From: Azolla caroliniana
Lineage: Eukaryota > Plantae > Polypodiophyta
DNA length: 64,000 nucleotides
Assembly: GCA_043228905.1 (NCBI GenBank)
Contig: JBHGNT010000012.1
Span: 2,480,001-2,544,000, forward strand
Reading direction: 5' to 3'
Under the pieces are notes generated by a model. The model saw only the letters and a program-made list of their open reading frames with translations. It did no database searches and was not told the DNA's origin. Each line of letters starts with the position of its first letter. Position 1 is the stretch's first letter. Made by a program: the position numbers and the translations under genes. Below are positions 1-64,000 of the stretch, one piece after another.

Positions 1-14
1 AAACGACACAGAAA

Positions 15-3000
15 ATGGACGATTCATTGGGAGGCATGTTCAAGCTCACCGGCTCCAACTATTCGGTGTGGAAGTCGAAGATGAGGGACATGCTCGTGGT
101 TGAAGACCTCTGGCTACCGGTTCAGTTCGGGGACAAGAGACCGGACAAAATCGACGCCGCGATATGGGAGGTGATGCACATGAAGACAACGGCGTACATA
201 CGGTGCTTCATCGACATGAGCCTGTAAAACAACTTCAATGAAGAGAGCAAGGCTCATGAGCTCTGGGAGAAGATCGGCATTATGTTTCAAAACAAAAATG
301 TTGTTAATCAGGTTTCGGTATTCTGGAAGCTAGTAAGACTCTGGTACCAAGATGGCTCTAGCATGGCGGAGCACATGAATGCCTTCCAGGGGCTAATCCA
401 CCAGGCAACATCATTGGAGGTACCTCTCGCCGATGAGGTACTAGCACTACTCCTGCTCGGTTCCCTCCCAGATAGCTGGGAGACGTTGGTTGTCACCTTG
501 GGCAACGCCAGGCCGGAAGGGAAATGGTTATCCCTAGCAAGAGTAAAGTCGAGCTTGCTAGATGAGGAGGCGCGTCGGAAAGATAAAGATACGAGCTCCG
601 ACTCCAAAGCGCTCCTTACCGAATCGGAACGTGGAAGACAAAGAAACCATAATCCCTAGAACCGGGAAAAGTCGGGGACACGGTCAAAGTCAAGGGGGAG
701 ACCTACTTGCTTCTATTGCGGCAAGCCGGGACACTTCTAGAAGAACTGTCGGCATTTCCGAAAGGACAAGGAAACCGACGGTACCGATTCGAAGCGGATA
801 CCGGACCGGAACGGTAAAGACCGGAGGGGAATGGACCGGAAGGGGACGACGGCAATCGCGGCAAGTGAAGAAGAGTTGATGCTCATCACTGAGGAGAGTG
901 AGATAAACCTTGCCGGCGACGAGATGACCTGGGTGGTCGACTCCGGAGCGTTGTTCCACCTTACCCCGGACTGGAAATGCTTCTCATCCTACTCAGCCGT
1001 TGATCACGGCTGTGTCCGGATGGGGAATGAAGGTACATGCCGAATTGTCGGCATAGGAGAAGTATGGCTGTCAACACCAACCAGATGCAAGATGCTGCTG
1101 AAGGATGTTCGACACGTTCCGGAGGTTCGTCTGAACCTGATATCAGCCGGTCGGCTAGATGATGAAGGCTACACGGGTAGCATCCGGAACGGTGTTATGA
1201 AGTTCAGCAAAGGGAGCCTGATTGTGGCTTGGGCCCGGAAGGTAAACACGTTGTACCTGATGAATGCCCGGTTATGTCCGGAGGAAGTGAACGTGGTATC
1301 CGACACTGCCGGTGAGTTGTGGCACAAAAGGCTGTGTCACATGAGCGAGAAGGGGATGAAGAGGCTTGCAGACAACAACCTCATTCCAGTGAAGAACGTG
1401 CACTTGGAGAAGTGTATTGATTGTCTGGCCGGTAAACAAAACCGGACCTCCTTTCGACCAAGGCCACCGATGAGACGTAATGCACCACTGGAGTTGGTGC
1501 ATACTGATGTGTGTCAAGTGGACACGAAGTCACATGCAGGATCTTAGTACTTCGTGACATTCATAGATGACCACAGCCGGAAGCTGTGGGCCACACCGTT
1601 GAAGACGAAGGATCAGGTGTTATCCGTCTTCAAAGAGCTCCACGCGAGAGTGGAAAGAGAAACCGGCCGGAAGCTGAAGGCGGTTCGAGCAGATAACGGA
1701 GGTGAATACCAGGGGCAGTTCGAGGAGTATTGTCGCTCGAAGGGAATCCGGCTCGAATTTACCGTGCCGAAGACGTCGGAACTAAACGGGCTGGCCGAAA
1801 GGATGAACCGGACCATAATGGAGAGGGTCCGGAGTATGCTAGCGCATGCAAAACTACCCAAGAAGTTTTGGGCTGAGGCACTGTTGACGGCGACATATGT
1901 GATAAACAGATCACCCTCAGTACCCTTGGACGGAGACACGCCACAGAGAGTCTGGACCGGTAAGGAAGTGTCCTACCGGCATTTGAAGGTATTCGGGTGT
2001 CTCGCGTACGTGCATGTAGCTAAGGATCGGAGAGGAAAGTTGGATCCAAAGACCCGGCCATGCATATTCCTCGGTTACGGCGACGATGAGTTTGGCTACC
2101 GAGTGTGGGACCTGGTCGACAAGAAGGTATTCCGGAGTCGAGATATTATCTTCATGGAGAACAAGACGCTCGCCGACTGGGAGTCGGGGAAGAAGATAAT
2201 GAACTCCGAGTCGACCGGTAATGATCGATTCTACGATGAGCAGACCCAACCGGCAAGAGACCAGTTAGCACTTGAGGAACCAGCCGGTTACGGTGAGGAT
2301 ACCGAACCGGCAGAAGAAGAAGTAGAGGAAGCTGAAACTGGAACCGGCCAAGACCCCGAATCGGATTCGGATGAAGAGCAAATGGAGGAGCCGGTTACCG
2401 AAGCCCAAAGACGGAGATATCCTCTCAAAGAGAGAAGGGCGCCCCGGAGATTTCCGGATGTAGAGCATGTTCTGCTGACCGATGAGGGGGAGCCGGAAAG
2501 CTTCGAAGAAGCGAAGGATGACACCCACAACCGCAAATGGTTAAGTGCCATGCAGGATGAGATGGATTCCCTGCATGAGAACCATACGTACGAATTGGTG
2601 GAGTTGCCGAAAGGAAAGCGGGCACTCCGAAACAAGTGGGTGTACAAGTTGAAACCGGGAGATGCTGGCAACCCCCCGAGATACAAAGCCAGGATTGTGG
2701 TGAAGGGGTTCCAGCAGAAGAAGGGCGTGGACTTCGACGAGATATTTGCCCCGGTAGTAAAGATGACCTCCATCCGGACGGTGCTAAGTATAGCGGCAAG
2801 CATGGACCTCGAGGTAGAGCAACTAGACGTGAAGACGACATTCCTTCACAACGACCTCGAAGAGGAGATCTACATGCAGCAACCGGAAGGATTCGTGGAG
2901 AAAGGGAAGGAGCACCTGGTTTGCCGGTTGAAGAAGAGCCTCTACGGGTTGAAGCAGGCCCCTCGGCAATGGTACCAGAAGTTCGATTCCTTCATGGCCG

Positions 3001-4061
3001 ATCAAGGGTACCACAAGACGCAGGCCGATCACTGCGTGTTTGTGAAGAAGTTCGAAGGAGGCGACTTCCTGATACTCCTTCTGTATGTGGACGACATGTT
3101 GATCGTCGGACGGGACCAAGCCAAAATACGGATGTTGAAGAAGGCTCTCAACCGGACCTTCTCAATGAAAGACTTGGATCCGGCAAGACAGATGCTGGGG
3201 ATGCATATTATTCGGAACCGGTCAATGAAGCAATTATGGTTGTCAGAGGAGAAGTACGTGGCAAAGGTGCTTCAGCGGTTCAACATGTCAGATGCGAAAC
3301 CGGTCGGATCGACACTTCTGGCAAACTGCAGGCTATCCGGTAAGCAAAGCCCGAAGACGAAAACAGAGAAGGCGGATATTATGAAGATTCCATATGCCTC
3401 TACCGTCGGGAGCTTGATGTATTCAATGGTGTGTACCTGACCGGATATAGGATACGTAGTCGGAGTGGTGAGCCGGATTATGAGCAATCCCGGCAAGGAG
3501 CACTGGAACGCGGTCAAATGGATACTCCGGTATTTGAAGGACACTTCAAATATGTGTCTCCGATTCGGCTCCGAAAAACCTCAACTTGACGGTTTCACCG
3601 ATTCGGACATGTCGGTTGAGGTGGATACCAGCTGGTCTACATCCGGGTATGTAATGACATATGCAGGGGGAGCTGTTTCGTGGCAGTCGAGGCTGCAGAA
3701 GACGGTTGCATTGTCAACCACGGAGGCGGAGTACATGGCGGCTGTGGAAGCCGGCAAGGAAATATTATGGATGAAGGACTTCATCGGAGAGCTCGGTATC
3801 CGGCAAGATGAATACCGGCTCTATTGCGACAGTCAAAGTGCCATCCACCTTGCTAAGAATGCGGCCTACCATTCCCGGACGAAGCATATCCAGCGAAGGT
3901 ATCACTGGATCCGGGAAAGAGTAGATGACCAGGAGTTCGCGCTGACGAAGATCCACACGGCCGAGAACGGGTCAGATATGTTGACCAAAGTGTTGATACC
4001 TGACAAGCTAGATGCATGCCGGAAGCGGATCGGACTAGTAAGACACCCCATGCCGGAGTGA
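15..4061 (+). pseudogene. Copia gag-pol polyprotein broken by several in-frame stops
   Basis: ORF pieces 15-227, 282-659, 831-1547, 1554-3440 and 3465-4061 are in one frame, separated by stops. Highly similar to the pol ORF at 46297-49221. Confidence 0.93.
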
Positions 4062-4071
4062 AGGGGGAGTT

Positions 4072-4658
4072 TGTTGGGAGACAGGTCCCTCCAAATGGGA
4101 AGAGAGAAGAACAGTGCTGATGAACATACTCGACCGAGGCCGATAGGCCTCGGTGAGAACCGGATGAGGAGTACCCGGCTACGGAGAGCTGGATGGTGCA
4201 GACCCAGTGAGGAATGCTCACCGGATGAAGAGACATATTCGTAAATATGTTTCTGAGAGTTCATCATGGCTATATTTGTAAATAGCCGAAAAGTCATATT
4301 AGTATAAATATGACTTAGGGCAAACCTTTTGAGGTTGTTGTTGTTGTTATTCTTGTCTGCACGAGATCAGAGCGTGTAACTGTGTACAGAGAGAGAGAGA
4401 GAGAGGTTGTTGCCTCAGTTGTAACCGCCGCCTGTGGCAAAGATCGTGAGCATGAGGTCGTTGCCTCCGTGAACTCACTGTTGTACATTCAAACATAGTG
4501 ATAGTTTGCAGCCTGTGGGCTGCCGTGGTTTTTTCCCTTAGTTTGGGGTTTTCCACGTAAACATCCTATGTACACTTCTCTTCTTTGTGTCGTGCTTTTA
4601 TTTCCCGTTTTCTGTGTATGATTCTAAGCTCGGTTGTGGCCGAGCGTTGCGCATAAGG
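4072..4658 (+). repeat. 3' LTR of the first Copia element
   Basis: Starts TGTTGGG right after PPT GAAGGGGGAG (4060-4069). Shares blocks with LTR 44476-45116 (TATATTTGTAAATAGCC, TATAAATATGACTTAGGGCA, GGTTTTCCACGTAAA, CTCGGTTGTGGCCGAGC). No terminal CA is visible, so the right end is approximate. Confidence 0.8.
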
Positions 4659-4686
4659 AGCATTGTAGTTCCCGTCAAAAGGACAG

Positions 4687-7200
4687 TTAATCCTCCGTGA
4701 GGATGTGGAAGATGCCCTTCGTTGGTTCTGTTACAATCTCTAGTTCAGACCGTACATCGTTGTTTCTTTTGTCCGTTGGCTCGTTTCTCTGATCGTTCGG
4801 GGAGGTGCCTATAACTAGTTTGCTTGGTCCTTCATTTCCGTCAGTTGTTGTAATGTCCATGGCTTGCTCAGCGGCAATCCGCAACACCATCTGATCATCG
4901 TTGAATTCCTCCAGGAGCATGGAAATAGCTTTTGTGTGTCCATCGGTGAGGGCGTGGAAATCCTCCTCGAGGTCTTCTCGGATCACACTGATGCTCGTTT
5001 TGTCCATTTTGAAAAAACCTTTGCCTTCTTTTTGACGATTCTCGGCGTCCGCCCGTAAAACCTGTAATTCGGTTGCTTGAGCCGACCATTTCTTCCATCC
5101 GGCGTCGAGTGTTTCGTCGATCTTGCGATTCAATTTCTGGCATTGCTTCATAACCAACGTGTTGATTCGGTCCTCCCTTTCATCGTGTAGTGTTTGAAGA
5201 GCCAGATTATCTTGTTTAGCTTGCTCAAGTTCTAGCCATAATTGGGCCACAACTACTTCATGTGTTGTGTTCATTGATTGAACCCTGGCTTCCGTTTTGG
5301 CCGTTATCTTGTCGACTTCGTGGCTGAACTTGGCACGAGCGTCGTCTAAGGCTTGTATGTGCTTTTGTGCTCAGCCTCGCGTTCTAAGGTAGTAGCCGTT
5401 TGATGGTCAAGGAGCTCTTTGTATAGATGTGAGCGCTCCGTTTCGGATCTTTCAAACTTCTGCAAAAACATAGCTGACGTTGCCTGCATTTCTTTTGGCT
5501 CTTCTGTGACCGTCGTGATCTGTGTTGTCACTATATCTTGAAATGATGAGATCCCGGTCATGACTTTGGCATCCGCATCCCATAATTGTGCGCTTTGTTC
5601 CACGATGGCTTTCTTGAGTGCCACTTCGCATTGATCAACGGCTTTGCAAGCTTTGTCCAGCTGCTCTTTGGCCTTATCGGCGATGGCTTTGTATGTGACG
5701 ACGTCTTGTTCTAGTTTTTGAATCATTGTGGCGTCATCAGTCTTTGTTTGTGTTGTTTGGTTTGAAGAAGGGGGTGGGAGAGTGGGCACTGGTGCGAGGG
5801 GCACCGTACCGAACTTCTGCTCTAACTTGGCTCGTTGCGTTTTCGAATTCTGCTAGAGCTTTGTTGCTATTTTGGCCTGTTGACGAGCAATTTGAATGTT
5901 TGCGGCCATATCCTTCGCCACACGTGTTGCGTGGTCGAGCTCTCTGTAAGTTTCGACTAACGCCATATTGAGCTCAGGGAGCTCAATACGGGTGCGTCGT
6001 TTCTTTGTTCCCCTTTTTCTACCGCCTTTTTGGAGTTTTGGCTTGTCGTCCAAAGCGGGCTCATTATCAAGGGCCCTTTCAATTACTTGCCGCTCGGCAT
6101 GTTCTTGCGCCATTCGGTTTGCAGCAGCTACTTGTAATCTAGCCAGGAAATCAATGAGTTCGTATGTCGTGCCGTGGTGCAATAAAGCGCCTAGTTCAAA
6201 AGATTCGGCAGGCATGTCTCGCAGCATATAGACGTCGTCTACAGAAACCCTTGACGCCTAGCCCTTTTCGGTGCGGCCAAGAACGACCACGAGTGTCGTA
6301 TCTGGTGCTACCACCAGAGCTAGTGTCGCTACCGAAAGGTTAGGTCGATGCGCGTTGTCTTGGTCTGTGAGGCGGTGTTTTGTGGCATCTGGCTTAGTTG
6401 AGGATGTTTCCTCGCGCCCACGTTTCAGTTGTGGTCCTTCGGAGCGAGGTGTTGTGATCTGTGTGCTCGTGTTTTGATTAGGGCATGAAGAGGTGACCTT
6501 CGGTGTCTCCTAGACTCGTCCTCGGGGTGATATGTTATCCCCTGCGTGAGTTGTTGATCCTGCGGTGCTCTCATCCTCAGTCCACTCCTCGTGAGGCACC
6601 ATGTGGTGTCATTTAAGTTTGGGGGGCGGGGCGGGGAGCACCAATGGCTAGCGTGGAAGCTGAGGTTCGGGTGGGTAGAGCATGACGGTGTATTGTGCCA
6701 AGACCGGTAAGAAGCGTTTCCCCGATTTGAAAGAAGCGATGGTTGCTTTGATACCTTCCCCTATGATGCTGCCCCGATCGATTTCGCGCCCTTCGTGCGC
6801 GAGAATGATAACCCTACTTTTTTCTTCGGCATGTTATGCAGGTTTTGATAGATATCGACATACTCAATGAAAAAATGAGCAAGATACCCAAAGAACTCGT
6901 TGGGGCCGCCATGCGTGCGATGGGCTTTAGAAGAAAGGGAGTACTCCCCAAAATATTTTTCTAGAATATGTTGGGGAGGTGCCTCGACATCATATTCTCC
7001 ACCTCTTAGCAAGTGAAGAGCAGATTGGATGATATCATTGGTGATGGTGCCGGGGTGGATTTTTTAGGCGATGGCCTGTTCACTTGGGTGAGTGCCGGCA
7101 TCGTATATCTATAGGTATCCTGCTAGGCCATGTTGGGTGAGCCAGGTTCGTAGTTTGGTCGATACCTCAAACAGCATGGTGGAAGTTGGGGAGTTAAGCA
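4687..7200 (-). pseudogene. Degraded extra ORF region downstream of the Gypsy integrase, with coiled-coil-like segments
   Basis: Successive same-strand ORF fragments 6761-7012, 5853-6227, 5346-5804 and 4687-5274, rich in E/K/Q/A/L heptad-like sequence. No recognised domain. Confidence 0.55.
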
Positions 7201-7430
7201 GAATGGAAGGCGAAGGAGAACGGGATAGGGTTTGAGCAGAGGGATTTGGAGAGCTAGGGGATGTAAGTGCAGGAGGAGAGATGGCTTGAGAGTGTTTACG
7301 AAGATGGAAGCTTTCTTGTTGAGGTCTATTTTTGGGAGGGTTTCTTGAATCCCGAGGCAAACCTACTTGCTTTACTAACACTTTGTGTCTTAAAATAACG
7401 AGTGGTGAGGTTTTTTTTTTTTTTTCGTGA

Positions 7431-9503
7431 TTAATTGGTGGGTTGTTCCTGTAATTCGGGCGTGATGCCCTCGTGTTCGTTTGTTGTACCTACCTTAGAT
7501 TTGTCAGAATCTTGTTGGTGTTTTGTGAAAGGATTTGGTGGGGTTGGCCCGCGGTACGACTTCAATCGAAGCCCGTTGACCCACTGTGACAAGGCGTCGC
7601 CTGCTAACGTGCCGAGTTGGAATGTCCCGTGGTACATATCAATAATCCAGAAGGGACCTGTCCATTGAAATTGTAGCTTGCCCGGCATCGCTCCGAGTTT
7701 CGTTTGGAAAACTAAGACTGGTTGCCCGATTTCAAATTGCTTGTCCAGAATGCGACAACGTCTGTCGACGAAGGCTTTTCGGCGCCGCAGACCGTGCTCC
7801 AGCTGGGCCATGCTGTGAATGCGTTGTTCACCAAGTTCGAGTAATTGAGTCAGGCGCTGGTGCTCGGATTCCGATTCCGGCAGTCGATCAACAATCTGAA
7901 GTCGGAGGCTGGGGATTTGGAACTCGAGTGGCATTATTGCTTCTAATCCGAACGCGAGCCAAAAAGGCGTGGAGCCGATACTCGTCTTGAATGTCGTGCA
8001 ATATGCCCAAAGAGCGCTATGGAGCTTGTCGTCCCAGTCTGTGTGATTTTCGTTGACGATTTTCTTAAGAATGGTTTGCAAGGTTTTATTTGTTGATTTG
8101 GCAAGTCCGTTGGCTTGAGGATAGTAGGGGGTGCTTTTCTTATGGACTACGACATGATGGGAGGTTAATTCCCGTATTAAATGGTTAACGAAATGTCCGC
8201 CTTGGTCACTCACTAGCTCGATTGGGCAACCGAAGCGGCACCATAACTGTTCGTAAATAAACTTCGCGGTGGATGTTGCTGTGTTATCACGTAGGGCTTT
8301 GGCTTTGACCCACTTCGTACAATAATCAGTTGCGACCACAATGTATCTGTTGCTTGTCCGGGCCGCATGTGGTTTGAACGGTCCTACGAAATCCAGTCCC
8401 CACTTTTGGAATGATTCCAAAGGAAGGATAGGCTGATGAGGCATACAATCGCGCTCGTTTGGTTGCCCCATTCGTTGGTAGAGGTCGCATTGTTTACAAA
8501 ATTCGTGGGCGTCTCTTTTTGTGGTCGTCCACCATACTCCACTTTGCCATACTTTACAGGCCGTGGCGTCTCTTGCGTAATGCCCTCCTGCCACATCGTA
8601 ATGCGCTTCTCGGAGTACAGCATCCTTCTCAAACTGGTGAACTGTACGCCTCCAGATGTTGTCGGTTCCTTTGTGGTATAGTGTGTTCGTGTAGAGGCAA
8701 AAGTTACGGCTCCAAACTGCAAATCGTTTCTTGCCGTCTATCGAAAGGTGTTCCGGAGGAAGGCCTGTGTTGAGAAAATACGTCATGTCCGTGATCCAGG
8801 CATCCTCCGGGGGTGACTCTAGTGTTGTGTTGTTAATAGAGAATAATGCGGCGTTCGGAAAGTCACCGTATTCTTGGTCCGGTGGTTGAGGTAGTTGGCG
8901 ACCACGTGTTGTATGCCTGAACGATGTTGAATGTCGAAGTCGAATTCCTGGAGTAGTAGCATCCAACGGGCTAATCTGCCCGTTAGTGCCTACTTATTGA
9001 CTAGATACAGCAGGGCCGAGTGGTCCACGTGAAAAGTGAACTTTCGGCCGAGCAGATAATGCCGAAATTTGGAAATACTATAAATGATGTGGAACGCTTC
9101 TTTTTCGGTTGTGGAGTAGTTTTTCTTAGCATGTGATAGGCGGTGGCTAGTATAGTAGATTGGTCGACACCAGTTTGGTGGTGTTTGCTGCATCAAAATG
9201 CTACCGATTGCGATATCGGATGCATCGACGAAAACGTGGAATGGTTGTGTCCAGTCTGGAGGTTGGACGACCGGGGCGTGAGACAACATGATCTTTAAGT
9301 ATTCATACGCCATGTCTTCACGCTCGGTCCATCGGAAGGGCACCATGTGCACCGCGGTGTGTAATGGAGTGGCAAAATCGGGTAGGTATCAGAGCATACG
9401 ACTGTGCCACCGTATTTGTCCCAGGAATCTACTGAGAGCTTTAGCTGTGGTCGGGGCTAGGGCATGTAAGATGGACTGTACTTTGGCAGGATCCATTGCG
9501 ATG
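7431..9503 (-). pseudogene. Gypsy pol 3' half (RT end, RNase H, integrase)
   Basis: Begins IAMDPAKVQSI at 9503, then RNase H (FHVFVDASD) and integrase with zinc-binding H/C and DDE-type motifs. Contains stops and frameshifts. Confidence 0.92.
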
Positions 9504-10614
9504 TGTGTGTATGTATGATCCATGCATCATATATGTTCATATGTGGTATGCATCTATGTTGTGTGTTATGTTTGTGTGTGTATATGTATGTTCCATACAT
9601 CATATATGTTTGTATGTGGTATGCATGTGTGTTGTGTGTTATGTTTTTGTGTGTGTATGTATGTTCCATAAATCATATATGTTTGTATGTGGTATGCATG
9701 TGTGTTGTGTGTTGTGTGTTATGTTTGTGTGTGTGTATGTATGTATGCATGTGTATATGTGTGTTATGTTTGTGTGTGTGTGTGTGTGTGTATGTACATA
9801 TTGTGTTATGTGTGTATATGTGTATGTATGTATGTGTTATATGTGTATATAGGTATGTGTGTATGTATGTACATATTGTATTTTATTTTATTTAATTGCA
9901 TTTTGTGTGTATGTGTGTATGCATAATATGTGTATATAGGTATTGTATGGATTGTATGCATGTGTGTATAGGTATGTGTGTATTATGTACATATTGTATG
10001 TATGTGTGCATTATATGTGTATATAGGTATTGTATGGATTGTATGCATGTGTGTATAGGTATGTGTGTATTATGTACATATTGTATGTATGTGTGCATTA
10101 TATGTGTATATAGGTATTGTATGGATTGTATGCATGTGTGTATTATGTACATATTGTATTGATTTTATTTAATTGCATTTATTGTATGTATTTCATGTGT
10201 GTGTTGTGTGTTATGTTTGTGTGTGTATATGTATGTTCCATACAACATATATATGTGTCCATATGTGTATGTATATTCTACATGTGTGTGTGTGTGTGTG
10301 TGTGTTTATGTATGTATGTGTGCACATATTGTATTGTATGTATGTGTTATATGTGTAAATGTGTATGTATGTAAGTGTATATATGTGTATATAGCTATGT
10401 GTGTATGTATGTTCCATACAACATATATGTGTGTACATGTGTGTATGTATATTCTACACATGTGTGTGTGTGTGTTTATGTATGTATTGTTTGTATTCCA
10501 TGTGTATGTATGTATGTGTGTACATATTGTATTTATGTATGTGTATATAGGTATGTGTGTATATATGTACATATTGTATTGTAATGTATTAATTTCGTTT
10601 ATTGTATGTATGGC

Positions 10615-10695
<81 letters not shown>

Positions 10696-13600
10696 CATGT
10701 GTGTGTATGTGGCTAAGAATTTATGTGTTGGTTTATGTTTGTATTTATGTGTACCTGTAAAATATTTGTAGAGTAGTTGTGGCAGCCCCAACAGAGAATA
10801 ATGGTGAGCAAAAACGGCACGACAAGGCGAGCGGTGGCGGCGGCAAAACGTGGACAAAAAGAAGGGGAGAAGAAGCAATCGCAAAAATGAGTAGAGAAGA
10901 GGAGGGAGCAAAGGAGGAGGCGGCAAATATCTAAATAAAAAAACATGAATGTTTGAATGTATGTTTAGTATGAATGTATGTTATGTATGTATGTGCATTT
11001 AATGTATGCATGCATGCATGAATGAATATATATATATATATATATATATATCTATATATATATATATATATATCTATATATATATATATCTATATATATA
11101 TATATCTATATATATATATATATCTATATATATATATATAATGTATGCTTCAATGAATAAACATGAATGTACATATGTAATATGTAATGTATGTATATTT
11201 GTATGTGTGTGTGTGTGTGGATATTTGTTTGTAATATGTATGTATGTGTATGTACATGTAGCAATGTATAAAAGATTGTATGTATGTGTATGCATATATG
11301 CATATGCAAATGTACATGATTCAATGTGCATGGATGTGTGATTGTAATATGTGCATAATATCTATGTATATATATGTGTATGTATATGTAGCAATGTATA
11401 AATGAATATATGTATGTCCATGTACGAATGTACATATGTGTATGCATATATCCATATGTAATGTGTGTGTATGTATAGAAGACTATATGTAGGTGTGTAT
11501 ATATATATATATACGTATGTGTGTGTATATCTAATATATGTATGTATGTACGTATGTGTATGTCCATGTACAAATGTATATATGTGTACGCATATATGCA
11601 TATGTCATGTATGTATGTATGTGTATGCATATATGCATATGCAAATGTACATTATTCAATGTGTATTGATGTGTGATTGTAATATATGCATAATATCTAT
11701 GTAAATATCTGATGTATATATGTGTATGTATGTGTAGCAATGTATAAATGAAGATATGTATGTCCATATACGAATGTACATATGTGTATGCATATATCCA
11801 TATCTAATGTATGTATGTATGTATGTATGTGTATGCATATATCCATATGACAATGTACATGATTCAATGTGTATGGATGTGTGATTGTAATATTTATGTA
11901 TATGTAGACAGTAGCAATATATAAATGAATATAGGTATGTCCATGTATGAATGTACATATGTGTATGCATATATATGACAATGTACATGTTTCAATGTAT
12001 ATGAATGTGATTGTAATATATGCATATGCAACGTACGTATGTACATGCATGAATGTACATGTATGCATGTACATATGTATATATATGTAATATGCAATGC
12101 ATGTATGTTTGTATGTGTAATAGTGTACTATGCATACATGAGTGTGTTCATAAAATTTATGTATGTGTAAGTATACATGTATGTATTGTAGTTTGTGATG
12201 AAATGTATGTATGTATGTGTATGTAACATATTTATGTGTATGCATGTATGTAATGTATGTATATATGTGTATGAATGTATGTTTGTAAAACTTTTAACAT
12301 TGTAGGCATATGTACATATATATATGGTGATATGTGGAATATGTATGTATGTGTATGCATATATGTATATGTCAATATACATGATTTAATGAGTATGAAT
12401 ATGTTTGTAATATGTGCATATATATCTAATGTATGTATGTATGTGTGTGTATGTGGTCATATATATGTAAATGTATGAATGTATGTACATGTATATATGT
12501 AATGTATTTATGTATGTATATTTTTGGTACATATGCATATGGCTCGTATATGGATGTATGTTTGTAATATGTACGTAATATGTATGTATATATCCAATGT
12601 ATGTGTGTAAGTATACATATATCTAATGTGTGTGTGTGTGTGTGTATGTAAGTATCGTGGTTTGTATGGTCTAGTATGATCTATACATATGGTGATATGT
12701 AGAATATGTATGTACATATGTAATATATCTATGTATGTATATATGTAATTTATGCATGTGTAAATTTGTATATTGTGTAATAGGTATGGATTATGTGCTA
12801 TGTAATATCTAATTTATTTATGTGTAAGTATCCATATACATATCCAATGTGTGTGTAAGTATACATATATCTAATGTGTGTGTGTGTGTGTGTGTGTGTG
12901 TAGTATGTATATATATAAGTATTGTGATTTGTATGGTCCAATATAATCTATACATATATATATATATATATGGTGATATGTGGAATATGTATGTACATAC
13001 GTAATATGTATATCCATAGATTGAGCCATGCGTGAAATTCGTGGTATTCGACATCCGTAGTATTCGTAAAATTCGAGAATACAAAATGACCCCAAGAATA
13101 TTACAGAACCATTCGTTTATTTATTTATTATTAAAAAAATATTTTTACATCTATTATATAAAAATATTACTAGTCTAAGGTCCCCTTGACAAGATAGTAA
13201 AAAATGGGGAATTAATGAGCCTTTTATTTATTTATTAAAAATAAAACAAATACTTTTAAGTTTTTCTAAGAATATTATTAGTTTGAGGTATGCTTTTTAA
13301 TGTGAGATAAAAATATGAAATTTTATGAGACTCTTTTATTTATTCGATTTATTTTACATATATTTCATTTATTTTTCGTTTCATTAAAAAATATTACACA
13401 TTTAAGTTTTATATGTATTATAAAAATATTATTACTGTGAATTCTACTTTCTCATGTGAGATAAAAATACAAAAATTGGGAACCTTTTATTTATTTACAT
13501 ATTATATTAATATTTATTTATTTATATATTTATTGTTTTATTAAAAAATAAAACAAATACATGTAAGTTTTATAGATGTATATTATAAAAATATTATTAG

Positions 13601-14350
13601 TATGATGTCCCTTTTAGTAACAAATAAAAATATCAATAATTTTTGTGGGAGAATAAAAAGTGGGAATTAATGAACCTTTTATTTATTTTTTATTTTTATT
13701 TTTATATTTATTAAAAATAAAACAAATACTTTTAACTTTTAAGTTTTCCATCTACTATATAAAAATATTATTTAGTGTAAGTCTCCTTTTTAATGTAAAG
13801 TTAAATATCCCCTATTTAATGTGAAAACCTCTTTGTTATATGATTTATATATTAAAAACTAAAAAGTATTAACTCTTTTTTTTTTCTTTTTTTTTAACGA
13901 ATATTTTTCTATCCATTCTTATGCGTATTCGTATGGATTCGTGAGGTAACCCCCACGAATGCGAATATCTCAATCTATGTGTATATCTATGTATATATCT
14001 ATATATGTATATATGTAATTTATGTATGTGTAAATTTGAATATTGTGTAATATATGCTATGTAATATCTAATTTATTTATGTGTGTGCACGTGTGTATAT
14101 ATATGTAATATATGTAACTTGTTTGTAAGTATGAAGATTTGTATATATATAGTATGTAATCTTAGCCTTTAGGTGTTAATATGTATGTGTATGTGTATAC
14201 ATATATATAATATGTAATTTATTTTTGTGTGTTTTGTATGTATATATGCATTTGTGTATGTATATATGTATGTAATATGTAATTTTATTGTATGTATTAT
14301 GTACATATTTACATATGGTAATATTTATTTGTACATATATTTATGTTTAG
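9504..14350. repeat. Low-complexity TG/TA-rich tract with degenerate minisatellites
   Basis: Dominated by (TG)n, (TATG)n and (TA)n. An ~87-bp unit occurs about three times at ~9900-10160, pure (TG)n at ~10617-10686 and (TA)n at ~11026-11140. Confidence 0.95.
13015..13979. mobile_element. Non-autonomous hAT-type DNA transposon (MITE), 965 bp
   Basis: Perfect 11-bp TIRs CATAGATTGAG (13015-13025) and CTCAATCTATG (13969-13979). 8-bp TSD TGTATATC at 13007-13014 and 13980-13987. Clustered subterminal ATTCG/CGAAT motifs and an AT-rich non-coding interior. Confidence 0.9.
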
Positions 14351-14780
14351 GCCATGAGGAGGAGGGCTCTCTGTTCCCGAGAGGTAGGGGATCACCAGAC
14401 AGGCTCGAAGGCCATGAATTGCGAGACACTGAGACACCCACACAGAATAACGCCATTCGAGTACTCGCGTACACTGGTCATAAATGGATTGTAGATCTTG
14501 ATTCGATCAAAGTACAACTCGATTGGCATATATGTACTCATGAAAACACATGGCTACGTAAGGTCAGTTGGGACCCTTTGCAATGGACATGGCGTGATCC
14601 CTACGCGGGGCAAGGAAGCAAACCCATCCCTTTCTTCCAATTCACAACTAGATTGGGTCGCCACATTCTAGCTGCTCAAGCCGCCTGAGAATCGGCTGCT
14701 GCGAAGGTTTGGCACACATTTCAAGTTCCCTCCGCAATAATCACCAAGTTTTGGCAGAAAATCTGGAAGCAACAACACGC

Positions 14781-15431
14781 TGTCATGAAGAAAACCGTCC
14801 CTTAGCGCAATCGGTGCATAGCGCGCATGAACCGTCTCTTCACGCGTGCGCGCCCTTTAATGTATATAATAGAGAATTAGGTACAAAGGTATATCCTAGG
14901 TAGTTAGATTCGATAGGTAGGAAGTTAATGAGGGAAACGGCTCCCTTCTTGAAGCTATAAAAGAGAGGGAGTCGCGGGGGAGAGGGGATCACACATTGAG
15001 GAGGACGAAGTGCTGTCGGACCGAAACCGAACGCTTCCCCTCTGTTCGTTCTCCATCGCTCTTCTCTGCAGGTTTTCGGGAGGCTCGCGCTGCTTTGAGG
15101 AACGCCCGTGTGCTTCCGGCAACACCTCCATCCTGTCCCCTTTCGCGCGCAGACGAGCAGGCATCGACATCTGTTCGCCGGCCTGTTCGGTTGTAACCGC
15201 TCGCGTGCTCTGTTGTTTATTTGTCATTCATTAATATACAAACATTCGTGTCTCTCTGTCTCTGTGTCCATTCGTGTCTTCTGCGTTGACAAGGCCGTGT
15301 CCCTGTGTTTCTTTGCTCGTACGTAACCGAGCGTCTCTCTCTTTCTCTTTCCCCTTCTATCACCTGCTCTTTGGTTCAAGACCCCGGTGGTCCCGCCTCG
15401 TTTCTCCATGCACGCGCGTAGTAACGCGACA
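14781..15431 (+). repeat. 5' LTR of the Trp-primed Gypsy
   Basis: TGTCATGAAG...AACGCGACA, with TATA-like CTATAAAA near 14955. About 25 substitutions (hand count, ~4%) versus 21191-21841. Confidence 0.96.
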
Positions 15432-15435
15432 TCTT

Positions 15436-15453
15436 TGGTGAACCCGACGTGAA
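15436..15453 (+). promoter_or_regulatory. Primer binding site complementary to tRNA-Trp
   Basis: TGGTGAACCCGACGTGAA, 4 nt after the LTR. Matches my recollection of the plant cytosolic tRNA-Trp 3' end (TTCACGTCGGGTTCACCA). Confidence 0.8.
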
Positions 15454-15476
15454 ACAGGCGGCAGAGGAGCAGAAGA

Positions 15477-18400
15477 TGAGGGGGTCGGATCTTGCAGAGG
15501 CCATGGCTTCGGCCGTGGACCGGATAGTGAGCGCGCGCGAGGGCACTGGCGCCCTTGACAGGGCTATTGAGGCGATCGTCGGTACGATCGGCCGGTTCAG
15601 TGGAAAGGATGCCATGAGTTATTTGGCGTCCTACCGGGCGAAGATGTTGATGAGGGATATTCCGGAAGAGAGGCGTCTTGCCGGATTCCCTCGAGTGGCG
15701 ATGCCGGGCATCCATGCGGAGGTGCTCGAGGTCCGGGCGGAGAGCCAGACCTGGGAGGAGTTCGAAGGACGGCTCCTGGAGAAATACGGGCTGGATGACA
15801 CACTTCGACTTTCGAAGCGGGGCTTCATGGAGTGGGTAGAGTCCCTCAACAAAGGAAGAAATGCGTCGGTACTCCTCCGGGAGTTTGAGGAACGGTTTGC
15901 GTGCCTTTCGGCGCTCGATCGGACCGTTCTGGACACAAGTCGTGTCCTACTGTTTGTCAAATCGGTTGACGCACGGGATCGGGAGCAAGTGGGCTCCTTA
16001 TTGGAAACCGAAGACGGGCTGACGGCCGACTGGGCCGCGGTAAAAAGAATCTGCGGCCGTTTTGACAAACGGTGGGAGTGGGCTGATACAGGGGCGACCG
16101 GGGCGGGTCCTGTCGCAGCAAGGAAGCTCGAACCGATGCCACAGGCGCGAAGGGAAGAGACTTGGGAGTGGCTCGAAACCAGTTCGGTTTCGACCGGCGT
16201 GGTCAGAGGCTCGTCCCGGGGAACAGCTTTGGAGGAGTTGACACTGGCGGTAAAGGATCTCCAGATCGCCCAGGCTCGGAGGGAAGGCGGCGAACAGGCT
16301 CGTGACCGATGGCCTCCGGCAGGAAATGGGTGCATGTGGTGCGACGAGGCCGGCCACATCCGGAAAGACTGCGGGGACTTTGCGGAGGCCTTGAGAAGCC
16401 GAGTAGTGTACCTGTGGGAAGGTCGGGTGCACGCCAGCGATACCCGGAGGGCCCTGAACCGAAACGACGGGCGAGGAGGAATGAAAAGGCTGATGGAAGA
16501 GGCGGCGGCGCGGCACGCGGAAACCGTCCACTACTCGGCGTCAGCCGGTATTCGGGTCGGAGGCAGCGAGGCCCGGAAGGAGAGCAAAGCCGGGTTCTGG
16601 CCGACGATGCTTTTTGGCCGACGATGCTGGAAGGCCTCGCCGGTGCCCGACTAAGGAAAGACGAGGCGGACCGCGCAGAGAAGCGGGTCCAAGAGGTAAC
16701 CGGGTGGAGTGACCTGGTCGAACAAAAGACAGGTTTCGTCGAAGCAGCTTGCCAGAACTACGAGGCTCTGGTTGAAGATAAACGGGTAGGTAAAACCGGA
16801 GGGGCCGGACCCTCACAGAGATACGAAACCCGATTCGGGCTGAAACGGAACGAGGCCGGGGAGACCAGTGCCCGTGATAACCACAAGAAGGGCGGATACC
16901 GGTTGGGCATGGAGATCGAAAGGACCATGGACCTACGAAAGGTCCTGGAAGAATGATTCCTCGACAGCAAGGTCGAACTGTCGTTGCGGGAGGTGCTCGG
17001 AATCGCCAAGAAGGAGTTCCACGACTCCATCGTAGACTTGGTGAAGAGGAAGAGGCTGTCGACAGAGACAGAACCGGAAAGGCCGGTGGAGGTGCGGACG
17101 ACGCACATAGAGGACATGGCGCTGGAAGACGAGTGGGCGGAGAGCCACTATTCGAGGCCACACTGGGCCCGAGCGACCACGAAAACCCCGGTGAAGATCG
17201 GAGATGTTCAGGAACCAATGGTGGCGCTGGTGGACCACGATTTGGAAATAAACCTGATGTCCATGGACTTCTACAGAAAGGGGAAATGGCCGATCAACAC
17301 CAAGCATGGGTGGAAGATACGGGCGGCGACGCGTGCCACCAAGGAACTACACGGGGCTTGCCCAAACGTGCGAGTCAAGATCGGCGACGTCGAGGTAGAC
17401 CAGCACTTCTTTGTGCAGGAGACGTCCTCGCACCCGGTCATACTGGGAGAACCGTACATTACGGCAGCACGGATGGAGACCAAGGTGCTGGACAACGGGT
17501 CGGCTTACGCGAGGGTCAAGAGTCAGGACGGGCGTCATTCGGTCCAGTTCCTGACGGTGCGACTGAACCACGAGCGAAACCGCGAGTCCCTCGGTGGCGA
17601 GAACCGAGAGGATTTTTAGAGAGGGTTGTCAAGGCGTGGGGCCGCGATATTCTGGACACTCTGGGAAAACCCCACAAATGTACGATAGAGGCGAAACCGA
17701 AGAAACCTTGTACCATAAATAGGAAGTTTTGTTTCTCCGACAACGGAGGGTGTACGATAGTTGGCGTCGTTGGCCGAGAAAAGACAAGGGCGGAAGAGCG
17801 ACTTCGGGCGTGCAGAATTCTCGGGCCCAACGAAGAAATCAACGGAGCCGTGGAGGCGGTCTCCTTCGACGATACCTTGGGAATACTGCGAGAGGTGGTT
17901 GGAGAGGGCCTTAAAGAGGACCGGACGATACCGGTTTGTTCAGAAGAGATATACGAAATCATCGCGGACTTCAGTCGAGGGCTCGAGTCGGATCAGACGG
18001 CCTGGGTTTACACGAAGTACAAGACTATGGACCGGAAGGTAAGGCCAGTTGCGGCACCATTATCGGAGGGCAGCGACTTGCGAATCAAGGGGGTCGCGTC
18101 TGACCCCAGCTTACGAGATCCGGCCTGTATAGGACACACCTTCACTGACAGAACGCTACGGGAGCTCAAAATCGGTGGGGGCGGGTTCCTACTGCCGGCG
18201 GAAGAAGACCGGTTTCGAAGAATGCTCGGAAGGCACGGGAAAGTCTTCGCATTCTCACCGGAAGAGATCGGGTGCGTAGACCCGACAGTCGTGAAGCCGA
18301 TGGTGATATTCACGGTACCGCATGTGCCGTGGAATCTCAAACCAATTCCGGTACCGAGAGCTCACATCCCGGAGCTGATGGAGCTGTTGAGGCAGAAAGT

Positions 18401-21190
18401 CAATATGGGCATCCTCGAACCGTCGAGTGCCCCGTACTCGAACCGGTGGTTTACCGTACCGAAGAAGAACGGGACGTTGCACTTCATTCAAGACCTGCAA
18501 TCGGTCAACAGAGTGACCATTCGGAACGCAGGAATCGGACCAACGATAGACGAGTTCGCGGAGGCCTTCGCCGGAAGGTCGATCTACTCGGTTGGTGATT
18601 TGTACTCGGGGTACGATCAGTTACAACTAGCCGTGGAGAGCAGAGACATTACGACGATGCAGACTCCTCTCGGCCTAGTGCGGATGTGTACCCTGCCACA
18701 AGGAGGGACGAACTCGGTGGCCCACATGGTGAATGCGATGAACAAGGTGCTGAGGGATTGTATCCCGGACATCACCATGCCATTCTTGGACGACATCCCG
18801 ATCAAGGGATGTCCGGTGGAGAAAAAGGACGAAATGATCAGACCGGACGGATGCCGGAAATTCGTGGCGACACACATTGGCGACTGCGAGAGGGTGCTGC
18901 AGAGGCTAGAGGACGCGAGGCTCACCTTCTCCGGGGAGAAATCGGCCTTCGAGCAATCAGAGATCATGGTCGTCGGACATCTATGCGGACCGTATGGCCG
19001 GAAACCGTCTCCGGCTAAGGTGGAAGCCATCTCCGCAATGAAGCCCGACTGTAACTCGGTCACGGAGGTACGGAGGTTCTTGGGAGCATGCGCGTTCTAC
19101 CACATATGGATCCTGCATTACGCCCACATTGCCGAGCCGCTATACGGGTTGCTGAAAAAGGGGTGAAAATTCGAGTGGCGAGACGAGCATACGGAGTCGG
19201 TCCGAAAGATGAAGGAGGCTCTTGCTGCAACTCCGGCACTCCGGAAGGCTGTCTACGAGAAAGGCACTCCCATCTACATAACGGTAGATACAAGTCCGAC
19301 TGGGATCGGATGGGTCGTCAACCAAGAAGATGAGGACGACATTCGGTTTCCAATCCGGTTCGGCACGAAGGTCCTCATCGAGTGACAACGAGGATACGCC
19401 CAGGTTAAACGCAAACTCTGGGGTATCGTTTCGGCGGTGAAGGCCGATAAAGACTATCTGGTCGGGACAGAGGTGATTATCGAGACGGACTGCCTGCCGA
19501 TTCTCGGCATGGTTTCTGGATGCGCAACCCTGGACCTGGCAATGCTCAGGTGGATAGCGTACATCAAGTCCCTAGATCCGGAAATACGACACATTTCCGG
19601 GAAAGACAATGCCATGGCCGACATGCTTTCGAGGGCGCGATTCGATGACGAGGGCGGCATGGTTTCGGAGGACGAGGAAGTCGGCGTGGACTTCTTCGAG
19701 GCGGCTTACGTAACAACCGAGGGGGGGAGCACTCCGGCACTTAACGATTTCAACGAGAGCAAGTACGACGGGGAGTGGCTGCAGATTGGGGGATTCTTAA
19801 GGACGATGACGCCGGACGCGTCATGGACAAAGGACGAGGCCAACTGGATCCGGAAGAAAGCGTACCGTTTCTTTCTCCGGGACGGATACTTGTGGAAGCA
19901 CCCGAAGAAGAGAAATGGCATCCCGCTCCGAGTAGTGGCGATGGAGGAGGAATAGGAGGAGTTGCTGAAGGCCTACCACGACAGCCCCTAGGCTGGACAC
20001 CGTGGGACGTGCGCCACATTCGAGAAACTAAAAGGGGAAGTACGGGTGATCGGGATTGTACCGGGACGTGCATCGGTTTGTGACAACTTGTGAGAGCTGT
20101 CAGATACACTCCACAGTCCGACATCGGGACGAGCTTCACCCTACATACCCTCCGGCCATCCACTTCAAATGGATGGTAGATTTGGTGACGATGCCGATGG
20201 GCGTAGGGCAGATGCGATATCTGGTGCTGGCCCGGGAGGACATGACGAACCAGGTGGAAGGCCGAGCCCTGCAGAACAAAACGACTACGGCTGTATGTCG
20301 GTTCCTGATCGAGGACGTGATATGCCGGTACGGGTGCGTCGGGAAGATCGTGGCTGACCGCGGGGAGTTGGACGCCGAAGAGGCCGAGGAGCTGTTCGAT
20401 CGGTTAGGGGTCAAGCTCTCGCTCACCACAGCGTACAATCCGGAGGCGAACGGGAAGGTGGAGCACGGACACAGACCGATCGTCAAAGCGCTAGTCCGGG
20501 CGTGTGGAGGCCAGGTCGGGAACTGGCCACGACTGTTACCTTATGCCTTGTGGGCGGACCGGACAACACATAGTTCGGTAACCGGGTTCATGCCATCAGA
20601 GCTCATGTTCGGACAGAAGCCGATCATGCCGATGGAACGGGCGATCTCCTCTTGGGCGACAGTAGACTGGAGAGACGAGATGAGCCGAGAAGAACTGCTA
20701 GCGGCGCGTATACGGCAGCTCGAGCGGAGGCCAGAGGACGTGGAACGAGCGATAGAGAGACTTCGGACGACGAGGATGAGGAACAAAGCCCGGTTCAACA
20801 GAACGCACCGGCTCCGACCAAAGAAAATCGAGGAAGGCGACTGGGTGCTAGTTTATGACAGCAGCCTCGACAACCAGCACCGGGCAACACGGAAGTTTGC
20901 AAAGCGGTGGTTTGGGCCTTACGTGGTAACGAGTGCCAACGATAACGGGACGTATCACCTGGCGGAACTCGACGGTACGAGGATGGCGATACCAGTAGCA
21001 GGGAAGTGGATCAAAGTGTTCAAGAAGCACCACGACGGCGAACCGGATCTAAGAGGCCTGGACATTGACGACGAACAGTCCGAAACGGAGGACGAACCGA
21101 TGGACGAGGAACCGGAACCCGGACCGGTTTTCTCCAACCAGAACCCAATTTTGGCGCAGACCGGTGGATGCGCGGTTAGGTGGGGGAGGA
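15477..21190 (+). pseudogene. Gypsy gag-protease and RT-RNaseH-integrase coding region, disrupted
   Basis: ORFs 15449-16654, 16309-16956, 16984-17619, 16953-19166, 19437-19955 and 20056-21198. A 17-bp tandem duplication at ~16596-16630 frameshifts gag, and several stops interrupt the rest. Confidence 0.92.
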
Positions 21191-21841
21191 TGTCGTGAAG
21201 AAAACCGTCCCTTAGCACAATCGGTGCATAGCACGCGTGAACCGGCTCTTCACGCGTGCGCGCCCTTTAATGTATATAATAGAGAATTAGGTACAAAGGT
21301 ATATCCTAGGTAGTTAGATTCGGTAGGTAGGAAGTTAATGAGGGAAACGACTCCCTTCTTGAAGCTATAAAAGAGAGGGAGACGCGGGGGAGAGGGGATC
21401 GCACATTGAGGAGGACGAAGTGTTGTCGGACCGAAACCGAACGCTTCCCCTCTGTTCGTTCTCCATCGCTCTTCTCTGCATGTTTTCGGGAGGCTCGCGC
21501 TGCTTCGAGGAACGCCCGTGTGCTTCCGACAACACCTCCATCCTATCCCCTTTCGCGCGCAGATGAGCAGGCATCGGCATCTGTTCGCCGACCTGTTCGG
21601 TTGTAACCGCTCGCGTGCTCTATTGTTTATTTGTCATTCATTAATATACAAACATTCGTGTCTCTCTGTCTCTGTGTCCATTCGTGTCTTCTGCATTGAC
21701 AGGGCCGTGTCCCTGTGTTTCTTTGTTCGTATGTAACCGAGCGTCTCTCTCTTTCTCTTTCCCCTTCTATCACCTGCTCTTTGGTTCAAGACCCCGGTGG
21801 TCCCACCTCGTTTCTCCACGCACGCGCGTAGTAACGTGACA
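21191..21841 (+). repeat. 3' LTR of the Trp-primed Gypsy
   Basis: TGTCGTGAAG...AACGTGACA. Direct repeat of 14781-15431, preceded by the PPT. Confidence 0.96.
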
Positions 21842-22544
21842 ACACGAGGCGAATTACCACTTTCCAATGGCTGTTAATACATAAGTCCCTACCGGTGGGA
21901 GCATGGCAACGTGGGAACCTTAGCTCTCCTAATTTGTAGAGTGCCCACATGTAGTAGAATCCATACGACACGATCTGTGGGACTGCCCAACGTCCCATAG
22001 AATATAGCAGGGGGTTGGCCGCTTGTTGCAATTATGCCAGGTGCAAGGTTCAATCAAGTGGGGAAATATATGTTGGCTATCATGGCATGCTGCAATTGGC
22101 CGATACGAGCATCAGGAGGAGGGGATGACTTTGGTGATAAAAGCACAAGAGGTTCTTTTCTCCTCCAGCGGCAATGTCCACTATATTCCTCTTAATGACA
22201 AATCTCAAGAGGTGTTGGAATTGGTCAACCCAATAACCCTTTGGATTCTATGGAAACAACGATGTAGGCGAGTCTTCTCCAACCAAACCACCCATCCAAC
22301 AAGGTTACTACAAGAGATATGGAATGAAATTGTAGCCACTCTGAAGAGCCAATATGATGGCCTTAAAGGTGGCTCCGAGGGAGTTGAAAGACAACGCATA
22401 GCCTTCATCCAACAATGGTCGTCCTCTCCCTTTCTTGAGTCAGTGGGCTTCCACATTAGATGGAACTATCGCGTCCCTTTAGGGATTTGTACATAATCGT
22501 CTCATTTGTAAAATTTTATAACTAATGGAAGGAGTTTTTTTTTT

Positions 22545-22590
<46 letters not shown>

Positions 22591-22895
22591 TTATTTATTT
22601 ATGTTTAGTTAATATGTATGTATAAATGAGTGTAATGTATGTATATATATATATTCATGGATGTAGGTATATATGCATGTGTGATGTGTGATATATGAAT
22701 GTAGCCTGTACTATGTAGGTATATATGTATGTATATGATATGCATGTGTGATGTGTGTTATGTTTGTGTGTGTATGTATGTACATATTGTATTGTATTGT
22801 ATTGTATTGTATGTATGGAATGTGTGTATGTGCATGTATGTGTATATAATATATATATATTATTATATATAATATGATTTTTTTTTTTTTTTGTG

Positions 22896-25800
22896 GTTCA
22901 GCTTACTCTGATCATATGCCGGTTCAGATTACATTAGTGAACCAGAGGAGGCCAAAAAGAGATCGCAACCTGAGGATCAATAGTAAGCTTTTTGAAGATG
23001 CGGAAGTGGAAAGAAAGATAAGGAGCATTTGGGCAAGTAAGCAAGCTGGTTGTGGTGCACTTGAGACACTTAGTGGGAAGATTATCGAAACTTCATTGTA
23101 TTTGCACGTAGAGACTAAAAATAGAATTGCAAAGTCTAAAGAAAGAGAAGTGGGATTAAGAAGATCGATAGCAACTGCCCAAAGAATGCTTCAGAAAGAT
23201 CCCACGTGTCAATGGTCTAGAGCCGGTCTTGAGGCTACTAGAGAAACGCTACAATGGTTGATTATGTCTAGAAACACAATGGTATTCAGGAGTTCCGCAG
23301 CATGGTGGAGCAAGAATGGGGATAAGGTAAATCCTCAATTTTTTAAGTATAAAAAGCCGAGATCAAACTGTAGTTACAATCCTAAGCTGATTAAGGAGGA
23401 TGGATCAGCATCGGAGGATGTATCAGAGATCATGGAGGCAGTCACAACTCACTATCATGGGTTACTCTCATACAGTTCTAATATCCCTGAACAACCTAAT
23501 CTAACAGAATTTGTATTGGAGGGTATGCAACAAAGAATTTTAGAGGTTGCACAAGTTAATTTGTCAAGGCCACTCTTGGAAGAGGAGGTGTCAGATGCTT
23601 TGGCAGGTATATGCAGAACGTCTTGTCCAGGCATCGACGGACTATCAAGAGATTTTTTTGAAAATTTTTGGGATGTGATTAAGGTTGACTTGGTTGATGG
23701 TCTTAATGAGGCATGAGTTGTTGGCTGCTTACCTGAGCATTTTAAAGAGGGGCTGATATTTCTAATTCCAAAGGTACAAGGTCTAATAGCTGATGCAAGG
23801 CAATGGAGACTGATTACGTTGCTCAACACAATATATAAGATTTTTGCCAATATTTTGGCCAAGAGGGTCAAACCCCACTTGAATGCAATAATTAATGTTG
23901 GACAAACTAGATTTATGGCAAATAGATGCATTATTGATAATGTGTTGACCTTTTGGGAGGCGATTGCCTCGGCAAAGAAAACCAATCAACATATTGCATG
24001 TCTCATACTTGACTTTGAGAAGGCGTATGACAGAGTACAATGGTCCTTTTTAGATAAAGTGATGGAGAGGTTGGGACTACCCTCCAAATGGAGATTGGCT
24101 GCATTAGCCCTTTACGAAGGAAGTTTGAGTAGGGTGATGGTGTCAGGACATCAGGGCCCACCAATTCCATTATGCAAGTCTGTCAGGCAAGGGTGCCCGT
24201 TGGCCCCCTACCTTTATTTATTTATTGCAAAGGCATTCTCTTTCTTTTTAAACACACCAGATGCAGGAATAAGGGGATTAGTTGTCCCACATGCGGGCAA
24301 GGAATTGTTGGACTCATCATACGCAGATGACACTATGCTCTATCTACAAGGCAATGACGATAATTTACAACTTGTTGAAAGACGGATTGAGTTGTTTTGT
24401 AGAGCGTCAGGAGGGAAAATCAATTGGAACAAAAGCAAAGGATTTTGGGTAAGTTCAAACCCATGGCCTCTTTGGTGCCCTAATGCTGATTTTCAATGGG
24501 TCCCCAATGGAATGACTGTTAAATATTTGGGTTATTTGGTGGGCATTGAGACATCTAAAAACCAGCAACTTGAGCAAGTGAAAGACAAAATTAGAAAAAA
24601 GCTTCGAGTATGGGCATCAGTAAAGCTTTCTCTTGCAGGTAGGGTGGTCATGGTAAACCACATTTTGTTAGCCACCATGTGGCACTCGGTGGCATGTTGG
24701 GTGTTAGACAAAACTTGCATCAAAAATATTAAGGCAATGGTGAGAGGGTTCCTATGGTTCGGTAGAGACCATGAGAGGGCATCAGCTAAAGTGGCGTGGA
24801 GTTGTTTGATCAAGGAGAAAAACCAAGGTGGACTTGGGTTGGTGGATCCAATTCACCAAAGTAAGGCTTTACTCGGTAAGCTACTTGTGCGAAGTTTACA
24901 ACCTGGACCTGAACTATGGAAGATGCTTCTTAGGGGCAGAGCTAACCTTTGATGTCCAAGGAATGACGGCCCTTGGAAGGCAAAGATGTGGTGGTTGTTC
25001 AGTCCAGATCTAAAGGTGAAAGAACCAACTAACATGGAGGACAAGGTGGCCCGTGCCATAATGATGGCTTGGTCAAGTGTAAGAGAAGGGTTGGTCTTAA
25101 TGCAACTGAAAACATTGGAGGAACAACTCCGACAACCGTTATTTTGGAACCCTAGGATAAGAAGCGAGGACAACATGATGCTTGGACAGAAAAAATATTT
25201 GCCATGGGGCCGCATGTTAGGGTACAATGTTAGTTCAGTAAGAGAGTGGGATGTTTTCAAAATGAAGAGGAGTGAGGGTCAGTTTGGTAGCATTTCTTGT
25301 AGGCTTGAGAAGGTGACCCAACTGATAAATAAGGTTGTTGATGGTCTAGATCGGTTGAATAAGGAAGAGGGGGTTTGGTCTGGGTGGTTTGTAGGTGAGA
25401 GTGATGGACAAATTATCCGTGGCAAGTGTTCATCTAATGAATATCGCTTGTGGGGAAACCTAAGTGATTTGTCCAACAATGGTCGGTGGTTGGCAATGCG
25501 GGTGGCAATGTTGAAAGGTAAGAAGTGGCAAGTAAACCCAGACCCAGGGAAGCTAGATATTGATTGTCAACTATGGCTATTTGACAACAAGCCTCTACAT
25601 GATTTGGAGTGGGATCCACTAGAGGTATGGTGGTAGAAATCGGGAACGAACAAACTGGAGGGGTTTTTTTATTATAGTACTAAGCTCGGAAGGCAAATCA
25701 TTGGCTCCAAATCAGTGGGCGTTGTTCAGACTCGCAATAGTTGGAGGGATAAAGGCATATCAGATGACTTGTTGAAGTCGTTTTGGAGGAGACTATGGGC

Positions 25801-26627
25801 ATCAGATATGCCAGAAAAAATAAAGGTGTGGTTTTGGCTTCTTAGTCATAAGGCGTTACCCGTAGGGGAGTGGATGAGGTCTTGTGGTGGGGAGGCTGGT
25901 TGTACGTTATGTGGTCACTCTTTGGAATCGATACCTCATTGTTTTTGGAACTGTGTCGAGGCAATCAGCATTTGGGATCGAAGTCTCAGGATAGTGGCAA
26001 CATGCGGTGTAAATGGGAGAGTTGTGTGGGGGTCCTTACAGGGTTTGAAACTAACTAAGGAAGGTTGGGCGGAACATCTAAATCCACATGGTCATGGTTT
26101 TATAGTGCAGGGGGGCAGTGTATTCAAATCTGTTGGAGTGGAACCTGGTACAAACTCTGATTTTTTTGAGGAGATATGGATGTTGGTGGCATGCTTCTCG
26201 GTCTGGCACATTTGGACCAGGCGATGTTTGTTTGTTTTTCAGCAATGAAAACTCCCAAGCGGCGAGGTGTTGCTAAACATTTGGTTCGAGCTGGTATCTT
26301 GGTTGCGCGGACAATACAACTCGATTGAAGGGAACTCAGATGTAGCAGAAAGGGCTTGGTCGAAGTTTTTGCTGAAATGGGGTCGTTCTCCTATGATGGT
26401 AAATTTAGCGTCAGGGCCTAATTGGAACTACCAAGCACCGAGATGGTTGTTTCCACTATTGACTTCCATGAATGGACAGGAGTTGTAAATATGTGGTCAC
26501 CATGTACAAAGTGTTAGCGGGATACTTTTGTTGTAAATAGTAGGGTGGGGATTATGTTGTTTTGATTATGGCTGATCTTTGATGTACTTCTTTTGCTAAC
26601 TAATGGGAAGTAGTGTGTTTTTTTGGA
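22896..26627 (+). mobile_element. 5'-truncated L1/Tx1-like LINE (ORF2 pseudogene)
   Basis: End of the APE endonuclease (YSDH), RT (PGIDG, LDFEKAYDRV, VRQGCPLAP, YADD), KVAW and GGLG motifs, zf-RVT (CTLC...HCFWNC). One frame broken by several stops. Confidence 0.92.
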
Positions 26628-27800
26628 AAATAAATGTGTGTAATATGTAATATATAAAATATGTTTGTAAGGAAGTGTATGTATAAATGTAATATGTAAT
26701 TTTTATGTATGTATGTCAATATATATGGCCAATTCTAATATGTATGTAGTATGTAATGCATGCATGTATGTGTATGTACATATTTACATATGGTAATATA
26801 TATTTGTACATATGTAATATATAAAATATATTTGTAAGGAAGTGTATGTATAAATGTAATATGTAATTTTTATGTATGTATGTCAATATATATGGCCAAT
26901 TCTAATATATATGTAGTATGTAATGCATGTATGTATGTGTATGTACATATTTACATACGGTAATATATATTTCTACATATGTAATATATAAAATATGTTT
27001 GTAAGAAAGTGTATGTATAAATGTAATATGTAATTTTTATGTATGTATTATCTATATATGTATGTCAATATATATGGCCAATTCTAATATGTATGTAGTA
27101 TGTAATGCATGTATGTATGTGTATGTACATATTTACATATGGTAATATATATTTGTACATATGTAATATATAAAATATGTTTGTAAGAAAGTGTATGTAT
27201 AAATGTAATATGTAATTTTTATGTATGTATTATCTATATATGTATGTCACATATATATGGCCAATTTTAATATGTATGTAGTATGTAATGCATGTATGTA
27301 TGTGTATGTACATATTTACATATGGTAATATATATTTGTACATATGTAATATATAAAATATGTTTGTAAGAAAGTGTATGTATAAATGTAATATGTAATT
27401 TTTATGTATGTATTATATATATATGTATGTCAATATATAATATGAATTTTTTTTTGTGTGTTTGGTTTGTATATTTGCATTTGTATATAATTGTGTGTAT
27501 AATAATAAATGTGTGTAATATGTAATATATAAAATATGTTTGTAAGGAAGTGTATGTATAAATATGTAATTTTTATGTATGTATGTCAATATATATGGCC
27601 AATTCTAATATGTATGTAGTATGTAATGCATGTATGTATGTGTATGTACATATTTACATATGGTAATATATATTTATGTTTAGTCAGCATGCATGTATAA
27701 ATGGGTGTAATGTATGTATGTATATACATATTCATGGATGTAATGTTTGAATGTAGGTATATATGGATGCATGCATGTATATGTATGTATGTATGCCACT
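26628..27800. repeat. AT-rich tandem satellite, unit ~170-180 bp, about six copies
   Basis: TAATATATAAAATATGTTTGTAAG(G/A)AAGTGTATGTATAAAT...TGGCCAATT(C/T)TAA recurs near 26647, 26815, 26983, 27163, 27343 and 27523. Confidence 0.9.
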
Positions 27801-28037
27801 TCAAATTTGAGTATTGTTTGCATAATATATTCTTTACTATCTCATTGAAATATCTAATATTTCATGGGCTTATGTAATTTTTTTTTTAGCATAATTGATA
27901 ATACCCTTATGTAAAAATATTTTCAATTCTTTATTAATACCCTTATGTATATATATTATGTATCTCACTGATTAATTAAAACCCCATTTGATGAACTCAC
28001 GTGCTATCATACAAGTTTTGACAGTGAAGTCCCCTGG

Positions 28038-31000
28038 GCAATGCCCTCTTTGCTGACGATGTGTCCTAGTAACGCCCCGCTTGTGACATGGAAATTGCAT
28101 TTAGCTAGATTGAGGCTAAGCCGGGCTTTTCGACATCTGTCAAGGCATAATCGTAAATGTTGTAAGTGTTCCTTATGACGGTCGTAAACCGCGAAGTCAT
28201 CCAGGAATACTTGCATAAATGCGGGGATGAAGTCGTCGAAAATCTCCGAGATTATGCATTGAAATGTGGGGGGGGGGGGGCGTTTTCAACCCGAACATCA
28301 TGACTACTGCTACAAACACTCCCCATTCCGTGACGAAAGCCGTTTTCTCTTGATCGTCCAGGTGCATGCGGATTTGATTATAACCACTGAACCCATCCAG
28401 AAAGCTATACCAGTTGTGATCGACTACCGTGTCAAGAATGCTATCGGTGAAAGGTAAGGGAAATGCATCGGTGATTGTGGCAGTGTTTAGTTTTCGGTAA
28501 TCCACACAAACCCGTATCTGTCTGTTCTTTTTCGGAACGACGACGATTGGGCTGAGCCGGGTTGCTCGTTTGACTAGCCGGATGAACCTGACGCGAAGTA
28601 ATTTGTCGATTTCTTCCTTGACCCGTGCCGCATAATTGGGGTTCATACGGTAACGTCGTTGTTGAACGGGCCGGGCATCCGTGTGCAAATGTATTTGATG
28701 CTGGTAGTATTGGGGATCGAGACCCTTCATGTCGCTATAAGACCATGCGAACACATCTTGATACTCCGCAAGCAGTGTTATTAAATCCGATCTGTCGTTC
28801 TCGGCCAAGTCTTTAGCTATTTTGACTGTGTGCAGCGCATCCGGGGATTCGAGGTTGACATCTTCCAGGGTGGAGGCTTTTACTCGTTGTGATATCGCTA
28901 GTTCTCGTTCAAGCGTGTCACAGGCTTGCTGCAATTCCTTCAGTGATGTAGGGTCTGATTCGTGGAGTTCGTTGGGCTTGCTACCAGTGGCGATGTAGGG
29001 CTCCATGCTCGAAAGGACGTCGATTTCGAAAAGTGGCATGATTGTTGGGTGCTCGTCGAGAAAAGAGGTCATCTCGTCGTCTGTCAGGCCATCTAGCATA
29101 TAGACTCCTTTGGCGTAAAGTGGGCTGTTATCAATCGGAGTTGGATTTCGTGCTTTTGTGGTTACGCGAACTTTTGTTTTGCCACGTCGGAACGAGATCA
29201 TATTCGTTTGCCAGTGTTGCTTGGTGTTGGCGGTACGTAACCATGGTCGGCCGAGCAAGAAAGGATACGAGTCGGGGCGTCGAGTCGTAAAATGACAGCC
29301 GACACAGTAAATGCATGTCCACCTAAGGTGAATTCCAAGTTCCGGATAAGGCTAATGGGACAGACTGATCCTATGTCTGCCATTTGTAACCAAAAAGGGC
29401 ATGACTCCTATTCCGTAATGCCGAGCTTGGAGCAGGTTGCTTCGCTGATGACGTTGATGCCGGATCCGCCATCGATAATGCAGCCGGCAACTTGATGCCT
29501 GCAGATAAAGATTTGGACGGCCGGATTTTGTGAATCCATCAAAGGAGGTCCGGGTACTGGAGCCGTGAGTGTACCGCTAGTTGCGCCATCTTCCGAGCGG
29601 TGAGGGAATGGATATTTTCCTTGAAGCGTGGGAACAGGTGAAGCAACTTATGTAGTGGCATCGAAATTTGCGAATTTGCGAGCGCTTGCCATTCTTCGTT
29701 TGGTTCCGTTGGGTTGGTTGTGTTGGGTGAATTGGCGCTGACTAGCTGGAGAGGTTCGGATTGATGTTGAGGGAATGTCGCGGTGTCGGTCTTCATGTGG
29801 TCGATGTTGCGATTATTCGCCGCCTCCACCCATTCCGTGGCCTGCCTACAAATGGAGTCTTGGGTATCCCATTGTGATGATTGCGTGGTCTTACTTCGTG
29901 TGGTGACTTGTTGGACATCCATTGTAATCATATTGATGGCGGGTGCCTTTCCCCTGGCGTCATTAGAACATTGATTGGTTGAATGGCCGGGTTGGTTACA
30001 ATTAAAACAGGTTACTAGTGCCGACATGTTGGGGTTGTCGTGCTCGAATGGTGCTGGTGCTGGATGTTGTAGTTGGTCGTCACGTCCTGGTGGAGTGTAG
30101 CCTTGGGATGGATTGCCCCGAGGCTCCATGTGGTGGTGACGCCAAGTGTTGTCGCGTTGTTGATCCCGACGGCGGTTGTCAAAATATCGGCGATTGCCGA
30201 AATATCGGGAACCTCGATTATGACGGAATCCGTGATTCGGTTGGTAATTGTAATCCCGACAGCCGTGCTGGTCATCTTGGTGACAGGGGCAAGGACCGTT
30301 CGTCTGGTGCATGTGGGTAGGGCGGTTCTGAGTGTCGTTCCGATATGGATTTTCCCTGGTGCAACAAGTTATATCAAGGGCGTTCGCTGTGTGATACTGT
30401 GGCTGGTTGTCTTCCCATGGCCGTGGTGCTTCTCTAGGTGGTGGGGGTGGTTGGACAAGGTTGGTTCGAGGCTCGATTTGGTGAATTGTAGTTGCGGCTG
30501 TGCAGTTCAGCATGTTGTATTCACATTGCTCGACCGCATGGTTCCGTGAATGGCAGATGGGGCACTGCGGTCGGGAAGGGCAGTCCAAAGCGGAGTGACC
30601 GGCACTGGTGCAAATTGTGCATTGTAAGGCCTGTCGGAACTGCGTTTCCTCCACTGTTGGTAGAGCCGTTTGCAGCATACACATGGCGAAGGAATTATTG
30701 TGGTGTGTGCGGGCCAGGGCGAGAACGCGAGCTACCACTTGCTCGATGTTGTTTTGAGAGAAGTCCGTAAGCGCCAATGTTGTGCGGAGAGGCTCCCGAA
30801 GGCCGGCAAGGAACGTGTCCTTCAGGTGGTTTGCCGAGACATCTCGCGCCACTTGTCGATATAGATCTTGGAATCTAAGGACGAACTGGGCAACGGTTTC
30901 ATGGGGTCCTTGCTCGATAGTGTAAAACTGGCTAAGCAATTCGCGAATAGGGATTTCACGACAGAAAAGCTCCAAAAACTGTGTGGACGTCCTAGAAAGT

Positions 31001-31524
31001 GGCGAACTCCCAGTGTCATGGCGAGAATACCATCGTGCGGTGGGGCCGTCAAGGGAAAGTATAAATTCGGCAATTTTGGACGCATCGATCTCTCCGGCGA
31101 TGAGCCGTTGTGTTGAATGGTTGGCCTGCCATGTGTTTAGGAAGGAGCATATGTGAGCTTCGGCATCTGGCCCGTCAGTGTAGTGGACATAGGGGTGATA
31201 CGGCATGTTATCGAGATCTGATTCATCCGGTAGGTGCAGGACACGGTTACCCTCGGTGAGCGGTGCGAGTGCCTGAGGAGCCGGGATAGGGTGGCACTCA
31301 GTTGGGGTTGTGATTGCCGGAAGAGTATTTGAAGTCGTGATGTTAGGATCGATGTGAGACGTTATGTTCGAGACGTTGGGCGTAGAGGATTGGGCTTCCT
31401 GATTGACCGGAGACGAGGATTGCGAGTCCGGAGAGGAATGTTGTGTGAGCACGGAATCAGCCATTTCCTCGGCACGCTCTGTGCGGCAGGAAGGTGGCCG
31501 AGAACGAGTGGTTCTGGTGGGCAC
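28038..31524 (-). pseudogene. Gypsy gag, protease and RT 5' half
   Basis: ORFs 29539-31524 (retrotransposon gag-like region with CCHC motifs), 28197-29258 (LGRPWL, RT motifs) and 28007-28216 (VFLDDF...GHIVSKEGIA). Confidence 0.92.
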
Positions 31525-31579
31525 CGTACTGGCGACTGGGGAGACTACTTCGTAAGTTTGTTGTGAATCACAACGTGAA

Positions 31580-31591
31580 CCGGGCGTGCCA
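31580..31591 (-). promoter_or_regulatory. Primer binding site, probably tRNA-Arg
   Basis: Minus-strand TGGCACGCCCGG just inside the LTR end (...GGTAACA). Confidence 0.65.
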
Positions 31592-31596
31592 AATTG

Positions 31597-32129
31597 TGTT
31601 ACCGCCTATCTAGAGCAACACCTTCGATCCCTATATGGATTCGGACCAAGAGACGTGGTACGAGTAGTTCCTAAGTTACCCTTGATAAATGGCGAGGACT
31701 TTATGACACCTTCACCGATGAAACACAATACTTAGGGCATGAAATAGAAAAAAACTCACTCTGTGGCGTTACGGAAGTACCACGAAAAAAGCAGATCAAA
31801 ACCCAACTCTACTATATTAAATAGATCATGAATTACATGCTCACAACTATATGCCGGTATTAATTCTTGTTCCTCTAGACTATATGTTTGATCCTATTCT
31901 GATCTTTCTATATATCTCCCCCCTTACTGTCTTCAACTTCTTTTCTTATGTAGTTTTCTGTTTTCACCTTCTTCGGCGCACATACTTATTCTTTCCTCGG
32001 TTGCGTATGACTCGGCTTCCTGTTTCATAACACTCATTTACCAACTTTTACCAACTTTTCTAATTATGATTCTTTTTAGGTCTATATACGGTTCCCAACG
32101 ATATTACATTTTTAGTCCCACGGACAACA
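31597..32129 (-). repeat. 5' LTR of the minus-strand Gypsy (~530 bp)
   Basis: TG...CA termini (TGTTGTCCG...GGTAACA on minus) next to the PBS. LINE sequence starts at 32130. No partner LTR in the window. Confidence 0.75.
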
Positions 32130-32884
32130 ACTCCTAACTCGAGAGGATGTATGAAAGATGAGGACTTTAGTTTTCACTAGATTCACTACTAGTCCTCGTT
32201 GTGTACAAAAGTCATCTAGGGCATTAAGATGCTTTTGTAGGTCGCGTTCCGACTCCGAGAGCAAGACAATGTCTTCTGCGTAGAGTAAGAGACAAACTTG
32301 CGTATCCCCAATAGTTACTCCCTTGCCTCCCTTACGAGCAATAAAATCAGTGATCTCATCAATGTAGATCCCAAAAAGAGTCGTTGATAGAGGGCAACCC
32401 TGTTTTACAAAAATGGTGCTAGTGAAACAATCGGATAGGCCACCTGGGCATCTTACGCACCCATAGACTTGCTCATATAGGGCATAAATGGCCCAGATCA
32501 TGTCATTTGGTATCTCCAAGCTCTTAAGTCTATCAAACAACCTATCCCTAGGAATTGTGTCAAAGGCTTTTCGGAAGTCCACAAAGCAACAATATAGTTT
32601 CTTCTTACGAGCCTTCGTCTGGTCAATTAAGCACCTAAGTGTGAAGATATGGTCAATAGTGGAGAAGGATCGTCTAAAGCCAGCCTGACCATGTGCTCGA
32701 AGACTTAATGTTTCCATATAATCAGTGAGCTCCGCTTCCATTACTGCACCATATAGTTTAGCGAGCGTATGACCTATCATAATGGTCCTATATGTATTTG
32801 TGTCCATTGGGTCCCCTCCTTTATGTATAGGGGCCATTGTGTTCATGGCCCATTGTGATGGAAAACCCTCGACGAGGGCACCGT

Positions 32885-33673
32885 TGTCGTGAAGAATTTC
32901 GGCCAGAGGCGGAAACCGGGAAACATTGGCTACATCGGCGAGGTGCAGTGTGTGTGCTCACCCATGTACATTTAGTGTGAATAACGAGGGCGCCTTTATG
33001 GCGCCGAAGAGTAGTCAAGTCGGGACAGACGATCCCATGTAAGTCGGGGTTTATCCCACATTGTAACGCATCCCTCTCCTTGTTCTATAAAAGGAAGGGA
33101 ACACCCTTTGTGAAGGGGTTGCCCATTTTGCGTTAGAGGGTATACCGTTAGATTTAGGGTTAGTTAAACTTCTTCTTCTTCTTCTTCTTCTTCTTCTCCC
33201 CCCCTTCGTTTTCGCTTAGGGTTTGCTTCAGCTCCTCTCCTGCGCAAGACCACGCTCGGCGCGACGAGCCCGTGAGCTCCCCGACCGGCGGCTTGGCAGC
33301 TGACGACTATTGTAACCTACCTTGGTCCGGCTCGAAGCCGGGAATGTATTCTTCCTCTTATATATATACATTTGCGTCTGTTTGTGTATATTCGCGTCTC
33401 TGTTGGTGTCGGGTGCTTCCCCTTTCCTGTGTTTCCTGTACATGAGGGCATGAGTCGAGTCGGCATGTGTGTGTGTGTGTGTGTGCGTGTGTGTGCGTGA
33501 GTCAGTGTTAAGCGCTCTCTCTCTCTCTCTCTCTCTCTCTCCCTTCGGTCGCTTCCGGTGTTCTTCTGGGATCCCCGGAAACGATGAAGCACGACTTCCT
33601 ACGCTCCGTCACTCCCTAGTCCAAGACCCCCGTGGTCCCGCCTTTCTCCACGCACGCGCGTAACAACGCGACA
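32885..33673 (+). mobile_element. Solo LTR (789 bp) related to the Trp-primed Gypsy lineage
   Basis: TGTCGTGAAGAA...CAAGACCCCCGTGGTCCCGCC...CACGCACGCGCGTAACAACGCGACA. Termini match those of 14781-15431. TSD CCGT. The LINE reads through once it is removed. Confidence 0.92.
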
Positions 33674-34892
33674 CCGTTGAAGATTAGAGTGAGAAGGGGG
33701 GCTAGGCACTCTCGAGCATATATGATGTGCTCGGCCCACAATCCTGTGTGGTCCATGGATTTCCTATGTTGTAGTTTTTTTATGACCTTCGTGACCCTAG
33801 AGGTCGTGAAAAGTGCCCCCATGGTAGGTCGAGGTGTGGAAGGCATTGGAATGGGTGGTTGGTCTAGGACATGGTAGAGTCTCTCAATATATGTGTGCCA
33901 AATATTGGGATCCTCGATGGGTGTTTGTGGTCTCGGTTCCCGTAGTCTCTTCCATGCAAGGGTGCAATCCCTACTCATGAGCATATGGTAGAGTTCCCAA
34001 TATTGAGATGCTTCCCAAACTCGTCTTTTACAACGTGTCACCTTGCGCATCTCTTTGTGAACCTGTACTGAGGAAATAGTGCCACTAAGTCGCGACACTT
34101 TAAGTTGTCTATACAACTCTCTACAATCCTCATCATACCACTTGTTCTGTGGCATAGACCCTATTCTACTATGACCAGAGTCTTTCATGTATGAGAAGCT
34201 ACTAATTGTTGTTGAGTGAAGGGTGAGTTCTGTAGTGAGGTTCTCTAAAGGCAAGAAAGAATCAAAAGATGAGAGATGGGCTTGAACATGTCAAGAGTAG
34301 ATGTTAGCGAGCTCATGCGTGAAGTGTATTATGGTGTGATGGTTGGGTTGACTAGAGTTGGTGGCGTGGGAATTGTCACGTTTTAGCTCAAAGTATAGGA
34401 AGTTATGGTCTGCACCAATGGGGCATGGGGCCACCCAGAAGTAGTTAACCATGTGGGTAGCTTTAGGGCGTCCTATTAGGTAATCAACTGTGCTTTCCCC
34501 TCCTCCATGTGGGAAACATGTGAGCTCTTCCGAGCTCGGCCACTTGGCTAAGCCATTATATATGATCATCTGGTGTCGGCTTCCAAGTTCAAGCAAATGA
34601 TGGCCAAAGCTTGTGGCGTCCGCACCTTGATCCTTTGATGTACGTGTTATGCCTAAGCCTAAAGGGTCGACATTCACCATTTCTAGGTTTCTATCCATCT
34701 GAAATATTGTGCATTGTCAGGATTGGGTTTTCGCATTGAAATCTCCTACAAGGAAGACTTCCCCTTGAGAGGAATATCGAATTATGTCATCTGATAAAGG
34801 TTCGTATGGAGAAGGCCCATTTGGCGTTCCTTCATCAACTATACTCGCCTCTCTAGCCATATTATACTGGAATCCTTTCGGGGGGAAGTAAC

Positions 34893-34944
34893 TGTAAAGA
34901 ATCGGGTGTGATTCTTGTGTAGCGGAATAGGTGTGAACTGTGTG

Positions 34945-34991
<47 letters not shown>

Positions 34992-35289
34992 TGAGACACA
35001 GAGTATACGCAAGGTAGATTATATTAACAAAGGAGAAAGACTCGACACAATACAAGGTGGGAGGAGAATGCTTTATATAGTCACCCTCTCTCTTCATTAA
35101 CTACAAGACTCATGGAGCATGGGGAATGTGAAAGCTCATAAGTTATGTGTCATAGAATATGATTCTATGACTCATACTAAATGCTAGAATACAAAGAGGT
35201 GACATAATGGTGACTCTTGACCGTTGGAGTGTCTATTCACTCTCAAGGTGAGTTCACACACTAGACCAAGTTGAGCTTGATTCTCAACA
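34893..35289 (-). repeat. 3' LTR (397 bp)
   Basis: TG...CA. Repeat of 39652-40105. Contains about 31 GA units. Confidence 0.95.
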
Positions 35290-35592
35290 CGCCCCCTCAA
35301 GCTCAAGTCGGGTTGGTTTCAGACGGTATCCGAAATCCGCTTCGACTCGCGTTCCAGAGTCCGCATCGACTCGCATTTATGTGGAGTTGCGGAATCCGTG
35401 CTCCAGCTTGCGTTGTGCGTAGTTGCGAAGTCTGTGCTTCGGCTTGCATCTTTCTTCGCGGCTTTGCGCGGTAGATCGGCTCTTCGCGGCTTCGTTGCGT
35501 GGTTGCGTAATCCACGTGTTCTTGCGTAGTGTGCACGGCTTGCGGAATCCACGTCTTATTGCGTAATGTGCGCGGTTATCGGAATCCACGCG

Positions 35593-38500
35593 TTATTGCC
35601 CAATGTCTTCAGTACTCCCCCACAAGCTTGGCAGGTTAGGGATTGTCAATTCGAGATCGGTCATGAATTGCCATAGCTTGTCGGCTCCTAAGGCTTTAGT
35701 GAAGATGTCGGCCGTTTGAAGATTTGTGCTAATGTGTTGTAGATCGACATCGTCAACTAGAACTCGCTCTCGGATGAAGTGATAGTGCACTTCGATGTGC
35801 TTTGTCCGCGCGTGGAACACTGGGTTCCGAGGATCTGCTCATGTTGTCGCAGTAAAGGGAAGTCGGATCCTTGATGGGTACGCGGAGATCCTTCAAAATC
35901 CTCTTGAGCCATACGGCTTCAGACGCAGCTACGGCTGCACCCCTGTATTCCGCCTCCGTACTCGAAAGAGCGACGGTAGGCTGCTTCTTGCTACTCCAAG
36001 ATATTGCTCCACTGCTGAGGGAGAAAACAAATACGAATGTTGATCTTCTATCGGCTTTGTAGCCGACCCAATCGGCATCTGTGTACCCCTTGAGGCATGT
36101 TGGCATCGCGATCTTGTAGAGGATGCCGCAATCCATTGTGCCACTCACGTACCGTAGAACTCGCTTAGCGCAATCCAAGTGAGTATCACACGGTGTTTGC
36201 GTGAATTGACTAAGGAGACCGACCGGATAACTGAGATCGGGTCGAGTGATCGTGAGGTAGATGAGACTCCCGATAAGTTGCCGATACTGAGTTGGCTCAC
36301 ACGCTTTGGTGCCGGAGTTCGCATCTAGTTTGAGGCCAAGGTTGTATTGCGTTATCTTCGAATGCCAAGCACGCGCCTCTTCTAATTCGCCTTATAGAAA
36401 GGCGTTCTTGACGTCCATTGGATGGAGGTGCCACCCTTTCGCCGCGGCAAGCGCAATTACGGTCCGCACCGTTGTCATCTTTGCCATTAGGGCAAAGGTC
36501 TCCTCGTGGTCAACTCCATGCGTTTGGGCGTAGCCTTTCGCTACAAGTCGCGCTTTGTAGCGGTTGACGGAACCGTCGGCGTGGTATTTCACGTTGTAAA
36601 TCCATCTGCATCCGATCGCCTTTTTCTATGGTGAGGTGGGCACGAGATACCACATCTCATTCTTGCGTAGTGCCTGCACCTCCTCGTTCATGGCTTCGAT
36701 CCATCGCGGATCCTTGGCTACTTCGGAAAAGGTTTTTGGCTCCCGTACTGTTGCTACCTTCATCATAAAGCCATAGTGATATGCCATGTAGTCGTTGTAG
36801 CCGAATCGGCTGACCAGATTCTTTTCACGGGTGGGGCGACGGAGCTTTTCATTTGCAGAGATGAGGGCTTTCTCAGCTCCGATTGGTACATCGAAGCCAC
36901 CGAACTCACTGTCAAGTGAGTGAGTCGACTCATCGTCGTCGAAGCGATCGTCTACGTATTCCACTATTTTCGCCTTGCCTTCGTCCATCTTCGGGCTAGG
37001 CCGTGATGTGCTTTGATCACTCAAAGGCTCTTGTGGTCCACTCAGTCGGGTCGTGATCGAACTTTCTTCGAACATGCATGTAAGGCGACCTTCATCCTCT
37101 AACTCTTGTTCGGCGGATTCCAGGTCGAGCGGAGTCGGAGTCGAAGTTCTCTCTGGTGCGTACCAGGATGCGGACTCGTCAAAAACGACGTCTCGACTTA
37201 CTCGAGATTTTCGAGTTAAGGGGTTGTAGCACTTGTACCCCTTTTGCTCCAATGAGTATCCTACGAGGATACATTTCTCCGACTTCGGGTCAATATTTTG
37301 ACGCTTCTCGTTGGGGATGTGCACGCACGCTATCACGCCGAATATTCGGATGTGCGATAAATCCAGCTTCTTTCCGAAGTATTTTTCATGCAGAGTGACC
37401 TCGGGCACGCCGGATGTTGTGCACCGGTTCATTAGGTAGATGGCCGTATTTGCAGCTTCAGCCCAATATGACTTGGGCATATGCTTCTCGTTCGTCATGG
37501 CCTAGGCTACTTCGAGGATATGCCGATTTTTGGGCTCGGCTACTCCCTTTTGTTGCGGAGTGTGTCAGCAAGTGAATTCTCGTTGAATTCCTTCCTTTCG
37601 GAGATATGCCGTGAAGTCGTCCGAGAAGTACTCCTTGCCGCCATCCGATCGAAGACAACGTACATGTCGGCCCGTGGCTTTCTCGACTTCATTGTTGAAT
37701 GTTTGGAAGTGTCCGAACACTTCTTTTGCCGCATCGGGTAGATCCAAGTGTGCCTAGAGAAGTTGTCGATGAAGAGCACGTAATATCGGTATCTGCCGAA
37801 TGTAGTCATCTGCGCCGGTCCCCATACGTCGGAATGGACTACGTCGAGTGGACCTTTGCTCACATTCCGCTCTGTCGGGAATGGGTGTCGGTGTTGCTTG
37901 TCGAATTGGCACACTTCGCATACACCTTCAATCTCCTTCTCTTTGAATGTCGGGAGTTCGATGACGACTCCTTTCGATTTCATTGCTTTGAGTTTGTTGA
38001 GATTGATGTGGCCGATTCGCTTGTGCCATAGCTCTATGTTGGAGTCGGCTTTCGTGCTCTTTGCGAACATGGCCGATTTCATCTTGTGTGAGTCGAGAAT
38101 GAACATTCGGCCCTCTCTTCGTCCACGTGCGATGAGTCAGCCTTCTTTCTTGATGAAGCAACTACCTTGATTAAATCGAACTTGCATACCTTGCTCTACA
38201 ATTTGGCCGACGGAGACCAAATTCTTCATAATGGTCGGTACATGCAAGACATTTTTAATGTAATTTTGCTTACCTTCTTTTCCGAACGGAACATTGCCGA
38301 TGTGCCGAATCAGGTGCGTAGTGTCATCTCCGGTTTCGACATAACCGGGTCGCTCCGGCTCTCGAAGTTCGAGAAACCATTCTTTATGAGATGTCATATA
38401 GTTTGAGGCTCTGGAGTCAACAAACCATACGTCCTCCGGATTGAGGGCACTAGTTGAGGTAGAGGCCGACATAGAGTTTGCTCTATGTTTCATCATGAAC

Positions 38501-39477
38501 ATTTCGCCACGGTCGTAGTTGTATGCGTACATCTTGCCACGATCCTCGTAGTCGGAGTTGTGCCCGTACATTCTGCTATACTCTTCGTAGTTGGAATTGT
38601 GCACGTAATTCGTGAGTTGTCGGCTTGTGGAAGCCGATTCACGCATCTTCTTTCGGCACTCTTCTTTGTGGTGGCCGAGCTTTCCGCAGTATCCGCATTC
38701 GGTTGCGTTTTGACGACTCAGGCCGGAGTGGAATCTCCCCCTTCTTGCGAAGGTTCCTCGTTGGCTTCCGTTTTGCGGCCGAAGTTGGGAGTTGTTATCG
38801 TAGGTCGGACCTCGTCCGCCTTGTCCTTGGCCGAATCAGCCTCTCGGTCGTCCGCATCCTCTTCCTCCGTTCGAGTGCATGTAGAGCATGTGGCCTTCTG
38901 ACTCATTGCTCCTTGTACGCACATGGTTTTCTTCAACCAATAGCATTGATTGGAGCTCGAAGAAGGAGGACGATTTCTCCTGTGCTAGAATGGCGGTTCG
39001 CATCGCACCGAACCGTGGTGCGAGGCCACCGAGGCATATTTGAACCATCTCATCATCATCAATATTTACACTTATTGAGCCGAGCGAATCGCAAAGCTCC
39101 TTGATCTTCGAGGTGTATGTCGTGATGGACATGTCCCTTTGTTGAATGTTGTTCAGCTCTTGGCGGAGTTGAAGCCTTCTTGCGGTTGTGTTCGCCGCAA
39201 AAATCTTTCGTAGATTTTCCCATGCCTCCTTCGGCGTCTTGGCTTCACGAATGTAGCCAAACATGTGATCGTGAACACATGTCGCCAAGCAATACATCAC
39301 GCGGCTTGCGGCCTACTCCCATGTCGCGTATCCGGGAGCCGCTTCGGTGGGTCAGTCTTCATGAGCTCCTTTGATGTAGCTCCAATAGCGTTGTCCGACA
39401 AGGTATTGGTGCATCTTGTACTCCCAAGATGCGAAGTTGTTTCGATCCAACTTCTCAGTAGGGAGAGCGCTCCCCAT
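35593..39477 (-). pseudogene. Copia gag-pol, fragmented and missing the central RT
   Basis: MGSALPTEKL..., WFVDSRAS, LWHKRIGH, VHSDVWGP, YKARLVAKG and DVKNAFL, then a jump to YRQLIGSLIYL (no YVDD seen), followed by ALSSTEAEY and ARTKHIEV. Confidence 0.9.
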
Positions 39478-39651
39478 TTGAGTATTCATTATGTCGATTC
39501 TTCTTCTTCTTCTTCTTCTCTCTTCGAATGTGAGCTATGTAGCGAAGCTACGATAGTGATGAGCCGGTTCTTGGTCGTCGGCGTGGAGCACAACACACGA
39601 TCATGATGAGGCGAATGGGCTAGATCGAGCTACCAAATCGCTTTGATACCA

Positions 39652-39696
39652 TGTAAAGAATACGGTGTGATTCTTGTGTGGCGGAATAGGTGTGAA

Positions 39697-39787
<91 letters not shown>

Positions 39788-40105
39788 AGAGAGAGAGAGA
39801 GAAGGAGTGAGACACAGAGTATACGCAAGGTAGATTATATTAACAAAGGAGAAAGACTCGACACAATACAAGGTGGGAGGAGAGTGCTTTATATAGTCAC
39901 CCTCTCTCTTCATTAATTACAAGACTCATGGAGCATGGGGAATGTGAAAGCTCATAAGTTATGTGTCATAGAATATGATTCTATGACTCATACTAAATGC
40001 TAGAATACAAAGAGGTGACATAATGGTGACTCTTGACCGTTGGAGTGTCTATTCACTCTCAAGGTGAGTTCACACACTAGACCAAGCTGAGCTTGATTCT
40101 CAACA
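39652..40105 (-). repeat. 5' LTR (454 bp)
   Basis: TG...CA next to the PBS. Contains about 42 TG units and a short (GA)n. Confidence 0.95.
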
Positions 40106-43100
40106 GTAACAAACGGCAATAAATATCACTTGATCCTTGCTAGTGAGGACTTTCACCCACATGAAACGGGTTTTTGGGTCTTTCTTTAGTATTTCTATCC
40201 TATTATTTATCTATCTCGGAAATAATATCGCAACCCCTCCAGACCCTCTAGTAGTGTGTCGACGTGAGGTGTACAAGAAGAAATCCTCCTCATTAGAGTT
40301 GATATTGATTCGACAGTTATTCAACATGAAGATGAGAGAGACGTATCCAACAACCTCCCACATCAACACCTTTAGTCGGGTGTTATCTGAACTCTCCTCC
40401 CAAGGGATTAACTTCGAAGAAGAAGTTAAAGCCCTTGGCCTCCTTTCGAGCTTACTGGCGAGTTGGGAGGTATTCTCGATAACCTTTGCCAATAGTTGTC
40501 CGAATCTAAATCTAAATGATACGATCGGACAAGTCCTCACCGAGGACATTCAGCAAAAATCGATGGGACTTACATTCGAGGAGTCGATAGAAGCCCACCA
40601 CTCGACCGAGCCGATCCAACAATCCAGCCGATCAAGATAACAAGTCAACCAAGAAAGAGGGGAGACCGACAACGGTCGAAGTCAAGGAATAGTCGATCAA
40701 GTGATTTCTACACTCATTGCAGAAAAATTGGTCACAACGTTTCTGACTACTAATCAATCAAGAGGAAGGAGAACGGTCGGCGATTCGAGCAGAACTCAAG
40801 ACGATCGGACTCGAACTGTTCTCCAGTCGGCAACCAAATCAACGTTGTCGACTCTTGATCAGGGGAAATCCTCGCTCTAGAGGACTCGATCATCGGAGAA
40901 GTCCTCTACAGTGCGCAAGACGCACAAACGTTGCTACTGGACTCTGGAGCCACATTTCACGTAACCCCCAACATCGAATGGTTTTCGAACTATTCTACCG
41001 GTGGCAACGACACATTCCGACTAGGCAATGGGCAAGAGTGCGCAATAGCAGGGATCAGAGAGTTCCTCATCCAATTGCTTAATGACAATACTATCACCCT
41101 GCACCGAGTCTAGCAAGTACCCGATCTAAAAAAGAATCTGGTCTCCATCGACATGTTAGCTGAAGGCGGGTACCGAACAACTCCTAGTGAGTCGTGATGG
41201 ACGATCAATGGCGGAAACATGAAAATCGGGAGTGGATGCAAGCTCAATAACTTGTATCCACTGATGACAATCAATCCAGAAGGGGTCATGAACATAGCCG
41301 AATCGTGGGACTCAAACCTATGGCATGGCCAACTTGGCCATATGTCACAAGTTGGACTAGACCTGTTGATGGCAATCAGCTAGATCCTGAAGCTCGAGAC
41401 AAAGACAGACTTTTGTGAGCATTGTCGTTACGGGAAACAAACCCAAAGTCCGCACTCTCTCCATTACGAGATGGTACGACAACCCCTAGAATTGGTCCAC
41501 ACAGATATATGTGGGTCGATGCCTGAATAGTCACTAGGAAGCTCTCGGTATTTTATCACAATCGTAGATGACTGTACATGGAAGTTCTGGGCCTACTCAA
41601 TTAGGTTGAAAGAAAAAGCGCTTGATGTCTTCTCTCGGTGGTTAGCTGAAGTGGAGAATTGATCAGGACATCGAGTGAAGACACTCTAGTTCGACAACAT
41701 AGGGGAATACACCTCCTGAGCCTTCAAATAGTACCGGTCCGAAAAAGGGATCCAAGACCAAAACACCGTTCCTTACACATCCATGCAAAATGGCGTGGCG
41801 GAATGAATCAACTGAACGATCTAGGAGAGGGTAACGACAATGCTCTAGTTATCCGAACTAAAGTTAGAATATTGGGCCGAAGCATTGCAGATGGTTGTCT
41901 ACCTGATAAATCTATCTCCGTCGAAAGCAATCAGGCTCGAAGTGCCACAGGCACTATGGTAAGGCAAAATGTTGACCTACGATAGGCTTTGTATATTCAG
42001 ATGCAAAGCCTATGTATTCATCCCAAGGAAGAAAGGGACCAAGTTGGCACCCCATGCAACAAAGTGCATATTTCTTGGATATGGAACCAATGAGGAATTC
42101 GACTATAGGCTAAGGGACCCTAAGAATCGGAAATTGATCCAAAGTAGCGACGTAGTCTTCAATGAAGACTCGATTCTCTTTGAACCAAACCAACCGAAAA
42201 CCGTCAGCAAAAAGGTTTCCTTGGAAATCGACAGAGATGTTGTAGAAGGACCGACCCACTGGCCTGAATCAGATATTCGACAAATAGTCGAAATCAACCG
42301 ATCCAACAACCCCCCTACTGAATCCGAATTGACAAGAGGTCCACTAGTTGAAATTGATTCGACCACAATATTGACAAGAGGTGAAAAAAGACAGAGTCAA
42401 AACAAACAAATCACCCACACAGGCCAAGGTACCAAAAGGTCGAACAGAACTAACCAAGGCACCAACCACTTTGTCAATTGATCCTTAAGAAGGGGAGGAT
42501 GATTCGACATCGTTGAAATCCTATTGCAGGGATGAGTCATCCAAAAGGACTCCTAATGACGGTTCAAGTAATATCAATCGGCCAAATGAGTTGATTGAAG
42601 AAATCGAACCAACAAAATCAGCACCCAGGAGATTCGGACGAGTCCGAAAGTCGATAGAGTTCTACCAACCGGGCCTCAACTACATCAATTGCACGAACGT
42701 AGGTGAGCCGAGCTCCTACAAGGAAGTTATAGAGACACCAGACGTCGACACATGGCTACAAGCCATGAAATACGAGATGGACTCGATTCATCAAAATCAA
42801 ACATGGGAGTTGGTCAAATTACCACCTAGAAGGAAGCCACTACCTTGCAAATGGGTCTTTAGATACAAATGTCTCTAATTCGGAAAAACCCAAATACAAA
42901 GCTCGACTCGTCGCAAAGGGATTCAAACAAGAAGACCATGGGGTCGACTACGACGAGATATTCTCAACAATAGTCAAGATGACCACCCTTCGACTTCTAC
43001 TTGGGGTCGTGGCGACTGAAGACCTAGAGCTTGAGTTGTTGGACGTCAAGACGACATTCCTACACAGAGACTTGGAAAAAGGCATCTATATGTCTCAACT

Positions 43101-43495
43101 AGCAAGCTTCACGACGATGGGGGAGGAAGGTCACCTCGTATGTCGATTGAAGAAAAGCCTTTACGGCTTAAAACCAGCATCGAGGATGTGGTACCAGAAG
43201 TTCAACTACTACATCAAGCAGCTTGGCTACCAACGGTCCGACTCTGACCTATGTATGTATATTCGGCAATTGGCCGACGAGTCCCCAATCTATCTGATCC
43301 TATATGTCAACGACATGCATTGTATGGAGCAATCGAGCAGATATTGAAAGATTAAAGCGGAGCCTTCATGACAAGTTTGTGATGAAGGAACTCGAACAAG
43401 CTCGACACATATTGGGCATGTGGATAGAGTGAAATCGGACAGCAAGGACCCTCCGGCTCTCCCAGTTCGACTATATCTGAAAGTTGTTAAAACGG

Positions 43496-44283
43496 TGTCG
43501 CGGAGATCCGCACGTGCGTGTCGGATAGGACGGGACCACATGGGTCTTGGACTAGGGAGTGAGAGAAGGGAAAGAAGCTTGGGAGTTTAACCGAGAAGGG
43601 AAAGATTAAGGTTAGAGAGGTTAAGATTAGAGACAAAAGAAGACAAGATTCATCGAATGATTATATTACGAAAACACCACATGAATTACAACCATGGCCA
43701 CGTAGGCCGAATGTAAACCCTCTAGATGAAACCCTAACCGGATAGGGGAAAAGAAGAAGGAGGAGGAGGAGGAGGAGGAGAAGAATGAAACCCTAAAACA
43801 AGATCCTAAAACCCGAAACCCTAAAACGAAATAGGGATAATTAAAACCTAATGGTCTAGTACCCTTAAACAACAAAATGGCGACCCCTTTCAATGGTGAC
43901 TCCTCACTCCCTTTTATAATAGTAAGGGGTGAGGCACATTACAAAGAGGGGCCAAATATTTCCCCAGTCAATGGGGAATATTTGCCTTGATCTTAGGAGG
44001 AGAGATTGATGGGGCCTTAACTCCCTCTCCTCACACTTTCAATTTAAACCCGTACCTCCATGCACTCCCCTTTAGTCTACATGTGTATGAGCCCCTAAGT
44101 ACACCTCACCTTTATACTTCACAAACTTTGTAGTGCACTTTTAACACCTTACTTTTTATCCTTCCTTTTACATTTGTTACTTATTATTATTTTACAAATT
44201 CCCTAGTACACGTGCAATGTTGCACAACTTGCTTTATTCGTTCCACTCAGGTTTTCTCACCATAGCCGAAAATCCTCACGACA
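43496..44283 (-). mobile_element. Solo LTR (788 bp), reverse orientation, related to 32885-33673
   Basis: Minus strand reads TGTCGTGAGGATTTTCGGC...CCCTAGTCCAAGACCCATGTGGTCCCG...CACGCACGTGCG...CGCGACA. TSD ACGG. The host Copia reads KLLKRFNMENVKP when it is removed. Confidence 0.9.
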
Positions 44284-44475
44284 ACGGTTTAACATGGAAA
44301 ACGTGAAACCAACTCCGTTACCGACGCCGATTAGACTATTGGACAAAGAATCTCCTTTAACAGATGAGGAGAGAAAGCTCAATGGAAAATTACCCTATGC
44401 ATCGGCTGTAGGAAGTATCATGTACGCAATGGTGGCAACCCGACCCAATCTTGCCTACATTGTGGGGGTCGTTAG

Positions 44476-45116
44476 TGTTGGGATTTCGGTCCCTCCGGAT
44501 GGGATGTCCGGAGGTGAATGACGGCAAGCCCGGTTGCGGTTACGGAACCGGAGGATGAAGAGTACCCGGCATGAAGCCGGATGAAGAGTACCCGGTTACG
44601 GAGCCGGATGATGAAGACCCCGGCTACGGAGCCGGATGACGAATGTACCCGGAGAGAGATCCGGATGCGGGGACATATTTGTGAATATGTTTGCCAAGGG
44701 CCCTTGAGGATATATTTGTAAATAGCCCGAAAGTCATATGTGTATAAATATGACTTAGGGCAGACAGTTTTGATGTTGTTACTCATTTTTCTGTTTTCCA
44801 TTTTAGGGAGTGAAGTGAGAGCAGCCGAGAGAGAGAGAGAGAGAGAGAGAGACGAAGAGGTCGTTGCCTCAGTGTATTACCACCGCCTGTGGTGAAGACA
44901 GTGAGCCCAAGGTTGTTGCCTTGTAGCTTCACCATTGTACATCTCTGCTTATAGTGATAGTTGGAGTCTGAGGACTCCCGTGGTTTTTCCCATTTAGGGT
45001 TTTCCACGTAAAACATCCTGTGTACTCTTCTCTCCATTATCTTCGTGCATTTTGTATTTCCTGTTTTCTGTGAGTTAATCCTATTCCTCGGTTGTGGCCG
45101 AGCACTGTGTTCAACA
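44476..45116 (+). repeat. 5' LTR (641 bp) with U3 tandem repeats
   Basis: TGTTGGG...TTCAACA. About four ~27-30-bp units ACCCGG(C/T)TACGGAGCCGGATGA at ~44527-44655, and (GA)13. Confidence 0.97.
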
Positions 45117-45147
45117 AACTGGTATCAGAGCGACGGTAACACAGAAA

Positions 45148-48100
45148 ATGGAAGGCGGCGGTAGTGGGCCTCCGGGCATGATGGTGTTGAACTCACAGAA
45201 CTACGCCGACTGGAAGATAAAGATGGAAGACCTTCTCATCGTCCGAGACCTGTACGAACCGATCGACAATGCCGAGATACCCAAGGGAGTAATAGAGTCG
45301 GAGTGGAAGCTCCTGAACCGGAAAGCCGTAGCGACGATCCGGCAATATGTCGATGTAAGTGTTCTGCAACATGTGGCGATCGACACCAACGCATATGAGA
45401 TGTGGCGGAAGCTGTAGGGCCTCTACGAGAGGAAGAATGCGTTGAACCGGACCTCCCTGATGAGGAAGATAGTGAACCTCAAGTACCGGGACGGCGAGAG
45501 TATGGTGGAACACGTAAGCACGTTCATGGGATTCGTGAACCAGCTTGCGGCGATCAAGTTCCCGTTGGAGGATGCAATGCAAGCCATCATCCTGATGTGT
45601 ACGTTGCCGGAAAGCTGGGAGAACTTGGTGGTGACTCTCAGCACCTCCTGCACCGAAGATAACTTGTCCTTACAAACGGTAAAGACAAGCATTTTGAACG
45701 AAGAAGCGCGTCGGAGAGATAAAGAACCGGCCTCCAATCCAAAGATGCTGCTTACCGAATCGGATCGGGGAAGACAACGGAACCGGAGTCCGCAAAGACG
45801 GGAGAAGTCGGGGACCCGGTCGCAGTCAAGAGGAAGGCCCACATGCTTCCACTGTGGGAAGCCGGGGCACTTTCGAAAGAACTGTCGGCATTACCGAAAA
45901 GACAACGGAGCCGACGATACCGATTCGAAGAAGTCACCGGAGCGAAACGGTGCATACCGGGGAGCCACGGACCGGAGAGGTCCGGATCGGCGAGGGCAGG
46001 ACCGGAAAGGAACGATGGCACTCGCGGCAAGTGAAGAAGAGATAATGCTCATTACCGAAGAGAGGGAGCTGATCCTTGCCGGTGAAGAGATGACCTGGGT
46101 GGTCGATTCCGGAGCGTCGTTCCACCTGACCCCGGAGAAGAAATACTTCTCATCCTACACAGCCGGTGAGCACGGCTGTGTCCGGATGGGAAATGAAGGT
46201 ACATGCCGGATTGCCAGCATAGGAGACGTGTGGCTGATGACATCAACCGGATGCAAGATGCTGCTGAAGAATGTCTGACACGTTCCGGAGGTTCAATTGA
46301 ACCTGATTTCGGCCGGGAGGCTAGACGATGAAGGCTACACGGGTAGCATCCGGAACGGTGTCATGAAGTTCAGCAAAGGGAGCCTGATAGTGGCTCGGGC
46401 CCGGAAGGTCAACACACTGTACCTGATGAATTCCCGACTATGTCCGGAGGAGCTGAACGTGGCAGCTGACACTGCCGGTGAGCTATGGCACAAGAGACTG
46501 TGCCACATGAGCGAGAAGGGGATGAAGAGGCTTGCAGAAGACAACCTTATTCCAGTGAAGCATGTGCACCTGGAGAAGTGCACCGATTGCCTGGCCGGTA
46601 AGCAGAACCGAACCTCCTTCCACTCAAGGCCACCGACGAGACGTAGCGCACCATTGGAGTTGGTGCACACTGACGTGTGTCAAGTAGAAACGAAGTCACA
46701 TGGCGGAGCCCAGTACTTCGTGAAATTCATTGATGACCACAGTCGGAAGCTGTGGACGGCACCGTTGAAGACAAAGGACCAAGTGTTGTGCGTCTTCAGA
46801 GAACTCCACGCCAGAGTGGAAAGAGAATCCGGCAGGAAGCTGAAAGCGATACGAGCGGATAACGGAGGGGAATACCGGGGGCAGTTCGCGGAGTACTGTC
46901 GCTCGAAGGGAATCCGGCTCGAGTTTACTGTGCCGAAGACGCCGGAACTGAACGGGCTGGCCGAGAGGATGAACCGGACCATAATGGAGAGGGTCCGGAG
47001 TATGCTAGCACATGCGAAATTACCCAAGGGATTTTGGGCTGAGGCAATGTCGACGGCGACATATGTGATAAATAGATCACCCTCAGTACCCCTGGATGGA
47101 GACACGCCACAGAGAGTGTGGACCGGTAAGGAAGTGTCCTACCGGCATCTAAAGGTGTTCGGGTGTCTTGCATACGTGCATGTGGCAAAGGACCGGAGAG
47201 GAAAGTTAGATCCAAAGACCCGGCCATGCATATTCCTCGGTTACGGCGATGACGAGTTCGGCTACCGAGTATGGGACCCGGTCGACAAAAAGATATTCCG
47301 GAGTCGTGATATCATCTTCATGGAGGACAAAACACTCGCCGACTGGGAGTCGGAGAAGAAGATGAAGAGCTCCAAGTCGACCGGTGAGGATCAACTCTAC
47401 GAGGAGCAGTCCCGACCGGCAAGGGACCGGTTAGCACTCGAGGATCCGGCCGAAGACGGTGAAGAAACAGAACCGGCCGAGGAAGATGAAACTGATACCG
47501 GAACCGGCCCCGATCCCGAAATGGATTCAGATGAAGAGGAAACGGAGGAGCCGGTTACCGAAGCACCGGAACGGAGATATCCTCTAAGAGAGAGAAGGGC
47601 CCCCCGGAGATTTCCGGAACCAGAGCACGTGCTGCTAACCGATGAGGGGGAGCCGGAGAGTTTTGAAGAAGCAAAGCTTGACACCCATAGCCGCAGGTGG
47701 TTAAGTGCCATGCAGGAGGAGATGGATTCCCTGCATGAGAACCACACATATGAACTTGTGGAGTTGCCGAAAGGAAAGCGGGCACTTCGAAACAAGTGGG
47801 TGTTCAAGCTGAAACCCGGAGATGCCGGAAACCCCCCGAGATACAAAGCCAGGATCGTGGTGAAGGGGTTCCAGCAGAAGAAGGGCGTTGACTTCGACGA
47901 GATATTTGCCCCGGTAGTGAAGATGACCTCCATCCGGACGGTGCTGAGCATAGCGGCAAGCATGGACCTCGAGGTAGAACAGATGGACGTGAAGACGGCA
48001 TTCCTTCACGGTGACCTCGAAGAAGAGATCTACATGCAGCAACCGGAAGGATTCGAGAAGAAAGGGAAGAAGCACCTGGTATGCCGGTTGAAGAAGAGCC

Positions 48101-49221
48101 TTTACGGACTGAAGCAGGCTCCCCGGCAGTGGTACCGGAAGTTCGACTCCTTCATGACCGACGAAGGGTACCACAAAACGCAGTCCGATCACTGCGTATT
48201 TGTGAAGAAGTTCGAAGGAGGAGACTTTCTGATACTCCTCTTGTACGTGGACGACATGTTGATCGTCGGACGGGACCAGGTTAAGATACGGATGCTGAAG
48301 AAGGCTCTTCACCGAACCTTCTCAATGAAGGACTTGGGTCCGGCGAGGCAAATACTAGGGATGCACATCATCCGGGACCGGAGGAAGAAGCAATTGTGGC
48401 TGTCACAGGAGAAGTACGTGACAAAGGTGCTTCACCGGTTCAACATGTCGGAAGCAAGACCGGTCGGGTCAACCCTCCCGGCAAACTGCAAGTTGTCCAG
48501 CAAGCAAAGCCTCAAGACAAAGGCTGAGAAGGAGGACATGATGAAAGTACCATATGCCTCTGCCGTCGGAAGCTTGATGTACGCAATGGTGTGTACCAGA
48601 CCGGACATAGGATATGCAGTCGGAGTGGTGAGCCGATACATGAGCAATCCCGGCAAGGAGCACTGGAACACGGTCAAGTGGATACTCCGATACCTGAAGG
48701 GCACGACAAACGTGTGCCTCCGATTCGGCTCCGGTAAGCCCGAACTCGACGGCTTTACCGATTCGGATATGTCGGCTGATGCAGATACCAACCGGTCCAC
48801 ATCAGGGTATGTGATGACGTATGCAGGGGGAGCTGTGTCGTGGCAGTCGAGGCTGCAGAAGACGGTTGCACTGTCAACCACGGAGGCGGAGTACATGGCG
48901 GCTGTTGAAGCCGGCAAGGAAATGATATGGATGAAGGACTTCATGAGAGAGCTCGGTATCCGGCAGGAGGAGTACCGACTCTACTGCGACAGTCAGAGTG
49001 CCATCCACCTTGCAAAGAACGCTGCCTACCATTCCCGGACGAAACACATCCAGCGTAGATACCACTGGATTCGGGAAAGGATAGAAGACAAGGACTTCGT
49101 GCTGACGAAGATCCACACGGACGAGAACGGGTCGGATATGCTGACCAAGGTGCTCACACCCGACAAGCTGGAAGCATGCCGGAAGAGGATCGGATTGGAG
49201 AGACATCCCATGCTGAAGTGA
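45148..49221 (+). pseudogene. Copia gag-pol, nearly intact (two premature stops)
   Basis: One frame from ATG 45148 to TGA 49221 with only TAG at 45415-45417 and TGA at 46276-46278. All Copia domains are present, including a 974-aa IN-RT-RH ORF. Confidence 0.93.
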
Positions 49222-49604
49222 AGGGGGAGTTTGTTGGGATTTCGGTCCCTCCGGATGGGATGTCCGGAGGTGAATGACGGCAAGCCCGGTTGCGGTTACG
49301 GAACCGGAGGATGAAGAGTACCCGGCATGAAGCCGGATGAAGAGTACCCGGCTACGGAGCCGGATGATGAAGACCCCGGCTACGGAGCCGGATGACGAAT
49401 GTACCCGGAGAGAGATCCGGATGCGGGGACATATTTGTGAATATGTTTGCCAAGGGCCCTTGAGGATATATTTGTAAATAGCCCGAAAGTCATATGTGTA
49501 TAAATATGACTTAGGGCAGACAGTTTTGATGTTGTTACTCATTTTTCTGTTTTCCATTTTAGGGAGTGAAGTGAGAGCAGCCGAGAGAGAGAGAGAGAGA
49601 GAGA

Positions 49605-52600
49605 AAGAAAGAAAGAAAGAAAGAAAGATATATTAACGTCTTCTAAGGCCAAAATTGGCCCATGAGACAAATGGTGTACAACAAAAATGGGATATTTACC
49701 CATTCATCGAAAGTAAAAATAAAAATAAGATAAAATAGAGTTTAAGCTAAATAGTTCTAAGAAAACAACAAACATGTTCTATATAAAAAACATGTTCTAC
49801 AATGAGAATGATTCTATACTAGGCCTAATTTCATTTCCATCCAAGTCTCTCGAAGAGAAGCGGGGGGTCAAAGGGTTGCCATGTGGATGTGGCCCGTGGT
49901 CCCCATGTAAGAGGTACCCCAACCATAGCTTCGAGTCGGCGTAGCTCACGTTCCCTTATCTTCTTAATCTTTTCTACTCCACGTTGACTTGTGTTGAAGC
50001 CCAACATCCGAGGACGTTTGGTTGCTCTTTGTATTTTTGCTTCCTCAAGGGAGAGGCCGAGCGGCATAAGTGTATCCACATTCATCGTCTCCCCATGTTC
50101 CTGAAAAATTACACTAGGTACATGTTGATGAGTAGTAAAAGGGTTATGATTAACACTTTGTAATTTATCCTCCCTATGTTGTTTTAGCTCTAAGATATAC
50201 CTACCTAGTCTCTTTACACTCGGGGTATCTAATAGTTTGGAGAGGGTGGGAGAGGGTCCTAGTATGTCTTGGTATTCCGCCCGTATCTCGGCATAAGTTG
50301 GGCACTTGCATGTGAAGTGATACTCATCCTCTATCTCTATGTGGCATAACCTACATAGCCTTTCCTCTCTAGGGACTCTATTAGCTCGACCATTCTCAAT
50401 CTCAAGTTGGTGAGATGATATCCTAAGTTGTCCAATGGCCACCCTTAGTGCATTTGATAAGAAAGTATCTAGGTATCTTGGTCGTGTAATAAACCCTAAC
50501 TTAGAGAAGTGCAAGAAGTGTTCCTTATAGTACACCATTTTAGATGGGAGTGGCTCTCGTGGGGTGATCCATTTGTATCGAGTGTAGATTTGCCATATGT
50601 CTTGGCGTATCACTTTATTACGATCTTCACGAGAGATTAAAGTTTGATCAGTCCCATGGTTGTACTTAAGGGGAGGTAGGTTATTAATGTCTATGCCATT
50701 TGCAAATAACCAACTCACCACAATGCTATACCAAGAGTTGGTGTCTCCAGACACATGTAAGGATCGGGATGCCTCAAAGGCTCGACGGGATATCCTATCT
50801 TGTGGTTGACTATGTATCCGATGAATAAAAGCTACCACTTGAAAGAGTGCTTCTACTAACATCGGGGGTAGGCTAAACTCCGCTCTAATAATGTCATGTG
50901 GTACTGTCGATTTGCTTCGGAGTTGACGTGATAACATCACCACTAAAGGTCTCTCCAATTGCGTCCACATGAAAGATGGTAGACCTGGAGCCCATACTAC
51001 TGATGCATACATGAGGGACGGGGTCACTAATGAGTCGAAAAGCCATCCCTTAGTCCGTGGCTCTTGAAAGTATGCTTGGTGGCATTGTCTCTCTAAGAGT
51101 GAGAGGGATGCATATCCTCTCGTTAGCCTATCTTTGGCTGCCTGGGTCATCGAGAATTTACCTGAGCGAGCACTAAAAGTGACTCCCAAGTATACATAAG
51201 ATCCCACCACCTCAACTAGTTTATGAGAGAGGATGAGGTGACATTTACTCCTAACTCTGGACGATGTATGAAAGATAAGGACTTTAGTTTTCGCTAGATT
51301 CACTACCAGTCCTCGTTGTGTACAAAAGTCATCTAGGGCATTAAGATGCTTTTGTAGGTCGTGTTCCGACTCCGAGAGCAAGACAATGTCGTCTGCGTAG
51401 AGTAAGAGACTAACTTGCGTATCCCCAATAGCCACTCCTTTGCCTCCCTTACGAGCAATAAAATCAGTGATCTCATCAATGTAGATCCCAAAAAGAGTCG
51501 GTGATAGGGGGCAACCCTGTTTTACACCAATGGTGCTAGTGAAACAATCGGATAGGCCACCTGGGCATCTTACGCGCCCATAGACTTGCTCATATAGGGC
51601 ATAAATGGCCCAAATCATGTCATTTGGTATCTCCAAGCTCTTAAGTCTATCAAACAACCTCTCCCTAGGAACTGTATCAAAGGCTTTGCGAAAGTCCACA
51701 AAGCAACAATATAGTTTCTTCTTACGAGCCTTTGTTTGGTCAATTAAGCACCTAAGTGTAAAGATGTGGTCAATAGTGGAGAAGGCTCGTCTAAAGCCAG
51801 CCTGCTCAGGTGCTCGAAGACTTAATGTTTCCATATAATCACTGAGCTCCGCTTCCATTACTGCACCATATAGTTTAGCAAGCGTATGACCTATCATAAT
51901 GGTCCTATATGTATTTGGGTCCATTGGGTCCCCTCCTTTATGTATAGGGGCCACAGTGTTCATGGCCCATTGTGGTGGAAAACCCTCGGCGAGGGCGCGG
52001 TTGAAGATTAGAGTGAGAAGGGGAGCTAGGCACTCTCGAGCATATATGATGTGCTCGGCTCGCAATCCTGTGTGGTCCATGGATTTCCTATGTTGTAATT
52101 TTTTTATGACCTTCGTGACCCTAGAGGTCGTGAAAAGTGTCCCCATGGTAGGTCGAGGTGTGGAGGGCATTGGAATGGGTGGTTGGTTCGGGACATGGTA
52201 GAGTCTCTCGGTATATGTGTGCCAAATATTGGGATCCTCGATGGGTGTTTGTGGTCTCGGTTCCCGTAGTCTCTTCCATGCAAGGGCACAATCCCTACTC
52301 ATGAGCATATGGTAGAGTTCCCAATATTGGGATGCTTCCCAAGCTCGTCTTTTACGACGTGTCATCTTGCGCATCTCTTTGCGAGCCTGTACTAAGGAGA
52401 TAGTACCACTGAGTCGCGATACTTTAAGTTGTCTATACAACTCTCTACAATCCTCGTCATACCACTTGTTTTGTGGCATAGACCCTATTCTACTATGATT
52501 GGAGTCTTTCGTGTATGGGAAGCTACTAGTGGCGGCTGAGTGAAGGATGTGTGTGAGTTCTGTAGTGAGGTTCTCTAAAGGCAAGGAAGAATCAAACGAG

Positions 52601-52970
52601 GAAAGATGGGCTTGAACATGTCGAGAGTAGATGTCCGCGAGCTCATGCGTGAAATGTATTATAGTGTGATGGGTTGGTTTACTAGAGTTGGTGGTGTGGG
52701 AGGTGTCACATTTTAGCTCAAAGTATAGGAAGGTATGGTCTGCCCCAATGGGGCATGGGGCCACCCGGAAGGAGCTAACCATGTGGGTAGCTTCAGGGCG
52801 TCCTATTAGATAATCAACGGTGCTTTCCCCTCCTCCATGTGGGAAACATGTGAGCTCTTCCGAGCCCGGCCACTTGGCTAAGCCATTATATATGATCATC
52901 TGGTGTCGGCTTCCAAGTTCAAGCAGATGATGGCCAAAGCTTGTGGCATCCGCACCTTGATCCTTCGATG
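49605..52970 (-). mobile_element. Very young 5'-truncated RTE/RTEX-like LINE with (CTTT)n tail
   Basis: Uninterrupted frame 49831-52970 with the APE C-terminus, RT (GVKQGCPLSP, LLYADD) and C-terminal RLCRLC...EDEYHF..KC. ~200-bp 3' UTR, then a tail seen as (GAAA)n on plus. Flanked by (GA)n on both sides. Confidence 0.95.
49831..52970 (-). CDS. LINE endonuclease(partial)-reverse transcriptase ORF, open but lacking its native N-terminus
   Basis: LINE-derived part (~1045 codons) of the 1179-aa ORF 49831-53370, with no internal stops. Confidence 0.8.
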
Positions 52971-53862
52971 AGAGAGAGAGAGAGAGACGAAGAGGTCGTT
53001 GCCTCAGTGTATTACCGCCGCCTGTGGTGAAGACAGTGAGCCCAAGGTTGTTGCCTTGTAGCTTCACCATTGTACATCTCTGCTTATAGTGATAGTTGGA
53101 GTCTGAGGACTCCCGTGGTTTTTCCCATTTAGGGTTTTCCACGTAAAACATCCTGTGTACTCTTCTCTCCATTATCTTCGTGCATTTTGTATTTCCTGTT
53201 TTCTGTGAGTTAATCCTATTCCTCGGTTGTGGCCGAGCACTGTGTTCAACAGTTAGTCGGTACATGTCTAACCCATGACGAAAGCATTGGGAGGTCGTCA
53301 AGCACATCTTCAAGTACCTAAGAGGAACCGAAGATGTACAACTGACTTTTGGATCGACAAATCCGACCAAAGTCGAAGGCTATACCGACTCCAACTATGC
53401 CGGAAATACGGACAATCGAAAGTCGACATCTGGCTAGCTTTTCACCTATGGCAGTGGCACCATATCATGGAGGTCGAAGTTTCAAGAGTGCACAACCCTG
53501 TCTACCACAAAGGCCGAGTACATAGAAACATCGGAGGCAGCGAAGGAAGCAATCTGGCTGCATCGATTATCAGCCGATTTCTCGACAACAAAACGAAATG
53601 ACCATGTAGCGTCGACCATCTATTGCAACTCTCAAAGCGCAATACACCTCATTTGAAATCCAGTCTATCATGTGAAGATGAAACACATTGAGGTACAGTT
53701 TCATCATATCCGGGAGCTCGTAACAAAGAAGAAGCTCGAAGTCCGGAAGATCAACACCGAGGTGAACATCGTTGATTGCCTAAAAAAACCACTCCCAGAA
53801 CAACACTTCAGAGCACTAAGGACAATGATGGGACTACGGCAAGCGACTGAGCAGAAGAGAAT

Positions 53863-54372
53863 TGAAAGAGGAGCAGAAGGTAGGTCGAAGATTGGCCCAG
53901 ACAACATACAATCCGGATAACTAGTCGAATCAGGCTAGATCCCGATCTTATCTCTGCAAATTCGGCAAAATGTCAACAGCCTTATATGTATACTTGTAAC
54001 TATAGATTAGATTTGTAATCTAGGTTCACGGACGAGATAACCCGAATTATTTGTATACATAGGAAAGAGTAGCCCTTTTACGTGGGAGTTTGTTCGCATA
54101 AAAGTCCAACTCCTTCCACTTTGTATCCTTAGTGTGAACACATCCTCTAGTTAGGGCTTGAGTATATAAGCTCAAACCTAACATTGTAAAGAGTGAGGTC
54201 TTTGAGAGAAAATGAGTTACATAGAAGAGAATAAGAACTTCTATTGAAGCTCTAAAACTGTGTCTATCTTCTGTTTCTCATCTTGTTACATATTTGTTTT
54301 GTTTGTTGTACGTTATCTTGAAGGTCCTAATCTACATTCTTCCGCATATCTAATCATATACTTTCTACAACA
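53863..54372 (+). repeat. Probable 3' LTR of the old Copia element
   Basis: TG after purine-rich GAGCAGAAGAGAA at the end of RNase H, TATATAAG near 54163, and end ...CTACAACA. No partner LTR is available, so the boundaries are tentative. Confidence 0.5.
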
Positions 54373-55035
54373 AATGGACAAATTTGGGAGAGGTAAGATG
54401 AGAGCGCTCAACATTTAATCTCGGAAAGGATAATCACAAGGAATCATTTTATATAATTCTAGATCGTTGATATTTTAATTATATTAAGAAATAAAAGCAT
54501 TAGAATTTTCAATTGTAATAACAAACGATTATGTGGTGTCCTCCATAGTGTACACTAGTATATTAACAAGATTTACAAGTCAATGTATCAACACATGCAC
54601 TTTCCTAATTCTTAGTTTGGTTGTCTGGACCACACATGATGAATGTCTCCTATCACAATTTGGTTTTGTTATAAGCTTGAGGAATATAGATCATATGTAT
54701 GTGGTCACATTCATGCATTGCATTGTGTACACACATGCATGCATACATATGTGTATTCACACCAATGTGTTCATATAGTTCAATATTGTACTTTGTGTCG
54801 AGAAAAGCATTTGAACGTAAGAACTTTGAAGCTTCTAAATGATAATGATATGTGGTTCAGACTCTCTTTTGTATCTCAAGCATACTTCACATTTGTTCAT
54901 GGTGGACTACTCATATAAGGTAGCCATTCATATGAAAAACCCAAAATGTGTTGAAGTTGGAAGATGTATGGGTTTGAGCATGACCCGTATTTTGTGTGTA
55001 TGTCCAATAGGCAAACATATTGTCAACCCTTACCA

Positions 55036-55364
55036 CCCCTAGTTTCTAATCAGGAATCAATGTTTGCCTCATACCTTTCGCAAAATGTCATTGCATCGAC
55101 TTTGAATCTAACTGCCAACAATTATAGTTTGTCACTTGAAAGTCGCGTTGCAATTTTATTAGCCTTTACATTTTAAAAGTCAACTTATCATTTCCCAACC
55201 CCCTAGTTTCTAATCAGGAATCAATGTTTGCCTCATACCTTTCGCAAAATGTCATTGCATCGACTTTGAATCTAACCGCCAACAATTATAGTTTGTCACT
55301 TGAAAGTCACGTTGCAATTTTATTAGCCTTTACATTTTAAAAGTCAACTTATCATTTCCCAACC
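55036..55364. repeat. Tandem duplication, 2 x ~164 bp
   Basis: CCCCTAGTTTCTAATCAGG...CATTTCCCAACC occurs twice, with about two mismatches. Confidence 0.92.
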
Positions 55365-56806
55365 ATGGGTATCTGGAAAGTGAACTTGTTTTTTCAAAGG
55401 AAAGAGTTAGTGGGTAAACACTAAAGAATGCTTTCTACAATAATAACCATAGAGTAGGCCCATTGATTTAGAGACTTGAGTGGATGGGTTCTGATCTAAA
55501 GGCTATATAAATAATAAACTTTACCACTGCATTTTCATGTTTATGCTTTTCAATTAGAATAAACTCTTTCAATTCTATGATTCCACTACCTTTTTTATGT
55601 GTGAAGGTGTCATGCTCTCTTTATATAAACTTGGTTTCTACTTATGTTCATTCACGATGGTTGTGAATATATCTACATTAATATATATATTGATTGTCAT
55701 AACATAGTAGGGAGACATAAATATTTAATGGAACAAATTGAAGTACTTTAGAAGTAGAAGATATACAACTTATTCATAGTTCTCTTTCTTAATATTGGTT
55801 TTTATTAGCCAATAGCTAGCATTGTGTTCTCACAAGCATTCTTCCCTTGAAAGCTACCTCATAATAGCCGTCTTAGTTATGCAATCTTGCGATTGATGTG
55901 TCATAACTTGACCAAGCCCTACCCTAAAAGACATGTTTGTGTCACAAAAAATGAAAGCGGGGAAGCATTAATGCAATACGGTAATGTACTCTGATGTACG
56001 TGGATTCGAGCTAAAAGTAAACATGTTCAGTAGAAAGATAAAATGGCCAGTGTATGTCAAGCTAAAAAAGTAAACTAAGTTAATGGGAGCTAAAAAAGTA
56101 CATCGATGATGTAAGGGGTGAATCACAAGGACTTTGTAGCAAGCAATTTCTTGAGATCAACACAAATGTAATCGTAGTAGAACACACGGGTTTGGTTTGC
56201 AAGTCTCGTGAGATGGAAAGTTCACTTGAATAGCCAATTTGGAAAATGAAGATTATCATCGGACAGATGTATACATATGCTTAAAACGTATATAATACAA
56301 GGGGTTGAATCTACGGATAGGAGGACTATATGCCGACATATAGGTAACTGCATAGATCCAAAGGCTACAGTCGATTTTTGCAGCAGACGAGAGGCGACTG
56401 TCGGAACGTGGCAGTTGGGAATTGTCGTAGAGCAGGGATGAAAGGTTCGCCAAGGGCCCACCACCCAAAATATCTATCTATACAAACATGTACATGTTAT
56501 ATATGTATGCGTATATTTGTGTGTAATGTGAAATATGTGATTGATAGAGAGAGAGGCATGTGTGCCAATGGGATGTGTCCCATCATCATCCAATGTGTTT
56601 ATGGAACAAAAAGAAGAAGGTCTGATCATCCAATAATATTCCCCACCTTCAACCCCCCCACTTCTCCCCTGGCGTGTTCTTTTTTTTCTTGTGTTATGTA
56701 TGCAAACAAACAAACCCTACATATATTTCTTCCTTTGTAGAATGTATGGATTTGCCTTCCTAATTCCCCCACCCATATTTGTGTTTTGGAGGAGGACCTA
56801 CCTATC

Positions 56807-57020
56807 AAATCTATCTATCCATCTATCTATCTATCTATCTATATACCCCTCTATGTTATATATGACAGGTTTGTTTTGCTCTTTTCTTCAATATAAACGA
56901 AGAAGAAGAAGATATTTCTGCCCAATAATTCATCTCTTCTTCTTCTTTCCCTTCACTGAACAATCCCTAATCATACACACACACACACACACACACACAT
57001 ACATACATATATGTACATAC

Positions 57021-57095
<75 letters not shown>

Positions 57096-57524
57096 CATAC
57101 ATACATATATACATGTACATATACATATACATATACACATGCATACATATACATATACATATACATATATGTACATACATACATAAATCTCTCTGTTTTT
57201 CCTTCCTAACAAAATCCCCACTAAATTTCCTTCAGATTTTCCCACCTAAATTAACTCTTTTTGTCTGCTTTGCCCCTCCCCTGTTCTGCTCTGTTCTGTT
57301 CTGTTCTGTTTCTCATACATACTTCACTTCACTTCTACCTGGAAGTGCGACCCCCCCCCCCCCCCCCCTCCCCCCACACTCCCAAGAAAGAAGGAAAAGC
57401 AGAAACAGAGCAGAAGAATCAGAAGAAGAAGAAGAAGAAGAAGAAGAAGAAAGAGGTATATATAACCTATAACCATTTCTTCTCCGACATTGCCATTGCC
57501 ATAGCCATAGCCATAGCCATAGCC
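56807..57524. repeat. Microsatellite cluster in the PGDH promoter/5' UTR
   Basis: (TATC)n, (AC)n, (ATATAC)n at ~57020-57170, (TTCTG)n, poly-C at 57351-57368, (GAA)n at 57421-57451 and (GCCATA)n. Confidence 0.9.
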
Positions 57525-57575
57525 CATCTCTTCTTCTTGTAGAAATCTTTTATTCTTCCATCTTGCTGCCCGGCT

Positions 57576-60500
57576 ATGGCTTCTTTCTCCCTCTCTCCCT
57601 CTCCCTCTTCTTCTTCTTCTTCTTCTTCTTCATCATCATCACAGCTTTCCCTCTCCTCTTCCTTTGTCCATCGCTCCTCTCCCCCTTCCTTAGCTTTTCG
57701 CCGCCCTTCCCCATCCCTTGGCACCAATTCGCAGAGGCTCCATCTCCATTTCCCTAACCCTAACCTCGTCTTCTTCAACAGTAGCAGCACCGCATCTGTG
57801 AGCCGCCCACAATCGAATTCACCTCCCATCCCTCCATCTTCTTCTTCTTCTTCTTCCCCGTCTTCTTCCCCCTCCGGCAATGCTGTAGCTCTACCCACAG
57901 TCCTGGTAGCGGAGAAGCTGAGCGACGCAGGGTTGGATCTCCTGAGGAAAGCAGCCATAGTGGAGTGTGCGTATGGCATGACACAGGAGGATCTCTGCGC
58001 AAGGATCTCGACCTGCGACGCGCTGATCGTGAGGAGTGCAACCAAGGTGACCCGGCAGGTCTTCGAGGCCTCCAAAGGGAGGCTGAAGGTAGTAGGCAGG
58101 GCCGGTGTGGGCATTGATAATGTAGATCTTCACGCCGCTACCGAGCATGGATGCCTCGTCGTCAATGCCCCCACTGCAAACACCATCGCTGCTGCAGAGC
58201 ATGGCATTGCCCTCCTCGCTGCCATGGCTCGTAACATCCCTCAGGCTAGCGCTTCCCTCAAATTGGGTATGTATCTTCTTGAGTGATTAGGTTTTCCTGC
58301 GCATTCTGTGTTTGTCTAGGTTTGTGGTGTCAATTCTACTCTCAAATCCCTGTGTTAGGTTTTCTTGCACATTCTGTGTTTTATCTAGGTTTTGTGTACA
58401 TTCCTCATATTTTGCTTCTAGCGCTTCCCTCAAATCGGGTACATATCTATCTGTCTCTGCCCTGTGTTTGTGTGCCGCCTTCTGATGCTTAAATCCCTTC
58501 TTCTTGAGTGATTAGGTTTTCCTGCACATTCTGTGTTTGTCTAGGTTTGTGGTGTCAATTCTACTCTCAAATCCCTGTGTTAGGTTTCCTTGCACATTCT
58601 GTGTTTATCTAGGTTTTGTGTACATTCCTCATATTTTGCTCCTTGTTAGGGTTTAGTCTTATTCTAACTCTTCATACCTCTCCATGGGATCATAATGTCC
58701 CTCAAATCTGGTTAAAACCTGCTCGATTATGGTTTTGTCTCTGTTTTGGTGGCACATCTTTTTCTGTATAGGTTCTTCAGGATTTGTTCCATAGTCTCTA
58801 TGCTTTTTGACCTCAACTCCTTTTTGTGCGGGTTCAAGATTCATATTTACTCCTTGTGTCATTTTTGGCCAGCAAGGTGAAAATCGAATATATTTCTCCA
58901 TCTTTTGGTCAATTTCTGCCTTTTGTCACTTAGGGTTTACCTTCCATTCAAACTATGTGGTTTGCCTGAATGGCTACTTGAATATATTGAGATAATTCTC
59001 TGCCTGTGTCCGTTAGAGTATCATAGTTCTGCCTTTTGGTCAATCTCAGGCAGCTCTTGTGCTGATCTAGTTGTTAATCTTGTTCTTCCCTCCTCAGCTA
59101 AGCTGGTTAGGGTATCAGATCCTATGTACATTTCTCCCTCCAGCTTCATGAAACAGTTCGGATCTCTGCTTTTCTCTTTCTTATACTCCTTTTACCAGTG
59201 ATGGTTCTGTATAAATCCTTGAGCATTGTTGCTCTATTTACCGGCAAGAGTTTACTGGTTAGGGCTTTTTTATTTTTCTTCTCTATTTATCTACATTGTA
59301 TATGCTATGTCTGTGTTTCTGTTTTCTCTACTTCTTTTTCCCATTGGGGGATTCAAGCAAGTTTCTCTGTCGAACTTTCTAAAAAATCTCCATTTTTTGT
59401 TAGATCACAGTTATATATAGTATGTTTATGCAAAAGCTGTCATATATAGTCAATTCCTATACTCCTACAGGTGCTGATGCAGTTTTGTTTAGGGTTCTGT
59501 TGTAATTGGTTTTCCCCCATCAAAAAAGCTTGTTTTGATTTATGCCCATGATTTTCTCCCTTGCCTCTGATAATCCTATGATGTAGTTTTGTAATCCTGT
59601 CTGAATTTTATAATAAAGTCTTTTGTGCAGTGTCACAATCAGAAATGTGTCACTGATCTAGTGGCCTTTAAGGTTTAGTCCTGTCCTTTTCTCCTGTTGG
59701 AAGGCGCTTTGTTTAGATTTAATCCATGATCTCTCCCATTTCACCCCGAATGAAAAGAACAGAGCTATTTAAGAGTGTGTCTAGACTGAAATCTGACAAC
59801 ATATCTGATTTTATCTTCTTCTTTTTGCAGGGAAATGGCAGAGAAACAAGTATACAGGAGTCTCTCTTGCAGGAAAGACATTAGCAGTGATGGGATTCGG
59901 AAAGGTTGGATCTGAAGTGGCACGAAGAGGAAAGGGTCTTGGGATGCATGTGATCACTTATGATCCCTATGCAGCAGTTGATCGTGCTCACGCCCTTGGC
60001 ATTGAGCTAGTTTCTTTTGACGAAGCTCTCTCTCGTGCAGATTTCATTTCTCTCCACATGCCCCTCACTCCTGACACTGATAAACTCTTCAATGCCAAGA
60101 GCTTCGCTAAGGTGAAGAGAGGAGTACGTATAATAAATGTTGCGAGAGGGGGTGTCATCGATGAAGATGACCTCCTTGAAGCTTTAGAGAGTGGGGTGGT
60201 TGCTCAGGTAAAGTTCAATGTTTATCTTTCATCCTTCAAATGTCTTTTGATTTTCTATAGTTTGCGTGCATTGATTTTCGTTTGGTCTCATGTCTGTATG
60301 GAAGATCATAGTTTCTATCCTGAGGCACATTATATTCATGTGTGTTAATGATCCTATAGCTAATGCTGTCTAGAGCTAAGTGTATATTGCTAATATGGCT
60401 TGATTTCTGCAGCCATATAAAAAGTGCTTTTTTTCTGGCTTTCTGAGTCCCAGCTATTTTGAGACCATAACTAAAATGACGTATTTTGCTGAGCATTTTT

Positions 60501-62304
60501 CAAAGTGATAGAATATAGTGCTTTTATTGCTTTCTGAGCTCACACATAAGGAAATCTGACTCTTGATCTTGCAGGCAGCATTGGATGTCTTCACAGTGGA
60601 GCCTCCTGAAGAAGGAAATAAGTTGGTTCAGCATGAGAATGTGATAGTAACCCCACATTTGGGTGCAAGCACCAAAGAAGCTCAGGTAAATTTTGCCTTG
60701 GAATGCTATTTTTGTTCTCTTTTCTAATCCAAAATACATAAAACGGATGCACTGTATTTCGTATGATGTTCTTGACACCGCAGTTTTTGGATGTTATTTT
60801 ATTGCCTGTCAATGAGAAGCAGAGTGATGAGTCTAGCCTTTTTGAGGCTTTTTTCTATGTTGATCAGAAAACTATCATTTGGGTTCTTTTCTTTTCATTG
60901 CTCAACAGATTCTTTAGATGTTGTCTTGTCCATCGTATTGATAAAAAAACGTAGTTAATGGACATAAATGCTTTTTTTCCCTTTTGGTACTTTATAGGAG
61001 GGTGTTGCTGTTGAGATTGCAGAAGCAGTGGCTGGAGCGTTGCTAGGTGAGCTTTCTGCAACTGCAGTGAATGCCCCCATGGTGCCTCAAGAGGTAAATA
61101 AAGATGCTATATTTATAGCTTTCAGAAATTTAGATGTTACTTCTTTCTCTGTTATTTTTGGGTAATGCTAGACATTTTGAATTCACGTGAAGGATTTAGA
61201 CATTTTCCTGTGTTGGAAAACCCTGCTTTCTCTTCCTGAAATTATTCAATGTCATAAGCTTTGTTAGGTATTCTTCCCATGTGCACTTGCAAAGCTCATA
61301 GAGTTACTCTTCCTAATATGTGCACAACATGGGAATTTGATATAGTGGAAATGGCTAAGACCTTTTTGTCAAATAGATTGCTTCTCCCTTTTATCTCCTC
61401 TACCATTTAACTTCACAACAAGTCAACTTGCAAATACTAAGAGGCTGACTTAGGGCCTGATGTAATTCATCCCTTCCATTTTACTTTGTGTCTTGCTCTT
61501 TCAGATGAGAGAAGCTTTCAGTCATAGTGTTTTGTTGGGGGACAGGTCTCAGTGGGCCATTTTTGCCCTCATAAGATATATTAATATATCTTTCTTGCTA
61601 ATGCAAATTTGTGGTCTGTGTTTCGATAATAGGTTCTTGCCGAGCTATCTCCATATGTCACCTTAGCCGAGAACTTGGGAAGGCTTGCTATCCAGCTAGT
61701 GAGTGGAAGTCAAGGTGTGAAGAATGTTACGGTTTCTTACGCATCTTCCCGTTCTGATGACGAGCTTGATACACGCCTCCTCAGAGCCATGATAACCAAA
61801 GGTCTAATCGAGCCAATCTCTGACACATTCATAAACTTAGTAAATGCTGACTATGTTGCAAAGCAGAGAGGGTTAAAGATGAGCGAAGAGAGAAGAGTTG
61901 CAGAGGGCTCACGAGATTTTCCATTGGAGAGGATCGAAGTAAAGATAGCTCATGTTGAATCTAAATTTGCTAGTGCAGTGTCAGAGACCGGGGAGGTAAC
62001 ATTAGAAGGAAGAGTTAAAGATGGTATTCCACATCTCACTAAAGTTGGCAGATTTGATGTTGATGTGAGTCTTGAAGGTAGTGTTATCTTATGCCGACAA
62101 GTTGATCAACCCAGTATGATAGGAAGAGTGGGGAATATACTCGGAGAAGAGAACGTTAATATTAGCTTCATGAGTGTTGGTAGAGTTGCTCCTCGTAAAC
62201 ATGCAATCATGGCTATTGGTGTTGACAATGAACCGTCTAAGGGGGTTCTACAGAAGATCGAACAACTGGATGCTGTGGAAGAGCTTGTCTTTCTCAAGCT
62301 TTGA
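57576..62304 (+). CDS. PGDH: D-3-phosphoglycerate dehydrogenase, plastid-targeted; 5 exons, ~648 aa
   Basis: Exons 57576-58266, 59831-60207, 60575-60685, 60998-61093 and 61633-62304, all with GT-AG introns and frame-consistent (1947 nt). Ser-rich transit peptide. Motifs [26 protein letters not shown] (NAD binding), [15 protein letters not shown], and a C-terminal ACT domain (QVDQPSMIG). Confidence 0.96.
58246..58640. repeat. Local duplications at the start of PGDH intron 1
   Basis: An ~140-bp block CTTCTTGAGTGATTAGG...CATATTTTGCT occurs at ~58275-58416 and ~58500-58640. The exon-1 end is copied at 58418-58440. Confidence 0.85.
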
Positions 62305-62546
62305 GAATCAATCGAGATCAAGAAGGAAATGATATGCAAGTTACTAGTGCGCTCGGCTTTTTTTCATTTTTCATCTTTTTGTTTCTCTAGCTTTGCATAT
62401 CTTGGATAATACCCACATACACCCACACCCCATGACTTGCATATCTTCGGCTTTTTCATTGCTCATCTTTTATGATATTTTTCTCTATCTATATGAGTGT
62501 TTTCTTTTCCATAATTACCTCTACCTGTCTAATAACCAGCCCAATC

Positions 62547-62664
62547 CATCAAACAATTCACATAAATAACTTCAGGCTTATTTTGCTTTCTTCATTTGAA
62601 TTTGGCATCAAACAATTCACATAAATAACTTCAGGCTTGTTTTGCTTTCTTCATTTGAATTTGG
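62547..62664. repeat. Tandem duplication, 2 x ~59 bp, downstream of the PGDH stop
   Basis: CATCAAACAATTCACATAAATAACTTCAGGCTT(A/G)TTTTGCTTTCTTCATTTGAATTTGG occurs twice. Confidence 0.9.
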
Positions 62665-64000
62665 AAGCACAATTTTGATACAGGAGAAGCATCATGAACT
62701 TGTATCCTATCCTGTTATTTTTTTTCATTTCTTCACTAGCTTTCCTAACTATTTTATGGAGAGATGGGTTGTCTTTTCCAACATGTAAAGATCTCTCGTA
62801 TCATATTGTTACTAATATATTGTTTGTCCTTGTAAACTGCTGAGTAGTCAGTTCAGATGTTATTTTCATCTTCTAATTGTTTAAATTTTTCGAGGTTTCA
62901 ATCCTCTATTTGTTGAAATCTGTCATGGTGTCTGTCACCTTGTGCAATTCGAAAAAAACGTAACTATTTTGACTAGGCTAGCACATTTGTCAGTGTCTGC
63001 ATAAATGATGTGAGCAAGTTATTTATATGAATGTGAATGAAGTATTTACTGTCTTCCGGCGAATTACTGCACAATACTCGGGACTATGGCTCAGGACCTT
63101 CTCACTAACCCACTAATGTATTTGATGGGTCTGTTGTGCATATTTTGTCTAATCTAACCTCCTTCTTTTGAGACCACCTAGGGGCATCTCAAGAAATGAA
63201 ATGGCTTAGGACAAGAGCACTTGGTGTTTGCTCTCTGGAGAAATAAAGGAAAGTTTCATATGCATGATTCCCAGAAAATGTTCACCTTATGGTCAGCCAT
63301 ATGGGGCCCACTTATTATTTGATGGAAATTATATTACATAGTTTTGACAATATCCAAACCTTGTAGAGGGTGCTGAGGGTACTGACACCGATTTTCCTCA
63401 ATGACAGTGCCGAGGAAACATGTCTTCCATCGTGAACCATTTGACTAATTCGCCTGGTAATAAACAGCTTTGTACATATTGTATATGAAAAATCTATTCC
63501 CCATATAATGAGTTGCTTACTTTACCTTGATAAATCACCACCAGAGAATCATCATTGGGATTCTTAGAACATCATGATTTCACCATCCTGTAGCAACCAA
63601 CCATCATGTTCTTGTATCATTCATTTTCGGTCAACTTTAATGTCTATATGATTGCTGGCATAGGAATTTGGAGCCATTGTCAATGAGCTATACCACTCCA
63701 AGGTATGTAATTTGCCTACCACTACACGCCATACTTCGGCGAATCGTCACACTTAGATCTTGTATTTTGAAGAGCTCAATGTCATGCAAATGATTAATTT
63801 AATTACTTTCATCCAATTGAAGTGTGGCTTGTGAAATTGATTTTAAATTGTATTGTGACTTGCATGGCCCACTACATGATTCCTCCACATTTTTGCAAAT
63901 ATAAACCAAATCTATTGTGCAACATTATTTTTTATTTTGTAAATATGCAAACTATGTGGCAATATTTAGATGCAATAAAACAGTTTTATTACCTAAACAA

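What the first reader, a model, noticed from the sequence alone, without database searches (positions are those of the whole stretch)
14777..44287. Gypsy lineage with 4-bp TSDs all centred on CG: candidate CpG-targeted integrase
Seen: three independent insertions share LTR termini (TGTCRTGA...GTGGTCCCG...CACGC...CGACA). The full element 14781-21841 has TSD ACGC/ACAC, solo LTR 32885-33673 has CCGT/CCGT and solo LTR 43496-44283 has ACGG/ACGG. Each target is NCGN. The single mismatch is the G>A change expected from methyl-CpG decay, and the 4-bp reading restores the host LINE frame (QQHARRITTFQW). Both measurable Copia TSDs here are 5 bp with no CG (GTAAC, GTTAG). All three insertions lie inside other TEs, and the integrase has an acidic tail with no visible chromodomain. 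Known: plant LTR elements usually make 5-bp TSDs with weak sequence preference, while 4-bp sequence-biased TSDs are known from insect errantiviruses. Inference: the integrase may select CpG, possibly methylated CpG, steering insertion into silenced TE DNA without a chromodomain. The sample is only three insertions.
Basis: partly seen in the sequence, partly recalled or inferred. Interest (0 to 1): 0.8.

Follow-up and report, generated by a model that had tools for sequence, protein, structure and literature searches.

The report
CG-targeting retrotransposon; preference already published
This plant jumping gene inserts almost only at four-base sites centred on CG, a real habit but one already published for the moss "Phygy" group, to which it most likely belongs; nothing here shows that it needs the CG to be methylated.

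Summary
All three 4-bp target duplications are as stated, and a 4-bp length is confirmed independently at each site. An independent set of 84 unique LTR-genome junctions of the same lineage, collected with a motif that excludes the flank, has CG at positions 2-3 in 76 and TG or CA (CpG-decay products) in the other 8; background is 3.5%. Neumann et al. 2019 (REXdb) list the Phygy clade as 4-bp TSD 100%, NCGN, mostly tRNA-Trp primer, no extra integrase domain. This element matches those traits, but I could not run the RT tree against Phygy references, and it is shorter than the published range. New details are modest: the host is probably a fern, relatives occur in liverworts and ferns, ACGT is favoured (31 of 84), and T before or A after the CG is avoided (5 of 84 against 57%). 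That pattern points to integrase sequence or shape readout. Dependence on methylation is untested and not needed.

The parts
14777..14780 (+). Left target duplication ACGC (original target)
14781..15431 (+). 5' LTR, 651 bp, TG...CA; 96.2% identical to the 3' LTR (22 transitions, 12 in CpG context; 3 transversions; K2P 0.040)
15436..15452 (+). Primer-binding site after a 4-nt spacer; same motif after 30 other LTR ends; tRNA-Trp assignment is recalled, not shown by a call
   Evidence: searches found no tRNA to test it
15425..17619 (+). gag-like and protease-like frames (no Pfam hit; assigned by position and by homology to locus L070); broken by stops and a frameshift
17988..19955 (+). Reverse transcriptase (RVT_1) and RT RNase H, with in-frame stops; no additional archaeal-type RNase H seen
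20050..21198 (+). Integrase frame: CC half of the zinc finger, D44-D103-E138 core, SH3-like strands with GPY, acidic low-confidence tail, no chromodomain
21178..21190 (+). Polypurine tract
21191..21841 (+). 3' LTR
21842..21845 (+). Right target duplication ACAC (G>A at the CpG)
32885..33673 (+). Solo LTR, second family, TSD CCGT/CCGT, inside a LINE RT; 86% over 357 bp to locus L105, which carries the same PBS and a related gag
43496..44283 (-). Solo LTR, third family, TSD ACGG/ACGG (CCGT in element orientation), inside a Copia RT
14356..22277 (+). Host LINE ORF2 remnant on both sides of the full element
51998..52001 (.). Uninterrupted paralogous LINE site for solo 1 (four bases, CGGT)
34893..40105 (-). 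Control Copia element, 5-bp TSD GTAAC
44476..53251 (+). Control Copia element, 5-bp TSD GTTAG

Best explanation
These are three families of a chromodomain-less Ty3/gypsy retrotransposon lineage, most likely the Phygy clade, that insert with a 4-bp duplication centred on CG and favouring ACGT, likely because the integrase itself reads the target sequence or its shape. Shown: the 4-bp stagger, the CG centre, the A/C/G-CG-T/G/C flanks, and the lack of a chromodomain. Inferred: the intasome bends the target at the central pyrimidine-purine step, as foamy virus integrase does for its 4-bp stagger. Base contacts would then narrow the choice to CG, since TA never occurs. Candidate contacts are the clade-typical D-R-G-E motif (Glu106 aligns with PFV Ala188) and the basic loop 273-286 of the C-terminal domain. 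Inferred: the TG and CA sites arose by methyl-C decay after insertion. Nesting in transposons would follow from CG density and genome composition, without a methyl reader.
For: 76 of 84 unique right junctions have CG and the other 8 TG or CA, against 3.5% background. Of 16 left junctions, 12 are CG, 2 CA, 1 TG, 1 CT. ACGT is 31 of 84 after restoring decay, against 6.9% of background NCGN; T at position 1 or A at position 4 is 5 of 84 against 57% (chi-square p 6e-17 and 8e-13). TG at the target (6 of 84) is no commoner than decay of the LTR's own terminal CpG (11 of 84; Fisher p 0.31). Phygy is published as 4 bp 100%, NCGN, tRNA-Trp 81%, no extra domain. No chromodomain or extra RNase H in Pfam; 1 of 120 long homologs lists a chromodomain, at 39% identity. 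The model shows SH3-like strands, then a low-confidence tail; top fold matches are PFV, then Ty3 integrases. DRGE in 50 of the 59 closest rows and an acidic residue at 106 in 59 of 59. Precedent: YR preference scales with short TSD and is largely chromatin-independent (PMC4422553 abstract); purified ZAM integrase binds CGCGCG (PMC2527525); Ginger1 makes CCGG/CCGT 4-bp TSDs (PMC2836005).
Against: No named Physcomitrium Phygy protein appeared among the 240 listed homologs, and the REXdb fasta could not be read, so clade membership by tree is untested. Length 7061 bp is below Phygy's 7656-9968. Of 9 contigs holding both ends of a solo LTR, only 3 have matching 4-bp TSDs; 6 mismatch. I read these as contigs joined across a collapsed LTR, or as ectopic recombinants, but did not show it. 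One left junction is CCTT. The 119 loci come from 14 assemblies with neighbouring numbers, probably one campaign, and may be a related species. In PFV, Ala188 contacts bases outside the TSD (PMC4005685), so Glu106 need not explain the central CG. No methylation data were available.
Confidence: 0.75

Rival explanations
1. The integrase or a host tether selects methylated CpG, steering insertions into silenced transposon DNA without a chromodomain.
For: All three window insertions lie in transposons. At least 23 of 83 scored flanks are recognisable transposon DNA (18 other, 5 own lineage). Phygy was reported enriched at liverwort centromeres (PMC12885004) and often nested in Tcn1 in moss (PMC6911290). 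Target CGs do decay (8 of 84), so they become methylated at some time.
Against: The window is nearly all transposon, and 60 of 83 flanks were unassigned, with no genome-wide null. No methyl-binding domain was found. The choice of bases around CG is not what methylation alone predicts. There is no excess of TG targets, which 5-methyl mimicry might give (weak). Decay after insertion explains the 8 sites. ZAM recognises CG-rich targets in Drosophila, which lacks substantial CpG methylation (recalled).
Confidence: 0.13
2. The lineage has the same target habit but is a separate, unnamed non-chromovirus clade rather than Phygy proper, for example a sister group in ferns and liverworts or a fungal-related clade.
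For: Named relatives are Riccia, Calypogeia and Adiantum, then fungi (Olpidium 43%, Smittium 41%). Size is outside the Phygy range. REXdb defined Phygy from one species.
Against: TSD length, NCGN motif, primer type (recalled) and lack of extra domains all match Phygy and no other REXdb clade together. Phygy has since been called in a liverwort.
Confidence: 0.1
3. The pattern is an artefact of LTR boundary choice or of a small sample.
For: Only three sites in the window; LTR ends are CG-rich; 6 of 9 paired contigs have mismatched TSDs.
Against: Boundaries are fixed by TG...CA, by the PBS after 30 LTR ends and by empty sites. The search motif stopped at the terminal CA, and beyond four bases the 84 flanks are unrelated.
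Confidence: 0.02

Closest known systems
Phygy clade, non-chromovirus Ty3/gypsy of Physcomitrium patens (REXdb; Neumann et al. 2019, PMC6317226)
   Same: 4-bp TSD, NCGN preference, tRNA-Trp primer (my assignment is recalled), no chromodomain, no extra RNase H, coding region filling the internal part.
   Different: Host is probably a fern; 7.06 kb against 7.66-9.97 kb; the ACGT bias and avoidance of T before or A after the CG are not in the passages and table I read; membership by tree untested.
TatI and Selgy clades (REXdb)
   Same: 4-bp TSDs; TatI also uses tRNA-Trp (75% of 4 elements).
   Different: TatI carries an additional RNase H, not found here; Selgy uses tRNA-Ala and is 4.4-6.7 kb; no NCGN motif is listed for either.
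Ginger1 DNA transposons (Bao et al. 2010, PMC2836005)
   Same: Gypsy-type integrase; 4-bp CG-centred TSD (CCGG 75%, CCGT/ACGG 24%); TGT termini.
   Different: DNA transposons with terminal inverted repeats in animals; prefer CCGG rather than ACGT.
Drosophila errantiviruses: ZAM (PMC2527525) and the gypsy/Idefix/412 groups (PMC3276498)
   Same: Sequence-biased targets; 4-bp TSDs in the gypsy group; ZAM integrase binds its CG-rich target directly.
   Different: Motifs are CGCGCg, TATA or ATAT; insect hosts.
Prototype foamy virus intasome (PMC4005685, PMC4422553)
   Same: 4-bp stagger, central YR step, top sequence and fold matches for this integrase.
   Different: Weak preference for any YR step, not near-absolute CG.

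Membership tests
Ty3/gypsy LTR retrotransposon | LTRs TG...CA, PBS, PPT, order RT-RH-INT | tested here: met
Phygy (REXdb) | 4-bp TSD | tested here: met
   3 of 3 in the window with independent length checks; 3 of 9 paired contigs match at 4 bp, 6 mismatch
Phygy (REXdb) | NCGN target motif | tested here: met
   76 of 84 CG, 8 of 84 TG or CA
Phygy (REXdb) | tRNA-Trp primer-binding site | tested here: inconclusive
   Conserved TGG-starting PBS after 30 LTR ends. Match to plant tRNA-Trp is recalled; 31 loci scanned held no tRNA to compare
Phygy (REXdb) | No chromodomain or additional RNase H in the polyprotein | tested here: met
Phygy (REXdb) | RT-RH-INT phylogeny grouping with P. patens Phygy references (the primary criterion) | not testable with these tools
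   REXdb fasta unreadable; no named P. patens homolog among 240 listed. The integrase tree places it with Riccia elements, far from the window's other Gypsy (quick tree)
Phygy (REXdb) | Size 7656-9968 bp (descriptive range from one species, not a defining trait) | tested here: not met
   7061 bp
TatI (REXdb) | Additional archaeal-type RNase H domain | tested here: not met
   No such Pfam hit in the element or in 120 long homologs; RT-RH-INT run on without room
Selgy (REXdb) | tRNA-Ala PBS and 4.4-6.7 kb length | tested here: inconclusive
   Length 7.06 kb is outside the range; PBS identity rests on recall
Chromovirus | C-terminal chromodomain | tested here: not met

The most novel reading that the evidence does not exclude
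Phygy-type integrases are a widespread clade in ferns and liverworts that read methylated ACGT directly, with no chromodomain or methyl-binding domain. That would give a DNA-methylation-guided route into silenced chromatin, and their own duplicated target sites would be re-used as landing pads.
Probability: 0.13. Interest if true: 0.7.

Novelty: new member of a known kind. Interest (0 to 1): 0.22.

Why it matters
The CG preference is published, so the headline is not new. What remains useful: in the survey read, Phygy is the one plant LTR lineage with a target motif, and in my searches and the passages I read nobody tested how it is read. This work adds a sharper motif (ACGT favoured, TCG and CGA avoided), a probable extension to ferns and liverworts, candidate residues and a naturally open pol frame (P0122 in locus L070) for an assay. 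If the integrase proved methylation-sensitive it would be a new chromodomain-free way to target silent DNA.

Tried and rejected
No host genome is held, so the genome-wide count was replaced by a metagenome motif scan. Viral-contig scans for relatives gave nothing. The prokaryote-genome scan gave 5 contigs; the best, L120 (62%), shows no recognisable LTR end or TSD in the part read. Cluster look-ups named no organism. The Atlas gave generic integrase clusters, top one commonest Basidiomycota with phylum known for 3 members. The first read lay gave only consensus loose ends and no per-site counts. No RNA holder was listed; expression was not examined. The PBS could not be matched to a tRNA gene. 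The careful integrase tree did not finish; the quick tree was used, with 69 of 105 rows kept. Rejected readings: a 5-bp TSD (fails at all three sites; for the full element the alternative ACACG plus one extra base is excluded by empty-site contigs); TatI (no additional RNase H); GingerRoot (6-bp TSD, GC-rich but not sequence-specific). Rows dropped before the count of 84: of 120 matches, 30 were followed by the PBS, 2 had under 20 bases and 4 were duplicate sites. In one search the left-junction list had 18 rows; L053 is a polypurine tract and L069 appears twice, leaving the 16. The first two earlier-findings look-ups were empty.
Full report
Observation. The window holds one full Ty3/gypsy element at 14781-21841 (651-bp LTRs, 96.2% identical) and two solo LTRs at 32885-33673 (+) and 43496-44283 (-). 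Their flanks are ACGC/ACAC, CCGT/CCGT and ACGG/ACGG. The three LTRs are different families that share little beyond their last 50-67 bases. Each 4-bp length has its own check. Contigs of uninterrupted host-LINE copies leave the window after 14780 and continue with the sequence starting at 21846 (11 in run X3, 6 in X4), so ACGC is the original target. A paralogous LINE in the window has four bases at the solo-1 site, though they read CGGT there. Of overlaps 3-6, only 4 keeps the Copia RT frame across solo 2. The two Copia controls have 5-bp, CG-free TSDs.

Independent test. No host genome is held. I scanned metagenome contigs with a motif for the LTR 3' end that stops at the terminal CA and so cannot bias the flank: 119 loci, 120 matches. 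Thirty were followed by the primer-binding site, 2 were too short and 4 were duplicate sites, leaving 84. Positions 2-3 were CG in 76, TG in 6, CA in 2 and nothing else; background CG in the same flanks is 3.5% (p 7e-101). Of 16 left junctions, 12 were CG, 2 CA, 1 TG and 1 CT. The TG rate (6 of 84) is no higher than decay of the LTR's own terminal CpG (11 of 84; p 0.31), so decay after insertion suffices. These loci belong to the same lineage: LTRs are 66-92% identical to the window's, and L070 carries RT, integrase and protease frames 79-80% identical. Caveats: they come from 14 assemblies with neighbouring numbers, probably one campaign and perhaps a related species. Only 3 of 9 contigs spanning a whole solo LTR have matching TSDs (all ACGT); the 6 others mismatch, which I attribute, without proof, to joins across collapsed repeats or ectopic recombination.

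Finer motif. Position 1 is A 54, C 18, G 9, T 3; position 4 is T 46, C 19, G 17, A 2. With decay restored, ACGT is 31 of 84 against 6.9% of background NCGN, and sites with T first or A last are 5 of 84 against 57%. In L033 and L069 a second LTR abuts another across a single ACGT, as expected if a duplicated target is re-used; misassembly is not excluded.

Identity. The element has RT, RNase H and integrase in gypsy order and no chromodomain or additional RNase H. It is broken by stops and frameshifts. Named relatives are Riccia, Calypogeia and Adiantum elements at about 45-68% identity, then fungal ones near 41-43%. A quick integrase tree places it among unnamed and Riccia elements, far from the window's second Gypsy. 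A phosphoglycerate dehydrogenase gene at 59809-62301 has ferns as best hits and groups with them at modest support (85), so the host is probably a fern. Neumann et al. 2019 (PMC6317226; passages, section 9 and Additional file 5 read) write that Phygy elements are the exception among plant LTR elements in having an insertion preference for NCGN. Their table gives 186 elements, 4 bp 100%, tRNA-Trp 81%, no extra domain, 7656-9968 bp. PMC6911290 (passages) also finds 4-bp TSDs dominant in Phygy, and PMC12885004 (passages) reports Phygy in a liverwort. The primer site here is conserved after 30 LTR ends; that it matches tRNA-Trp is my recall and could not be confirmed. The primary criterion, a tree with REXdb references, was not possible: Additional files 1 and 3 are too large to read and may also hold the TSD list that would show whether the ACGT bias was already visible. 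I put Phygy membership at about 0.85.

Mechanism. Shown: 4-bp stagger, CG centre, palindromic flank bias, no chromodomain; the model has an integrase core, SH3-like strands and a low-confidence acidic tail, with PFV and Ty3 integrases as best matches. From the literature: integrases with a 4-bp stagger bend the target at a central pyrimidine-purine step, largely independent of chromatin (PMC4422553 abstract), and PFV Ala188 and Arg329 touch bases (PMC4005685 passages). Inferred: bendability alone cannot explain the pattern, because TA never occurs and TG/CA occur only at decay frequency, so base-specific contacts are likely. Candidates are the D-R-G-E motif (50 of the 59 closest rows; acidic at the Ala188-aligned position in 59 of 59) and the conserved basic loop 273-286. 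PFV Ala188 contacts bases outside the TSD, so the loop is the better candidate for the centre. Precedents for CG-centred targets exist: ZAM integrase binds CGCGCG in vitro (PMC2527525 abstract and passages) and Ginger1 makes CCGG/CCGT TSDs (PMC2836005 passages). Drosophila gypsy-group elements have 4-bp TATA or ATAT motifs (PMC3276498 passages).

Methylation. Nothing here tests it. The window is nearly all transposon. Of 83 flanks long enough to score, 23 were recognisable transposon DNA (5 from the lineage itself, whose CG density is 8.9% against 4.0% in the rest of the window) and 60 were unassigned. I found no paper testing methylation dependence for Phygy in searches for 'Phygy' (18 papers listed), 'NCGN' with 'retrotransposon' (2), a six-term CpG/methylation search (3) and moss and fern searches. 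I read passages of only some of these, and subscription journals are not covered. Passages of PMC7466625, PMC6839031, PMC9002660, PMC13469084 and PMC11899658 added nothing on this point.

Verdict. A real, strong and already published target preference, seen in new members of what is most likely the Phygy clade. The refinements (ACGT bias, probable fern host, candidate residues) are minor. The methyl-CpG idea is an open but unsupported extra (about 0.13). Interest 0.22.

Noticed in passing
window 15432-15435 and 30 PBS-bearing matches among L001-L119: The spacer between LTR end and primer-binding site is 4 nt in 16, 5 in 7, 2 in 6 and 6 in 1, longer than the 1-3 nt I recall as usual; it would imply a longer overhang for integrase 3' processing.
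   Followed up: partly
L033, L069, L114: Two LTRs abut across one ACGT (tail-to-head in L033, head-to-head between different families in L069), suggesting re-insertion into an existing target duplication. L114 has an LTR end directly followed by a second LTR terminus (nested insertion or short duplication).
   Followed up: partly
L037 689-3087: Two LTRs each preceded by a polypurine tract and followed by a PBS, about 2.35 kb apart: a tandem, internally short (non-autonomous) structure, or a collapsed assembly.
   Followed up: no
window 7434-8993, 28200-29351, 29542-31605 (minus): A second, unrelated Gypsy element (25-28% identity in RT and integrase) whose gag/RT and integrase lie about 19 kb apart, with LINEs and the studied element between them.
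   Followed up: partly
window 59809-62301 (+): Host D-3-phosphoglycerate dehydrogenase gene; best hits are ferns at 76-78%, long branch.
   Followed up: partly
L120-L124: Gypsy-type integrase in contigs of five prokaryote genome assemblies (L120 62% identical), probably eukaryotic contamination of those bins.
   Followed up: no
window 468-4339 and 45607-49536: Two related Copia elements, 84% identical; the second carries a LINE with a 1182-aa open frame (49834-53379 minus) inside its 3' LTR.
   Followed up: no
window 9500-14350, 26630-27800, 56970-57190: Long degenerate low-complexity repeat tracts, GC down to 21%.
   Followed up: no
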